Shown here: piece by piece, positions 1 to 64,000 of the stretch | Position numbering within the stretch: position 1 is the first letter of the stretch | How the letters are laid out: every line of letters begins with the position of its first letter | DNA from: Candidatus Latescibacterota bacterium | Lineage (GTDB): Bacteria > Latescibacterota > CBDEFO01 | NCBI GenBank assembly: GCA_965237525.1 | Contig: CBDEFO010000006.1 | Span: 64,001-128,000 of the forward strand | Length of the DNA: 64,000 nucleotides | Direction of reading: 5' to 3' | Notes under the pieces: generated by a model | The model's input: the letters and a program-made list of their open reading frames with translations, nothing else | The model's database searches: none | Told to the model about the DNA's origin: nothing | Translations under genes and position numbers: made by a program

Positions 1-357
1 TCCTTTGACCGCGAGCGACTACGCGAGGCCGTGCGCATCATCATCGATCTAACCAACCACGAGGCGCTCAAAGAACTTATCGCTGAACGCATCGTGCCGA
101 CGGACGCAGATCTGGCAACGGACGATGCCCTGGACCAGTGGATGATGCGCGCAGTCTCCACTAGTCACCACATCTCCTCGACCTGCAAGATGGGGCCGGG
201 CTCGGACCCGATGGCGGTGGTCGATCAGTACGGTAAAGTCTACGGCGTCGAGGGGCTGCGGGTAGCCGACGCTTCGATCATGCCCAACTGCGTCCGCGCC
301 AACACCAACGCTACTTCTATGGTCATCGGAGAACGGGTCGCGGATTTCATGCGGTAG
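1..357 (+). CDS. GMC (choline dehydrogenase-like) oxidoreductase, C-terminal part; 5' end outside the window
   Basis: Frame is open from base 1. GMC C-terminal motifs: HHISSTCKMG, AVVDQYGKVYGVEGLRVADASIMP, NTNATSMVIGERVA. Confidence 0.9.
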   Translation, partial: SFDRERLREAVRIIIDLTNHEALKELIAERIVPTDADLATDDALDQWMMRAVSTSHHISSTCKMGPGSDPMAVVDQYGKVYGVEGLRVADASIMPNCVRANTNATSMVIGERVADFMR

Positions 358-458
358 GGGCTATTATTTGAGGACCATAGTGTATCTGGGTTAACTTAGA
401 TTGGTTTTGCCAGAGGGCGGATTTCCGCCAGATCAAGGGGATTGAGCGGGAGTATCCA

Positions 459-1427
459 ATGGACAACGTCAGAATCACTTCAGGATTTGATAGTAAGGCG
501 GACTTCGTTCTACATCAAGGTGACTGCCTCGACCTGCTTTCCCAGATACCTAATGGGTTCGTGAACCTGGTCGTCACTTCACCGCCGTACAACCTGGGCA
601 AATCCTACGAAAGTCGCCTGGAGGTAGATGAATACATTTCCCAGCAGCGCAGAGTTATCAAGGAGTGCGTGCGTGCCTTAGACGATCGCGGAAGCATCTG
701 CTGGCAGGTCGGCAACTACGTCGATAAGGGAAAGATCGTCCCTCTTGACATAGTTCTGTACCCCATCTTCGCCTCGTCAGGATTGCATCTTCGCAATCGC
801 ATCGTCTGGCACTTTGGACACGGATTGCACGCCTCAAAGCGCTTTTCCGGCCGATATGAGGTCATTCTGTGGTTTACCAAAGGCGACGAGTATACCTTCA
901 ATCTGGACGCTGTCCGTGTGCCCCAGAAGTATCCCAAGAAGAAGCACTTCAAGGGTCCAAAGAGGGGACAGCCTTCGGGCAATCCACTGGGCAAGAATCC
1001 CGGTGATATCTGGGAGATCCCCAATGTGAAGGCAAACCATGTGGAAAAGACTATCCACCCGTGCCAGTTCCCTGTCGAATTGATCGAGCGTCTGGTGCTG
1101 TCGATGACTAATAAGGGGGATTGGGTGTTGGATCCGTTTATCGGTGTGGGAACGACAGCAATTGCTGCCTTGATGCACAAGAGAAAAGCAATTGGCTCCG
1201 AGACTATGCCTGAGTACGTGCAAATTGCAAAGGAACGTATTCGGATGGCAGAGAAAGGAGAGTTGCGCATCCGCCCAATGGGTAGGTCAGTTTACGACCC
1301 TGAGGCATCCAATCTTAACGTTCCACCGCAGAATGTACAATTAGGCTCAGAGATAAGTCAGCTTGAATTGTTCGAAAACCGTAAAGAGTACAAGGCCCAG
1401 GATCAAGATAATGAAAATCGTATATGA
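459..1427 (+). CDS. Beta-class amino-DNA methyltransferase (probably N4-cytosine), type II R-M
   Basis: Motif IV VTSPPYN precedes HPCQFP and motif I DPFIGVGTT. Overlaps the downstream endonuclease gene. Confidence 0.9.
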   Translation: MDNVRITSGFDSKADFVLHQGDCLDLLSQIPNGFVNLVVTSPPYNLGKSYESRLEVDEYISQQRRVIKECVRALDDRGSICWQVGNYVDKGKIVPLDIVLYPIFASSGLHLRNRIVWHFGHGLHASKRFSGRYEVILWFTKGDEYTFNLDAVRVPQKYPKKKHFKGPKRGQPSGNPLGKNPGDIWEIPNVKANHVEKTIHPCQFPVELIERLVLSMTNKGDWVLDPFIGVGTTAIAALMHKRKAIGSETMPEYVQIAKERIRMAEKGELRIRPMGRSVYDPEASNLNVPPQNVQLGSEISQLELFENRKEYKAQDQDNENRI

Positions 1428-1965
1428 GTATTCACATTTAGGTGGAACAGAGATATTGCAAGTGCGCTATGCAGACTACGAAGGGGAGATTTATGAAGTC
1501 ATTTCCCAAGTAGCAGCCGAAAGAACTAAAATCAGCGAAGAGAAAACGGTGCGAGGGAGAAAGTTATACTCACCTAAGGACATGAACCGGCAGTTTCGTG
1601 AGGCATTTGAGAATAGAGGGTATCGCCAATTACGCGACACATACACGATTACCATACCCAGCAGTGAAGTGACTATCCCAGGAGCCTATAAGCAGATTGA
1701 CTTTGTGAAGGAAAAGGTGTTGGTTGAGGTACAATTTGGCAAGTATGCCTTTATGTTCTATGACATGGCCAAGTTCCAGTATTTTTTCAATGAGAATAAA
1801 GCTGATGTAGATGTCGAAATCGTTCCTTGTCATGCTCTGCACAAGCAAATGTCCACCGGCGTGTCTTATGGAGAACAGTTAGTATACGACATTGAAAGGC
1901 TGAAGCGACATTTTCCCGCCGTCCCAGTAAAGTTGATTCTGATTGACGTAGATGGACCCGATTAA
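1411..1965 (+). CDS. BglII/BstYI-family type II restriction endonuclease
   Basis: ATG at 1411 (MKIVYEYSHLGG). IDFVK...VEVQFGK is the D...E-x-Q catalytic variant of BglII/BstYI. Adjacent to the MTase. Confidence 0.8.
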   Translation: MKIVYEYSHLGGTEILQVRYADYEGEIYEVISQVAAERTKISEEKTVRGRKLYSPKDMNRQFREAFENRGYRQLRDTYTITIPSSEVTIPGAYKQIDFVKEKVLVEVQFGKYAFMFYDMAKFQYFFNENKADVDVEIVPCHALHKQMSTGVSYGEQLVYDIERLKRHFPAVPVKLILIDVDGPD

Positions 1966-2010
1966 GACGTTCCCGTTGTCTCTGAAATACACCATAACAG
2001 AAACAAGAAA

Positions 2011-3129
2011 ATGCCCAAAGTCTTGGTAACAGGCGGAGCTGGCTTTATCGGCTCCCATACAGTTGATCTTCTCCTTGAGAAAGGATACGATGTAAAGATT
2101 CTGGACAGCCTTCAAGAAAGAGTCCATCCCAGAGGCAAACCGGCCTACATTCCCGATGACGTTGAGTTCATACACGGCGACGTGACGGATAAAGAGACGT
2201 TGAACCGAGCGCTCCATGGCGTAGAATATGTATTCCACATGGCCGCCTACCAGGACTACATGCCTGACTTCAGCACGTTCTTTTGTGTCAACACGGTCAG
2301 CACAGCGCTCCTGTATGAACTCATCGTCGAGTACAAACATCCCATCTGCAAGATAGTCTTAGCCTCCTCACAAGCTGTCTACGGCGAGGGTAAGTACAGA
2401 TGCGGCGAACACGGCGTGATATACCCTGGGCCCCGTTCTCTTGAACAATTGGAGAAGGGAGAATGGGAGATCAAATGCCCCCACTGCTCGGAGCCCATGA
2501 TCAATCTCTCCATCACCGAAGACAAGGTCAAGCCTCACACAGCATACGGAATTTCCAAATACGCCCTTGAAATGGCGGGTATCAGTTTGGGCAGAAAATA
2601 CGACATCCCCACAACAGCTATGAGATACTCAATCGTCCAGGGTCCACGAAATTCCTTCTACAACGCCTATTCGGGCGTCTGCCGCATATTCACGATAAGA
2701 CTCCTCCACGACATTACTCCCGTAGCCTATGAAGACGGAATGCAAAAGAGGGACTACGTCTATGTCAAAGACGCAGCAAAAGCCAACGTGTTGGTGATGG
2801 AGAAAGACGAAGCAAACTACGAGGCTTTCAACGTCGCAGGGCAGAAAGAGACCACCGTTTTGGAAGTTGCCCGCATCGTCGCTAAAAAGTGCAAAAAAGA
2901 CTTAGAACCGCTGGTGCCGGGAGAGTTCCGATTTGGCGATACCAGACACACGGTCTCGACTTCGGAAAAGCTCCAGAAGCTCGGCTGGCAGGCGGAGATG
3001 CCATTGGAAGGGATAATCCAGGAGTACGTCGAATGGGTCAAGGAGCAGCCCGACGCTGGGGATTACTACGCCGAGGCCCAGGAGAAGATGAAGAAGATGC
3101 AGATCGTCAGAACCGCAAGTAGACAGTAG
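2011..3129 (+). CDS. NAD-dependent epimerase/dehydratase
   Basis: GGAGFIG Rossmann motif, SSQAVYG, YGISK (YxxxK), RDYVYV. Confidence 0.92.
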   Translation: MPKVLVTGGAGFIGSHTVDLLLEKGYDVKILDSLQERVHPRGKPAYIPDDVEFIHGDVTDKETLNRALHGVEYVFHMAAYQDYMPDFSTFFCVNTVSTALLYELIVEYKHPICKIVLASSQAVYGEGKYRCGEHGVIYPGPRSLEQLEKGEWEIKCPHCSEPMINLSITEDKVKPHTAYGISKYALEMAGISLGRKYDIPTTAMRYSIVQGPRNSFYNAYSGVCRIFTIRLLHDITPVAYEDGMQKRDYVYVKDAAKANVLVMEKDEANYEAFNVAGQKETTVLEVARIVAKKCKKDLEPLVPGEFRFGDTRHTVSTSEKLQKLGWQAEMPLEGIIQEYVEWVKEQPDAGDYYAEAQEKMKKMQIVRTASRQ

Positions 3130-3195
3130 ACCCAGAACCACGTGTCTGCTCTGAGAATATGGATAGATCGGGCGTACCACTTCCCCGATTGTGAT

Positions 3196-3216
3196 CCCCT
3201 ATTGAATCTATAGGGG
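3196..3216. repeat. 21-bp palindromic element, variant copy
   Basis: CCCCTATTGAATCTATAGGGG, compared with consensus CCCCGATTGAATCTATCGGGG. Confidence 0.75.
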
Positions 3217-3329
3217 AGCGGGGATGGCTCGTCGCCACATCTTGCCCTCCACTGCCATCCGGGTCGGCCACTACATACAAGCTGAAACTCTGATGTTTCT
3301 AGCACGGGTATACTGCCGACAAAAAATAC

Positions 3330-3358
3330 TTGACAGTCGAACTAATATTCGTTAGTAT
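3330..3358 (+). promoter_or_regulatory. Sigma70-type promoter
   Basis: TTGACA (3330-3335), 17 bp spacer, TAGTAT (3353-3358), upstream of the tRNA. Confidence 0.7.
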
Positions 3359-3379
3359 TAGACGTGCCCACAAGAACCA

Positions 3380-3532
3380 CGTGGATGCAATAATAAGGTT
3401 GGGCAGCCCCAAGTTAAGCCTGTGGATATCTTCCTTAAGGCGGTCTGTGAAGCAGAAGACTGTACAGCTTTGGCGTGTGGTAGGCCACTTTTCCCCCGAA
3501 AAGTTCGTTGATGCTTGTTTTTGCACCCCAGG
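3380..3532 (+). ncRNA. Candidate structured RNA with 6S-like rod fold, in the tRNA leader
   Basis: TGCAATAATAAG pairs with CTTGTTTTTGCA. Internal hairpins TTGGG-CAGC-CCCAA and ACTTTTC-CCCC-GAAAAGT; GCCTG/TAGGC stem; apical hairpin. Folded by eye. Confidence 0.35.
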
Positions 3533-3545
3533 AATGACAGCCAAA

Positions 3546-3620
3546 GCGGGAGTAGCTCAGTGGTAGAGCGCGAGCTTCCCAAGCTCGATGTCGCGGGTTC
3601 GATCCCCGTTTCCCGCTCCA
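3546..3620 (+). tRNA. tRNA-Gly (anticodon CCC)
   Basis: GCGGGAG/TTCCCGC acceptor stem; D-arm GCTCAGTGGTAGAGC; anticodon arm CGAGC-TTCCCAA-GCTCG; GGTTCGATCC T-arm; encoded CCA. Confidence 0.97.
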
Positions 3621-3729
3621 TTTTTTCCAGGGACGCCAGGGACAACAGTATAATAGATACATAAGCTTGAGCGCGGTCACAGAAGTTCTTCGGCCGCGCT
3701 TACATATATAAGAATGGATTTGAGAACCT

Positions 3730-5037
3730 ATGCCTGAGAGAGTGGAAGGATCGTTAAAGGTCGTAAGTGTAGAGCCCAGAAGTATAGCTGAATCCCTGAA
3801 TATAAAAGAGGGCGACACTGTAGTAGAGATCAACGGAGAACCCCTGAGGGATATAATTGACTACAAGTTTCATTCAAGCGACGATCTTTTAGAGATCACG
3901 CTCCAAAGGGACGGACAACTCATCGAAGTGGAGGCACATAAGCCATTCGACAGCGATCTGGGTATTAGTTTTGACGATCTTGAAATAAAACAGTGCAGGA
4001 ACAAGTGCGTCTTCTGCTTCATCCACCAGATGCCCCGCGGGATGCGCCAATCACTGTACATTGAAGATGACGACTATCGGCTCTCCTTTCTGCACGGGGC
4101 GTACATCACACTTACCAACCTGAGTGAAGAGGATTTCGACAGGATAATAGAGCAGAGGCTCAACCCCATCTACGTCTCGGTCCACACGACAGATCCCGAG
4201 CTTAGGTTAAAGATGCTGGGGAGGAAAAAGTCCGCAGATGTCATCGAAGCGATCTCAAAGCTCATAGAGCACGACATAGAGATCCATACTCAAGTAGTCC
4301 TGTGCCCGGGCTACAACGACGGCCATCACTTAGAGCGGACCATAAACGACTTGAGCCAGTTCTATCCAAACGTAAAATCCATAGCCATAGTCCCCGTCGG
4401 ACTTACCAAATACAGAGAACACCTTACGCCACTTGTGTCCCTGGACTCTTCAACAGCTAAAGAATACATACGCAGAGAATTAGAATGGCACGAAAGATTT
4501 GGGAGGCAATTTGAATGCAAGTTCGTCTACCTTGCCGATGAATTCTACCTCCTTGCAGGGCACAACATCCCTGCTTACCAGCACTACGACGATTTTCCAC
4601 AGGTCGAAAACGGAGTCGGGATGACCAGGAGGTTTTTGGATGATTTTTACTCCGGTTTAGATGAACTGGCAAATCTTGCCGATCCTATAGACATAACGCT
4701 GGTGACAGGGGAGATTTGCGTCTCTTTTCTGGAGGAGGTTGTGGCTGAATTAAATCGTCATCATAGAATCTCCGCTGACCTCATCCCTGTGGAAAACCGC
4801 TTCTTCGGGGGAAATATCTCAGTATCGGGGCTCCTGACGGGAGGGGACATTGTGGATCAGTTGAAAGATAAGAGCCTCAGGTCCACTGTCCTGCTCCCTC
4901 CCAACTGCGTCAATCACGATGGCGTGCTGCTCGACGACATGACGCCCCAGGATATATCGCAAAAGCTCGGTAAGGAAGTAATCGTGGGGGACTACGACAT
5001 CCTATTTGCACTCTCCAAGATAGTACAAACAATGTAG
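3730..5037 (+). CDS. PDZ + radical SAM + DUF512 protein
   Basis: N-terminal PDZ-like segment; CRNKCVFC (CxxxCxxC); DDDYRLSFL; QVENGVG. Usual position upstream of der. Confidence 0.88.
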   Translation: MPERVEGSLKVVSVEPRSIAESLNIKEGDTVVEINGEPLRDIIDYKFHSSDDLLEITLQRDGQLIEVEAHKPFDSDLGISFDDLEIKQCRNKCVFCFIHQMPRGMRQSLYIEDDDYRLSFLHGAYITLTNLSEEDFDRIIEQRLNPIYVSVHTTDPELRLKMLGRKKSADVIEAISKLIEHDIEIHTQVVLCPGYNDGHHLERTINDLSQFYPNVKSIAIVPVGLTKYREHLTPLVSLDSSTAKEYIRRELEWHERFGRQFECKFVYLADEFYLLAGHNIPAYQHYDDFPQVENGVGMTRRFLDDFYSGLDELANLADPIDITLVTGEICVSFLEEVVAELNRHHRISADLIPVENRFFGGNISVSGLLTGGDIVDQLKDKSLRSTVLLPPNCVNHDGVLLDDMTPQDISQKLGKEVIVGDYDILFALSKIVQTM

Positions 5038-5305
5038 GGGCTAGGGCACTTCCCCCCGATTGAATCTATCGGGGGTTTACTGCCTCCACTCTCTAACAAA
5101 GCGCCACGACGCCTCGCCCAGTAGTCAGGGAAGAGCGGGCGGAGTCGCTGTCTACAGATCTGTCCCCGATTGAAATTATCGGGGATTGCTTCGGGTTTTC
5201 ACCCCCTCGGAATGACCGAAGGCAAAAACAAGCAACGTCATTGCGCGAGTCCCCGATTGAATCTATCGGGGGTCGGGGAAGCCCAGAGCTCTGCGAAGCA
5301 ATCTC
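5034..5305. repeat. Composite repeat region: GTAG-type REP, GATTGCTTCG/GTCATTGCG-type REP and three 21-bp palindromes
   Basis: Palindromes at 5054-5074, 5164-5184 and 5251-5271. GGATTGCTTCG...GGAATGAC and GTCATTGCG...GAAGCAATCTC arms. Confidence 0.75.
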
Positions 5306-5355
5306 TGCCTGTCTACTTATGTACCTGTCTACTTATGTATAGGATGTAATTCCAA

Positions 5356-6663
5356 ATGGACAAGCCTGTAGTAGCCATAATCGGCCGCCCGAACGTCGGA
5401 AAATCGACGCTATTTAACCGCATAATAAAGGAAAGGCGGGCAGTAGTAGACGAAGCTCCCGGTGTCACAAGGGACCGAAACTATGCCGAGACCGAGTGGA
5501 GCGGAAGCTCGTTTATGATAGTAGATACGGGCGGCTACGTCCCTCGCCCCGGGGATTCGATAGAGGCGGCGGTGAGGAGACAGGCGGAATTTGCGATGGA
5601 AGATGCGGATTTGATAGTATTCCTGGTGGACACGCTCACTGGGATCACAGACTTAGATGAAGACCTTGCGGGTGTATTGCACAGAAGCTCTGCAAAATAT
5701 ATCCTTGTAGCCAACAAGACGGATACCGCAAGGGAAGAGCCTGATGTCTCAAAGTTCTACCGTCTCGGATTAGGAGACCCCATCCCCGTCTCTGGCCTAA
5801 CCGGAAGGTACTCGGGCGACCTTTTAGACGAAATAGTGTCTCGACTGCCTTCTATCAAGCCGGAAGAGGAAGAAGATATACCCAAAATCAGCGTGGTTGG
5901 ACGCACCAACGTTGGCAAGTCAACCTTTGTCAACAGGGTTGTCGGGCGTGAAGTCGTAATAACAGACCCCAAACCGGGCACAACGCGCGATTCGATAGAC
6001 ACCCGTGTGAATCAAAACGGAAGAGAATACGTGCTTATTGACACAGCCGGACTTCGCAAGCGCAGCAAGATAAAGGACGAAATAGAGTTCTACAGCGCCC
6101 TCAGGACGGAGAGGAGCCTCCAGAGGTGCGATGTAGCCCTCGTACTCATAGACTCCCTCCAAGGCCCCGCGCTACAGGAATCTAAAATCATATCTACAGC
6201 CGACGAACTCGGCAAAGGGACAGCCCTTGTGGTCAGCAAATGGGATCTGGTCGAAAAGGATAACGATACCTACAATCGATTTGTCAAGGAGATAAGACAG
6301 AAGCTCCACTTTGCAGATCATATCCCATTGATCTTCACATCTGCACTCGACGGACAGCGTGTGAAGAAGGCATTAGACCTTGCATTTGAAATCTATGAAA
6401 ACCGAAGGCTCAGGATACCCACACCCAAACTAAATAAATTCTTGCAGGAATTGATGCTCCATTCTCCCCCTCCTGCCAGAAGGGGCAAGAATACCAGGCT
6501 CTTTTACTGCACGCAGCAGAGGACAGAACCTCCGACGTTCATCTTTTTCTCAAAGTACCCGGACGATGTGCTTGAGGAATACAGTCGCTTTCTGGTGAGA
6601 AAATTGAGAGAAAGCTACGGATTTGAGGGCGTTCCTATAAAGATACATATACGGAAGAAATGA
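5356..6663 (+). CDS. der: Ribosome biogenesis GTPase Der (EngA)
   Basis: Two G-domains (GRPNVGKS, GRTNVGKS; PGVTRD, PGTTRD; DTGG, DTAG) and a KH-like C-terminus. Confidence 0.97.
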   Translation: MDKPVVAIIGRPNVGKSTLFNRIIKERRAVVDEAPGVTRDRNYAETEWSGSSFMIVDTGGYVPRPGDSIEAAVRRQAEFAMEDADLIVFLVDTLTGITDLDEDLAGVLHRSSAKYILVANKTDTAREEPDVSKFYRLGLGDPIPVSGLTGRYSGDLLDEIVSRLPSIKPEEEEDIPKISVVGRTNVGKSTFVNRVVGREVVITDPKPGTTRDSIDTRVNQNGREYVLIDTAGLRKRSKIKDEIEFYSALRTERSLQRCDVALVLIDSLQGPALQESKIISTADELGKGTALVVSKWDLVEKDNDTYNRFVKEIRQKLHFADHIPLIFTSALDGQRVKKALDLAFEIYENRRLRIPTPKLNKFLQELMLHSPPPARRGKNTRLFYCTQQRTEPPTFIFFSKYPDDVLEEYSRFLVRKLRESYGFEGVPIKIHIRKK

Positions 6664-6702
6664 GGTCTACTTTCGTGTCTGAATTAAAGAGGTGACTCAA
6701 AG

Positions 6703-7686
6703 ATAACTACACAGGATCGTTCACCCACACAGGAGGAGAAGGAGTTCAAAGCCAAGCGTAAGGCGGACTGGGATGAGGTCAAGCGGTTCTGGGAAACGAT
6801 AAAGGATACTCAGAAGTCTGACGAGAAGGCTGATCCTCAATATCGACTCGCGCCCGAATATTTCCAGATTTATCTGGAGAAGAGACCTTCGGAGTTGGCG
6901 ACGAAAGCCCTCGGCAATGCGTTTACAATGTGGGGCAACTTGAAGGGAGTCAGTGAAAAGGTCCAAGAAGCCCTGATACATATTTCCTATCAGGAGGATG
7001 TATGGGATAAAGTCGAACATGGTTTGTGGCGAGCCTTCTCCCAAGACGATCGCTCTGAAGAAGTGCTGGCACTTTTGGAAGAACTGGTGCAGAAGGTCGT
7101 TCCTCTGAAGAGCCGATCTGCTTTGTTGTTCACTTTAGCTCGAGAGTGGATGGGAAAAGACGAGACGGAAAAAGCGCGCCAAGGCTTCGAACAGATTATC
7201 GAGTGGAATGGCTCCGAATGGCACGTAGAACAGGCAAAAGGAAACGTCTATGAAATCCAGAGCTTGAATGTAGGACAGCCGGCGCCTCACTTCGCCGTAA
7301 ACGATATAGATGGTAACCCTATAGACCTCGAGGACTATCGCGGGAAAGTCGTGCTCCTGCATTTTTGGTCTACAGGCTGCGGTTTTTGCCGTTACGTTTA
7401 CCCTCATCTGCGGAAGATAGCTGAAGAGTATCCGGAAGATAAGGTTGCCCTTATTGGTATATCTGAGGATATGGATTTTGAGACCCTCCGAGCCACGATA
7501 AAAGAAGAGGAATTCACCTGGCCTCAGCTATGTGAAGGCAAAGGCTGGAAGGACACTGTTGTAAGGCTCTACAATGTAAATGGCATCCCTAGCGCATACA
7601 TACTCGATAGGGATGGGAATATCACTTTTAAGATTAGTGGTGGGAAAAGCGGGCAGGAAATTGAAGAAGCGGTAAGTTCCTTGTAG
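6703..7686 (+). CDS. TlpA/ResA-like thiol-disulfide oxidoreductase with helical N-terminal domain
   Basis: GKVVLLHFWSTGCGFC (CxxC), GIPSAYILDRDG. Frame is open from 6688; RBS GAGGTG precedes ATA at 6703. The track start at 6895 is a TTG. Confidence 0.8.
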   Translation: MTTQDRSPTQEEKEFKAKRKADWDEVKRFWETIKDTQKSDEKADPQYRLAPEYFQIYLEKRPSELATKALGNAFTMWGNLKGVSEKVQEALIHISYQEDVWDKVEHGLWRAFSQDDRSEEVLALLEELVQKVVPLKSRSALLFTLAREWMGKDETEKARQGFEQIIEWNGSEWHVEQAKGNVYEIQSLNVGQPAPHFAVNDIDGNPIDLEDYRGKVVLLHFWSTGCGFCRYVYPHLRKIAEEYPEDKVALIGISEDMDFETLRATIKEEEFTWPQLCEGKGWKDTVVRLYNVNGIPSAYILDRDGNITFKISGGKSGQEIEEAVSSL

Positions 7687-7703
7687 TAGAATAGAAGCAC
7701 ATC

Positions 7704-8342
7704 ATGCTCACAATATTTACAGTAGCCATCACAAGCTACATACTCGGCTCTATTCCCACGAGCATAATAGTCTCTAAATTGCTTAAGGGAATAGACATCA
7801 GAGACTACGGGAGCAAGAACGCCGGGGCTACAAATGTATATAGGACATTAGGTCTCTGGCCGGCTGTATTTGTGAGCTTAATAGACGTAGCCAAAGGCGC
7901 TGTCTGTGTCCTCTGGGTCGCTAAGATCTCTATTGATCTATCTCCACTGGATACTAACTTCCTGGAGATCATCGCAGGGGTGGCGGTCATCTGCGGACAT
8001 ATATGGACGATATTCGCCCGCTTTAAGGGAGGAAAAGCGGTCAACACTGCGTTTGGGGTTATGGTAGCTCTGTCCTGGGTATCGGCTCTTATATGCCTTC
8101 TGGTCTGGATCGTAGTCACCTTCTCCACTCGCTATGTCTCCCTCGGATCGATATCGGCCGCCTTATCGCTGCCATTGGTCGTAGCAACACAGAAGTTCAC
8201 GCTAAAGATGGGTCTGTCGGACGAACTCTTTATCTTTACATGCCTTTCCGCTCTCTTGATCATAGCGGCTCACAGGTCCAACATAGGCAGGCTTATAAAG
8301 GGTCAGGAGAACCGATTCGGAAAGAAAAGGGAGCAGAGATGA
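7704..8342 (+). CDS. plsY: Glycerol-3-phosphate acyltransferase PlsY
   Basis: GSKNAGATN, GHIW..F..FKGGKAV, HRSNIGRL motifs; membrane protein. Confidence 0.96.
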   Translation: MLTIFTVAITSYILGSIPTSIIVSKLLKGIDIRDYGSKNAGATNVYRTLGLWPAVFVSLIDVAKGAVCVLWVAKISIDLSPLDTNFLEIIAGVAVICGHIWTIFARFKGGKAVNTAFGVMVALSWVSALICLLVWIVVTFSTRYVSLGSISAALSLPLVVATQKFTLKMGLSDELFIFTCLSALLIIAAHRSNIGRLIKGQENRFGKKREQR

Positions 8343-9337
8343 ACATTGCCTTACTCGGAGGTGGAAGCTGGGGCACAGCGCTTTCTGTACTCCTTTCTCA
8401 AAACGGCAACAGCGTCAAGCTCTATGAACGGACTCCCGAAACGGCAGAGGAGATGGCGCGCACCCGCGAAAATAAGATCCGTCTTGAAGGGGTGGTGATA
8501 GACCCTGATGTTTTCATCTCATCGGATCTGGATGCCGTCCTGGACGAAAACGAGATGATTGTCTTTGCCGTCCCCTCGCACTCTCTCAGGGAAGTGGCCA
8601 GGAGGCTTTCGGGCATCGATCTTGAAGGAAAGATCGCCATCAGCGTTGTCAAAGGCATCGAAAACGATATGCTCAAAAGGATGTCGGAAGTCCTGGAAGA
8701 GGAGCTTGCCCCATCAGGTCTGGAGGACATAGTCGCACTCTCAGGTCCCAGCCACGCGGAGGAGGTCGTAAGGTGCATACCCACAACAGTCGTCGCCGCC
8801 TCCAAGAGGATACAGGCCGCTCAAGCGGTCCAAGAGATCTTTATGAGTCCATCGTTTAGAGTCTATACAAATAGCGATCTTTTAGGTGTGGAACTCGGCG
8901 GAGCACTAAAGAATATTATAGCCCTGGCATCGGGCATGTGCGACGGACTCGGATTCGGAGATAACACCAAGGGAGCCCTTATTTCCAGGGGACTCCTTGA
9001 GATCGTCCGACTCGGAACGGCTATGGGAGCGGACGCCGCCACTTTCTACGGACTCTCCGGCATAGGGGACATCGTCACCACCTGCGCAAGCCGCCACAGC
9101 CGCAACAGATACGTCGGCGAACAGGTGGGCAAAGGGAGAAAACTTAAGGACGTCTTATCCGAAATGACCATGGTTGCAGAAGGGGTCAAGACCACGAAAT
9201 CTGCACTTCAACTATCACAAAAATTCGAAGTAGAAATGCCCATCACAGAACAGGTCCACTCTGTGCTTTTCCAGGATAAGGATCCCAAAGACGCAGTATC
9301 ACAGCTTATGATCAGAGAGGCAAAACCCGAAACATAA
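8339..9337 (+). CDS. gpsA: NAD(P)H-dependent glycerol-3-phosphate dehydrogenase
   Basis: ATG at 8339 (ATGA overlap with the plsY stop). GGGSWGTAL, SGPSHAEEV, GGALKN, SRHSRN. Confidence 0.96.
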   Translation: MNIALLGGGSWGTALSVLLSQNGNSVKLYERTPETAEEMARTRENKIRLEGVVIDPDVFISSDLDAVLDENEMIVFAVPSHSLREVARRLSGIDLEGKIAISVVKGIENDMLKRMSEVLEEELAPSGLEDIVALSGPSHAEEVVRCIPTTVVAASKRIQAAQAVQEIFMSPSFRVYTNSDLLGVELGGALKNIIALASGMCDGLGFGDNTKGALISRGLLEIVRLGTAMGADAATFYGLSGIGDIVTTCASRHSRNRYVGEQVGKGRKLKDVLSEMTMVAEGVKTTKSALQLSQKFEVEMPITEQVHSVLFQDKDPKDAVSQLMIREAKPET

Positions 9338-9382
9338 GTAGCCAGCAAAAAGCAGACAGGGAGGAGGAAAAACTATCGTAAT

Positions 9383-9808
9383 ATGCAGGTAAAAAAGATA
9401 TACTACTCCATAAGCGAAGTATCAGAGCTTGCCGTTGTTGAACAACACACTCTGAGGCATTGGGAGAGCAACTTCTCCATCCTCAAACCCAGAAGGACCA
9501 GGGGAGGCAAACGCTCCTACAAAGAGCGCGATATTAAGATAGTACTTCTGCTGCACAGACTCCTTAATGAGGAAGGACATACCACGGAGCACACGAAGCA
9601 GAGGCTGAAAGACGATAAGGAGTTTGTAAGACAGTTTATGGATATCCCTCTTGAACAGGCGCTGTCGCAGCCCACGCTCGATCTAAAGCAAAAAAAGGAG
9701 CCCATTGAAACCGAGGAACATGCCGAAGAGGTAAGCGCCTCCGATGAGCTTATCTCGGAAATAAGGAAAGACCTGCAAGAGGTTCTGGCTATGGTCGAGG
9801 ATCTGTGA
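9383..9808 (+). CDS. MerR-family transcriptional regulator
   Basis: YYSISEVSE...TLRHWESNF..LKP.R..GGKRSY MerR HTH. Confidence 0.88.
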   Translation: MQVKKIYYSISEVSELAVVEQHTLRHWESNFSILKPRRTRGGKRSYKERDIKIVLLLHRLLNEEGHTTEHTKQRLKDDKEFVRQFMDIPLEQALSQPTLDLKQKKEPIETEEHAEEVSASDELISEIRKDLQEVLAMVEDL

Positions 9809-9832
9809 CAATTTTCCCCGACAAATCTTAAT

Positions 9833-9877
9833 GTAGGGGCGGTGGCCCCCCTTGGGGCGAGCAGACCTCGCCCCTAC
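9833..9877. repeat. GTAG-type REP hairpin
   Basis: GTAGGGGCG...CGCCCCTAC inverted repeat. Confidence 0.7.
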
Positions 9878-9918
9878 GGAAACGAACATTACAGGTTCTG
9901 TAAAGGATAAGTTGTATT

Positions 9919-11622
9919 ATGAGACTCTCCAAGGCGTTTATACCTACTTTGAAGGAGATTCCCCAGGATGTGGTGGCTAAAAGCCATCAGCTTATGCTCA
10001 AGGCGGGGATGATACGCCTCCATACAACCGGCGTCTATTCGTATCTGCCCTTTGGCTGGAGGGTCCTCCAGAATATCAGACGAATCATAAAAGAGGAGAT
10101 GGACAGGATAGGAGGGCAGGAGTTTTTGCTGCCGTCGCTGAGCAGGATGGAAATCTGGAAGGCTACGGGGAGAGAAGATGAGATAGGCGACGACATGTTC
10201 AAACTCAAGGACCGAAAGGGATCTGAGCTCTGCCTGGCTCCTACGCACGAGGAGATATTTACAGAGATAGCCCAAAAGGAGATCAGATCGTATCGGGAAC
10301 TCCCTCAGATATGGTATCAGATACAGACCAAGTTCCGCGATGAACCGAGACCTCGCTCAGGAGTGCTGAGAGGCAGGCAGTTCCTGATGAAAGACGCCTA
10401 CAGCTTCGACGTTGACGAGGAGGGGCTGGAGGTAAGCTACAGGCTCCAGAAGGAGGCATATCTTCGAATTTACAGGCGCTGTGGTCTGGATGTCCTTACC
10501 GTCTCCGCCTCAAGCGGAATTATGGGCGGGAGCGAATCTGAGGAGTTTATGGTCCTGTCAGACTCAGGCGAGGACGAAATCGCCCTCTGCGAAAGCTGCA
10601 GCTACGCATCCAATATGGAAGTAGGCCGCTCCGTCGCCAGGGTCTTTGACTTTGAAAGCCGCCCTGCAGAAAAAGTCCACACGCCCGGCACAAAGACAAT
10701 AGCCCAGGTCTGTCAATTCCTGAAAGTTGAGCCCCATCAGCTTATGAAGTCTCTCCTCTTTATGGCTGATGACCGCCCTGTAATGGCTCTTGTTAGGGGC
10801 GACCATAACCTGAGCGAGGCCAAGCTAGCAGAGATCCTGGACGCAGAAGTCCATCCCTCCACAGAGGAGGAAATCCTTGAGATAACAGGAGCGCCCGCAG
10901 GGTTCATCGGTCCTGTCGGTCTTAAGGGCGTGGAGACGATAGCTGACCCCACGCTTAAGGATCAAAAGGCGATAATCACAGGAGCAAACCAAGAGGACTA
11001 TCACTTCAGGGGACTTGAGGCCGGAAGGGACTTCAGGGCCAACAGATACGAGGACATAAGATATATCAAGACAGGTGAAGGCTGTCCAGAGTGCAAAGAA
11101 CCCATAAAGGTAACGCCCACTACAGAGGTCGGTCACATATTCAAACTGGGCGTCAAATACTCGAAGGCTTTAGGGGCCACTTTCCTCGACTCAAAGGGGC
11201 GGGCCAAACCCATAGTTATGGGCAGCTACGGAATAGGCCTCGAGAGGGTAATGGCGACTGTCATAGACCAGGACGCAGATGAAGACGGAATCGTATGGCC
11301 TATCTCAATCGCGCCTTATCAGGTTCACATCCTTCCTGTAAATGTCTCACACCCGGAGACTGTAGATATTTCCGAAAGGCTCTACTTGGATCTCCGGTCA
11401 AAGGGGCTCGAAGTTCTGATGGACGACAGAGACGAAAGACCCGGGGCAAAGTTCAAGGACGCTGACCTTTTAGGCATCCCCATAAGGCTTACAGTCGGAG
11501 AGCGCGGTCTTGCGGAAGATATCGCAGAGATCAGGTATAGATCGACCAAAGAGGTGGAGAAAGTCAAGACAGAGAGTATCCAAAAGAGGGTCATAGAGAT
11601 CATCAGGGAGCTGAATTTGTAG
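9919..11622 (+). CDS. proS: Proline--tRNA ligase (bacterial type, with INS editing domain)
   Basis: LAPTHEE, KFRDEPRPRSG, FLMKDAYSF, GHIFKLG, MGSYGIG. Confidence 0.97.
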   Translation: MRLSKAFIPTLKEIPQDVVAKSHQLMLKAGMIRLHTTGVYSYLPFGWRVLQNIRRIIKEEMDRIGGQEFLLPSLSRMEIWKATGREDEIGDDMFKLKDRKGSELCLAPTHEEIFTEIAQKEIRSYRELPQIWYQIQTKFRDEPRPRSGVLRGRQFLMKDAYSFDVDEEGLEVSYRLQKEAYLRIYRRCGLDVLTVSASSGIMGGSESEEFMVLSDSGEDEIALCESCSYASNMEVGRSVARVFDFESRPAEKVHTPGTKTIAQVCQFLKVEPHQLMKSLLFMADDRPVMALVRGDHNLSEAKLAEILDAEVHPSTEEEILEITGAPAGFIGPVGLKGVETIADPTLKDQKAIITGANQEDYHFRGLEAGRDFRANRYEDIRYIKTGEGCPECKEPIKVTPTTEVGHIFKLGVKYSKALGATFLDSKGRAKPIVMGSYGIGLERVMATVIDQDADEDGIVWPISIAPYQVHILPVNVSHPETVDISERLYLDLRSKGLEVLMDDRDERPGAKFKDADLLGIPIRLTVGERGLAEDIAEIRYRSTKEVEKVKTESIQKRVIEIIRELNL

Positions 11623-11826
11623 GAAATGATGTTGAATTGGGGTTTTATACAGGCTGTATATAATTCCTACAAAACTTATGATAATTATGACTTAACAGAA
11701 TGATAGTTCTAATATTACAGGTTTTTTCTTAACATTTCAGTGGGGTCTTATATAGCTCAAATAGCTGTATATAGGTTCTTAGCTTAGAAAACAGTATAAG
11801 CCCTAGTTGGAAGCAAAGGAGGAATC

Positions 11827-12642
11827 ATGAGAACGGTAATCTTCCCATTCTACAGGATCAGGCAATACGAGCTTGGCATTTTAGAGTTCCTCGGCAAATA
11901 CAGGAAGTTTGTTGAGCCCGGATTCCATACACAGTGTCCGCTGCTAAGCATCACTCGCGTGCGTGATGTTCGAGAACACACAATGGATATCCAACCACAG
12001 CATGTAATTACAAAGGACAACGTCGAGATCAACGTGGATGGCCTCATCTGGGTTAGGCCGGGATTCACAGCCGAGGAGATCATGAAGACGTTCTACAACA
12101 TTGATAATTGGAAGGACGCGGTTCTCCTATTGGCAAAAACGAACCTGAGGCAGGAGTTCGGCGAACTGACCCTCGACGAGAGCTTAACAGCCCGTGAACG
12201 CATTTCTTCAAACCTCCAGAGCACCCTCGACACTATGACGGATGATTGGGGGTTGAAGGTCACCAAGGTTGAAATACGGCTCATCGACCCACCTAATGAC
12301 ATCAAGATCGCCATGCACAAGCAGAAGACCGCAGAACAGGAACGCCGGGCGATGAAACTGCTTGCCACGGGCAAGTTCGAGGCCGCCGAACAGGAGAAAC
12401 TCGCGGTAATTCAGGCCGCAGAGGGACAAAAGGAAGCCGAAATCCTAGTGGCAGAGGGCAAAGCAAAGGTGATACAACTGGTCAATGAAACAGCCGACAA
12501 GTACTTTGTCGGAAATGCCAAAGATCTGAAGACACTGGAAGTGACTGAGGCTTCTTTGCGCAACAACGCCAAGGTCATTCTTACTGAGAAGGGCATTTCT
12601 CCGCAGATCATCGTGGGGGAAATCCCCGCGGCTCTAAAGTGA
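11827..12642 (+). CDS. SPFH/Band 7 (paraslipin-like) protein
   Basis: VITKDNV, GELTLDESLTARERIS, WGLKVTKVEI..IDPP..I..AM.KQ..AEQERRA. Confidence 0.9.
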   Translation: MRTVIFPFYRIRQYELGILEFLGKYRKFVEPGFHTQCPLLSITRVRDVREHTMDIQPQHVITKDNVEINVDGLIWVRPGFTAEEIMKTFYNIDNWKDAVLLLAKTNLRQEFGELTLDESLTARERISSNLQSTLDTMTDDWGLKVTKVEIRLIDPPNDIKIAMHKQKTAEQERRAMKLLATGKFEAAEQEKLAVIQAAEGQKEAEILVAEGKAKVIQLVNETADKYFVGNAKDLKTLEVTEASLRNNAKVILTEKGISPQIIVGEIPAALK

Positions 12643-12801
12643 TCGCTTCGAACAAGCGAATCCACCAGACATGAAATAGCCGCGCCCGGTGCGTCCACCT
12701 CAGAAGTTACCAGATTGACTCAAGTAAACGGTAATGAGTTTATTCTACTGTCTAACGGATATGGCCGTTGTGTGGCAAATCGAGAAACTGGAGAGAGCCA
12801 G

Positions 12802-12999
12802 ATGAAATACAAGATTGCAATTCAGGAAACAGAAGAAGGTTTCAGCGTCTCCGTACCGGGGCTTCCAGGTTGTTGGTCTCAAGGGGTAACAGAAGAAGAG
12901 GCTTTGGAGAATATCCAGGATGCGATCCGTGAGTACCTCGCTGCTCGTGATGAACTGCTCGAGGATGCAGTAATACGTGAAATCGAAGTTGTAGACTGA
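12802..12999 (+). CDS. hicB: HicB-family antitoxin (short form, no DNA-binding domain)
   Basis: ATG at 12802 after GGAGAG; FSVSVPGLPGCWSQGVTEEEALENIQDAI. Confidence 0.88.
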   Translation: MKYKIAIQETEEGFSVSVPGLPGCWSQGVTEEEALENIQDAIREYLAARDELLEDAVIREIEVVD

Positions 13000-13001
13000 G
13001 C

Positions 13002-13214
13002 GTGCCAAAGGTACCAGGTATCAATCATCAAAATGCCGTTCGGGCATTGGAAAAGGCCGGTTTTCGTGTCGTTCGACAGGGTAAGCACATCGTGATGAGT
13101 GATGGTGTGCGTATTCTCACTATTCCGCGGCACAATCCGGTGAATGCCTATACTATGGGAGGTATTGTGCGTGATGCAGGTTTGTCAGAAGAAGAATTTC
13201 GTGAATTGCTATGA
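13002..13214 (+). CDS. hicA: HicA-family mRNA interferase toxin
   Basis: RALEKAGFRVVRQGKHIVM...TIPRH; conserved His. Confidence 0.88.
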   Translation: MPKVPGINHQNAVRALEKAGFRVVRQGKHIVMSDGVRILTIPRHNPVNAYTMGGIVRDAGLSEEEFRELL

Positions 13215-13223
13215 AGCTCTATC

Positions 13224-13281
13224 GTCTAACAACGGCATGCACCTGACTCGCTGCGCTCGCAGGTGACGCTGAGCGTTCGGC
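13224..13281 (+). mobile_element. Integron attC site (59-base element)
   Basis: R'' GTCTAAC lies 9 bp after the hicA stop. L boxes GCATGCACCTG / CAGGTGACGC with one unpaired base. R' GTTCGGC. Total 58 bp. Confidence 0.75.
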
Positions 13282-13445
13282 AACATAATCGGGGGTTCAA
13301 AGTACTATTTACATAAGAAGCAAGAAAATGTCTATTTTAACTTAGTTATTGTAATTGGTGAATATATTTGGATAGTTGTGAAAAGGACAGGACAGATAAC
13401 TATTCACAAAATAGCCATCTTTCACAATTCACAAGGGAGGGCCAA

Positions 13446-13871
13446 ATGTCCAGCCGCGGGATATCAATATTGATGTTGTCTTTTCTCCTTTTCCTCGGGA
13501 TTGGATGCTCGAAAAAGGTAGACGTTTCTCAGCCTTACGCCCAGAACTCCGAGGAGGATAACCATATCACGATTGAGCTTAAAGATGGAACTGTAATAGA
13601 GGGCACAATAGGCAAGATAACCGAGAAGGTTCTCCTTATGGGCTACACCAAAATGGTGCCAGGCTCAGATCCCCCGAAGCCTGACTTCTTCAGTCTCACG
13701 ATAGAGCTTGAGAAGATCACAAAGATGCAGAAATCTGTGACCAATGTCCCTTTGACCGTAATCCTGATTGCCGTTATCGTTATAGCCATTGTAGTAGCTT
13801 TGGTAACAATTAAGAGACGCTTTGGGGCCGATGAAGCCCTGAGGCCGGCAGAGGGCAAAGATTCATCGTAA
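13446..13871 (+). CDS. Hypothetical lipoprotein with a C-terminal TM helix
   Basis: ATG at 13446 after GGGAGG; signal peptide ending LGIGC; hydrophobic stretch near the C-terminus. Confidence 0.6.
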   Translation: MSSRGISILMLSFLLFLGIGCSKKVDVSQPYAQNSEEDNHITIELKDGTVIEGTIGKITEKVLLMGYTKMVPGSDPPKPDFFSLTIELEKITKMQKSVTNVPLTVILIAVIVIAIVVALVTIKRRFGADEALRPAEGKDSS

Positions 13872-13883
13872 AGGAATAAGATC

Positions 13884-14822
13884 ATGAAATATAGGGTACT
13901 CGGAAGGACCGGGCTGGAAGTCTCCGAGATAGGCTTCGGGGGGTGGGCGATAGGAGGCAACGAGTTCGGCAACAGTTACGGCTCTACTGACGACCAGGAA
14001 TCCATAAGAGCTATACGGAAGGCCCTCGACTCAGGCTGTAACTTCTTCGACACCGCAGATGTCTACGGACACGGCAGGAGTGAAATCATCTTGGGACAGA
14101 CTCTCAAGAGTAATAGGAAGGATCTTTACATCGCCACAAAGGTCGGGGGGGATTTCTACGCTCCCACGCCGGGGATCAACTTCTCCCCGGAGTACATAGC
14201 CTTTGCCGTAGATCAGAGTCTCGGTAGGCTTGAGACCGACTACATAGACCTCTACCAGCTCCATAATCCGACGCTGGATATGATCAAAGATGGCTCCGTC
14301 TTCGACACTATGGAAAAGCTCAAGGACGACGGCAAGATCAGATTCATAGGCGTCTCAATCTTTGAACCGGTCGAGGGAATAGAAGCTATCAAGATCGGGA
14401 AAGCTGACGCAGTTCAGGTTGTCTATAACATATTCTCCCAGGGAGCCGCAGAGGAACTCTTCCCCCTTGCCCTTCAGGATAATGTCGGCATAGTCGCCAG
14501 AGAGCCGCTTGCCAACGGGTTCTTGACTGGCAAGTACACAGCCCGTTCCAGGTTCGAAGAGGGCGACATCAGGTGCAATTGGCCTTCCCAAATGATCGGT
14601 AGCAGAGTCCAGGTAGCCGATTCTCTGAAGGAATACCTGTCGCCGAGTAAAAGGAGCCTTACACAGTGGATTTTGAACTTCGTCTTAGCGCGAAAGGCTG
14701 TATCTGTGGTAATCCCCGGCAGCAAGACCGAGGAGCAGGTAGAGGAGAACCTCGGTGCCTCTGACGTCGAACTTCCTACAGATGCTGAGCTTGAGCAGCT
14801 TCGCAACCTGTTCAGACGATAG
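13884..14822 (+). CDS. Aldo/keto reductase
   Basis: GLEVSEIGFG, FFDTADVYG, SLGRLETDYIDLYQLH, EPLANGFLTGK. Confidence 0.94.
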   Translation: MKYRVLGRTGLEVSEIGFGGWAIGGNEFGNSYGSTDDQESIRAIRKALDSGCNFFDTADVYGHGRSEIILGQTLKSNRKDLYIATKVGGDFYAPTPGINFSPEYIAFAVDQSLGRLETDYIDLYQLHNPTLDMIKDGSVFDTMEKLKDDGKIRFIGVSIFEPVEGIEAIKIGKADAVQVVYNIFSQGAAEELFPLALQDNVGIVAREPLANGFLTGKYTARSRFEEGDIRCNWPSQMIGSRVQVADSLKEYLSPSKRSLTQWILNFVLARKAVSVVIPGSKTEEQVEENLGASDVELPTDAELEQLRNLFRR

Positions 14823-14849
14823 CCGTAGTACAAGTAGGCAGTACTCAGG

Positions 14850-14956
14850 TGAGATTGCCTTTGTCATACAGGGCAGCACTGCCGCTTTTCTGGGGAGAAA
14901 GCAAGCCCCCGATAGATTCAATCGGGGGCAAGGCACAAAGTGGGCAAAGCAATCTC
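14850..14956. repeat. GAGATTGC...GCAATCTC repeat containing a reversed 21-bp palindrome
   Basis: CCCCGATAGATTCAATCGGGG at 14907-14927, inside inverted GAGATTGC/GCAATCTC arms. Confidence 0.7.
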
Positions 14957-15018
14957 ATTGAGCTGGCCATCAAAGGGGTATCGAAGAACTCTTTGGGTAA
15001 AGAGCAAAGGGGAACTCT

Positions 15019-15771
15019 GTGAAAGCCTTCATCGGAGACAAAGCTCAAGTCGGAGAGGATACACAAGCTGGACACTACGCGGTAATCTGTGACGGCGCTG
15101 TGGTGGGCAAGGACTGCAGGATCGGACACCATGTCGTCATACATCCCGATGCGATCATAGGGGACGGCGTCAGAATAGACGATCACGCAGTCATAGGAAA
15201 GCGCCCTTTCAGGGCCGCGCGGAGCATACTTAAGCAGGAGAAGCACCTTGCGCCCGCAAAGATCGGAAACGGCTCTATAATAGGCACTTTCGCCTGCGTC
15301 TATATGGGGACCACAGTCGGGGAGAAGGTGCTCGTGGCAGATCTGGCCACGGTCAGAGAAAATACCCAGATAGGTGATCTGACCATCATCGGCAGAGGTG
15401 TGACTGTCGAGAACTATTGTAGTGTCGGAGTAAAGTGCAAATTGGAGACCGAATGTTATATCACGGCCTACTCCACGCTTGAGGACTTCGTATTTGTGTC
15501 GCCGCAGGTTACGACCACCAACGACAACTTTGTGGGAAGGACCCAGGAGAGACTAAGACACATCAAGGGTGTAACAGTGAAAAGGGGGGGGAGAATAGGG
15601 GCAGGGGCGGTCATACTCCCCGGCAAGGTGATAGGGGAAGACGCCCTTGTTGCGGCAGGATCGGTAGTCACAAAGGACGTGCCTCCCCGCAAGGTAGCTA
15701 TGGGTTGTCCCGCCTATGTGTGTGGGGACGTGCCAGAGGAACAGCTACTTGAAAATCAAGGCTGGGAATAG
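15019..15771 (+). CDS. Hexapeptide-repeat (left-handed beta-helix) N-acetyltransferase
   Basis: Repeated IG/VG hexapeptides; TNDN; GRIGAGAVILPG; GSVVTKDVP. Confidence 0.88.
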   Translation: MKAFIGDKAQVGEDTQAGHYAVICDGAVVGKDCRIGHHVVIHPDAIIGDGVRIDDHAVIGKRPFRAARSILKQEKHLAPAKIGNGSIIGTFACVYMGTTVGEKVLVADLATVRENTQIGDLTIIGRGVTVENYCSVGVKCKLETECYITAYSTLEDFVFVSPQVTTTNDNFVGRTQERLRHIKGVTVKRGGRIGAGAVILPGKVIGEDALVAAGSVVTKDVPPRKVAMGCPAYVCGDVPEEQLLENQGWE

Positions 15772-15786
15772 CAGGTGCACAATCCG

Positions 15787-17424
15787 CTACGGTCCTATCT
15801 GGCTCTCATCGAAGCTCTCTGAAGATTCAACCTCAGCGCTGACGGAGTCACTCCTTGCCCTGGATGTCCCACTCACAGCAGTCGGAGCATTCAGAGTAGG
15901 CACCCCACCTGTGTCGATTCTGAGCAGAAGGCCCTCTTCTATTGGATAGTAATCATCTGCCGCTTGAATCAGGTCCCTAGCAGTATTGTGCTGGAAGGAG
16001 AAGATCTCCACCTTGGGTCCTATTGTCTTGACCAGGTTGACCAAAGACACAAAGTCGCCGTCGCCGCTGACTAGAACTACCACATCCAGCTTGTCCACAA
16101 GGCTTATAACATCTATGGCCATACCCATATCCCAGTCCCCTTTGGCCGAGCCATCGCTTCTGAGCCTCAGGTCTTTGCGCTTGACCTGGTAGTTTTTCTG
16201 CTGGAGCATTGTGATAAAGCCGCTTTGATCTACTTCAGGGGATTGGACGACGTAGGCTATGGCCCTTATCAGCCTCCTGTTATCGCTGACTGTCGTGAGG
16301 AGCTTTTCAAAGTCGAGCCTCGAGTTGAACTGTTTTGCCGCGTAGAATATGTTCTGAACATCCACGAAGACGCCGATCCTGTCGACATCACCTTTGGGCC
16401 TTGCAGGTCCACTCACCCCTGCTCCTATCAGCTTTCTGGTTTCGGACTGGAAGACCTGAAGGTCTGATCTGATATCGTCTATGTACTTCTTTACTTCAGC
16501 CTTATAGGTTTTGCCCTGGGCGACATTTTCAGATAAGAGCTTCTTGATCTGGGATATGCTCTGTCCCACAGCCTCTACGAAGCGATTGGGGACGTCGCTC
16601 TTTACATTCTCGTTCCGATTCATTCTTTCCAAACTGTACTGAATCTTCCTGATATCTTTGGTCACCTGGTTAAGAGGCAACAAAGAGTCAGATTTCTCTT
16701 CACTAGTTACAGAATCGTCCAATTTCTTTTTGAGATTGGCGTGCTCACTTTTGAGCGCCGCTTCCCGTTTCAGGCAGGCACTAAGCTCTCTCTGTACGTC
16801 GGTTATCTTCCCTTTTAGCGCACGTCTCTCCTGTGAGAATTGGGCTGTCATTTTCTCCAAATCGGAGTTCTTTCTCCCCAGATCTCCCAACTGGGAGCGG
16901 AGCTTATCTATCTCCTTGGAGAAGTTCTTTTCCCTTTCGCGTCTGTCCAACAGGACATCCTCACCCTCAAGATCGTTATCCTCTATAGATTCGTCTATTT
17001 CCTTGAAGAGTTCATCCTTGAGCAGAGCTTCTGCAAGGTTGTCTATGAGTTCGTTCGCCTCAGGACGGTCGTCTACTGCCAGGGCGAAGAGGTCTCTTCC
17101 AATATTATGATTAGGGCTCTCCATCATACGATCTGCAAGTTTGTCAATTGGCGTTCTGTTTACCTGTCTCACTGTATTGGAGTTAGCCTTTTCCAAAACC
17201 TTTGTAATAGTCTTTGCGTTTTCTTCATCTTCGTAGAACTCATCCACAAGATCTATAATAAGATTTTCCGTAGATATAGATTGTGTGCGGGTCCCATCGT
17301 AGGAAAGAGAACACAGATTACACAGTTTTACAATAGCTTTATGGCTTAAAGAATCCTGCATAATTAGCATCATCAGCGGAGGTTTTATAAATTCGGCTAT
17401 CTTTTTGTGATTGGCTCTAGTCAT
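15787..17424 (-). CDS. NYN (LabA/DUF88) domain protein with long N-terminal helical/coiled-coil region
   Basis: VFVDVQNIFY, KGDWDMGMAID, LVSGDGDF in the C-terminal third; heptad-rich middle. Confidence 0.85.
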   Translation of the reverse strand: MTRANHKKIAEFIKPPLMMLIMQDSLSHKAIVKLCNLCSLSYDGTRTQSISTENLIIDLVDEFYEDEENAKTITKVLEKANSNTVRQVNRTPIDKLADRMMESPNHNIGRDLFALAVDDRPEANELIDNLAEALLKDELFKEIDESIEDNDLEGEDVLLDRREREKNFSKEIDKLRSQLGDLGRKNSDLEKMTAQFSQERRALKGKITDVQRELSACLKREAALKSEHANLKKKLDDSVTSEEKSDSLLPLNQVTKDIRKIQYSLERMNRNENVKSDVPNRFVEAVGQSISQIKKLLSENVAQGKTYKAEVKKYIDDIRSDLQVFQSETRKLIGAGVSGPARPKGDVDRIGVFVDVQNIFYAAKQFNSRLDFEKLLTTVSDNRRLIRAIAYVVQSPEVDQSGFITMLQQKNYQVKRKDLRLRSDGSAKGDWDMGMAIDVISLVDKLDVVVLVSGDGDFVSLVNLVKTIGPKVEIFSFQHNTARDLIQAADDYYPIEEGLLLRIDTGGVPTLNAPTAVSGTSRARSDSVSAEVESSESFDESQIGP

Positions 17425-17451
17425 CTTATTTCTCCTGGTTCTGTCCCCCCA

Positions 17452-17970
17452 TCAAGTGGGGTCCGACATCGCCGACATCGCCGACATCGGATCTGTGCCG
17501 AACTTCTCTTTTAGCTTGCTTTCGATGTAGAGCGGCACGAAATTGCTCACGTCTCCGCCGAATTCTGCCACCTCGCGCACCACCATGGAACTCAAATAGG
17601 TGTACTCCGCACTCGGCATCAGAAAGATGCTCTCAAATTGTGGGTAGAGATTCCTGTTAATCAGAGCCATTTGAAACTCGTACTCAAATTCCGTGACGAC
17701 TCTTAACCCCCGTATTATTATATCGACCCCCCTTTCCTTTGCGTAATCCACAAGGAGGGTGTCGAAACTGTCAACCGAAACCTGATCCCACTTTTTGGTC
17801 GTCTGTTCTATCATGTCCACTCTTTCGTTCACACTGAAGAGCGGCCTTTTGCGAGCGCTTAAAGCTACGCTCACGATAACCTGATCGAAGATCCCTATTG
17901 CGCGCTTGATTACGTCTAAATGTCCGTATGTTATAGGATCGAATGTCCCCGGATAGAGAGCTTTTGCCAA
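17452..17970 (-). CDS. coaD: Phosphopantetheine adenylyltransferase
   Basis: YPGTFDPITYGHLD, IIRGLR..EFEYE, LSS..VRE. Confidence 0.96.
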   Translation of the reverse strand: MAKALYPGTFDPITYGHLDVIKRAIGIFDQVIVSVALSARKRPLFSVNERVDMIEQTTKKWDQVSVDSFDTLLVDYAKERGVDIIIRGLRVVTEFEYEFQMALINRNLYPQFESIFLMPSAEYTYLSSMVVREVAEFGGDVSNFVPLYIESKLKEKFGTDPMSAMSAMSDPT

Positions 17971-17985
17971 ATTCCCTCCTTATTT

Positions 17986-18549
17986 TTAAGTAAATGATAA
18001 TAGTTTTTCCCAAAATACCACTTTTGTATCCCCGTAGACCCTCTCCGAACAGGCTGTGAAGTTGTACGCCTTCTCTGGGAGTTCCTCCCCTTTGGAAGTT
18101 TCGGTCACAATTAGCCCGCCATCTGATAGAAGGTTCCACCTGTCTAACGCTCTTAACACCACCTCAGTCAGAGCCTTTCTGTAGGGCGGATCAGAGAATA
18201 TCAGATCGAACCTGCTACCCGATTGGGAGATCTTTTCCATCGCCCCGAAGCAGCTTGCTCTCCAGACCTGGCAGCTTTCCTCAAAGCCGAGTTTCCCAAG
18301 GTTTTCTTTTATGACTTTGACTAAACTTTCGTTTGAATCTATAAAGAGGGCGCTGTGGGCTCCTCTGGAAAGGGCCTCCATTCCTAAGCTACCCGTCCCG
18401 GCAAAGAGATCCAGCACCTGTGCGTCCTGGACTCTGCTTGCCAGGATGTTGAAGATGGATTCCCTGACCCTGTCGCTCGTCGGACGGACAGAGTTCCGTC
18501 TAATCACCTTCAGCCTGTGTCCTTTGGCTTTTCCGGAGATTATTCGCAT
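17986..18549 (-). CDS. rsmD: 16S rRNA m2G966 methyltransferase
   Basis: MRIISG, RPTSDRVRESIFN, LDLFAGTG, DPPY. Confidence 0.95.
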   Translation of the reverse strand: MRIISGKAKGHRLKVIRRNSVRPTSDRVRESIFNILASRVQDAQVLDLFAGTGSLGMEALSRGAHSALFIDSNESLVKVIKENLGKLGFEESCQVWRASCFGAMEKISQSGSRFDLIFSDPPYRKALTEVVLRALDRWNLLSDGGLIVTETSKGEELPEKAYNFTACSERVYGDTKVVFWEKLLSFT

Positions 18550-18706
18550 GAGCGTATTCTGTGTCTAAAGAGAAAATAGACGCCACAGCTCCAATATAAA
18601 AGAATTAGATACCCGAAGTCAATAATTTTAATTCTATAAAGCCCTATTCGGAAACGTAAGGTCCAAGTTTTGCCTGGAGGTAAGAACTTGTCTCAACGTA
18701 GTATCT

Positions 18707-20611
18707 TCAGGGCAGACACGCGGATCTGCCGCTACTACAGTCTGATGATCTCCGGCAGACCACATCCATCGTGATCTCTGTGATCTCTTCTATTATCCTG
18801 GAGGATAGAACTTGAGCCTCTTGCTTAATCTTATAAAGATCACCCTCTTTTGCCCCCACTGCTGAAGGGGAATAGACGCTGATATAGTATTTGATTTTAG
18901 GCTCCGTGCCTGATGGCCTAGCCGCAAGGCTTGTCCTTCCGTCTTGGGAGAGATTGAAGATCAAAAGATTACCTGCTGGCTTTTCGATAGTTCGAAGTGT
19001 CCTCCCTGAGTCGGGATCGAAGGCTTTCCCGGTCAGATAGTCCCTGATCTGGCGTACCTTCAGTCTGGCAATCTTCTTGGGGGGATCACTGCGTAATCTT
19101 TTCATCACTTCCAAGATTAGATAGTTACCTTCTGCCCCCTCAAGGAAGATATTTTTCACTGCGTTTTCGTAATAACCGTATTTCGTGTAGATTTCATCCA
19201 AAAGTTGATGCGGGGTCCTGCCCTCTTTTTTCAACTGTGCGGTCAACTCCACCATCAGCATCGCCGCTACAGTTCCGTCCTTATCGCGAGCATACGTCCC
19301 CTTTAAGAATCCGATGCTCTCCTCCGTTCCGAAGATGAAGCGTCCAGGATCGTCAAGTTCCCTTATGACTTGGGCGATGTGTTTGAACCCCACAAGCAGA
19401 TTGCCCTCGACCTGGATTCCAAAACTTCTGGATATGTGCGAAATTAGCTCGGTCGTCACCAGGGTCTTGACTATCAGGCCATCTTTGCGAAGCTCGCCTG
19501 ATGCCTTTTGCTGACTCAGGATAAAATAGGTCAAAAGGGCGCCGATCTGGTTGCCGTCCAGTATCTTCCACTCATCTTTATGGGGTAGAATCGGGGCGGC
19601 TGACGCCATCCGGTCGGCGTCAGGATCGTTGGCAAGCACAATATCGGCCTTCCTGCTTTTGGCTTCCTCTATGGCAAATTCTAGAGACGATGGCTCTTCA
19701 GGGTTCGGCCTACTGTTAGCCACTCCCGAAAAGTCTCCGTCGGGGTCTGCCTGTTCGGAGACGATATAGAGGTCTTTGTCGTAGCCGAGGCGACGAAGCA
19801 CCGGCACGGTAGAAGTAATACCGACTCCGTTAAGAGGCGTATAGACTATACCCACATCGCCTTCGTGGGTAAGTGCCTCGTCCAAGACAGCCGACAGATA
19901 CTGCTGGTCAATATCATCTCCAAGCTGGCTTAAGAGCCCCCGTTCTTTAGCTTCCGAAATGCTGACGCGCTTAATCTCTCGGACATCTGACACCGCATCT
20001 ATGATCTTTTCCTCATGCGGTGGGACTATCTGCCCTCCGTCGGACCAGTAGACCTTAATTCCATTGTCCCTGGGAGGATTGTGAGACGCTGAGATTACGA
20101 TTCCGACGTCGGCGTGCAGTTCTCTGACTGCAAAAGACAGCTCGGGAGTCGAACGAAAGTCCGGAAAAAGATGGACAAAGATGCTGTTGGCGGTCAGCAC
20201 CTCTGCAACTATCAGGGCGAACTCTTTTGAATGGTGACGGACATCGTAGGCTATTACGGCCCTGTAGTGTTCGTCTCTTTTCTTTATCTTCAAGGAAAGT
20301 AGATAGTCAGAAAGTCCCTGGGCTGACTCGCCGATAGTCTGCGGATTGATGCGATTCGTCCCCACTCCCATGGGGCCCCGCCGCCCACCTGTCCCGAACG
20401 GGATGATCGTGTGGAAGCGGTCGTTCAGACCGGAGAACTGTTCCTCTTCGATCAAAAGACGCAGGTCATCGTCGTGGAACTCCAAAAATCTTCCGGACTC
20501 AAGCCAGTTCTTAAGATTTTCAAGCGCAACCGGCGTGAGTTCCTGAGCTTTAGGCGATTCAACAACTTTCCTTAGAAGATCTGCACCTTCCAGATCGCCA
20601 CTTTTCGACAT
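18707..20611 (-). CDS. Phospho-sugar mutase (PGM/PMM family)
   Basis: FGTGGRRG, ISASHNP, DPDADR, RPSGTEPKIK. Confidence 0.94.
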   Translation of the reverse strand: MSKSGDLEGADLLRKVVESPKAQELTPVALENLKNWLESGRFLEFHDDDLRLLIEEEQFSGLNDRFHTIIPFGTGGRRGPMGVGTNRINPQTIGESAQGLSDYLLSLKIKKRDEHYRAVIAYDVRHHSKEFALIVAEVLTANSIFVHLFPDFRSTPELSFAVRELHADVGIVISASHNPPRDNGIKVYWSDGGQIVPPHEEKIIDAVSDVREIKRVSISEAKERGLLSQLGDDIDQQYLSAVLDEALTHEGDVGIVYTPLNGVGITSTVPVLRRLGYDKDLYIVSEQADPDGDFSGVANSRPNPEEPSSLEFAIEEAKSRKADIVLANDPDADRMASAAPILPHKDEWKILDGNQIGALLTYFILSQQKASGELRKDGLIVKTLVTTELISHISRSFGIQVEGNLLVGFKHIAQVIRELDDPGRFIFGTEESIGFLKGTYARDKDGTVAAMLMVELTAQLKKEGRTPHQLLDEIYTKYGYYENAVKNIFLEGAEGNYLILEVMKRLRSDPPKKIARLKVRQIRDYLTGKAFDPDSGRTLRTIEKPAGNLLIFNLSQDGRTSLAARPSGTEPKIKYYISVYSPSAVGAKEGDLYKIKQEAQVLSSRIIEEITEITMDVVCRRSSDCSSGRSACLP

Positions 20612-20729
20612 CGTCCTGCCTTTCCTTTTTTGACCGACTCCTTAAGGATTTGAAGACCGAATATTGGGTCAACTTTAAAAATAGTCTCTTGTGGAGAGCA
20701 GAGCAAGTCCTTTTTGCAGAGAATAAACC

Positions 20730-20772
20730 AAAAAAGGGGCTGACCGGCGCGAATAACCGGTCAACCCCTTTC
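20730..20772 (-). terminator. Intrinsic terminator downstream of the CHRD gene
   Basis: AAGGGGCTGACCGG...CCGGTCAACCCCTT hairpin, followed by a T-run on the minus strand. Confidence 0.7.
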
Positions 20773-20794
20773 CGCTGCTCACTGTTGCACGAAC

Positions 20795-21694
20795 TTACTC
20801 AATAGAATCTTTGATTTTGCCCCACGTAGAAGGTTCTACTGCTGTATCCTCTATAGGGGTTGTGGCGAGGACTTGACCTCTGATTTCTCCCGGTGGGTTG
20901 TCACCTGTATGGATATTGACGTAGATATCGCCTGCCAGAAGTTCATCCACTAAAAGAGGCGCGGCATCTGTGCTGCTCCAGACCCCGGATATGGTGTTTC
21001 CAGAGATCTCACCCGCTGAAAAACCGCGGACGACGCCACCTGCCACACCCGCCGGAGCCATGTGGAAATGGGCGGCAGTTATTGGACCGCTCAGATCTGT
21101 GACAGTGATGCGGAACGTCAACTCTGTCTCATCGTCATTGAGCGTAAACGAGCCTGTCCCAGTCGGATTGAGGCCCTCAGGAATTGCAGGAGCAGGAACC
21201 GCCTGATCTACATCCACTATAGCTGTGAAGCCGATGCCTGTAGTGGCCAGGACCTGACCTCTGATTTCACCCGGTGGGTTGTCGCCCGTATGGATGTTGA
21301 CGTAGATATCACCTGCCAGAAGTTCAGCCACTAAAAGAGGGGCAGCGTCTGCGCTGCTCCAGACCCCGGATATGGTGTTTCCAGAGACCTCATCCGCTGA
21401 AAAGCCGCGGACGACGCCACCTGCCACACCCGCCGAAGCCATGTGGAAATGGCCGGCGGTCATTGGACCGCTCAGGTCTGTGACAGTGATGTGGAATGTC
21501 AACTCTGTCTCGTCGTCATTCAGCGTAAACGAGCCTGTTCCGGTCGGATTGAGGCCCTCAGGAATTTCAGGAGCGGGAATCTCCTGATCTACATCCACCA
21601 CGGCCGTAAAGTGAGTATGAGCATAGCCGATGCCTTGCAGCGATAATAGAGCACACATTACAGAAAACGACAAAACTGAAAATGTTTTTATCAT
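20795..21694 (-). CDS. Secreted protein with two near-identical CHRD domains and a C-terminal 'AVEPSTWGKIK' tail
   Basis: Signal peptide; two 127-aa repeats containing HFH and YVNIHT..NP.GEIRGQ. Confidence 0.88.
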   Translation of the reverse strand: MIKTFSVLSFSVMCALLSLQGIGYAHTHFTAVVDVDQEIPAPEIPEGLNPTGTGSFTLNDDETELTFHITVTDLSGPMTAGHFHMASAGVAGGVVRGFSADEVSGNTISGVWSSADAAPLLVAELLAGDIYVNIHTGDNPPGEIRGQVLATTGIGFTAIVDVDQAVPAPAIPEGLNPTGTGSFTLNDDETELTFRITVTDLSGPITAAHFHMAPAGVAGGVVRGFSAGEISGNTISGVWSSTDAAPLLVDELLAGDIYVNIHTGDNPPGEIRGQVLATTPIEDTAVEPSTWGKIKDSIE

Positions 21695-21849
21695 TACTTC
21701 ACTCCTTTCGTTTATCTCGTTCGACCGTTTGACATCTGTAGTTCTATGTACGTTCTTTCAGATCAGGTATAGACTTAATCACCTCCCCTCTGTCTGCCGC
21801 TGGTTACAGATCGTAGCTTACAGTGCATACCTTAAGAATGGTACATAGG

Positions 21850-21865
21850 TGCAAGTACAGTGCCA
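21850..21865 (-). promoter_or_regulatory. Sigma54 (-24/-12) promoter facing the CHRD gene
   Basis: Minus strand reads TGGCAC-TGTAC-TTGCA, matching TGGCAC-N5-TTGCW. Confidence 0.8.
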
Positions 21866-22048
21866 TAGAGCCGCCCATAGGAATAACCTATACGTAACAG
21901 TTGTATACTCAATGTGTTATTACCTGGAAAAGGTCACTAAAGATTGGTCTTCGATATGAAAGGGACTGTGGTCTTGGGTACACATATATTTCGAATAACG
22001 CTCAAGTATCCTTCCCAAAAATATCCCAAGAATATCCCAAGAAGATCA

Positions 22049-22077
22049 TTGACTGGGAAGACAATTAAGTGTATAAT
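22049..22077 (+). promoter_or_regulatory. Sigma70-type promoter for the activator gene
   Basis: TTGACT, 17 bp spacer, TATAAT. Confidence 0.65.
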
Positions 22078-22129
22078 AGTATATACAGTGTGTTCTAGAT
22101 TATACAACCTATGGATATGGAGGTCTTAT

Positions 22130-24070
22130 ATGCCCGTCTATGACATCGGATCTGCTGTGGGTGGGGTCTTCAGGGCTATCAAAGAGTATCAAGGGATAGA
22201 CGGTGTTAGTCTCTGTCTGTTTGACTCTTACGATGACGATATGATCGTGATTCTGCCGCGGTGGACCTCATGTGGCAGTGGACGCTCTACTTGTGCAAAG
22301 ATACTTAAAAGGATCGCGTCCCACGGAAATCCCGATGTTATTACCAAAAGGGTGCAAAGAATTGCCGAAGAGCTCTTCCCCGGGATAGAGGCTGTTGAGG
22401 TCGGTGTTCTTCCGCTTGTCTACGAAAATGGCCTCATCGGAACTCTTAATATAGCTTCCCTCAGGGAGAGCAAGATACAGAGGGAAAATCTGGAGAGTCT
22501 TGTGGAACATGCCGATCTTTTGGGCGATGTCCTGAGCGGTCGGGGATCCCTGGAAAGGAAACGCGACATTCAGCTTGATCTCATAAATCGTCTGGGCCGT
22601 CAGAATATCCTCAAGAAGCAACTTGAGGAATTCTTGGATATGGCTGTCGTCTCGATAAGAGAGAACCTGAACTATTACAACGTGTCTTTGTTTATGCTGG
22701 ATGAATCGGGAAAGAATCTGGTTTTGACGGCTCATGCGGGTTCCTACCGGGGCATCGTTAGAAGGGGGCACAGACAGAGCCTCGGGGTAGGAATGTTGGG
22801 ATGGACAGCAAGGAACGGGAAGACTCTGCTTGCAAACGATGTGAGCAAGGAACCTACATACGTGGTGGTCAACGGGCTCAAGACAGGCTCGGAAATCTGC
22901 GTGCCCGTGGTGGTGGACGAAAAGGTGATAGGGGTCTTAAACGTGGAAAGCGACAGAACAAGTGCATTCGATCAAGGTGACGTGAAGGCCCTGGAGACGC
23001 TCTCAGGCCAGTTGGCCGACGCCATAAAGATGCAGAAAAACCACAGGGACCTAAACCTTATTAAAAGGGAGCTCGGCGAAAGATACAACGTAGATAACAT
23101 CATAGGCACAAGTGAAGAGATGTTAAAGGTCTTAAACTTAGTAAAGGTGGTCTCTCAAAGCGATACGACCGTTATCATAAGGGGGGAGACCGGGACAGGC
23201 AAGAATCTGATAGCCAAGGCGATCCATTTAGGGAGCGACAGACACGACAGTCCATTCGTGTCCCTCAACTGCGCAGCTATTCCTGACTCCCTTTTTGAAA
23301 GCGAGCTATTCGGCCACGAAAAGGGCGCCTTCACAGGCGCCGATAGAAAAAGGATCGGAAAAATAAAGCTCACAGATGGGGGAACGCTCTTCTTGGATGA
23401 AGTAGGGGATATACCTTACCCTATGCAGATTAAACTCTTGAGGGTGATTGAAGAGAAGGTATTTACAAGGGTCGGAGGCGAAGATGAGATAAAGGCGGAC
23501 GTCAGGATAATCTCCGCCTCCAGCCTCCCTTTGGAAGAACTCGAAAGAGAGGGTTCCTTCAGAAAAGACCTCTATTTCAGACTTAATGTTGTGCCCATAC
23601 ATCTTCCTCCCTTAAGGGAAAGGATTGAGGATGTTCCTCTTCTGGCTTACCATTTCTTGACGAAGGCGTGTGGGAAGCTAAATAAGGATATACGGCATAT
23701 CGAACCGGACATCTTATCGGACATGGCGTCACACCAATGGCCAGGAAACGTAAGGGAGCTCGAGAATCTCATCGAGAGGGCTGTCTTGATGCAGAAGGGC
23801 TCTTCTTTGACTCATATTGAGATTCCGAGCCGGAAAACTCAGAAGATGGGGGGAATTGACACTGTCACGATAGATGACAGTCTTCCGTTGGATGAGGTGA
23901 AAGAGAGGGCAATTGCCGAGATCGAAGGAGAGTATCTGCGAAAGGTGCTTACCAGATGCAAGGGCAACATAAGCCTTGCCGCGAAGATGGCGGGCATGAA
24001 CAGGAGGACTATGTATAATAAGATGGAAAAGTATAACATAAGAAGGAGAGACTTCTTGGCATCCCCATAG
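22130..24070 (+). CDS. GAF-domain sigma54-dependent enhancer-binding protein with Fis-type HTH
   Basis: ATG at 22130 after GGAGG; GAF domain; GETGTGK, GAFTGA, LFLDEVG, WPGNVREL; C-terminal HTH. Confidence 0.93.
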   Translation: MPVYDIGSAVGGVFRAIKEYQGIDGVSLCLFDSYDDDMIVILPRWTSCGSGRSTCAKILKRIASHGNPDVITKRVQRIAEELFPGIEAVEVGVLPLVYENGLIGTLNIASLRESKIQRENLESLVEHADLLGDVLSGRGSLERKRDIQLDLINRLGRQNILKKQLEEFLDMAVVSIRENLNYYNVSLFMLDESGKNLVLTAHAGSYRGIVRRGHRQSLGVGMLGWTARNGKTLLANDVSKEPTYVVVNGLKTGSEICVPVVVDEKVIGVLNVESDRTSAFDQGDVKALETLSGQLADAIKMQKNHRDLNLIKRELGERYNVDNIIGTSEEMLKVLNLVKVVSQSDTTVIIRGETGTGKNLIAKAIHLGSDRHDSPFVSLNCAAIPDSLFESELFGHEKGAFTGADRKRIGKIKLTDGGTLFLDEVGDIPYPMQIKLLRVIEEKVFTRVGGEDEIKADVRIISASSLPLEELEREGSFRKDLYFRLNVVPIHLPPLRERIEDVPLLAYHFLTKACGKLNKDIRHIEPDILSDMASHQWPGNVRELENLIERAVLMQKGSSLTHIEIPSRKTQKMGGIDTVTIDDSLPLDEVKERAIAEIEGEYLRKVLTRCKGNISLAAKMAGMNRRTMYNKMEKYNIRRRDFLASP

Positions 24071-24079
24071 AACCCCTAA

Positions 24080-25433
24080 TTAGAGTTCCTCTTTACTCTC
24101 CGCAATGTCATCCAATGCTCTTCTTGCCTTGGTCCCAGGTGGGCCATCGGGATCAAGTTCGATGGCCTTCTCATACTTTTCGATTGCCTCATCGCTGTCC
24201 CCTTGGGAATGAGACACTTCACCCCAACTGTAATAAGCTGTGGCAAATTGTGGATCGAGTTCGATAGCCTGCTGAAACTTTTGAGTTGCCTCTTCGTGCT
24301 TCCCCTGTTTATACAGCGCAACGCCCCAGTTGTTGTATGTATCTACATATTTTGAGTCCAGATGGGCGGCCTTCTGAAACTTTTGAATTGCCCCCTGATA
24401 ATCCCCTTGATTGGCAAGGGCATTTCCCCAGTTGTTGTACGCATCTACATATCTGGGGTCCAGATCGGTGGCCTTCTTATACTTTTCAATTGCCCCCTCA
24501 TTATCCCCCCGGTCCTGCAGTGCAAGACCCCAGTTGTAGTATGCATGGGCATATTCTGGATCCAGTTCGATGGCCTTCTTAAACTTTTCAATTGCCCCAT
24601 TATTATCCCCCTGGTTGGCCAACGTACTGCCCCACTTGTAGTATGCAGAGGCATCTTTTGGATCCAGATCAGTACCCTGCTGAAACTTTTCAATTGCCTC
24701 CTCATTTTCACCCTGCTCGGACAATACATCGCCCCAGTTGTTGTATGCCTCGGCATATTGTGGGTCGACTTCGACAGTTTTCTTAAACTTGTCAATTGCC
24801 CCGTCATTATCCCCCTGGTTGGCCAACGCATTGCCCCAGTTATTATATGCAGGAGCAGATTTCGGATCAAGTTCGATGGCCTTCTTATACTTGTCAATTG
24901 CTTGTCCGTGTTTCCCCTGTTTGTTTAAGATTTGACCCCAGTTGTTATATGCAGGAGTAAAGTTTGCGTCAACTTGAATAGCCTTTCTATATTTGGCAAT
25001 TGCCTCTTTGACTTTGCCCTGTCTTTCTAATTCAAAGCCCAAGTCGTTAAGTGCCTGGGCAGATTTGGGGTTGCGTTTGATAACGCTTTTAAACTTGTCT
25101 AACGGCCCCTCGGGTTCTGTTTGTTCAACTAACTTGCCATTTGGGTTGAGTTCGGCATCTTTCTGAGACGTGCCAATCGTCCTATGCTGTTTTCTCAAGT
25201 AATACAACGCAATGCCCCAAATGAGAACAAATAATACGATGACAAATACTATAACTCCCGTATTAAGTATCTTTTCGAGAAGGATGTCCCAACCGGTATC
25301 TCCCTCTTCCTCAAGTTGTTCAGGTACCTCGAGAGGGTTCTGTCAGTAGAGTGTCTCCCTCGGACTGTACAAGGGCGACAGAGGCTGATAGAGCCACGAG
25401 ACACATAGTAGTTATAAGCTTAAGGATAACCAT
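24080..25433 (-). pseudogene. Membrane-anchored TPR protein, frameshifted near 25335 (TPR part 24080-25207 intact)
   Basis: About nine AYNNWG-type TPR repeats. A signal-like frame from ATG 25433 joins the TM-containing frame if one base is removed. Confidence 0.7.
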
Positions 25434-25888
25434 GAGTAGGAGGCCTAATTTATCCCATTTGCCTGACCGGATATTTTGGGTCTGTCTAGACATAAATAGA
25501 TCTTATTGTAGAGATACAGGCTTCGCCATTGCGTTTAAACATACGATAAAGATTTTGCCACCTTGCTCGGGTAGAGCTGGAAAAGAAGGTCAAGTTTTCC
25601 TCATTGAAAATAGTAACGTGCGACCTTTTGCGGTGAGTATCTATACCCATAAAAAGGTGTTTGCCTATCTGGGCTAAAGAGTTTTATTTTATCATGCTGA
25701 GCCACCTGGCGAGCAAGTCAACGGATAAGCGCCGATTCATTCCACCAGCAATTTACCCTTTCAAGCGCCGGTCCCAACTACTTCTTAAGATACTTACAGG
25801 CTCAACGCTGTTTGTTGATTATCCTCCTTAATTCCTACCAATCTACTATGCCCTTAATCGCAGGATCTCCGCTTTCAGAAAGATCTAA

Positions 25889-27407
25889 AAGCCTTGTGAA
25901 AAACCCTTAGATTCAGAAAGTAGTATAGAACAAGCATTGATAAAGCAGCTCCGATGTATTATATTATGTTATTGATAATATTATACATGGAGGAAACAAT
26001 GACCCCACAAAAGCAGGAACAGACAAATCCGATGTTTCACTATTTTCAGATGGAGGATTTAGTTCCCGAGGATCATATCCTTCGTCAGATTGATGAGGCA
26101 GTTGATTTTTCATTTGTACGAGACGTTGTATCAGATTGTTATTGCCCTGACAATGGCAGACCCGGTATTGATCCTGAATTAGTTGTTCGAATGATCCTTA
26201 TTGGCTATCTGTATAATTTGAGTGAGAATCGGCTCTGTCAGGAAGTGGGGATGCATGCGGCATATCGGTTGTTTTGTCATCAGACATTTGAGGATGCGGT
26301 TCCGGATAGGAGCACGATCAACAAGCTTCGCAATCACAAGTGGGCATCCAGTGGGTTGTTTGAACGGATAATGCGTCAGGTAGTCCAGTGTTGCATAGAT
26401 GTCGGTCTTGTGAGCGGTAAACACCTTAGTGTCGACGGCACTCAGATACAAGCTGATGCTTCAGTGAAAAGTATTGAGCCGATAGAACCCCCTGTTTCTC
26501 TTGATGATTATCTCAAGGGAATCGGTTTTGAAGGTGATAAGACAAAGGGTAGGTCCGGGCATCCTCAGGATAAAGACTTTCATGGTGAAAAGTGGACGAA
26601 CCAAACACACCGTTCGACTACAGACCCCGACGCGCGCTTACACAGCAAATCGAAGGGCAAAGGGGCTTTTCTCTCGTTTATGGGCCATGATCTGATCGAC
26701 ACAAAAAGCAGAGTAATCCTTGAGACTCAGGGCACGCAGGCGACAGGGACAGCAGAGCCCGAAAGTGCCCTTAAGATGGTAGATGACCTTGAAACATACA
26801 CCATGCCCAAAGACATTCAGACACTTAGTGCCGATACCGGTTACGGTTCTGGTAATTTTATCGCTGATGTGCTTGACCGGGGAATCATACCCCATATTCC
26901 TCTGCGAGCCGATGAGAGGATTGAACCGATTCCTACATGGAAAAACAAGACAAATTCAGCACATATTCAGGCCGAACGGGATAGAAAAGTGCGAGAGGCG
27001 AAAGCCAGAAATCATGCACGGTCTATCTCATTAACAGCTGACTACAAACTCTCCCGGAGACTCCGTAAACGCAGTGAACATATCTTTGCTGAAGCCAGGC
27101 AACAACACGGTATGGGACGAGCCCGTTATAGAGGACCAGCCTCACTGAATGAACAGTTGAATCTTGTTGCAACAGTACAGAATCTCAAGAGGCTTGTATC
27201 TTTCATAAGAAGGGGGAAAGCGTCTATGTGTGCCCTGTCTGTCAAAGACAGTGCATCCTGTTCTTCAAACAGCTCCTATTCCTTGCTGACCAGAACTCTG
27301 ATAAGACTATTTTGCTTATTCCACAGCAAAACGATACGATATGCTTCTCTTTGACCCATAATCGGCGCTTCAGACGCTGCCTGGGACATAACTATTTCAC
27401 AAGGCTT
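25889..27407 (+). mobile_element. IS1182/IS5-like insertion sequence, copy 1 (1519 bp)
   Basis: Inverted ends AAGCCTTGTGAAA / TTTCACAAGGCTT; CTAA direct repeats at 25885-25888 and 27408-27411. Confidence 0.92.
25999..27354 (+). CDS. IS1182-family DDE transposase
   Basis: VPEDHILRQID, GRPGIDP, VDGTQIQADAS, ADTGY, EHIFAEARQQHG; ATG after GGAGG. Confidence 0.92.
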   Translation: MTPQKQEQTNPMFHYFQMEDLVPEDHILRQIDEAVDFSFVRDVVSDCYCPDNGRPGIDPELVVRMILIGYLYNLSENRLCQEVGMHAAYRLFCHQTFEDAVPDRSTINKLRNHKWASSGLFERIMRQVVQCCIDVGLVSGKHLSVDGTQIQADASVKSIEPIEPPVSLDDYLKGIGFEGDKTKGRSGHPQDKDFHGEKWTNQTHRSTTDPDARLHSKSKGKGAFLSFMGHDLIDTKSRVILETQGTQATGTAEPESALKMVDDLETYTMPKDIQTLSADTGYGSGNFIADVLDRGIIPHIPLRADERIEPIPTWKNKTNSAHIQAERDRKVREAKARNHARSISLTADYKLSRRLRKRSEHIFAEARQQHGMGRARYRGPASLNEQLNLVATVQNLKRLVSFIRRGKASMCALSVKDSASCSSNSSYSLLTRTLIRLFCLFHSKTIRYASL

Positions 27408-29252
27408 CTAAAGTATATGGCTTATCTATTTCAGCGCCCTCGCTGTCAGTTATGATTCGAATCAGGGGTTCGTCGAATTTTTCCAGAGCATTCTCCAGCA
27501 CTACGGCTCTTTCTCCAGTCTTCAGCTCTACTATGCTCCCTACTGGGTACCTCGCAACCTTTGAAAGAAAGATTTCCACTATCCTCGGATCGAACTCCTC
27601 ATTTGACTTTGCCGCTATCAGGTTTAAGACCTTGTGCGGAGCCACTTTTGCCTTGTAGATTCTATTGGACGTCAGAGCGTCGTAGATGTCCACCAGTATT
27701 GTGATTCTTGAGAACTCATGGATATTATCACCTTTGAGGCCCTGCGGGTAACCATTCCCGTTCAGCTTTTCGTGGTGCTGAAGCGCCACAGACGTAACCA
27801 CAGGATCCAGACCCGACTTCTCCTGGAGCATGTTGTACCCGTTTAGTGGATGCTTTTTTACTTCCGCTAATTCTTCCTCGGTCAGTTTTCCGGGCTTATT
27901 CATGATCCCAACTGGGAATCATGATCTCCCCCAGGTCACGCAACAGCACGCCCATCCCAAGGGTCTTGAGACGATTTTCGTTGTACCCCATTCTCATAGC
28001 CACCAGAATGCTCAAGATGCACGTGTTCACAGAATGCTGATACGTATAATCATCGTAGGTTTTCACATCTACCAGATTAACTAAATCCGTACTACTCACT
28101 ATCAGGTCATTTACGATCTTGTCCACAGCCGCCTTCACTTTCCGCTTATCTATAGCTATAGCGGACTGGGAGTCAATTGCCTCTTGAGCCTGTAAAAATG
28201 TCTCCTTTATTGTTGAGGAAGCAAGGGCTCTGGCTTTTACCGAGACCACGTCGTGAACTTCCACATCTTCAAATCTTTTGTCGTATATATATATTGAAAG
28301 TATCCCCAAACTCTTCAGTCGCTCTATATAGCCTGACGTAAGTTCCACTCCGTGGGCTATAAGTATCTGACCGTCGGCCGAGTATATATTCTTTTCGACG
28401 ATGGATCCTGGAGAAACGCTATCTATGTTAATTACCCTCATTATAAACGACCTCGCTCTAGATTTTGAACACCTTTTTCAAGAATGTGTCCCAATTTTCC
28501 AGCAGATCCCAAATGTGGTTTTCAGGTTTAATCAAAAGTGGGAATCTGCGGCTACAGTTCTGCGGAAGGGATCGCCATCGAAGCGACCACAATATCCCAG
28601 CCGCGCATTGAGGAGTAGTCTAGCTTTCCTCGAGTAGAGTGTCATTTTCTTTATTTCGCCTATCTCTCTCCGTTCTTCTGTTCTTATCTGGACGTCTGTC
28701 CTGGATGCCCCCAGGAACGGCAGGATTAGGTGTTCTTCTGTCCACCTTTCTTCTAGTTCCTGATCTCTTTTTCTGCCCTGCCATCTCTCCTCCTTACGAC
28801 AAGAAATAGACTATTGTTACAGACTTTTGTTATAGTATTTATACATTATTGTACAAATGCTATAGAAAAAGATACAACGAAACAGACTGTACGTCAAGTC
28901 CTCTTTCACTTCTACTATCTGTGAATAGTGACGGTTGAATTTTCTGAGCATCTGTCGTACGCTGAGCGACCTTGAAGCCTTGAAGTAAGCTGCGTCAATC
29001 ACGTGGTGATTGAGGTCACAGGATGGAACGAACCAGAGGTCAGCTAGAACTTTTCCAGTTTGGCAAGAAGCGTAAGCTACATATTAAATATAACTAAACG
29101 CCGACATCCGTGCTGTGATGCACGTCACGGGATAAAATAAACCAAAGCAACACGTCGTCACACCCCTCATCCTCAAATTTAATCCAAAATATAGTATTTG
29201 TCAACTTTTTTCCCAAATCCTGCCCAAGCGCTTTTTTAACCTGCTGTATACC

Positions 29253-31130
29253 TTAATTTGATTCTCCTCTCAATTCATCAATTGCTTTTCTTGCATCAGT
29301 GGCCAGTTCCCCGTCAGGATCGAGTTCGATGACCTTTTGAGACTTTTGAATTGCCCCGTTTTTATCCCCTTTGGCACGCAACACTTCGCCCCAGCTTAAG
29401 TACGCTATGTCACATTTTGGGTCGAGATCGATAGCCTTCTTAAACTTAGCAATTGCCTCCTCGTATCTTCCCAAGCGATACAACACCTTGCCCCAGTTGT
29501 TGTATGCATCGGCATTTTGGGGGTCGAGTTCGATGGCTTTCTCATACTTGAAAATTGCACCCTCATAATCCTCCTGAAGGGCCAACGCAACGCCCCAGCT
29601 GACGTATCCATAGGCATCTACTGGGTCGAGTTCGATGGCTTTCTCATGCTTGAAAATTGCACCCTCATAATCCTTCTGAAGGACCAACACGTCCCCCCAC
29701 ATGCGGTATGCTTTGGCATATCCTGGATCGAGTTCGATGGCTTTCTCATACTTGGCAATTGGCCCTTCATAATCCTTCTGAAGGGCCAACGTAACGCCCC
29801 AGCTGCTGTAGTATATAATGGCATTTTTTGGATCGAGTTTTATGGCTTTCTTACACTTGGAATTTACCTTCTTGAATTTTCCAATTGCCTTCTTGTCTTT
29901 TCCCTGTTCAGCTAACATAAGGCCCCAGCTATAGTACACCCAGACAGATTTTGGATCGAGTTTTATGGCTTTCTTATACTTGGCAATTGCCTTCTTGTAT
30001 TTTCTCTGGTTACCTAATGCATCGCCCCAGTTGTGGTATGCAGGGGCAAATTTTGACTCGAGTTCAGTAGCCTCCTGATATTTGTCAATTGACTCATCGT
30101 AATTTTTCTGTTCATCCAACGCAAGGCCCCACAGGTTGTACGCCCAGGGGCGGTCTTTATCTGGACCATATCGAAGAATGTGTTGTATGGTCTCAAGACA
30201 GGCTTTTCTGTCAATATCATATAGATACGACGCTAAAATGTAAGGTTGAGTATATTTGTATATGTGTTTCGCAGCTTTAAACAGAATTTTATCCAGATTT
30301 TCTAACTTGCCGGCCATGGTCTTGGCGGGCTCTCCACTAACACGGGTTGTTACATAGAGCGAATCACTTTGCACAACCACTTCGCCAACGAGTCGGGCAG
30401 CAACGTGTCCGAAAAGCTCCTTGATATGTAGAGGGAAAAACTTCAAGGAGATACCAGCCACTGCTAATTCCATCTGGGGCGGTGTCTGGGGCAAGTCGAT
30501 ACGGAATTTCCGGCCTTCCAAACTGCTGGTTGCGGTGGTTGCCATTGTATATATGAGGTTGAGTTGGTCAATTAATCTGTTTGTAATGGCCCGACCGGTA
30601 TAGCCCTTTTCCTCAAGTTCTTTAGGTACCTCAAAAGGCTCTATCAGCACAGTGTCTCTCTTTGCCTCTAAATAGATGAAAGTACCAGCGAAAACAAGCA
30701 ATAAAAGAAAAAGGGTCAAAACTGCTATACTAACTCCATTTTTGACAATGTAGTTGAGTCCCTTAAATATGTATTGAAGGAAAGACTTCAGAGAGCTACC
30801 CGCCTCTGGACCTTCGGTTTTGGGTAATGTACGAAGCGAGTCCGCAGTGTGTCGACCGGTGTCTCCCTTTTCGGAAAGTTGTTGAGGTACATCAAGAGGC
30901 TCTGTCAGCACAGTGTCTATCTTTAACTCTGTGGGAGATGTCTGAGGCGGGTCCACAGTGGCCCAAATGGTATCACCTTTTACCTCAAGATTTTGAGGTG
31001 TTTCAAGAGGTTTTGTCAGTACACTATCGCCCTTTAACTCTGCACAAGCTACAGAAGTTGATACGATCAAAACAAGGACAATCAGTACACTGCAATGTCG
31101 ACTATGTCCAGCCATGTACCGGTACCTCAT
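29253..31130 (-). CDS. Membrane-anchored TPR repeat protein
   Basis: Signal peptide, TM helix, IEPFEVPKELEEKGYTG segment, about eight TPR repeats. Confidence 0.85.
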   Translation of the reverse strand: MRYRYMAGHSRHCSVLIVLVLIVSTSVACAELKGDSVLTKPLETPQNLEVKGDTIWATVDPPQTSPTELKIDTVLTEPLDVPQQLSEKGDTGRHTADSLRTLPKTEGPEAGSSLKSFLQYIFKGLNYIVKNGVSIAVLTLFLLLLVFAGTFIYLEAKRDTVLIEPFEVPKELEEKGYTGRAITNRLIDQLNLIYTMATTATSSLEGRKFRIDLPQTPPQMELAVAGISLKFFPLHIKELFGHVAARLVGEVVVQSDSLYVTTRVSGEPAKTMAGKLENLDKILFKAAKHIYKYTQPYILASYLYDIDRKACLETIQHILRYGPDKDRPWAYNLWGLALDEQKNYDESIDKYQEATELESKFAPAYHNWGDALGNQRKYKKAIAKYKKAIKLDPKSVWVYYSWGLMLAEQGKDKKAIGKFKKVNSKCKKAIKLDPKNAIIYYSSWGVTLALQKDYEGPIAKYEKAIELDPGYAKAYRMWGDVLVLQKDYEGAIFKHEKAIELDPVDAYGYVSWGVALALQEDYEGAIFKYEKAIELDPQNADAYNNWGKVLYRLGRYEEAIAKFKKAIDLDPKCDIAYLSWGEVLRAKGDKNGAIQKSQKVIELDPDGELATDARKAIDELRGESN

Positions 31131-31148
31131 AATAAGACCACATAAGAA

Positions 31149-32144
31149 CTACCTCACCTCTCCATCTGGCGTAATACGGCTGATCTTTCCCGCCTTTCCT
31201 ACGACCAGAGTCATCCTCCAGTTGGCCTGGGCTTTGGGTCCTAAAGTGGCGTGTTCACCCCTTATTACCGCGATGTCGATTCTGTCGGGATAGCCCAGGC
31301 ACGGCTCGAGGGCAACGTTGAAGTGAGCCTTGCCCTCAAGGGGATAGCCGCCCTGGTTCGTCCACAGGCCGATGTAGGGTATCTCGGAGGGCGAAAAGCC
31401 GAATCCGACGAAGTGTTCGTCCGTGTAGTGCAGGGCGCACCAACCTTCGTCCTCATCCAACTTTTCGGTGAAAATCTTATCTCCTGCCCCCAAATCTGGA
31501 CCTTCTACCACACTTAGATCGACTTCCCTTCCGTCCTTGTCCTTTGTGATGGGCCAGTCGTGGACGGTGAAGAAGTTACCCAATCTGAAGCCGACTCCCC
31601 AGTCCGTCCTGACCTTCACGCCGTCGGGCAGAAGGATCTTAAGTTTAGGCTCGGATTTGAAGATGGGATGAATCGCCCAGTTGTACTTAAATTCGAGCGG
31701 TGAGAGGTTCACGACCTTGTAATCCATCATGATCTTGCCGCCGCCCTCAAGTTGAAAAGTACGCTCGAACATATAGGGGAAGCGTACTCCGTAGACCCAC
31801 ATTCTCACACCCTTTTCCGTTATTTCGTAGTCCCATGGGAGCGCCCATACTTCGCCGTGATCCGGGGCGATGACCCCCCTCCAGGGATATTCGGGATAGT
31901 GGCATTCCGCTATGGTCGGGAAACATTCGTCCACGCCGCTTATATCGTAATCTGGGTACGGATCTCCGTACTTGGGAGTCTTAAGTTTAACATAGGGATT
32001 CCTCCACATGAATTCGTATCCGGTCTCTTTATAGACTAAAGATACGACCTTTCCCCCGATTGACGGGATGACCTCTAATTTTATGTCTTCGTCCTCCAGA
32101 CGCAGGGCTTCGAAACCCTCAACTTCGATCTTTTCTGCATTCAT
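31149..32144 (-). CDS. Galactose mutarotase/aldose 1-epimerase-like protein
   Basis: GGKVVSL, GVDECFPT, PDHGEVW, WAIHP, ALEPC. Confidence 0.8.
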   Translation of the reverse strand: MNAEKIEVEGFEALRLEDEDIKLEVIPSIGGKVVSLVYKETGYEFMWRNPYVKLKTPKYGDPYPDYDISGVDECFPTIAECHYPEYPWRGVIAPDHGEVWALPWDYEITEKGVRMWVYGVRFPYMFERTFQLEGGGKIMMDYKVVNLSPLEFKYNWAIHPIFKSEPKLKILLPDGVKVRTDWGVGFRLGNFFTVHDWPITKDKDGREVDLSVVEGPDLGAGDKIFTEKLDEDEGWCALHYTDEHFVGFGFSPSEIPYIGLWTNQGGYPLEGKAHFNVALEPCLGYPDRIDIAVIRGEHATLGPKAQANWRMTLVVGKAGKISRITPDGEVR

Positions 32145-32147
32145 TTT

Positions 32148-33833
32148 CTATCCTCCTTGTGTCACGTTCAAAAGTCGGCGCAAAAGATTGTACCAGTCCC
32201 TTGCCTGATTGTGCCCTTTTGCTTCTCCAGCGTTGTAGAGAAGATAGGCGTTGTATTCCCCGATCTCTGCTCCAGATTGGATTGCTAAACCCCCATCCAC
32301 TGCCTGGAACGCAGCTCTGGACCAGATCTTTTCGCCTGCCGACCTCAAATATACACCGGTACCCTGCGGATCGTACGCCCCCGGGAATCCCCGCGAATCG
32401 AACGAGAGTCTCAAAGAAGCAAAGGCATCTTTGCCTCTCTCGTTGAAGAAGCCCACAAGGGCGGGGTTATTCTGCTCAAAGAACTGCCCCTCGGTGGAGA
32501 CCTCTATTTCTCCTCCCTCTATCATACTCAGCGTATGAGTAAAGGCATCGTCGAAGAGCCATTCGTCGTTCCTTACGACCGCTATGTCCACTTCCTCCTC
32601 GACATCGAGGCGAGATTCCATCGTAACATATGGCAGTCCACTGTAGAAGGCGTAGATAACTTCAATGGCCACAGCGGTCTGCGGGAGGGCAGGATAGATC
32701 GGAGATACGGGATAACCGCATCGCTTGACTATTGTGCAGATGGGTCCCTTTACCACCTTGTAGTTCGGCGGTTCTGACCAGTGGGTGATGCGAAAGCGGA
32801 GTTGATTGCTGAAATCTGGATTCCAGTGTATGCAGTTATGTTCCCCGTGCCAGGCGATGTCTAACCCGCTGTTGGGATCGTTCGACGCATCGGTTATGTT
32901 GATAGTTGTCGGCTCTTGGTACCAGATTAGCACGGTCTCTCCCCATCTCATGAACTCCAGGCCTCTCAGCTGACCCATCACAGGGGAAAGGCGCGCCCGA
33001 TAGTAGCTATTTTCTATCTCTAAGGCGTATTCCTCTCCCCTCACTATTAAATCCGTCCTATACAACGGCGTCCAGCAGGCGGGTGAGAGATTTCCGTAGA
33101 GCACAAGATAGGTCTTACTCTCCCCTGCGTCTATATCTGCCAAAAAGACGATCGAACAGCTCTTTATCCTGTCGTCCGTCTTTTGTGCATAGACCTGACA
33201 CGGGATTTCCTCTGCTGATCCTTCCTCTACAATGCGGATCTCCTTTGCCATATCGCGTACTTGGTCCCCATCGAAGACGCAGTCTATATGTATCGGTTCA
33301 CTGCGTCTGGAAAGACTCTCTCTTTCCTGAACCTTGAATCGTTTGAAGAATCGCCATCCTCCCCACCATTTGACGAACTTGTCTTTGGGCAAGGTCTCTA
33401 CAAGCTCCCACGAATCCTTTGGGACGACAAGGCGATCCCTTTCGAGCCTCCTTTCATCGCGGGGCTTAGCATCTGGATCGGCCTTCTTCTTTGACCTGAC
33501 GTGCAGTCTCCCCTCAACCGGGTCGTCCTTCTCAAAGCCGAGCACATCTCTGGCTCTCTGCGACAGACGGTCGGCTGTCCACTCTGGCTCCCAGACGCAT
33601 TCTACTGTAACTTTGCCCACGCCGTCCATTTCCAGTATCTTCTGCCGAACAGGTGAGGACAGGCTGACGATCATGAGGTGTCCCCGATTGTAGACAGCGA
33701 CCGTGACGTGTACATCCCTGTCCTGGACCTTAACGTCGTAGATCAATCCCATATCCACAACGCTCAGCGGTGTCCCGAACATCTTATCTTTAAGTTCTTT
33801 CAGTTGATTCCAAACTGCATCTTCGGTGATCAT
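32148..33833 (-). CDS. DUF59 (MIP18/SufT-like) domain fused to a large uncharacterised beta-rich domain
   Basis: SVVDMGLIYDV...VWEPEWTADRLS..AR..LG, followed by about 450 aa of unassigned sequence. Confidence 0.65.
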   Translation of the reverse strand: MITEDAVWNQLKELKDKMFGTPLSVVDMGLIYDVKVQDRDVHVTVAVYNRGHLMIVSLSSPVRQKILEMDGVGKVTVECVWEPEWTADRLSQRARDVLGFEKDDPVEGRLHVRSKKKADPDAKPRDERRLERDRLVVPKDSWELVETLPKDKFVKWWGGWRFFKRFKVQERESLSRRSEPIHIDCVFDGDQVRDMAKEIRIVEEGSAEEIPCQVYAQKTDDRIKSCSIVFLADIDAGESKTYLVLYGNLSPACWTPLYRTDLIVRGEEYALEIENSYYRARLSPVMGQLRGLEFMRWGETVLIWYQEPTTINITDASNDPNSGLDIAWHGEHNCIHWNPDFSNQLRFRITHWSEPPNYKVVKGPICTIVKRCGYPVSPIYPALPQTAVAIEVIYAFYSGLPYVTMESRLDVEEEVDIAVVRNDEWLFDDAFTHTLSMIEGGEIEVSTEGQFFEQNNPALVGFFNERGKDAFASLRLSFDSRGFPGAYDPQGTGVYLRSAGEKIWSRAAFQAVDGGLAIQSGAEIGEYNAYLLYNAGEAKGHNQARDWYNLLRRLLNVTQGG

Positions 33834-34096
33834 TTGCTCTACGTCCACAATTAACACATAACACGAGACCACCCATCTACTTGCTTATGTCTACTTTACT
33901 ATGCAATCGGTCTGAACATAAGGTATTAGTTCCTTAAAGTCAAGGGCAAAAGCACGAGCGGAAAGAGGATAGACTCCCGATTTACTTAACCCCGGGAAAA
34001 ATCCCTTTACATGCACACATCTTTTTCCTATCTTTCTTAAGTATCTGGTCTATGCCATATTCTATTGCTTATCAAACAAGCCGGACGGAGATCTAT

Positions 34097-35170
34097 ATGT
34101 CAGAATACAAAGTAGCTGTGATTCCTGGGGATGGGGTGGGCATCGAAGTCACCGCTGAGGCGGTAAAGGTCTTGAAGGCTGTGGAGGAAAAAGTAAACGG
34201 CTTGAGTTTGGAGCTTACACAGTTCGACTGGGGGTCGGATCGCCTTAAGAGGATAGGAAAGATGATGCCTGAGGACGGCATCCAGATTGCATCCAAATAC
34301 GACGCAATATTCTTCGGCGCAGTGGGCGATGCCGACATTCAAGATCATATTACATTAAATGGGCTGATCCTCCCCTTAAGGAGAAAATTCGACCAGTATA
34401 TATGTTTAAGACCATCCTATCTCTACGAAGGTGTTCAATCTCCGCTTGCAGGCAAGAGCACAGGGGATATAGACTTTGTCGTAATAAGGGAGAACGTTGA
34501 AGGGGAATACTCAGACTGCGGAGGCAGAGTCTATATGCAGATGGACGACGAAGTCGCCGTGCAGACGGCCGTCTTTACGAGGAGGGGCTGTAGGAGGGTT
34601 ATGAAATATGCGTTCCAGCTTGCCAGAAAGAGGGACAAAAAGAAGAAGGTGACGTCAATCACAAAATCGAACGCCGAGGCATATTCTATGGTGATGTGGG
34701 ACGAGGTCTTCGAGGAGGTCTCCGGGGACTATGGAGACGTAGAGACCGAAACTCTATTAGTGGATGCCGCCTGTATGGACCTGATCAGGCGGCCGCAGGA
34801 TTTCGATGTGATCGTGGCCTCAAACCTCTTTGGCGACATCCTGACTGACATAGGAGCCATCATCGCAGGAAGCATGGGACTTGCCCCCAGCGGCAACATA
34901 GATCCCGAGAGGCGCTTCCCCTCCATGTTCGAGCCCGTTCACGGCGCTGCCTTCGACCTTGTCGGCAAAGGACTCGTAAATCCGATTGCCGCTATCCTTT
35001 CCGCAAAGATGATGCTCGAATTCTTCGGAGAAAACGATGGAGCAGACCTCATAGAGTCCGCCGTGAGGCGCAATCTATCCGAAGGTAGGATAAGAACAGT
35101 GGACATCGGCGGAACTTCATCCACTCAACAGGTGGGGGACGACATTACAAGACTCATATCCGAATCATAA
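34097..35170 (+). CDS. Tartrate/isopropylmalate-family decarboxylating dehydrogenase
   Basis: IPGDGVGIEV, IRENVEGEYS, TKSNA, SNLFGDILTD, FEPVHGAAFD. Confidence 0.9.
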   Translation: MSEYKVAVIPGDGVGIEVTAEAVKVLKAVEEKVNGLSLELTQFDWGSDRLKRIGKMMPEDGIQIASKYDAIFFGAVGDADIQDHITLNGLILPLRRKFDQYICLRPSYLYEGVQSPLAGKSTGDIDFVVIRENVEGEYSDCGGRVYMQMDDEVAVQTAVFTRRGCRRVMKYAFQLARKRDKKKKVTSITKSNAEAYSMVMWDEVFEEVSGDYGDVETETLLVDAACMDLIRRPQDFDVIVASNLFGDILTDIGAIIAGSMGLAPSGNIDPERRFPSMFEPVHGAAFDLVGKGLVNPIAAILSAKMMLEFFGENDGADLIESAVRRNLSEGRIRTVDIGGTSSTQQVGDDITRLISES

Positions 35171-35282
35171 GCATCCACTATACATAAGGGGACGGTAGCC
35201 CCAGATTAGAACCTATCGGGGACTACCGGGAATAGACAGGACGCATCTTCTTCTGCCTCCTGTAAGCAAAAGGGGAATAAAG

Positions 35283-35480
35283 ATGGCAAACGGTTGGCTT
35301 ACTCCAGGGGAGATAAGCCAGATTCTAGGAAAAGACAAGATCGAAAAGATATTGCACGATCTGGTACAAGAAGAAAAGAGCAGGCCGGAGGTCCTTCAGC
35401 AGGTCACTGAATGGGCAAAGTGCAACGAGTACTCCGCCAGCGACTTTTTAAGGGAGATCGTAAAGAACCCGCCGAAATAG
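35283..35480 (+). CDS. Small hypothetical protein
   Basis: RBS-like AAGGGGG, ATG, 65 aa with helical character. Confidence 0.5.
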   Translation: MANGWLTPGEISQILGKDKIEKILHDLVQEEKSRPEVLQQVTEWAKCNEYSASDFLREIVKNPPK

Positions 35481-35573
35481 CGTAGACAGTAGCCCCCGAT
35501 CCCCGATAGACTCAATCGGGGGTAGACAGTAGACAGGCCACCTCACTCCTCCCTGTCTTCTCAAACAGTTATC

Positions 35574-36661
35574 ATGCCGGGCCATTTACGGAACATTCAC
35601 CCTGTGCTGGTGCACTTTCCACTGGCGCTCCTCATGGTAGGATTTCTATTCGACCTTGTGGCCATTTTTTGGCGATCTCAGCCTTGGATCCGCCACACCG
35701 CAACGGGGATGATCACATCGGGAACGCTCTTTCTAGTTCCTACCTATCTGACCGGCCAAAAAGCCGCAGGCGAAGCCACAAGTCCGTTTCCTCAGATGCT
35801 GGAGGTACTGGCCGAGCACGCTGACTAGGCCACTTACACGCTGTGGTTCTTCTGCGTCTATGCTATTCTTCGGCTGGCGCTGGTGGTGTTGGATCAGCTT
35901 ACAGCCGGCAAGTCCGCTGGAAGCCGCCTCCAGATCGCCGCTCTTTTGATAGGCGTCGCGGGAATTTACTTGCTCTACGAAACTGGACAGCGCGGCGGGC
36001 CTCGTCTACGAAATGAGCGTCGGAGTCCGACCCATAATTGAAGTTCCCGAAGGAGTCTTTCACAGGGAGACAGAGAAAGATACTGCAGCAGCACATCTGT
36101 CACTTCGAGTCCGACCGTAACCGGCGATGGGACGCTCCGCTGCAATTTTGAGGCGGATTCGGATGCGGCTTTCGGACAGTACTTCTCGTTTTTGGACGGT
36201 TCGGCTCTCTCCGCGTCAGTGGAAGCACAGAAAACAGTGCTGGGCCTGGAGTCGGACTTGCCGGTGCACGCCTGACCGTTCTGGATTCTGTATTTGGCGA
36301 CGTGCAGATCGATCTGATGCTGAACATAGATGACTTTAAAGGGACAGTCGGACTCGTCCACCACGTGCAGGACGCCCGAAACTGCGACTTTCTAATCACC
36401 CATGGTGACAAAACTATCCTCAGACGGATGCAGGACGGATCGGAGAAGATCTTCAGTCAAAAAAAGCTCCCCGAAAAGGGAGGATGGCGCCGATACCGCG
36501 CCGTCAGCAGCGGTAAGCACTTCAGGGGCTATCAAGATGAAAATCTTGTCGTGCACGGACACGGAGATGCCCCTAAAGCCGGAAGAGTCGTCCTTTTGAT
36601 CGAGGGGACGGGCAATCTCAGATTGGACGAGCTTGAGGTCCATCCTCTGAAAGACCACTAA
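35574..36661 (+). pseudogene. DUF2231-type membrane protein plus C-terminal beta domain, degraded
   Basis: HPVLVHFPLAL; in-frame TAG at 35826-35828; homology continues (LLYETG..GG / LVYE) across frameshifts. Confidence 0.65.
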
Positions 36662-36753
36662 GGCTTTTTCGCTTTACCCCAGAGAAAACCCCCTAAATCA
36701 GGGACTTAAACGGCAGTTCAACAGTCAAATACTCAAGAACGGAGGATATAGAT

Positions 36754-37218
36754 ATGGCAGAATTAAAGATCGGAGATATGGCCCCTGACTTCACTCTCAA
36801 GGGCACAGGAGACACCGAGATAACTCTCAGCGACCATCGCGGGGACAAGAACGTGATGTTAGTATTCTATCCGCTGGATTTCTCCCCTACCTGCTCTGTG
36901 CAGATACCGGACTACAACGAATCTTTAGATAAATTGACAGGGACAGGAACAGCCGTAATCGCCGTAAACAGAGAGTCTCTCTATACGCACGCTGCGTGGA
37001 GCGAACACCTTGGCGGGGTAAAGTTCCCCCTCCTTTCGGATATGGACCTTTCTGTAGCCAAGAAGTACGGCGTGGCAAAGCCGCAGGGATTCACCGAGAG
37101 GGCGTTATTTCTCATAGATAAAGATGGCAAAATCGCCTTCAAGAACGTAGAGGACTCCCCTGCGGACAATACGATCACAGTCAACCAGATCGTCGCAGAG
37201 CTTGAAAAGCTACGCTGA
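36754..37218 (+). CDS. Peroxiredoxin (AhpE/Bcp-like)
   Basis: [17 protein letters not shown] (PxxxSxxC), [16 protein letters not shown]. Confidence 0.9.
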
Positions 37219-37400
37219 TAACAAGTGGATTGCAAAGAGTGGACAGCAGACGTGGGAAGGAGGGATATGCCCTGGGAGGGATATGCCCTGTCTGTTGTCT
37301 GTGGGATAGCTTCGCCGACTTCGTGGATTGCTGCCGCCCAAGCAAAGCGACCAAGCCACCTCAGGATGACGATTTTAGGGAGCTTTTATGACACTGCCCT

Positions 37401-37469
37401 GTAGGGGCGAACCCATGTGTTCGCCCAATTTACCCGGATTTGATGGCAGATACGTGGGTCTGCCCCTAC
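37401..37469. repeat. GTAG-type REP doublet
   Basis: GTAGGGGCGAACCCATGTGTTCGCCC ... GGCAGATACGTGGGTCTGCCCCTAC. Confidence 0.8.
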
Positions 37470-37975
37470 ACATGGAGGACTTCTTTTGACTTTTGCCTTT
37501 GCAAGGACACTTCGTGCTCCGCTACCTCAACCTCACTTTCCCTAACACACCGCCGACGGCGGCTCGCCCAAGATAGTTTCTTATCTGCTATCAAAAATAC
37601 CAGGTAAGTTGGCGGAGTGGATGTTCTGTGCGGCGTCGAACTCATCTTCGTTTGACGCTGCAAACAGGAGCGTTCCGAGGGTCAGATCCAGATTGGTCTT
37701 TAGAGAATAGGTAGCCTGAACTCCGTGAAAGACGCCCCCATCCTGCAGATTGATCACGCCGTACTCCTCCCCTCTCCAAAGGGGCGTAATATCCTTGACA
37801 CGCTGAATCCACTGTAGTCTACCGCAAGATTGGAAACATCGCCCCGATTGAGTCTATCGGGGCTTACAAGCTCCTGCCAGCGGTACTCGTCCTTATCCCG
37901 TTCGCCACTAACGTTGTAGCAGCACTCCAACATAATGCAGAGTCCATCGAAAATGTGTAGTCCCTACCGGTTGAA

Positions 37976-39263
37976 TATCAAATGAAATCGGTGCACCTAA
38001 TTTGATCTTTGTTTAGAGTATTAGTAGATTAAGTTGAGTTGATTGTCTTAACTTTAATCTACGGAGTCCTATGGACAAAGAGAGATTGGCCGTATTAAGA
38101 CAAGAAGTCAACGAGATGTATTTTAAGAAAGAAATGTCAAAGCGAGAAGTTATCAAACAAGCGAGAGTTTCCAATGATTTCGTTACGGCTTGGACTAAAT
38201 CTCCGGATCAGGATTTTGCCATGGATAATCGGGGTTGGCCAAAAGGAAAAAGGCAAAAATTGGCTAAAGTTGACGAACAGAGAATCAAAGAGATTTACCA
38301 TAGCTTAGAGGACGATCCTTATCAGTTCTATTCAGGAGCCACTGTTATTGAACAAGAATGGAGGAATCGATATTCTAGCACCCCTCCTCCGTCGTTGCCG
38401 ACTATCGGCAGAATGCTTTCAGATTTAGGACTTTCCCAGAGAAGGAAGAAAGGTAAAAACAAGGGTGCATCTCGTTATCTTTGTTATCCAGAGTATACCA
38501 TTTACTATCTTTTAGGAGGCAGAGTCCTAGAATCAGACTTTATTGGTAAAAAGTATCTTACCGGCAGAACTGAGCCGGTCAACTTCGTTGGATTTTCCTT
38601 TAAGAAAGAGCCTAAGTTAAGGTATTTTCGGCGGGTTGACGGTCAAACAGCAACTAACTTTATCGAGAAGTGTCAGTCTTTCTTTGACAGGTTTGAAAAA
38701 CCAGATTTCGTTAAGGTGGACAATTGCTCGGCGACTATTGGCAGTGTTTCAGGTGAAAGGAATGTCAGCAAAGCAATGCAGTTTCTCTTGAAAAATCAAG
38801 TGATTCCGATATTTGCCGTTCCCAGAAGGCCCTTTTCTCAAGCATCTATAGAAGGCAACAATTCTGTATTTTCAAGGAAGTTCTGGAACAGAATTCAGTT
38901 CAAAAGCTTACAAGAAGTTGATCAGAAGTTAGAATGGTTTAATCTTTCATCACAGAGATACACCGGCTACCGTCCACCTAAGCAAGAGAAGTCAAACGAG
39001 AAAGATTTCATTCCCAAGACCTATTTTATCAGACAAGTCAAACAGGACACAGAACAGACAGATAAAGCCTTTATCGATGTCCTAAATGAGAAAGTATCTC
39101 TTCCCTCCTCTTACACCAACTACTTTGTCCTGGCTGAATGGAACCTAAAAGAAGAACAATTATACATCCATTTTGAAAAAGAACAGAAACCAAAGATTGT
39201 CGAAAACCTATCATTCAAGATCAATCAAAGATCGAAAGAGAAGTGCACCGATTTCATTTGATA
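37976..39263 (+). mobile_element. Unclassified DDE insertion sequence with perfect 21-bp inverted repeats (outer TA probably target duplication)
   Basis: TATCAAATGAAATCGGTGCAC (37976-37996) and GTGCACCGATTTCATTTGATA (39243-39263); visibly more AT-rich than the flanks. Confidence 0.88.
38071..39261 (+). CDS. Putative DDE transposase (HTH + integrase-core-like)
   Basis: N-terminal HTH-like region; PSLPTIGRML; candidate triad ESD / VDN / IEGNN; stop lies within the right IR. Confidence 0.75.
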   Translation: MDKERLAVLRQEVNEMYFKKEMSKREVIKQARVSNDFVTAWTKSPDQDFAMDNRGWPKGKRQKLAKVDEQRIKEIYHSLEDDPYQFYSGATVIEQEWRNRYSSTPPPSLPTIGRMLSDLGLSQRRKKGKNKGASRYLCYPEYTIYYLLGGRVLESDFIGKKYLTGRTEPVNFVGFSFKKEPKLRYFRRVDGQTATNFIEKCQSFFDRFEKPDFVKVDNCSATIGSVSGERNVSKAMQFLLKNQVIPIFAVPRRPFSQASIEGNNSVFSRKFWNRIQFKSLQEVDQKLEWFNLSSQRYTGYRPPKQEKSNEKDFIPKTYFIRQVKQDTEQTDKAFIDVLNEKVSLPSSYTNYFVLAEWNLKEEQLYIHFEKEQKPKIVENLSFKINQRSKEKCTDFI

Positions 39264-39739
39264 AATAACCCCCCCGATAAGCCCCTGAAGAAGCTGTCCG
39301 TATATCCAAAAATGGTCTCCATCTCCCCCACACGTATAAGTCCCTTGGCCCGACACGCCTGAACCCTTTATGCCTCCGGAAAAGTCCGCTAGAAGGACAG
39401 CGTCCGGCTTAAACTTTTCGCCCACAGCAGAAAATCGAAGTTCCCGATGTTTGTGCTTATGCGGCCGGCGATGTTCGAATAGTCCCAGTCCTCCTGCGGG
39501 GCGTGGATGAGCTGTGCGTTGGAGAACGTCCTCCAAGAGGATGGCTACATCCAAAGCGGCCGATTTGCAGGGGTTGCAGCAACCCACGAAGTGGTCGGAG
39601 CAACCTCGATTCTGACGTTGACACGACTTTGATGGATGAGCTGGGTTCTGAGTTTCACCCCTCGCCATGACTCAAGACGGAAGCCAAGCAAGCCTATTTC
39701 ATTAAGACCAACTTCCTTGGTCAGTTAACAACTCTAAGA

Positions 39740-41062
39740 CTATTGTGTCCTGCCGAAGTTATCCAGAAAGATCACAAAGTCGGACAGACCAATCTCCCCG
39801 TTACCATCCAAATCGAATATAGAATTAGCTGGAGTAGCCGTCCCCCCGAACACATCCAGAAAACGCACAAAATCAGAGAGATCTACTTCATTATTCCCGT
39901 CGAAATCTCCTGCAATGCCAGGGAGATCAACCGTGCGGGAAAGGTTCAACAACACTGACACAGTATTGCTGCGATTATTAGTCACAGCCAAGTCATTATC
40001 TCCATCGCCATCTAAATCCGTGCTGAAAACTGAACTAGGATTAGACCCTGCGGCATAGTCCACGTGAGGTACAAATGTCCCATCTCCATTATTGAACAGC
40101 ACTGATACGTTAGCGCTAAACCTGTTAGCCGCAACTAAGTCATTATCTCCATCGCCATCTAAATCCGTGCTGAAAACTGAAGTAGGATTAGACCCTGCGG
40201 CATAGTCCACTCTACGCGCAAATGTCCCATCTCCGTTATTTAACAAGACGGATACATTGTTGCTGTTAGAATTCGCCGTAGCTATGTCATTGGCACCATC
40301 GCCATTTAAGTCAGTACTGAAAACTGACAAGGGATCTACTCCGACCCCATAGTCCACTCCGGGTGCAAAGTGCGCATTGCCATTATTCAACAGCACTGAG
40401 ACAGTGTTGCTTCTCCAATTCGCCACAGCTAAGTCATTATCTCCATCGACATCTAAATCCGTGCTGAAAACTGAAAACGGATCAATCCCAACAGGATAGT
40501 CCACCTTAGTGGCAAATTGCCCATCTCCATTATTTAAGAGCACTGACACAGTATCGCTGAACCGATTAGCCACAGCCAGGTCATTATCCCCATCGCCATC
40601 TAAATCCGCAATGAAAAGTGATACCGGCCACTGCCCGGTATCATAGAACACGGGAAGTGCAAACTGCCCATCTCCGTTATTCAACAACACCGATACATTA
40701 TCGCTGCCAAAATTAGTCACAGCTATGTCGTTATCCCCATCCATATCCAAATCCGCGATGAAAAGTGACTGGGGATTGATCCCGGTTTCATAGTCCATCT
40801 TAGATGCGAATTGCCCGTCTCCATTATTCAGGAGCACTGACACGCTGCTATTGATGTACTTTCTTAAGTCGCGATCAAAGGATCCCCAATTCGCTACAGC
40901 CAGGTCCTTGTCCCTATCTCCATCTAAATCCGCGATGAAAAGTGATTCGGGACTATCCCCGGTAGGATAGTTGGTAGCAGGTCCAAAACGATCCTCCGCA
41001 TAGGTGGCCGCATTCAAGGCGACTAACAGCACGAAAGCAGCATAGAGGTTTATCTGATTCAT
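39740..41062 (-). CDS. Secreted FG-GAP/VCBS repeat protein with C-terminal double EF-hand (dockerin-like) tail
   Basis: Signal peptide from MNQINL; seven DLDGDGDNDLAVAN-type repeats; GDFDGNNEVDLSDF and FDLDGNGEIGLSDF. Confidence 0.88.
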   Translation of the reverse strand: MNQINLYAAFVLLVALNAATYAEDRFGPATNYPTGDSPESLFIADLDGDRDKDLAVANWGSFDRDLRKYINSSVSVLLNNGDGQFASKMDYETGINPQSLFIADLDMDGDNDIAVTNFGSDNVSVLLNNGDGQFALPVFYDTGQWPVSLFIADLDGDGDNDLAVANRFSDTVSVLLNNGDGQFATKVDYPVGIDPFSVFSTDLDVDGDNDLAVANWRSNTVSVLLNNGNAHFAPGVDYGVGVDPLSVFSTDLNGDGANDIATANSNSNNVSVLLNNGDGTFARRVDYAAGSNPTSVFSTDLDGDGDNDLVAANRFSANVSVLFNNGDGTFVPHVDYAAGSNPSSVFSTDLDGDGDNDLAVTNNRSNTVSVLLNLSRTVDLPGIAGDFDGNNEVDLSDFVRFLDVFGGTATPANSIFDLDGNGEIGLSDFVIFLDNFGRTQ

Positions 41063-41251
41063 TTTAGGTCTTCTCCCCTTCGGAGTCCATCCAAGCCTTG
41101 GCAAATTCGCGTCACTTTCCATATGTGAATCGAGTAAGAATATACCTTCTACTGACGCCAAAATCAAGATAATCCCTCAATTTTTTTGTTGCGAAAGCCG
41201 AAATTTGTAGTATATTATATATCTTACCCACAGTTAGGCGGTGATGGACTT

Positions 41252-41971
41252 ATGCCCGAGATCGCTGAGAATCTAAAGAGGGTCCAGGACAGGATAGCCG
41301 AAGCCGCGGGGCGCTCAGGGCGGTCGTTCGATGACATCACGCTTGTGGCCGTGTCCAAAACAAAGACGGCACGGGAAATAGAGGAAGCTCTAAAGGCCGG
41401 AGTTGGGATCATAGGCGAAAACAGGGTCCAGGAAGCCGAAAGCAAGTGGAGCGCCATCAGCAAAGATAGTTGTGGCGAAAATTCGCCCGTAAGCTGGCAT
41501 CTGGTGGGACACCTCCAGAGAAACAAGGTTAAGAAAGCTCTACAGATCTTCGACCTTATACACTCGATGGAAAGCATAAGACTCGCCCGTGAAACAGACG
41601 AAAAAGCAAAAGCTATGGGAGTGGTCGCCCCTGCCCTGGTCCAGGTCAACACCTCAGGGGAGGAGACCAAATTCGGACTCGAACCTGAGGAAGTCATTGA
41701 TTTCTTGGGAGCTATAAGCAGATTTGATAACCTGAAGATAAAAGGATTGATGACAATGGGGGCGTTCCTTCCGAACCCGGAAGATGTGCGACCCTGCTTT
41801 GTGAACCTGAGGAAACTAAAAGAAGAAGTCCAAAGAGCACATATCCCCCACACAGATATGGAGCTCCTCTCTATGGGAATGACGGCGGATTATGAAGTCG
41901 CAATCGAGGAAGGCTCCAATATGGTCAGGATAGGAACTGCGATATTTGGCTCAAGACAGCTAAACACGTAG
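41252..41971 (+). CDS. yggS: PLP homeostasis protein YggS
   Basis: LVAVSKT, GENRVQE, WHLVGHLQRNK, LSMGMTADY..AIEEGS.MVRIG. Confidence 0.95.
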   Translation: MPEIAENLKRVQDRIAEAAGRSGRSFDDITLVAVSKTKTAREIEEALKAGVGIIGENRVQEAESKWSAISKDSCGENSPVSWHLVGHLQRNKVKKALQIFDLIHSMESIRLARETDEKAKAMGVVAPALVQVNTSGEETKFGLEPEEVIDFLGAISRFDNLKIKGLMTMGAFLPNPEDVRPCFVNLRKLKEEVQRAHIPHTDMELLSMGMTADYEVAIEEGSNMVRIGTAIFGSRQLNT

Positions 41972-42166
41972 CCAGAGGAGATAGCTTAGCCCATTTTGTG
42001 GGCTTCTGCCTCCCCAAGAGAGCGGGCACGGCGCCTTGCAATAAAACGGTCCGTTTTCGGCTTTTGGTCATTGCTAGGGGAACTGGTCCCGAAACAATCT
42101 CATAGACAGAGCACCTCCCCCATTCCCCGCAAATGGAAAAGGTGAGAGTAACGGAAGAAAAACAAA

Positions 42167-42451
42167 ATGTTTGATCTTAGAGGCTTTTTCTACGGATTTA
42201 TTGGGATCATCGACAGTATTTTACATCTTTATATGTGGATAATAATTATCCGTGCCCTTGTCTCTTGGGTGAATCCCGATCCCTATAACCCGATAGTCCA
42301 ATTTCTATACAACATAACAGAACCGGCACTGTCGTTCGTAAGACGGCAGTTCCCAAGACTCTTGTGGGGCACGGGAATAGACCTTTCGCCGATAATCGTC
42401 ATTGTCGCTATATACGTGATACAACTCATCTTGCGATCCATAACCATTTAG
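42167..42451 (+). CDS. yggT: YggT-family membrane protein
   Basis: IIRALVSWVNPDPYNPIVQFL..ITEP; IDLSPII. Confidence 0.93.
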   Translation: MFDLRGFFYGFIGIIDSILHLYMWIIIIRALVSWVNPDPYNPIVQFLYNITEPALSFVRRQFPRLLWGTGIDLSPIIVIVAIYVIQLILRSITI

Positions 42452-42530
42452 CATACAGTGAACGGGGAGGGGTGAAGTGCCCCTGTCTACTGTGTACTGT
42501 CTACTGTCTACTTAAACAAGAGGTGCTACC

Positions 42531-43118
42531 TTGAAGATTACTCCTTTGGACATAAGGAAGCAGGAGTTTAGAAAGGCCCTCCGCGGGTTCGATAAAGAAG
42601 AGGTTATGGCCTTTTTAGAGATAGTCGCAGACGAGTTTGAAAGACTAAATCAAGAGAACGCCACCCTTCAAGAAGGCGCGAGTGTCCTCGAGTCGGCCAT
42701 CGAAGAGTACAGGAAGATGGAAAAGACCCTTCAAGAGACCCTGCTTACGGCTCAAGCTACGTCAGAGGAGACGCGGCAGAACGCAAAAAAAGAGGCGGAA
42801 CTGATAGTTAAAGAGGCCCAGGGAGAAGCCCAAGATATTATCAAAAAGTCCGAACACAAAGGGAACGAATTGATAGATGAAGCCGAGGAAAAAGCAAGGA
42901 AAATCGAAAGAGAAGGCGCGGATATTGAAACTAAACTCGAAAGGGACATTATGGAGCTTAAGCGATATAGAAACTCCCTTACGGCCAAGTTAAAGTCCCA
43001 TCTGAGCGGTCAATTAGAACTTTTAGAATCTAACTTCAATGACGAACAGGGAATGGAGACTCTCACCGAACCTACGGACGAAGTGTCCTTAACTGAAGCC
43101 CAAGACGAAGAGACATGA
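42531..43118 (+). CDS. divIVA: DivIVA domain protein
   Basis: ITPLDIRKQEF.KALRGFDKEEV..FL plus coiled coil; TTG start after GAGGTG. Confidence 0.9.
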   Translation: MKITPLDIRKQEFRKALRGFDKEEVMAFLEIVADEFERLNQENATLQEGASVLESAIEEYRKMEKTLQETLLTAQATSEETRQNAKKEAELIVKEAQGEAQDIIKKSEHKGNELIDEAEEKARKIEREGADIETKLERDIMELKRYRNSLTAKLKSHLSGQLELLESNFNDEQGMETLTEPTDEVSLTEAQDEET

Positions 43119-43384
43119 CCGCCCCAATAAGGCTGAACGTAAAGGTTCTGCCACGTTCTTCAAGGGATCAAATCGTAGGGAAGGACAAAGACGGAACTTT
43201 GAAAATTAAGGTCACCGCTCCTCCGAGGGATGGCAAGGCAAACAGCAAAGTCCTAAACTTGCTTTCCAAAGAGCTGAATATCCCAAAATCGAAGATCTCC
43301 ATAGTATCGGGTCAAAATAGCCGCGACAAAGTTATAGAGATAGTAGGGGCGAGGTTCCCTCGCCCAGTAGACAGCAAACAGTAG
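43115..43384 (+). CDS. yggU: DUF167 / YggU protein
   Basis: VKVLPRSS, APPRDGKAN, IVSGQNSRDK. Confidence 0.9.
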   Translation: MTAPIRLNVKVLPRSSRDQIVGKDKDGTLKIKVTAPPRDGKANSKVLNLLSKELNIPKSKISIVSGQNSRDKVIEIVGARFPRPVDSKQ

Positions 43385-43411
43385 AGAGTAGACAGGGAAA
43401 GGCAAAAGACA

Positions 43412-43635
43412 GTAGGGGCGTGGGCACTTCGTGCTTTGCTGTCTCCACTCCCCAGCAAAGCGCCCACGGCGCCTCACCCAGCAGACAGGGAGATTGCTTC
43501 GTCAGACAGGAATGTCCGACCCACCAGGTTTTTCCTCTTGCAATGACTGAAGATCGAAGCCAAACGATGTCATTGCCAGCTGAAGCCCAGAGCCTTTAGC
43601 CCAGAGCGAAACGAATGGTCAGCCAAGCAATTCCT
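43412..43635. repeat. Composite REP region related to 5034-5305
   Basis: GTAGGGGCGTGGGCACTTC; AGATTGCTTCG...GCAATGAC; GTCATTGC...AAGCAAT. Confidence 0.65.
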
Positions 43636-43648
43636 ATAGAAGGACTAA

Positions 43649-44470
43649 ATGACAGATTTAAGAAGACACATAAACAAAGCGCTCGAATTAATCCGTACCA
43701 AGACTGACTCTACTCCCTCTGTAGGCATAATTTTGGGCACGGGCCTGGGTGCCCTTGCCGATGAGATAGAGCGGGAACTTGCGATCCCCTACCAGGAGAT
43801 ACCTCACTTCCCTATCTCAACGGTTGAGACCCACAGTGGGAGACTCATCTTCGGAATGCTATCGGGAAAAAGCATCGTGGCTATGCAGGGCAGGTTCCAC
43901 TACTACGAAGGCTATACGATGAAGCAGATAACCTTCCCTGTAAGGGTGATGAAAGCGCTCGGTGCAGAGACACTCATCGTATCCAACGCCTGCGGGGGGA
44001 TGAATCCACAGTTTTCAGTTGGCGATATTATGATCATAGCCGACCACATAAATCTCTTGGGCGACAACCCCCTTATTGGACTCAACGACGACGAACTTGG
44101 CCCCAGATTCCCCGATATGTCCGAGCCCTACTCAAGAGAACTGATCTGTCTATCAGAAAGAATCGCAATAGATGAGAAGATCAAATACCAGAAGGGCGTC
44201 TACGTAGCAGTCCCCGGCCCTAATCTGGAGACCGCCGCAGAATACAGATTTCTAAGGTCCATAGGCGCAGATGTTGTAGGTATGTCCACAGTCCCTGAGG
44301 ACATCGTGGCTGTCCATTCGGGAATGAGGGTGCTAGGATTTTCCATCATCACGGACTCATGCCTTCCAGATGCCCTGAGGCCTGCAGACATCAAAAAGAT
44401 CATAAAGGTGGCAAACGAAGCTGAGCCAAAGCTCACAAGGCTGATGAAAAGGGTGATAGAGGAACTTTAA
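43649..44470 (+). CDS. punA: Purine nucleoside phosphorylase (family 2)
   Basis: ILGTGLG, QGRFHYYEG, SNACGG, GPNLET.AEY, VGMSTVPE. Confidence 0.93.
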   Translation: MTDLRRHINKALELIRTKTDSTPSVGIILGTGLGALADEIERELAIPYQEIPHFPISTVETHSGRLIFGMLSGKSIVAMQGRFHYYEGYTMKQITFPVRVMKALGAETLIVSNACGGMNPQFSVGDIMIIADHINLLGDNPLIGLNDDELGPRFPDMSEPYSRELICLSERIAIDEKIKYQKGVYVAVPGPNLETAAEYRFLRSIGADVVGMSTVPEDIVAVHSGMRVLGFSIITDSCLPDALRPADIKKIIKVANEAEPKLTRLMKRVIEEL

Positions 44471-44471
44471 G

Positions 44472-44795
44472 ATGGACGAGACTCTGACAAAATTGACAAA
44501 TCTGGAGAAGATATATGAAAGCGGCCTCGGAGATGATCGCCTTTCCATCGTTGTAGATAAGATTGTCGCCGATCAGATTCAGAAATGTAAGGAGGACATA
44601 AGGACCCTTGAGGGCGACTTAAAAATCTTTGAAGAAAAATATTCTATGGACTCAGATACATTCTACGATCAATGGCAAAAGGGAAATTTGAACGATAATG
44701 CGGACTTCTTCGAGTGGTCTGCGCTTTACCAGATGGGCGCAAGGACGACTAAAAGACTTGGGCTCTTGAAGAACAAGAATGATGCCGCCACTTGA
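44472..44795 (+). CDS. Putative antitoxin-like protein paired with a DUF6516-like gene
   Basis: FEEKYSMDSDTFY..WQKG.L.D.ADFFEW motif; overlaps the downstream DUF6516-like gene. Confidence 0.6.
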   Translation: MDETLTKLTNLEKIYESGLGDDRLSIVVDKIVADQIQKCKEDIRTLEGDLKIFEEKYSMDSDTFYDQWQKGNLNDNADFFEWSALYQMGARTTKRLGLLKNKNDAAT

Positions 44796-45196
44796 ACTTG
44801 ACAACTACTTTCAGGAAGTAAAGCTACGTTGATCACAAGTGATATAATCCAAAGTTACGATATAATAAAGGAGAGACTTACTGCAACAGACGGTTTTTTA
44901 AGAGTCAGAGCAAATCTCATAAATAGCGATTTGATAGAGTTTTCCGAGTATTGTATTGCTGAAGGTGGTGAGGTAAGGACCCCCGAATCAGAATTGAGTA
45001 CACCTTTCATTGGCAGGACTCAAAAGGCAATATTATAAAACGTTGGGATAACGCCCCGGATCACCCAGGACTTCATAATTTCCCGTATCATATCCATAAT
45101 GGAAGTGATGAAAATGTCCTCCCCCATCAGATGCTTAATAAGCAAACTTTGTCCTTAATAGATAGTATGGAAAACCAATATCGTGGCAAGCGTTGA
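44779..45196 (+). pseudogene. DUF6516 (TumE-like) toxin, frameshifted twice
   Basis: YTFHWQDSKG..IKRWDNAPDHP.L.NFPYHIH lies in a different frame from the N-terminal pieces; shifts near 44829 and 44995. Confidence 0.65.
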
Positions 45197-45244
45197 TGAG
45201 ATCGCTTATAACATACTTAATCGCAAGGTAACGAGGAACCACAG

Positions 45245-48200
45245 ATGTTCAAAGAACTTCCAGGCGAATTAGACTTCCCCAAAATGGAACGCCGCATCTT
45301 AAAGTTTTGGAGCCAAACTGATGCGTTCAATAAACTAAGAGAAAAAAATAGAGGAAACAAACGCTTCTCATTTTTGGACGGCCCCATAACTGCCAATAAC
45401 CCTATGGGCGTGCATCATGCATGGGGAAGGACATATAAAGACATATTCCAGCGCTACAAAGCTATGCAGGGCTGCGACCAGAGATACCAAAACGGATTCG
45501 ACTGCCAGGGACTGTGGGTCGAAGTCGAAGTCGAAAAGGAACTCGGCTTCAACTCCAAGCTGGACATCGAAAAATACGGCATCGCGAATTTCGTCCAAAA
45601 GTGCAAAGAGCGCGTACGAAAATATGCAGCTATACAGACGCAAGAATCGGTAAGACTCGGCTACTGGATGGACTGGGACAACTCCTACTACACTATGTCA
45701 GACAAGAACAACTACTCCATATGGCACTTCCTGAAAAAGTGCCACCAAAATGGATGGATATACAAGGGCACCGACGTGATGCCCTGGTGCCCACGGTGCG
45801 GCACAGCCCTGTCTGAGCACGAAATCGTCACCGAAGGTTACAAGGAAATTGCCCACAGGAGCCCATACGTCAAGTTCACGCTTAAGGATAGACCGAACGA
45901 ACACCTTTTAGTGTGGACAACCACGCCCTGGACGCTCACATCCAACGTCGCAGCCGCAGTCCATCCTGAGATGACTTACGTCAAGGTAAAGCAGGGCGAC
46001 GATTACTACTACCTTGCCAGAAGCAGATTGGATGCCTCCATAGATGGAGACTTTAAGGTCGTCGAGGAGATGCCCGGACGTAAGCTCTCAGGTCTGACCT
46101 ACAGTGGCCCCTTCGACGACCTTCCCAGGCAAAATGGAGTAGAGCACAGAGTCATAGCATGGAAGGAAGTGAGCGAAACTGAGGGCACAGGCATCGTCCA
46201 CATCGCTCCCGGATGCGGTAAAGAGGACTTCGCCCTTAGCAAAGAGCACGATCTTGAGGTCATAGCCCCATTAGATGAATTCGGAAACTACATCGCAGGC
46301 TTCGAGTGGCTTGTGGACAAGAACGCGCAGGATACAAGCGAAAAGATTATAGAAGACCTGCAAAAGAGGGGCATTCTTTACAAAGTCGAGGACTACACAC
46401 ACCGCTATCCTGTATGCTGGAGATGCGACAGCGAGCTCGTTTTCAGGCTCGTAGATGAGTGGTTCATATATATGGACGAGCTCAGATACAAGATAATGGA
46501 CGTATCCAAAAAGATAAGATGGATACCCGACTTCGGTCTGGAAAGGGAACTGGATTGGCTCAAAAATATGCACGACTGGTGCATCTCTAAAAAGAGGTAC
46601 TGGGGATTGGCTCTACCAATATACGAATGCGACTGCGGACACTTCGACGTAATTGGCTCAAAAGAGGAATTAGAGGAAAGGGCCGTCGGAGGATGGGAGG
46701 ATTTTGAGGGCAATAGCCCGCACAGACCCTGGGTGGACGCAGTGGTGATTGAGTGCCGGAGGTGCAAGAAGAAGGTCTCTCGCATAAAGGACGTGGGCAA
46801 CCCCTGGCTGGACGCCGGAATAGTTGCCTACTCGACGCTCAACTACAGAGGCGACAGGGAATACTGGGACAGGTGGTTCCCCGCAGACTTCATAACAGAA
46901 TCGTTTGCGGGACAGTTCAGAAACTGGTTCTACTCCCTTCTGGCAATGAGCACTGTCCTGGAAAATAGAGAGCCCTTCAGGACCGTCCTCGGACACGCTC
47001 AGGTGCGGGACGAACGCAGCGAGGAGATGCACAAAAGCAAAGGCAATGCTATATGGTTCAAAGACGCCGCAGAAAAGATGGGCGTGGACGTTATGAGATG
47101 GATATTTTCCCTCCAAAACCCGGTCATAAACCTCAACTTCGGCTACTCTGCAGGGGATGATGCCAAACGCGAACTTCTGACGCTCTGGAACACGGTTAAG
47201 TTCTTCATAACTTACGCCAATTTAGATAAATACGACCCGAAAAGGGAATCCCCACCTGTAGACCAAAGGCACCTTTTAGACAGGTGGATAATATCCAAGC
47301 TGAACCTCTTGATCTTTGACTCCGTCAAGTCCATGGATGACTACAACACAGCCTCCGTGGTCAGAGGCGCCCGGGACTTTATAGATGAGCTTTCTAACTG
47401 GTACGTAAGGAGGAGCAGGAGGAGATTCTGGAAGAGCGAGAACGACACCGATAAACTTGCCGCATACACCACCCTCTACGAGTCCATCTCGACCCTGTCA
47501 AAGATATTGGCCCCCGTGCTCCCGTTCCTCTCAGAGGAAATATACCAGTCGGCAGTCCGTTTTGATAACGGGAACATCCCCGAAAGCGTCCACCACTGCG
47601 AATACCCCAGGCCCGACGAGAGTCTGATAGAGGCAGATTTAATGGACCAGATGAGAGCAGCGATCCGGGTCACGGGACTCGGAAGATCGATCAGAAATAA
47701 CACCCAACTGAAGATAAGACAGCCCCTGAGCGAATTTCTGATCGTCTTCAAAGACGAGGCTACAACCGACGGCCTCGGAAACTTAGAAGGGATCGTCAAA
47801 GACGAACTCAACGTCAAAGAGATAAAGATACTGGATGATCCGGTGGATTTAGTCCGTTACTCTATAAAGCCCAACTTCAGCGCCCTGGGTCCCAAATACG
47901 GAAACTTAATGCCCAAAATAAAGGCCGCTTTGGAAAGTGTGGACGGTTCTGATGCCGTCGATAGGCTCAAATCGGGCTCGGATATACAGATAGAAGTCGG
48001 AGGGGAAAAGATAACTATAACCCCCGAGGAAGCTGAGGTGGAGATTTCCCCCAGGGAGGGCATGGCTGTGGCTGAGGATCAGAGCTTCCTTGTGGCCCTG
48101 GACACCAGACTTTCGGACGGACTGATCTCTGAAGGATTTGCAAGGGAATTTGTACACAAGGTCCAGAATATGCGAAAAGCCTGTGACTTTGAGGTCTCAG

Positions 48201-48424
48201 ATAGAATAAAGATCAAATATAGATCAAGCGACAAATTCAAAAGTGCAATAGCGAACTTTGGGGAGTATATAAAGACTGAAACACTATGCATAAATTTGGA
48301 AGCCTGTGACGTACACGGATTGGGCGCCCCACAGAAGGTGGGCGCCCCACCTTGCGGGGATTCGGTCCAAAAGGAAAACGTAAATGGGCAAGACGTAATA
48401 ATCTCTGTAGAGCGCATCTTGTAG
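45245..48424 (+). CDS. ileS: Isoleucine--tRNA ligase, type 2 (eukaryote-like)
   Basis: DGPITAN, GFDCQGL, WTTTPWTL, GTGIVHIAP, DWCISKKRYWG; 1059 aa. Confidence 0.97.
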   Translation: MFKELPGELDFPKMERRILKFWSQTDAFNKLREKNRGNKRFSFLDGPITANNPMGVHHAWGRTYKDIFQRYKAMQGCDQRYQNGFDCQGLWVEVEVEKELGFNSKLDIEKYGIANFVQKCKERVRKYAAIQTQESVRLGYWMDWDNSYYTMSDKNNYSIWHFLKKCHQNGWIYKGTDVMPWCPRCGTALSEHEIVTEGYKEIAHRSPYVKFTLKDRPNEHLLVWTTTPWTLTSNVAAAVHPEMTYVKVKQGDDYYYLARSRLDASIDGDFKVVEEMPGRKLSGLTYSGPFDDLPRQNGVEHRVIAWKEVSETEGTGIVHIAPGCGKEDFALSKEHDLEVIAPLDEFGNYIAGFEWLVDKNAQDTSEKIIEDLQKRGILYKVEDYTHRYPVCWRCDSELVFRLVDEWFIYMDELRYKIMDVSKKIRWIPDFGLERELDWLKNMHDWCISKKRYWGLALPIYECDCGHFDVIGSKEELEERAVGGWEDFEGNSPHRPWVDAVVIECRRCKKKVSRIKDVGNPWLDAGIVAYSTLNYRGDREYWDRWFPADFITESFAGQFRNWFYSLLAMSTVLENREPFRTVLGHAQVRDERSEEMHKSKGNAIWFKDAAEKMGVDVMRWIFSLQNPVINLNFGYSAGDDAKRELLTLWNTVKFFITYANLDKYDPKRESPPVDQRHLLDRWIISKLNLLIFDSVKSMDDYNTASVVRGARDFIDELSNWYVRRSRRRFWKSENDTDKLAAYTTLYESISTLSKILAPVLPFLSEEIYQSAVRFDNGNIPESVHHCEYPRPDESLIEADLMDQMRAAIRVTGLGRSIRNNTQLKIRQPLSEFLIVFKDEATTDGLGNLEGIVKDELNVKEIKILDDPVDLVRYSIKPNFSALGPKYGNLMPKIKAALESVDGSDAVDRLKSGSDIQIEVGGEKITITPEEAEVEISPREGMAVAEDQSFLVALDTRLSDGLISEGFAREFVHKVQNMRKACDFEVSDRIKIKYRSSDKFKSAIANFGEYIKTETLCINLEACDVHGLGAPQKVGAPPCGDSVQKENVNGQDVIISVERIL

Positions 48425-48571
48425 TCTTTAACAGAACAAGTAGAGAGTGGACAGAGAGCCTCTCTATTGGCTGTACGTTATCAATTTGTAGACTATCCAT
48501 TCAACATTAACAGAAAGGGGAAGGGCATTCCCTCTGCCAACTAAAGCAGACAGTTTTTACGCCCAGTCTTT

Positions 48572-48943
48572 ATGAACAAGAAACACCTGCAACACTTCAA
48601 AGAGCTCCTAATAGCCAGAAAGAACGAAATAACCGAACAGTTGGGAGCCATGGAAGACTCCGTAAAGGGAAACGCCAGAGACTCCTCAGCGGACCAATCT
48701 TCGTATTCCTGGCACATGGCTGACCAGGGCACAGATGCAATGAAAAAAGAAATGACCTCGCACTTCGTGTCGCTGGACGGCAACTACCTGCACCATTTGG
48801 AGCAGGCGCTCGAACGGATAGAAGAGGGGACCTTCGGAGCATGTGTAGTATGCGGCCAGGAAATTGGCAAAGACAGGCTCGAAGTTGTCGCTCACACCAC
48901 CAAGTGTATAAAGTGCAAATCTGAGGAGGAAAAAAGTAGATAG
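48572..48943 (+). CDS. dksA: TraR/DksA C4 zinc-finger protein
   Basis: HMADQGTD, ALERIEEGTFGACVVC...CIKC. Confidence 0.88.
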   Translation: MNKKHLQHFKELLIARKNEITEQLGAMEDSVKGNARDSSADQSSYSWHMADQGTDAMKKEMTSHFVSLDGNYLHHLEQALERIEEGTFGACVVCGQEIGKDRLEVVAHTTKCIKCKSEEEKSR

Positions 48944-49115
48944 TAGGGGCAATCCCAATCATCAGTGGACAGGGAGATGTCGCAACTAGCCACGAAGTGG
49001 GACGGGTGGGGCGGCTGATGGCAACAACCTGTGAAGTGATCCGCCCGATCTATCCGTATTGTAGGGCATACACGCGAGTCTTCCCCTACTACACGCTATC
49101 TACTGTCTACTTGCC

Positions 49116-49649
49116 ATGAGGGAAAAAGCAGAAAATATATCAGACGCTTTCTGGGTCTTTTTGGCAACGCTTATTTTGGATCAGCTGTCCAAAGTAATCG
49201 TCTCAAAGTATATGAGACCCGGTGATTCGATTAGCGTCATCGGGGACCTTTTCAAACTCACCTACGTCTATAACGAGGGGGCCGCCTTCGGATTGTCCCT
49301 TGGAGGAAATACCGTACACATCGTCTTGTCGGCCTTTGCCATAATCTTCGTATGTTTTCTGATATGGCGCCCCACAACGGATCGAGGCACCACCCAAATA
49401 GCGCTCTCTATGATCCTAGGCGGCGCCTTGGGCAATTTGATAGACAGGATCAGACTCTCAAGAGTTATTGACTTTCTGGATGTAGGCATAAACGATGTAA
49501 GATGGTACATCTTTAATATGGCCGATATGTGGGTCACAGCGGGCGTTATCCTCCTGGCCGCCGTTTACTTTGTAAGGAAGGACGTGGAGGATGGGGAAAA
49601 AAACAGAGCTCCAAGTATCAAAGAACCAGTGCAGAGGGATACGACTTGA
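49116..49649 (+). CDS. lspA: Lipoprotein signal peptidase II
   Basis: DQLSK, NEGAAFG, GGALGNLIDR, VIDF, FNMAD. Confidence 0.95.
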   Translation: MREKAENISDAFWVFLATLILDQLSKVIVSKYMRPGDSISVIGDLFKLTYVYNEGAAFGLSLGGNTVHIVLSAFAIIFVCFLIWRPTTDRGTTQIALSMILGGALGNLIDRIRLSRVIDFLDVGINDVRWYIFNMADMWVTAGVILLAAVYFVRKDVEDGEKNRAPSIKEPVQRDTT

Positions 49650-50583
49650 CGTATTCCTGTCAGAAAGCGATTTGAGCATTTCCCGCTCCCAAATCAAGAA
49701 ACTGATCAAAGACGGATCTGTTGAGGTAAATAACGCTCAGATCAAAAAGCCCAGCTGGGCTGTACAACCCGAAGACATAATATCAGTTGAGATCCCAGAT
49801 CCCACAGCCTACAATCTGACTCCAGAGGCAATCCCTCTGGATATTTTGTTTGAGGACGAAGACCTCGTAGTAGTCAACAAACCGGCAGGGATGATCACAC
49901 ACCCTGCTTCAGGTTTCTACACCGGCACTCTGGTCAACGCCCTTTTATACCACTGCCGAGACCTGTCAGGCATAAATGGCGTGCTGCGGCCCGGAATCGT
50001 CCACCGGCTGGACAAGGACACATCAGGTCTTTTGATGGTGGCAAAGAACGACCGCGCCCACATCTGCATTTCAGAACAGCTTAAAGAAAGATCCATCACG
50101 AGGAAATACAGGGCATTTGTGTGGGGAAAGATAAGCTCCTATCAGTCAAATAGGATCGAAGCTCCCATAGGTCGTCACAGGAAAGAGCGGACGAGAATGT
50201 CTGTGATGGGGGCAGATTCCTCCAAATACGCAGCCACAAGGTTCCATATCGAAAATGAGTTCGATTTTATTTCCTTAGTCACCGCAGAGCTTGAAACGGG
50301 AAGGACGCATCAAATAAGAGTCCACTTTTCCTTTATAGGTCACCCCATATTTGGAGACCCTCTCTATGGTGGCAGAGAGAAAAAGGTAAAGGGGATCGCC
50401 TCCAAATTTCAACTTGACGCCCGAAGGTTGCTCAAGTTAATGCCTCGTCAAGCCCTCCACGCACAGACTTTAGGATTTGTCCACCCAAGGACAAAGAGGC
50501 AGCTTTCTTTCTCGTCGGATATGCCTGAGGATATGAGGGCACTGCAGAAGACAATAGAGAGCAGCCCCCATAGGTTCAATTAG
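49591..50583 (+). CDS. rluD: RluD-family 23S rRNA pseudouridine synthase
   Basis: S4 domain, VVNKPAG, HRLDKDTSG, TGRTHQIRVH, QALHA. Confidence 0.93.
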   Translation: MGKKTELQVSKNQCRGIRLDVFLSESDLSISRSQIKKLIKDGSVEVNNAQIKKPSWAVQPEDIISVEIPDPTAYNLTPEAIPLDILFEDEDLVVVNKPAGMITHPASGFYTGTLVNALLYHCRDLSGINGVLRPGIVHRLDKDTSGLLMVAKNDRAHICISEQLKERSITRKYRAFVWGKISSYQSNRIEAPIGRHRKERTRMSVMGADSSKYAATRFHIENEFDFISLVTAELETGRTHQIRVHFSFIGHPIFGDPLYGGREKKVKGIASKFQLDARRLLKLMPRQALHAQTLGFVHPRTKRQLSFSSDMPEDMRALQKTIESSPHRFN

Positions 50584-50874
50584 AGATAGACTCAATCGGA
50601 GGTGGACAGGGCAGCACCTCCCATAGCCGAATGTAGGGCTGCGTTATCCATCCCCTACATCTTGTTACCCTGTCAGTTAAGTGTTTTCCCTGCTGTTTCG
50701 TGTTGTTCCCTAACTCTTTATTTATTTAGGCTAACAACCCTTCATCTTTTATGGTGTTTCTTGGCTTTTCACGGTGTTTTTGCTTGTTCCAGTAGAAAAA
50801 CAGTAGAAGTTTGTTAGAAAAGTAAAGGTAAAATTTCCCAGGACTATTCAGTGATCTCAGAAGTGTTGGTTGGG

Positions 50875-51054
50875 TAGGAGCGAAGCAACGTATCATGGCC
50901 AATTAGGGCTCGCTCACCCCCGGATTGAGAACTGTAAAGTCTGTGGCAACATCCAATCCTCTATTGACATCCACTATCTTGTTTTGTATCTTCCCACCTA
51001 ATTGATCTACCCATTTGTATCTTTTCTCCTGATAGATCGACACTAACGATTACG
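50875..51054 (+). promoter_or_regulatory. Conserved ~180-bp promoter/leader block, copy 1
   Basis: Similar to 58217-58395; TTGACA (50964), 17 bp spacer, TATCTT. Confidence 0.65.
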
Positions 51055-51286
51055 AATACCAACGCCAAGATAGAGTTAAGTAATGGAATGAAATACAAGT
51101 TGGAGAAGCAAGTAGATGAAAAATGAGGTGAAAACAAAGCAATGTTGGTCTTTCACCCAAAGGGATGTATATCTGAGCTTCGGATATCACACTGAAATGT
51201 AAAGATATGAGAAATAGCTCGAATATAAACAAGTTAGCCGAAATTTCCCATAGAATGTGCTTGTCAATGATTCAGAAGGAGCAGCT

Positions 51287-52486
51287 ATGACCGCCAGCGA
51301 TTGCCTCGTGTTAAAGGTTGGATTTATCGGTCTCGGCACTATCAGCAATGAAAATGTTTTGGGCTATCTCGATTCTGAAGATGCTGAAATTGTGGCCACA
51401 TGCGATCTTGATGAAGATCTTGTCAGACAATGGTTGAAAAAATGGAAGTGGCCGCAGGCAAGATTTTATAAAAACTATCAGGATATGCTGACCAAAGAGG
51501 ACCTCGATATCGTAGAGATCCTGACTCCGCATCATTTACACTGTTCACAGACAATGACCTGCGCCAAAGCAAAAGTAAAAGGCATCAGCCTACAAAAACC
51601 AATGGGGGTGAATCTTCGGGAGTGTGATCAGATTATAGAGGCGTGCAAAAAGAATAACATCAAGCTAAGAGTGTATGAGAATTTTATCTTTTACCCCGTT
51701 TATCTAAAGGCTAAAGAACTCATCGACCAGGGGTTAATCGGGGAGTTGATCTCGATCAGAGTGAATACCATGGCCGGAATTAGGGCAGGCGCCCCTTGGC
51801 CTTGGTGTTGGACTCCAACAAGTTGGAGAGCAGGCCTGAAACGGTCTGGCGTTGGGCCTTTGGTGGGAGACGATGGGTATCACAAGTTCTCCCTGGCCCG
51901 TTGGTTTATGGGCAGGGATTTTGAGAAGGTCAGCGCCTGGATCGACTCAGAAACACCGCTGGACGCCCCGGCTTTTATCCGGGCCAAATTTAAACGCCTG
52001 CCGGGAGATGGTCCAAAATATGCCCAAATCGATTTTTCATTCTCGACCCGGATGGCCCTCCCGTCTGATTTTTGGCTTGATGATTTTGTCGAGATTGTTG
52101 GCGAGAAGGGCATCATGTGGATCAATCAATGCTCGGCTGGCGGCAATCGCGAGTTCTTTAAAGCGTGTGAAATGTCAAAAAGTCCGCTCTTTCCGCCGAT
52201 TGCCGTCTTCGTTGATGGCAAGGTGACAACCTATTTAGAGGATATCTCGCCAGAGGAGCGTAATTGGTCAACCTCCTTTATCGGTTGCACCCAACATTTT
52301 ATCAAAGTGATGAAAGAAGGCGGACAACCTATTTACACCGGTGAAGAGGGCAGAGAAATCACCCGGTATACCATCGCCGCTTATGTTTCGGCCCAGGAAA
52401 ACCGGGATGTTTACCTTGATGAGATCACTACGGAGGCCGAAGAGAAAAAGATTTTTGAAATAAAAACCAATTTTTGCAATTTATGA
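51287..52486 (+). CDS. Gfo/Idh/MocA oxidoreductase
   Basis: VGFIGLGTIS, TPHHLH, LQKPM, DDGYH. Confidence 0.9.
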   Translation: MTASDCLVLKVGFIGLGTISNENVLGYLDSEDAEIVATCDLDEDLVRQWLKKWKWPQARFYKNYQDMLTKEDLDIVEILTPHHLHCSQTMTCAKAKVKGISLQKPMGVNLRECDQIIEACKKNNIKLRVYENFIFYPVYLKAKELIDQGLIGELISIRVNTMAGIRAGAPWPWCWTPTSWRAGLKRSGVGPLVGDDGYHKFSLARWFMGRDFEKVSAWIDSETPLDAPAFIRAKFKRLPGDGPKYAQIDFSFSTRMALPSDFWLDDFVEIVGEKGIMWINQCSAGGNREFFKACEMSKSPLFPPIAVFVDGKVTTYLEDISPEERNWSTSFIGCTQHFIKVMKEGGQPIYTGEEGREITRYTIAAYVSAQENRDVYLDEITTEAEEKKIFEIKTNFCNL

Positions 52487-52645
52487 GGGGATGGTTCAGG
52501 ATCAGGGTGACACTTTTACACAAACGCCTTGAGGAGAATATGACGTGATACGTGATGACCAATTGACGCATAAATTATTACGTTTCACGCAATGCATTTT
52601 GGGATTATTTTAGGACTGTGGAGCTTTTTTACGAGGAGGTAACTA

Positions 52646-53539
52646 ATGATGAAGGCTACAACTCAGTTACAAAACATGATCGACAACGGTGAATTTGTCG
52701 TTGCCATTGGGGCGCACGACGGGCTGTCAGCGCTCCTGGTTGAACAAGCAGGTTTTAACGCCATCTATATTGGGAGCTACGCGACCGAGGCCACCTTGCT
52801 TGGCAAGCCAGATTTGGCGCTGATGCCCAAGACAGAAAGGTTGATGATTGCCCGGAATATTGTCAAAGCGGTTAACATACCGGTGATTGCTGACATGGAA
52901 GAGGGTTATGGCAATGCTATCAGTGTGATGGATGCTGTGCGAGACTTTGAGGCGGTTGGCCTGGCTGGCGTCCACATTGACGACGAAGCAATTCCCTGTA
53001 AATGCCCTTTCTTACCCGGTATTCCCCGCAACGAGCTCATCACTGTGGATGAGATGTGCGGCAAAGTCAGGGCGGCCATAGATGCGCGGGAAGATCCCAA
53101 CTTTAAGATCATTGTCCGGTCGGACGTCATTGGCACGGTTCCCCTGGAGGATTACTATCGGGAACAGATGATCGAAGCAGTCGTCGAACGGAGTAATGCC
53201 TACGCCGAGGCTGGGGCCGATGCGATCTTTGTCATGGCCCTGAATGTCGAGGAAATCAACTATTTTAAGGAGCGGATCAAGGCACCCCTGGTGGGCATCT
53301 TTGCCACGATCGAACCGATTGCCATTAAGGAATTCGAAAAGGCAGGCTATCAGATGGTTATTGGTTCCCTGGTCTCGCTCTACATGGCGGCCCGGGGGTT
53401 GGTGGATGGCCTGAAAGCCCTCAAAGAAACCGGCGATTGGAATACCGTCCAGGATAAAATGATCGACGATGAGGAGTTCTTCAATATTGTCGGCCTCCAG
53501 GAATACGGGCCGCTGTACGAACGATACAACATCCGTTGA
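52646..53539 (+). CDS. Isocitrate lyase/PEP mutase superfamily enzyme
   Basis: GAHDGLSA, PVIADMEEGYG, HIDD, AYAEAGADAIF. Confidence 0.88.
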   Translation: MMKATTQLQNMIDNGEFVVAIGAHDGLSALLVEQAGFNAIYIGSYATEATLLGKPDLALMPKTERLMIARNIVKAVNIPVIADMEEGYGNAISVMDAVRDFEAVGLAGVHIDDEAIPCKCPFLPGIPRNELITVDEMCGKVRAAIDAREDPNFKIIVRSDVIGTVPLEDYYREQMIEAVVERSNAYAEAGADAIFVMALNVEEINYFKERIKAPLVGIFATIEPIAIKEFEKAGYQMVIGSLVSLYMAARGLVDGLKALKETGDWNTVQDKMIDDEEFFNIVGLQEYGPLYERYNIR

Positions 53540-53660
53540 GCAACGTTAAGACCGAATATCAGTCATCAGTGAACAGTGAGCAGTATTCAGTCATCACTGC
53601 TCAGTGGTGACTGAGTTGTCAGCAGATTTCTGGCATACATATTAAGGGAGGAGGATAGCT

Positions 53661-54809
53661 ATGATTCCTTTTGACCAAAACAAGCTAAACACCCTGATGG
53701 ATGAGACAGGGATAGACTTACTTTTAGCGACCACCCGGCACAACATTCGTTATTTGACCGGTGGTTACTACAATTATTACCACGCCAAGATGGAGCGCAT
53801 GGCGGCCACCCGTTACCTGGCCGTGCTTGGTATTCCCAAGGGCCGCCTGGACGAGGCATTTTTTATCAGTGGGCGCAAAGAGATTGAGTCCGTACAGGGG
53901 CACAAGATGTGGATCTCTGACCATCATCTAACCGGCCCAGCGCGCAGTCCGCACTTTCAAAACAACCTGAAGGCCAGCCAGGCCGCGGTGGAGTTGGCCC
54001 GCAAAATGGGATTTGCCGCCGCACGTATCGGCGTCGAGTTGCCATTTCTCCCGGCCGATGCATACACAATATTGCACAGCGAACTGCCTCAGGCAACATT
54101 CATCGACGCCAGCCCCCTCCTCGGCGAACTGCGGGCGGTTAAGTCCGACGCTGAATTGGAACTTATCCGCGGCAACGCCGAAGGGACGGCGGCGGCCATC
54201 CAAGCTACCGTTGCCTCAGGCGCAGCCGGGGTGACCACGACCGAATTGGCGAGACAACTGCAAACCGAACTGAGCCACCGCGGCCTTGAAATGCAATGGA
54301 TTTTGATTGCAATGGGCCCAGATGGAATCGAACGTAAATGGCCATCTGAGCGGGCCTGGCAACCCAATGAAGTGCTACGCCTCGACTCGGGCGGTGGCCT
54401 CAATGACTACCTGGTAGACCTGTGCCGGATGGGCTGCCTGGGGGAATCCTCCAAACTAGCCCGCGAACTCCACGAAAATTGTCTTCTGCTCAGCGACACC
54501 CTCATCCAGGCGATCAAGCCGGGTATGATCTGTGGGGAGCTTTATACGTTGGGGCAGCATACCTTGGCCCAGATGTCATTTGCCGAGTTTGGTCATCAAC
54601 TGACGCATGGCATCGGCTTGGTGACTCACGAGCCGCCAACGATTGCCGCCAACAGCGATCGAGGCCTCGAAGAGGGTATGGTGATGTCGATAGAATCACA
54701 GTTTCAGCATCCAGAGGTCGGCGATGTCAAGATCGAAGATATGGTGATGGTCACCGCAACTGGATGTGAGCCACTGGGGCATAGCGGGCGTGAGTGGCAA
54801 ATCGTTTGA
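53661..54809 (+). CDS. M24 (Xaa-Pro peptidase/creatinase-like) hydrolase
   Basis: RAVKSDAEL, D.GG....Y..D..R, HGIGL.THEPP, IESQ, KIED. Confidence 0.88.
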   Translation: MIPFDQNKLNTLMDETGIDLLLATTRHNIRYLTGGYYNYYHAKMERMAATRYLAVLGIPKGRLDEAFFISGRKEIESVQGHKMWISDHHLTGPARSPHFQNNLKASQAAVELARKMGFAAARIGVELPFLPADAYTILHSELPQATFIDASPLLGELRAVKSDAELELIRGNAEGTAAAIQATVASGAAGVTTTELARQLQTELSHRGLEMQWILIAMGPDGIERKWPSERAWQPNEVLRLDSGGGLNDYLVDLCRMGCLGESSKLARELHENCLLLSDTLIQAIKPGMICGELYTLGQHTLAQMSFAEFGHQLTHGIGLVTHEPPTIAANSDRGLEEGMVMSIESQFQHPEVGDVKIEDMVMVTATGCEPLGHSGREWQIV

Positions 54810-55283
54810 TTTATGAAGGTTAATTAAATAACTCAAGTTGCCACCTGTAATCCACAATGGGGAGTAAGAAGTAGGGATTAGGCCCTTAAGGGCCAGACAT
54901 CGACAAAAAATTGTCGATAATAATTAATTGGTGAATTGACGAATGGTTGAATTGTTAACGGCTTCAACACGCCTTATTAATCATTCACCAATTCACCAAT
55001 TCACCAATTCAACCATTAATTATTCTTTTTCCAGCATCGTCTGGAAAAAGACTTAGGAACTTACCCATTGAATCCTTGCCCATTGAGCAAGAAGTCGGTG
55101 AACGTGACAAGATGAGGGGATGAAGCTCATCCCCTCATCCTCCCCTTTTGGTTCTGGCTCGTCCAGGTTAGGGATTAGGGAGAACCCCCCCTACTTCCGG
55201 CATATGTGGTCAGGAATGGTTGATTTTTTGGCTATTTATTTGGCAAGGTAGTAACTTGGGTTAAATAATAAGGATGGTGAGTC

Positions 55284-55691
55284 ATGAATGCAAGCCTCTG
55301 GAATATAGGTATGAAAGTTGAAGATATGGATCAGGAAATCGACTTTCTGGAAAAACTTGGGGCCAGACTTTTATTACACGAAACCCTTCCAAGACCCGAC
55401 GGGGATGCTGAATACGCGTTCCTGGATTTGGGCGGGACTCGTCTGTTCCTGACGCCAAAGCCGATCTATGAAGACAAACTCAGCTATCAACTGCTGTCCG
55501 GGTTAACGCATGCGGTCTTCGAGGTTGATGACCTCGATAGCGAGTACAAACGGATCAAAGCCTTGGGCACGGAAGTGCTCATCGAGCCGGTCGAGATCAG
55601 CGCCGGGTTCGGATCGCGTCGCATTTCCTTCTTTCGCTCGCCCAACGGCCTTATCTTCGAAGTGATGCAAATTCTGGAATCGAAGATGTAG
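55284..55691 (+). CDS. VOC/glyoxalase family protein
   Basis: HAVFEVDDLD, FFRSPNGLIFEV. Confidence 0.85.
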   Translation: MNASLWNIGMKVEDMDQEIDFLEKLGARLLLHETLPRPDGDAEYAFLDLGGTRLFLTPKPIYEDKLSYQLLSGLTHAVFEVDDLDSEYKRIKALGTEVLIEPVEISAGFGSRRISFFRSPNGLIFEVMQILESKM

Positions 55692-55715
55692 TTCTTATAT
55701 AAAGGAAAGATTGAT

Positions 55716-56807
55716 ATGAGTCAGACTGTTCAAGCGGCTGTCATGATGCATCCAGGTAAGATCGAGATCCAGGCGTTTCCTTATCCGAAGTTAGAGAGGA
55801 TGGGGCCTTGCTTCTCAAAGTCGAAATGTGTGGCATCTGTGGCACAGACAAGCACACCTGGCGGGGCGAGACGAAGCAGTACGCCGGCACCGAAGCCGAA
55901 TCCGACACCCCCTTCCCCATCATCCCCGGCCACGAAGTGATTGGGACCGTCGCTGAAATTAATGATCGCAACCGCCCCCGCCTGGATTTCAACGGTGAAC
56001 GCTTGCGGGTGGGGGATCGGGTGGCCTTATGCCCGGACGTGATCTGTGGTGAATGTTACGATTGCCGGCATACTTTTGCTTTCCCCTGGTGCGAGAACTT
56101 GCGCGGCTATGGCAATGCCTTTACCGCAACCGAACCCCCTCACTTGTTCGGCGGGTGGGCAGAATATATGTACATTTTGCCGAATGCCTTTTTGTACAAA
56201 GTCCCCGAAAATCTACCGCTGCGAGTCGCCGTCATGGTGGAGTTGATGGCCGTTAGCTATAACCTGGATAAGACAAAGGAATTCTTCACCCTCTCAGGCG
56301 AAGGATTCGCCACGGATAGTACGGTTGTCATCCAGGGCGTCGGACCTTTCGGATTACCGCTTGGCTCTGGCCAAAGAGTTTGGCGTTGATCACATCCTCA
56401 ACATAGCCCAAACAAGCGAAGATGAGCGAGTCGAGTTTGTCCGATCACTCACCCGTGGCCGGGGGGCAGATATTGTTGTAGAGTGTGCCGGTGTGGCCGA
56501 AGCGGTGCCGGAAGGGTTGGAGATGCTGCGTAAGGGGGGTATTTACATCGAGGCCGGTAATTTTGTCGAGACGGGCGAGGTGTCACTAAGTCCACACCGT
56601 CACTTTTGTGCGAAAAATATTCGCCTGATCGGCATGACCAATCACCCCTTCACCGGCTACACCCCCAGCCTGGAGTTGATGCAAAGGCAGGCTAATCTTT
56701 TCCCATTTGAGAAGTTTGTGACGCACGAATATCCCTTGGCTCAGACTGAACAGGCCATGCTCAAATCGCTGGAACCGGACTGTATGAAAGTGGTCGTTGT
56801 GCCCTAG
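55716..56807 (+). pseudogene. Zinc-binding alcohol dehydrogenase with a frameshift and an internal deletion
   Basis: GICGTD, GHE, CGECYDC...C; split over three ORF pieces (55716-, 55808-, 56325-). Confidence 0.8.
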
Positions 56808-56833
56808 AAGATGTAAACGAGGAGTAAAGATAC

Positions 56834-57433
56834 ATGCTAACAAGGAATCTGGACCTAAAGAAGCGATTACGGGCCGGTGAGATGACCTTTGGCGCCTGGA
56901 TATCCTTCTCAGATCCGGCGATTGCCGAGATAATGGCCGGGATGGGCTTGGACTGGCTATTGATTGATGCCGAACATAACCCATTTACTTTAGAGAGCCT
57001 GTTCCACGTTCTCCTGGCCTTCAAGGGTCAGCCCACCGTACCGATTGTTCGCATCCCGTGGAATGACCCCATCATCATCAAGCAAGCCCTTGATCTGGGT
57101 GTAGGTGGTATCCTCATCCCCCACGTCTCCTCGGTCGAGGAAGCCAAACAGGGGGTGGCTGCTTGCAAGTATCCCCCGGAGGGCCGGCGCGGTTTTGGGC
57201 CACGGCGAGCCTCTGACTATTATCGTCAGACTGAAGCATACGTTCGCGTGGCGAATGAAGCGGTGGTCATTGTGATCCAAATTGAGCATATTGATGGGGT
57301 CAAGGCCGCCAGGCAGATTCTGGAGGTACCGGGTATTGACGTTGTCATGCTAGGTCCGATGGATCTGTCAGGCTCACTCGGCCTGTTGGGCCAGTTGGAT
57401 CACCCTCAAGTCGGCCAGGCGATAGAGCAGGTC
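56834..57433 (+). pseudogene. HpcH/HpaI aldolase, 3'-truncated
   Basis: DWLLIDAEH, ALDLG, YPPEGRRG, QIEH, GPMDLS. Homology stops at GQAIEQV, after which the ORF reads antisense of the next gene. Confidence 0.78.
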
Positions 57434-57997
57434 GGGGGCCGGGGTGACTTTCCAGATACCGTCTTTCAGCTCTGCGTCCTTCACCTGCAGATACGGATCC
57501 TTGTTGTCGGCGTTGGGAGTCCGGGCTCGAGTGGCTCGCTTGCCATCAACAAACAGTTGGCGAAAGTACCATTTCTGCGCCCTAACTTGTGGCAGTTCGA
57601 CGGCCCATATCTTGCCAGGCCCCTGTTTCCAGCCGGTGATTCTTCTTCCCCCGCTGATGATCGGTTTCTCACCAGGATAGGCCACATAGGTGATCGAGAA
57701 TTTGTAAGTCCCCGAATCTACCGGTCCCAGAACTAGCGGTTCTTTCATTTCATAAGTGCCACCTCGAAGATACACAACAATGTTGGCCGTCTGCCCTCTC
57801 TTAGTCCATTCTCTGACTGCGTCCCGAGCTCTAGTGAGGCCGGCGAATGGCTTCTGCTTGGTGCCGGGATTGTTGTCATGACCGGTCGGTGAAACATAGA
57901 ACTCCACCGGAGTTTCAGCCCTAAGGTCTCCAGCTTGCAATAAAATGGCCATCAATAGCACAGCTGCAAACACCATTATTGCGGATAACTGTTTCAT
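57434..57997 (-). pseudogene. Secreted beta-helix (pectin-lyase-like) protein, N-terminal fragment only
   Basis: Signal peptide; FYVSPTGHDNNPGT..KPF; VYLRGGTY; AYPGEKPIISGG; RQLFVDGKRA.RARTPN. Confidence 0.75.
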
Positions 57998-58216
57998 CTG
58001 AGCTCCTTTACATAACTGAAATTTAGCGGACAAGCCGCCGTCGAAGCGGTCCCATATGACCCTTGAATACCCAACCTGTCAACACAACCTGCCGAAGTAT
58101 AGTCTTATCCAACGGATGTTGTCTCCGTATACCTAACATAAGATCAGAGCAACAACAAGTCAACCCGAACTGCAAAATATCAGAGCCATTCAGCTTTTTC
58201 AGACGTTCCGGTCGAA

Positions 58217-58395
58217 TAGGAGCGAAGCAACGTATCAAGACCAAGCAGGGCTCGCTCACAACCGGGCAGAGAACTGAATGCCCCTGCGAGAACGTCCAAT
58301 TCCTATTGACATCCGCTATCTTATTTCGTATCTTCCCTCCTAATTGATCTACCTATTTGTATCTTTCTCCCGATTGATCGACACTGACGATTACG
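58217..58395 (+). promoter_or_regulatory. Conserved ~180-bp promoter/leader block, copy 2
   Basis: TTGACA (58306), 17 bp spacer, TATCTT; homologous to 50875-51054. Confidence 0.65.
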
Positions 58396-58531
58396 CAAAA
58401 TTGTAGAGACTGTGACAGAAGTTGCGTGGAATATCTCTGGCAAGGCAACTTTTGTTGAAATTGTCCTTTTGCTTAGAATGTAACCTTTGACTACCGCGTA
58501 AAGAGAAAACCATCGAAAGGAGAAGAGAGAG

Positions 58532-59734
58532 ATGAATGACTCACCACAGCAGCCCTTTCAGGACTTCATTGCCATCCGAAACCCGCGCCAGCTAACGGCG
58601 GCAAAGCTACAAGCCGAACGGGTTCCGGTGGGCCAAAAGCTTGAGAACAAGCCCAACATCGCATACCTGGGTGGAAATGAGTTACTGCTATTGTGCTACA
58701 AGTTCGATTTCGAAGAAGGGCTACCCACCTATCTGTATCGTTCGCACGACGGCGGTCGGACCTGGGAGGGAGGGCGTAACACCACCAGCCTGCCGGACGG
58801 CGGTGAGCCCTATTTGTCGCAAATGCGAGACGGCACGCTGTTGGTAACGGGAGGCCCGTGGGGGTACCGTTCGGAGGACAATGGGCACACCTGGTCCCAA
58901 TACCAGTTGCCTCCGGAATTTGCCACCAGGGTCAGGGGGAACAACTCGCGAAATATACTGCAGTTGGAAGACGGTTCGTTGCTGCAGATCGTGGATATAC
59001 CTAAAGACGATCCGCCTCTTCGCCATTCTCAATACGGGGACGAACACGTCGCCCGGAGCTTCGATGGGGGTCGGACGTGGCCGGACTGCTACACGATGGA
59101 AGTAGAAGGGGTACCGGAAGGCTATCCCTGGTCCATATTTGGAGAGGTAGTGCTCTGGCAGGCGCGTTCCGGGAAGATTTACGGCATAGCCAGGGTTGAT
59201 CATCGGTTCTGTCCCCTTCCGAGGCGCGAGCTGACCCCCCAGGAACTCGGCAACGCTGCCATCACCATGCTTCACTACAGTGAGCCCCCTGCTCAGAGTA
59301 TTGCCGAACTGGACTTTGACCAGTTCCATAGAATGAAAGCTTTCTTCTCCACCGACGAAGGCCACACGTGGCAGGCCGGTGAGGATTTGGGAGACTATGG
59401 CCGCATGTTTCATTCCATTCTGCGGTTGAGGGATGGGCGGTTGCTGTTTACTTATACTCAGCGCTCGATCGATCCTCCGCTCGGCGTCCGTGCGGTACTG
59501 GGCCGTGAAACCGAAGACGGCTTTGAATTCGATTTCGAGCACGACGTTTTCATGATTGACACCAGAACTCCCATCGGCCGCTCCTCGGGACATGGTTTCG
59601 GCAACACTGTCGAACTCGACGACGGTACACTTGTAACCAGCTATTCCTATTGGCGACCTGACGTCGTACCGTCGGACCCGCCGATACCGCCCAAACTCTT
59701 CAATTGTGAAGTGGTTCGCTGGCGTTTGCCGTAA
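58532..59734 (+). CDS. BNR/Asp-box (sialidase-like) beta-propeller, paralog 1
   Basis: SHDGGRTW, SEDNGHTW, SFDGGRTW, STDEGHTW; no signal peptide. Confidence 0.85.
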   Translation: MNDSPQQPFQDFIAIRNPRQLTAAKLQAERVPVGQKLENKPNIAYLGGNELLLLCYKFDFEEGLPTYLYRSHDGGRTWEGGRNTTSLPDGGEPYLSQMRDGTLLVTGGPWGYRSEDNGHTWSQYQLPPEFATRVRGNNSRNILQLEDGSLLQIVDIPKDDPPLRHSQYGDEHVARSFDGGRTWPDCYTMEVEGVPEGYPWSIFGEVVLWQARSGKIYGIARVDHRFCPLPRRELTPQELGNAAITMLHYSEPPAQSIAELDFDQFHRMKAFFSTDEGHTWQAGEDLGDYGRMFHSILRLRDGRLLFTYTQRSIDPPLGVRAVLGRETEDGFEFDFEHDVFMIDTRTPIGRSSGHGFGNTVELDDGTLVTSYSYWRPDVVPSDPPIPPKLFNCEVVRWRLP

Positions 59735-59907
59735 GAGTAGGCCGGGATGCTGCGCAACACCCGATTCTGTTGGTGGAGGTATATCTCACCATGACCTGTG
59801 GGGATTCGTTGCCAGACCGCCGTTACGCCAGAGCATCCGCAGTCCTCTTGGAGAGGATGAGAGCAAGATTAGTGTGATAACCCTACCATCGAAAGGAGAA
59901 AACGGAG

Positions 59908-61116
59908 ATGAATGACTCACCACAGCAGCCCTTTCAGGACTTCATTGCCATTCGAGACCCGCGCAAGCTAACAGCAGAAAAGCTGCAAGCCGAACGGGTT
60001 CCGGTAGGCCAAAAGCTTGAATACAAGCCCAACATCGCACACTTGGGTGGAAATGAGTTGCTGCTATTGTGCTACCTGTGCGATGCGGCACCGCCAGCAG
60101 TGTATCCCACCTACCTGTATCGTTCGCACGACGGCGGTCGGACCTGGGAGGGAGGGCGTAACACTACCGGCCTGCCGGACGGGGGCGAGCCCTATTTGTC
60201 TCAAATGCGAGACGGCACGCTGTTGGTAACGGGAGGCCCGTGGGGGTACCGTTCGGAGGACGATGGACACACGTGGTCGGAATACCAGTTGCCTCCGGAA
60301 TTTGCCACCAGGGTGAGAGGGAACAACTCGCGAAATATAGTGCAGTTGGAAGACGGTTCGTTGCTGCAGATCGTGGATATACCTAAAGACGATCCGCCTT
60401 CTCACCATCCTCAATACGGGGACGAATACGTAGCCCGGAGCTACGATGGGGGTCGGACGTGGCCGGACTGCTACACGATGGAAGTAGAAGGGGTACCGGA
60501 AGGCTATCCCTATTCTATCTTCTCCGAAGTGGTGCTGTGGCAGGCGCGTTCCGGAAAAATATACGGCATAGCCAGGCTTGATCATCAGTTCTATCCCCTT
60601 CCCGGGCGGGTGTTCACCCCCCAGGAGCTCGGAAACGTGGCCATAACCCTGCTACACTACGGGCAGCACCCTGTGCAGGATATTGCCGATACGGACTTTG
60701 ACCAGTTCAGCCGAATGAAAGCCTGGACTTCCACCGACGAAGGCCACACGTGGCAGCTCGGTCCGGACCTGGGCGACCACGGCCAGATGTTTCATTCCAT
60801 TCTGCGGTTGAGGGATGGGCGGCTGCTGTTTACTTATACTCAGCGCTCGATCGATCCACCCCTTGGTGTTCGTGCAGTGCTCGGCCTTGAAACCGAAGAC
60901 GGCTTTGAATTTGATTTCGAGCACGACATCTTCATGATTGACACCAGAACACCCATCGGCCGCTGCTCGGGTGGAGGTTTCGGCAACACCGTCGAGCTGG
61001 ATGACGGGACTCTTGTAACCAGCTATTCCTATTGGCGACCTGACGCCTGGCCACTGAACCGGCCGCATCCGGAGAAACTCTTCAATTGTGAAGTGGTTCG
61101 TTGGCGTTTGCCGTAA
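59908..61116 (+). CDS. BNR/Asp-box (sialidase-like) beta-propeller, paralog 2
   Basis: Tandem duplicate of 58532-59734 with four Asp boxes. Confidence 0.85.
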   Translation: MNDSPQQPFQDFIAIRDPRKLTAEKLQAERVPVGQKLEYKPNIAHLGGNELLLLCYLCDAAPPAVYPTYLYRSHDGGRTWEGGRNTTGLPDGGEPYLSQMRDGTLLVTGGPWGYRSEDDGHTWSEYQLPPEFATRVRGNNSRNIVQLEDGSLLQIVDIPKDDPPSHHPQYGDEYVARSYDGGRTWPDCYTMEVEGVPEGYPYSIFSEVVLWQARSGKIYGIARLDHQFYPLPGRVFTPQELGNVAITLLHYGQHPVQDIADTDFDQFSRMKAWTSTDEGHTWQLGPDLGDHGQMFHSILRLRDGRLLFTYTQRSIDPPLGVRAVLGLETEDGFEFDFEHDIFMIDTRTPIGRCSGGGFGNTVELDDGTLVTSYSYWRPDAWPLNRPHPEKLFNCEVVRWRLP

Positions 61117-61457
61117 GAGGAAGCCGATATGCTGCACAACAGCTGGTTCTGTTGGTGGAGGTATATCTCACCATGACTTGTGGGGATCATGCGTTGCCAG
61201 ACCGCCGTTACGCCAAAGCATCCGCGGGCCTCGTGGAGAGGGCGGATTCGGCAACAAAATTCAACAATAGCGCGAGTTTTTAAATGGATCTATGACCTGA
61301 GAGAAGGTGAACCTTTCTATGACTGGTGAAAATCTCTACTGTAAAGTAGACAGGTGACGATTTTCTACCCCGGGAAATTCGATTGTGAGTGTGATATAAG
61401 TTTATTGACCTAATTTTCAAGTCTGAAAGGTATCGATATGGAATGGCATTGTCTTAG

Positions 61458-62976
61458 AAGCCTTGTGAAAAACCCTTAGATTCAGAAAATAGTATAAAAC
61501 AAGCACTGATAAAGCAGCTCCGATGTATTATATTATGTTATTGATAATATTATACATGGAGGAAACAATGACCCCACAAAAGCAGGAACAGACAAATCCG
61601 ATGTTTCACTATTTTCAGATGGAGGATTTAGTTCCCGAGGATCATATCCTTCGTCAGATTGATGAGGCAGTTGATTTTTCATTTGTACGAGACGTTGTAT
61701 CAGATTGTTATTGCCCTGACAATGGCAGACCCGGTATTGATCCTGAATTAGTTGTTCGAATGATCCTTATTGGCTATCTGTATAATTTGAGTGAGAATCG
61801 GCTCTGTCAGGAAGTGGGGACGCATGCGGCATATCGGTTGTTTTGTCATCAGACATTTGATGATGCGGTTCCGGATAGGAGCACGATCAACAAGCTTCGC
61901 AATCACAAGTGGGCATCCAGTGGGTTGTTTGAACGGATAATGCGTCAGGTAGTCCAGTGTTGCATAGATGTCGGTCTTGTGAGCGGTAAACACCTTAGTG
62001 TCGACGGCACTCAGATACAAGCTGATGCTTCAGTGAAAAGTATTGAGCCGATAGAACCCCCTGTTTCTCTTGATGATTATCTCAAGGGAATCGGTTTTGA
62101 AGGTGATAAGACAAAGGGTAGGTCCGGGCATCCTCAGGATAAAGACTTTCATGGTGAAAAGTGGACGAACCAAACACACCGTTCGACTACAGACCCCGAC
62201 GCGCGCTTATACAGCAAATCGAAGGGCAAAGGGGCTTTTCTCTCGTTTATGGGCCATGATCTGATCGACACAAAAAGCAGAGTAATCCTTGAGACTCAGG
62301 GCACGCAGGCGACAGGGACAGCAGAGCCCGAAAGTGCCCTTAAGATGGTAGATGACCTTGAAACATACACCATGCCCAAAGACATTCAGACACTTAGTGC
62401 CGATACCGGTTACGGTTCTGGTAATTTTATCGCTGATGTACTTGACCGGGGAATCATACCCCATATTCCTCTGCGAGCCGATGAGAGGATTGAACCGATT
62501 CCTACATGGAAAAACAAGACAAATCCAGCACATATTCAGGCCGAACGGGATAGAAAAGTGCGAGAGGCGAAAGCCAGAAATCATGCACGGTCTATCTCAT
62601 TAACAGCTGACTACAAACTCTCCCGGAGACTCCGTAAACGCAGTGAACATATCTTTGCTGAAGCCAGGCAACAACACGGTATGGGACGAGCCCGTTATAG
62701 AGGACCAGCCTCACTGAATGAACAGTTGAATCTTGTTGCAACAGTACAGAATCTCAAGAGGCTTGTATCTTTCATAAGAAGGGGGAAAGCGTCTATGTGT
62801 GCCCTGCCTGTCAAAGACAGTGCATCCTGTTCTTCAAACAGCTCCTGTTCCTTGCTGACCAGAACTCTGATAAGACTATTTTGCTTATTCCACAGCAAAA
62901 CGATACGATATGCTACTCTTTGACCCATAATCGGCGCTTCAGACGCTGCCTGGGACATAACTATTTCACAAGGCTT
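61458..62976 (+). mobile_element. IS1182/IS5-like insertion sequence, copy 2 (1519 bp)
   Basis: Same inverted repeats as copy 1; TTAG direct repeats at 61454-61457 and 62977-62980. Confidence 0.92.
61568..62923 (+). CDS. IS1182-family DDE transposase
   Basis: Nearly identical to 25999-27354, with a few amino-acid substitutions. Confidence 0.92.
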   Translation: MTPQKQEQTNPMFHYFQMEDLVPEDHILRQIDEAVDFSFVRDVVSDCYCPDNGRPGIDPELVVRMILIGYLYNLSENRLCQEVGTHAAYRLFCHQTFDDAVPDRSTINKLRNHKWASSGLFERIMRQVVQCCIDVGLVSGKHLSVDGTQIQADASVKSIEPIEPPVSLDDYLKGIGFEGDKTKGRSGHPQDKDFHGEKWTNQTHRSTTDPDARLYSKSKGKGAFLSFMGHDLIDTKSRVILETQGTQATGTAEPESALKMVDDLETYTMPKDIQTLSADTGYGSGNFIADVLDRGIIPHIPLRADERIEPIPTWKNKTNPAHIQAERDRKVREAKARNHARSISLTADYKLSRRLRKRSEHIFAEARQQHGMGRARYRGPASLNEQLNLVATVQNLKRLVSFIRRGKASMCALPVKDSASCSSNSSCSLLTRTLIRLFCLFHSKTIRYATL

Positions 62977-62993
62977 TTAGTGTAATAAGTATT

Positions 62994-64000
62994 ATGTTTT
63001 GCCTTGCGGCCATTTTGCCTCATGCTGGTTGTGGGGCAAAGTCTGCGGCAGAGGGAGAAACCGAGATGCTCAAGATCACCGTCGGCGAGCCGACGTTACT
63101 GGATCCACTTGCGTATTTTAATTCCGCGAGCGTGGCTGTCTCCCGGACCGGGGTCGTAGCGGCTTTCTATCCATGGGCGCAGCGTCACAGAACGTCCACG
63201 GACGGCGGGGTCACCTGGGGGCCGGAGATGGATTCTCCTCCCCAGCTGGGCGGCGGCAGCAGCAGCGGAACCCTGCGCGATGGAGGCGTGATCAAGTATC
63301 TGACCACGGGTGACGAAACCATAGGCGAAGCGGAGGAACACGTAAGCCTGATGGTGGGAGAATATAAAGAAGGCTGGTTCATGCTGCACTCGACGTTTGC
63401 CTGGTTCAGCGACGACTTTACGCAATATGAAGTCGCCCCGGTTCAGGTCTACATGCCCGACGCCGTCACCACCAAGCAGATCCATCTGGCCATGTCCTCC
63501 TGGCCGATCTTCGAGAGGGGCAATATTCTCCATCTGGACAATGGCGATCTGCTAGCGCCCATGTACGGTGTGTTCAAAGGCGACACCAAGAGTCGTGTGG
63601 TGCTTTCGGTCTCCAGCGATCGCGGCCACAAGTGGCGTTACTACGCGACGGTTGCGACCGGAGCGAGGGACCCGAACCCTGAGCTGCCGGGACAATACCT
63701 CGGCTACGGCGAGCCGAGCATCGAGCTGCTGCCTAACGGACAGATGATCTGTGTCATGCGCACGCAGTACTCGCACCTGCCCGGCGAATACCGGCCGATG
63801 TCCGTGTCGTGGTCAAATGATCGCGGCAGGACCTGGACCAGGCCGATACCCACCAAGCCGCACCTGATGAACATCGCTCCGAAGCTGATCGTTCTGGAGA
63901 ACGGCGTCGTCGCCCTCGAGTATGGCCGGCCGGGCTTCCATGTCGCTTTCAGTATCGACAACGGGCATACCTGGCAGGACCGCGTCAGCTTGTCCCATCT
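62994..64000 (+). CDS. BNR/sialidase-like exported protein; original start (61438) separated by the IS; runs off the window end
   Basis: Open frame with STDGGVTW, SSDRGHKW, SNDRGRTW, SIDNGHTW; possible lipobox HAGC. Absent from the ORF track because no stop falls in the window. Confidence 0.8.
   Translation, partial: MFCLAAILPHAGCGAKSAAEGETEMLKITVGEPTLLDPLAYFNSASVAVSRTGVVAAFYPWAQRHRTSTDGGVTWGPEMDSPPQLGGGSSSGTLRDGGVIKYLTTGDETIGEAEEHVSLMVGEYKEGWFMLHSTFAWFSDDFTQYEVAPVQVYMPDAVTTKQIHLAMSSWPIFERGNILHLDNGDLLAPMYGVFKGDTKSRVVLSVSSDRGHKWRYYATVATGARDPNPELPGQYLGYGEPSIELLPNGQMICVMRTQYSHLPGEYRPMSVSWSNDRGRTWTRPIPTKPHLMNIAPKLIVLENGVVALEYGRPGFHVAFSIDNGHTWQDRVSLSH

Follow-up and report, generated by a model that had tools for sequence, protein, structure and literature searches.

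The window, a 64-kb stretch from the genome of an uncultured bacterium (G000), contains seven distinct sites matching a short palindrome at three or fewer mismatches, where any match was found in 0 of 100 shuffles (Table 1). Thus, the copies listed in the first-pass annotation are real, those at 35199 and 50566-50602 being visible but beyond three mismatches. At 3196 and 35501, the copy sits inside an older one of the same element. The nesting noted earlier at 5251 and 14907 was confirmed, the host repeats being of the CGTC type; the copy at 5164 adjoins such a repeat too. At 3196, the G>T change and the C>A change paired with it are genuine and mark a subfamily of nine copies in G000 (T5:A17). 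Since four of these share one compound context, the change was inherited rather than being a fresh compensation. In the 3196 orthologue of the congener G001, one further change breaks the stem.

Table 1. Copies of the hairpin element in the window and their state in the congener G001.
Copy	Position	Strand	Context	State in G001
T5:A17 subfamily copy	3196..3216	+	nested in older degenerate copy, compound about 3183-3223	present
Exact core, C..G closing pair	5053..5075	+		segment missing, junction not clean
Two loop changes, T..A closing pair	5163..5185	+	edge of CGTC-type repeat	missing
Exact core	5251..5271	+	in CGTC-type repeat (about 5237-5306)	common to both, 7-nt difference at right arm
Exact core	14907..14927	-	in degenerate CGTC-type repeat (about 14850-14958)	9-nt insert in it
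Degenerate 23-nt copy	35199..35221	+	more than three mismatches	another copy nested inside
Copy in 40-bp segment	35501..35521	-	partial older copy plus GTAGACAG heptamer-type units	segment missing
One loop change, G..C closing pair	37842..37862	+	pair atypical but complementary	common to both
Degenerate doublet	50566..50602	-	more than three mismatches; no longer folds (z = 0.94)	common to both

The genome-wide motif search proposed in the first-pass annotation recovered 603 copies from G000 at four or fewer mismatches, against 1-2 in shuffles, so copies are many rather than few. Covariation analysis upheld the palindrome and corrected its length, since covariation extends to the closing pair: the unit has 23 nt and not 21, and reads Y-CCCCGA-NTGNNNCTA-TCGGGG-R. 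Its stem is 7-8 bp long and its loop 7-9 nt. At stem pair 5:17, 41 double changes were counted where 3.6 were expected, and whole subfamilies carry them. Some copies bear a 5′ CCTG tail, bringing the unit to 27 nt, and tandem copies spaced 27 nt occur. The tail is 5′-polar in a further carrier genome, G031 (left 15, right 0, n=60 copies), and less so in G000, with left:right ratios of 31:4 among 462 copies and 33:14 among 603. Copies show no bias in transcription strand (197:185) and G.T numbers 79 against 75 for A.C; the absence of strand bias relative to transcription indicates that the constraint is on DNA and not RNA. A search of Rfam returned tRNA only and no match to the hairpin. Logan contigs from four runs end at hairpin copies, and no RNA data set was listed among those containing the hairpin.

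Alignment with G001 revealed the empty orthologous sites that the annotation had suggested looking for, including those at 5054, 5164 and 35501 in the window. In the strict set, 68 of 187 orthologous G000 sites are empty in G001, and 21 of 141 in the reverse direction; the two genomes are 94-96% identical, and the site comparison covered the G001 chromosome apart from 2.1 Mb. Where the host has a consensus, the polarity is one of insertion, as shown by MITE and IS3 copies that are empty and by a seven-residue gap relative to PDB 1wqa placed exactly at the element; the MITE conversions and three direct-repeat-flanked events having a known empty allele are read without polarity. The hairpin element is mobile and is not an operator, and the interpretation of the first-pass annotation is supported, with two qualifications. 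Of the self-propagation claimed there, mobility stands and autonomy does not, as the element must be non-autonomous. Part of the copy number is due to a MITE and an IS3-like element that carry hairpin copies along. Intact stems are in excess among lineage-specific copies in G000 (31/44 vs 58/116 comparison copies, p=0.02), with no excess in G001 (11/21 vs 61/116, p=1.0).

The junctions of 41 independent events fell into two modes of net gain (15 nt, 1 event; 17, 2; 18, 4; 19, 14; 20, 10; 21, 1; 26, 2; 27, 6; 29, 1). Gains of 17-21 nt account for 31 events and gains of 26-27 nt for eight, while 22-25 nt was observed in none. The junction query, built minus the 23-mer, favours a net gain of 23, yet this value is absent. 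A stricter but messier event set included one net-22 and one net-25 event, with many of 12-16 nt and over 30 nt arising from nesting; as the genomes are 4-6% apart, some junction differences are later mutations. Two outcomes are shown by these data. In one, a tail-less hairpin takes the place of 3-4 target bases; in the other, the whole 27-mer enters and the target is kept or duplicated by 3-4 bp. Among 352 sites, direct repeats flanking the 23-mer were of 4 bp in 25 (permutation mean 3.6, max 10), of 3 bp in 32 (mean 9.9, max 19) and of 5 bp in none. Testing ruled out that the 21-mer is bordered by a fixed target duplication. At 151 repeat-free sites, the outward flank reads Y-N-R-R at positions 1-4 and is flat further out; an apparent excess of long donor flanks at such sites proved to be mostly residual host repeats and paralogues. 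The removed target core contained CG in 11 of 24 events, against a background of 11-16%, and in 8 of 24 the base at -1 was not that of the empty allele but, every time, a purine. Clean 27-nt insertions bring CCTG/CAGG tails that are not those of the target. The data also show that the element favours NCGA-like cores and other hairpin repeats as targets. This junction signature is the new part of the finding.

The annotation had seen no cognate transposase in the window, and screening the whole genome for the families tested turned up none. Profile searches for PF01797 (Y1/RAYT) gave no match in G000 or in the single-contig G001, and tblastn with five Y1 proteins reached a best E of 0.036; PF00078 (reverse transcriptase) and PF05635 were likewise without matches in G000. 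G000 has one stand-alone PF01541 (GIY-YIG) gene, whose flanking repeats are of the ordinary CGTC kind rather than the hairpin; in five other carriers, this family occurs in long UvrC-sized frames alone. PF13366 was detected in one of five carriers and PF04480 in two. No gene family is enriched beside the copies except the IS3-like carrier, no nuclease-like neighbour recurs in 87 viral and metagenome loci or 20 G031 loci, and neither the small shared proteins nor the dense clusters yielded a recurrent nuclease-like candidate.

We postulate, at a little under even confidence, that a non-coding hairpin of 23 nt (27 nt with its tail), resident at hundreds of sites, is moved as a folded strand by an activity acting in trans. 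The hairpin would move as a folded single strand, to be pasted at target nicks staggered by 3-4 nt, which a candidate nuclease or strand-transferase would make in trans. Presumably the hairpin is needed for moving and not for residence. Short-patch conversion would then fill paralogous empty sites, and the element may derive from a long-loop CGTC-type REP whose core was set free.

A possible but unlikely alternative dispenses with any dedicated enzyme: short single strands, protected by the hairpin, would use 1-4 nt of microhomology to anneal at replication forks or to prime template switching, and gene conversion would follow. The negative mobiliser searches suit this explanation, as do targets resembling the element ends (YC..GR vs TCGA/NCGA), with CG so frequent in the removed cores. 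Five of seven orthologous MITE pairs differ by the insert alone, retaining rare markers 10-16 nt off, and MITE inserts are nearly always of a single variant in a single orientation, as expected of conversion from paralogues; moreover, the arms of self-nested copies are frequently corrected to perfect inverted repeats. However, plain annealing predicts neither the gap at net 22-25 nor the sharp 4-nt flank window, nor does it predict that repeats of 4 bp occur and those of 5 bp do not, or that a CCTG tail foreign to the target is brought in.

We consider it improbable that a RAYT/HUH (Y1) transposase, its gene now lost, transient or diverged beyond detection, moves the hairpin with CCTG as guide tetranucleotide. 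A 5′ tetranucleotide with an imperfect hairpin fits the REP scheme as set out in PMC8266576 and PMC3333891, GTAG-type REPs are present in G000, and Deltaproteobacteria-type carriers have 1-10 Y1 matches each. Yet both lineages, G000 and G001, gained copies with no PF01797 gene, and none of ten Y1 loci has the hairpin in flanks of up to 1.5 kb. Furthermore, 3-4 bp repeats are enriched here, whereas IS200/605-type insertion makes no target repeats according to PMC3333891.

Type II topoisomerases cut DNA with a 4-nt stagger, and one might swap the hairpin in by subunit exchange, which appears very improbable. The 4-nt geometry of repeats, flanks and junctions agrees with such cutting, a universal enzyme would account for activity in two phyla, and PMC3333891 cites work on gyrase binding to, and cleaving, E. 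coli BIME-2. Nonetheless, the flanks lack a 10-11 bp GC periodicity (amplitude 0.008 vs control mean 0.008), and the tail-less replacement class is left unexplained.

An origin as an operator bound by a transcription factor or as a terminator/stabiliser of RNA, maintained by selection, is largely refuted, though individual copies may still serve a secondary role: it would suit the ~20-fold higher density of copies in non-coding than in coding DNA and the 123 gene-end distances below 40 nt, but presence is polymorphic, 86 of the 603 copies lie inside called ORFs, divergent spacers are under-used (68/489, p=0.006), distances to starts are broad with no fixed promoter-relative position, strand and G.U bias are absent and Rfam is negative. 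Polymorphic coding copies keep the frame in 7/7 cases vs 14/53 (frame filter, p=3e-4) and add 6-9 codons; the Pfam-named host genes of in-frame copies encode phosphosugar mutase, MeaB, SecA, SMC, AcrB and a MutS2-type protein.

Our verdict is that the hairpin is a very small variant of REP/RPE-like repeats. A Deltaproteobacteria lineage carries the same core, which in part forms the centre of CGTC-type REPs; 15 of the 60 G031 copies are full GTCAY-stem-loop units around it, many with an ATCCA tail. Carriers number 16 against 45 non-carriers among G031 relatives, and 2 against 166 in the phylum of the window. The family consensuses in PMC3733652 may bear on membership of the CGTC-tagged REP superfamily. 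Like that superfamily, the hairpin is a short, high-copy palindrome with intragenic copies and no dedicated transposase found. Table 1 of that source gives an 8-9 bp stem, a 4-5 nt loop and a CCA tail, in contrast to the stem of 7-8 bp, the loop of 7-11 nt and the TCCA-like tail in 18 of 462 copies seen here; the GTCAY tag occurs in one of 462 G000 copies. Copies are mostly single or nested, not head-to-head dimers, and the tag, if any, is CCTG. With GTAG REP/REPIN/BIME sequences and their RAYT (TnpA-REP), as presented in PMC3333891 and PMC8266576, the hairpin shares a 5′ tetranucleotide next to an imperfect hairpin, a copy number near 600 per genome and a likely single-strand substrate. In such systems an HUH enzyme cuts single-stranded DNA at C|T or C|A. 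It differs in that a left GTAGY occurs in 7/462 and a right RCTAC in 16/462 copies, G000 being rich in arrays of the GTAGACA heptamer, and in that target loss or 3-4 bp duplication marks the junctions of genomes without a Y1 gene. Rickettsia palindromic elements, as PMC3733652 describes them, also lie in frame within functional genes; the hairpin is much shorter, has free-living hosts in two phyla, and its junction length varies, subject to a reading-frame filter. The MITEs that DDE transposases move are similarly non-autonomous and bounded by inverted repeats, with short target repeats here on some copies, but measure 70-300 bp (same source) against 23-27 nt, and the hairpin's target duplication is not constant, target bases being lost in 31 of 41 events. 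Among the IS ends of G000 that came to notice, without systematic comparison, none matched the arms.

The general kind of palindrome (REP/RPE-like) is already known; the junction chemistry looks undescribed. No description of the hairpin family or of a CCTG-tagged class was found in the literature covered, outside which most subscription papers lie. More tentatively still, and doubtful as a whole, the element may represent a third class of minimal mobile hairpins, marked by the CCTG tag and common to unrelated subsurface and sediment phyla, and be the first of that class to be mapped. Such hairpins would move through an undescribed 4-nt staggered swap carried out by a host enzyme. They would live as parasites of REPs, of MITEs and of their own copies, short-patch conversion would let them home to empty paralogous sites, and housekeeping proteins would gain new peptides of 6-9 residues from them. 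The G000-G001 pair yields dozens of before/after junctions with a sharp two-mode signature, which makes cut geometry and target choice a testable question. At about the minimal size for a mobile sequence, the element adds short peptides to conserved enzymes and crosses phyla.

Seven sites of the window matched the 21-mer at three or fewer mismatches, as against none in 100 shuffles, and two degenerate sites (35199, 50566) were visible on inspection, bearing out the scattered 21-bp palindrome family reported by the first-pass annotation. The genome containing the window, G000 (4.58 Mb, 8 contigs, 49% GC), has 603 copies, 117 of them exact and 196, 151, 88 and 51 with one to four mismatches, whereas two local shuffles yielded 2 and 1. 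Orientation is balanced (286 plus, 307 minus, 10 tied). Since the bases flanking the 21-mer covary (Watson-Crick in 474 of 603 copies, 281 expected; mostly T..A, 288, and C..G, 183), the hairpin unit is Y-CCCCGA-NTGNNNCTA-TCGGGG-R. Covariation held for this closing pair and, within the stem, for pair 5:17 only (41 double changes against 3.6); the other stem pairs had 0-1 double changes each, matching chance. Pair 5:17 separates an A:T subfamily (32 copies) from a T:A subfamily (9 copies), the latter accommodating the copy at 3196, whose paired change had been recognized as preserving the stem. Our inference is that it is the variants with an intact stem that spread, and that copies decay once resident. 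An age comparison in G000 agrees, with stems intact in 31 of 44 lineage-specific copies against 58 of 116 shared ones (p=0.02), whereas that in the congener G001 does not (11 of 21 against 61 of 116). Intact copies have a predicted DNA folding energy of -5.6 to -8.1 kcal/mol; neither a transcribed-strand bias of the hairpin nor a G.T excess was found. G000 also carries a sister hairpin of 17 nt, which shares these arms but has a spacer of 5 nt; 24 copies have perfect arms, and it is often found nested with the 21-mer.

The hairpin is almost certainly mobile. Comparison with G001 (94-96% identity, covering 2.4 Mb of 4.54 Mb) uncovered empty orthologous sites both ways, the outcome that the annotation had proposed looking for. 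A strict orthologue existed for 187 of 600 G000 copies tested (116 shared, 68 empty, 3 other) and for 141 of 234 G001 copies (116 shared, 21 empty, 4 other); one IS3-like and one MITE junction recur among the 68 empty sites, which collapse to 44. Some copies of the hairpin thus travel as passengers of the IS3-like element. Within the window, the copies at 5054, 5164 and 35501 are missing from G001, and those at 3196, 5251, 14907, 35199, 37842 and 50566 are common to both genomes, two carrying additional nested inserts in G001. A near-identical duplicated gene block in G000 (C2, about 16000-21600; C4, about 546000-551500) probably represents two strains or haplotypes within the assembly.

Filtering 930 copies for a net gain over the empty allele of 14 or more, no more than 9 unmatched bases on either side and flank identity of at least 86% gave 46 clean filled/empty junction types, 41 after removal of 5 that repeated MITE site 2 and IS3 events. 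Net lengths were 15 (1 event), 17 (2), 18 (4), 19 (14), 20 (10), 21 (1), 26 (2), 27 (6) and 29 (1). In the net 19-20 class a 3-4 nt target core is replaced by the 23-mer; the replaced core has CG in 11 of 24 events (background 11-16%), and a purine stands at base -1 in 23 of 24, this base departing from the empty allele in 8. Events of the net 26-27 class are of two sorts: some bring in a CCTG/CAGG tail foreign to the target, which then loses few bases or none, and others duplicate 3-4 bases. Around 352 non-nested copies, direct repeats of 4 bp occurred in 25 (permutation mean 3.6), of 3 bp in 32 (9.9) and of 5 bp in none; the outward flank at 151 repeat-free sites reads 83% Y, neutral, 74% R, 71% R and is flat beyond. 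Speaking against a clean net-length rule, the strict-orthologue set contains one event each at 22 and 25, and its nested sites add many further lengths; part of the junction differences must be later mutations. No such signature turned up in the papers searched.

The hairpin invaded a MITE of about 273 bp twice. This element, bounded by terminal inverted repeats and enclosing a CGTC-type pair (e.g. C4:159457, C8:1311261), varies in presence between G000 and G001; site 1 is filled in 35 of 50 G000 copies and in 7 of 21 in the G001 part. Seven of 20 G001 MITE copies examined have a G000 orthologue: five filled in G000 only, one in both, one in neither. Rare markers 10-16 nt off the junction were retained in two MITE pairs, and a marker between the two sites in a third. 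Nearly all G000 inserts are a single variant in a single orientation, a pattern suggestive of short-patch conversion between paralogues, whether towards the filled or the empty state. Independent insertion is suggested too, by two G001 copies that hold other variants, reversed, at that site.

By our own gene calls (3770 genes, 77% coding), ORFs enclose 86 of the 603 copies, and 25 more fall at ORF edges. Coding copies translate as SPIESIGD, SPIDSIGD, PRLNLSG or PDRFNRG. Pfam named 12 of 14 scanned G001 proteins (hosts, or empty orthologues of G000 hosts), including SecA, SMC, AcrB, MeaB, a phosphosugar mutase and a MutS/Smr protein; two Deltaproteobacteria loci resemble RelA/SpoT by eye. Aligned to PDB 1wqa, the mutase shows a 7-residue gap exactly at the hairpin; in MeaB, 4+3 gap residues surround it. 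Polymorphic interior-coding events had a net divisible by 3 in 8 of 8 cases (7 once one duplicated contig is removed) against 14 of 53 others (p=3e-4). CGTC-type, GTAG-type or heptamer motifs are found no more than 40 nt away at 265 of the 541 sites left after collapsing (background 520/3000), and 189 of the 541 are nested inside the hairpin itself.

As to mechanism, we tentatively favor a tagged, single-stranded hairpin that would be pasted at nicks 3-4 nt apart by a putative trans-acting enzyme. Enzyme-free annealing or template switching seems unlikely, and a hidden RAYT more doubtful still. In keeping with the annotated absence of a cognate transposase from the window, searches of G000 and single-contig G001 turned up no Y1 transposase; those of G000 gave no reverse transcriptase or four-helix-bundle gene either, and its sole stand-alone GIY-YIG gene lacks a flanking hairpin. 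Further mobilizer screens of carrier genomes and loci were blank. Involvement of a type II topoisomerase is improbable, the periodicity test being negative. An operator can be dismissed, because divergent spacers are under-used (68/489, p=0.006) and distances to gene starts are broad, with no fixed promoter-relative position.

Other repeats and genes were recorded alongside (see table). CTAG is strongly depleted in G000 (ratio 0.27) and GTAG/CTAC enriched (1.33); among palindromes, one of 21 nt occurs 133 times and one of 15 nt 52 times. At G000:C4:479836-480159, the stand-alone 107-aa GIY-YIG gene, absent among the GIY-YIG matches of G001, is tightly bracketed by an inverted CGTC-type REP pair. 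From this arrangement it is a candidate partner of CGTC REPs, which, according to PMC3733652, have no dedicated transposase; a literature search around the pairing found no matching paper.

Neighboring features of the window
Coordinates	Feature	Remark
25954-27354 and 61523-62923	DUF772/DDE transposase gene and second 466-aa frame, 5' region 99% identical	Unrelated to the hairpin
24080-25207, 29253-31130, 39740-41167	ORFs with 102-nt and 147-nt repeat periods; arrays differ in G001	Presumably TPR-like and FG-GAP-like
37390-37470, 42481-43397, 54919-55024	GTAG-type REP pair, GTAGACA heptamer inverted arrays, CAATTCAC-type inverted array	At least three additional small repeat families
3546-3617	tRNA gene	Downstream of sigma-70-like site 3330-3358

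Among 168 genomes of the window's phylum, the pattern scanned for reaches high numbers in just two, G000 (272) and G001 (235); a third has a single stray match. Among matches listed, the exact 21-mer occurs in Deltaproteobacteria groundwater-type MAGs, a Thermodesulfobacteriota MAG and one 3.5-kb archaeal contig, which may be misbinned. The family is present in 16 of 61 genomes around G031, a Deltaproteobacteria-type carrier, and in 7 viral stretches; its CCTG-tailed form is in at least 123 metagenome stretches. In a 309-kb G031 sample picked around known matches, complete CGTC-type REPs built on the hairpin core account for 15 of 60 copies, and a CCTGY tail lies 5' in 15 and 3' in none. Ten copies occupy, by eye, an arm of a complete CGTC-type REP with the tail-less replacement junction of G000. 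The hairpin is probably a freed REP core. At metagenome loci L227, L245 and L267 it is nested inside other CCTG-led hairpins, which suggests a broader CCTG-tagged class.

The sources consulted define GTAG and CGTC REPs and note intragenic copies and RPEs (PMC3733652); they also cover HUH cleavage guided by the tag, and the insertion of IS200/605 elements, which leaves no target repeats (PMC8266576, PMC3333891). Measured against these accounts, the hairpin works like GTAG/CGTC REPs and RPEs but differs from REPs in its tag, in its loop and in that no RAYT was found with it; our literature searches found no description of this family. It is real, mobile, and a very small new variant of REP/RPE-like repeats.
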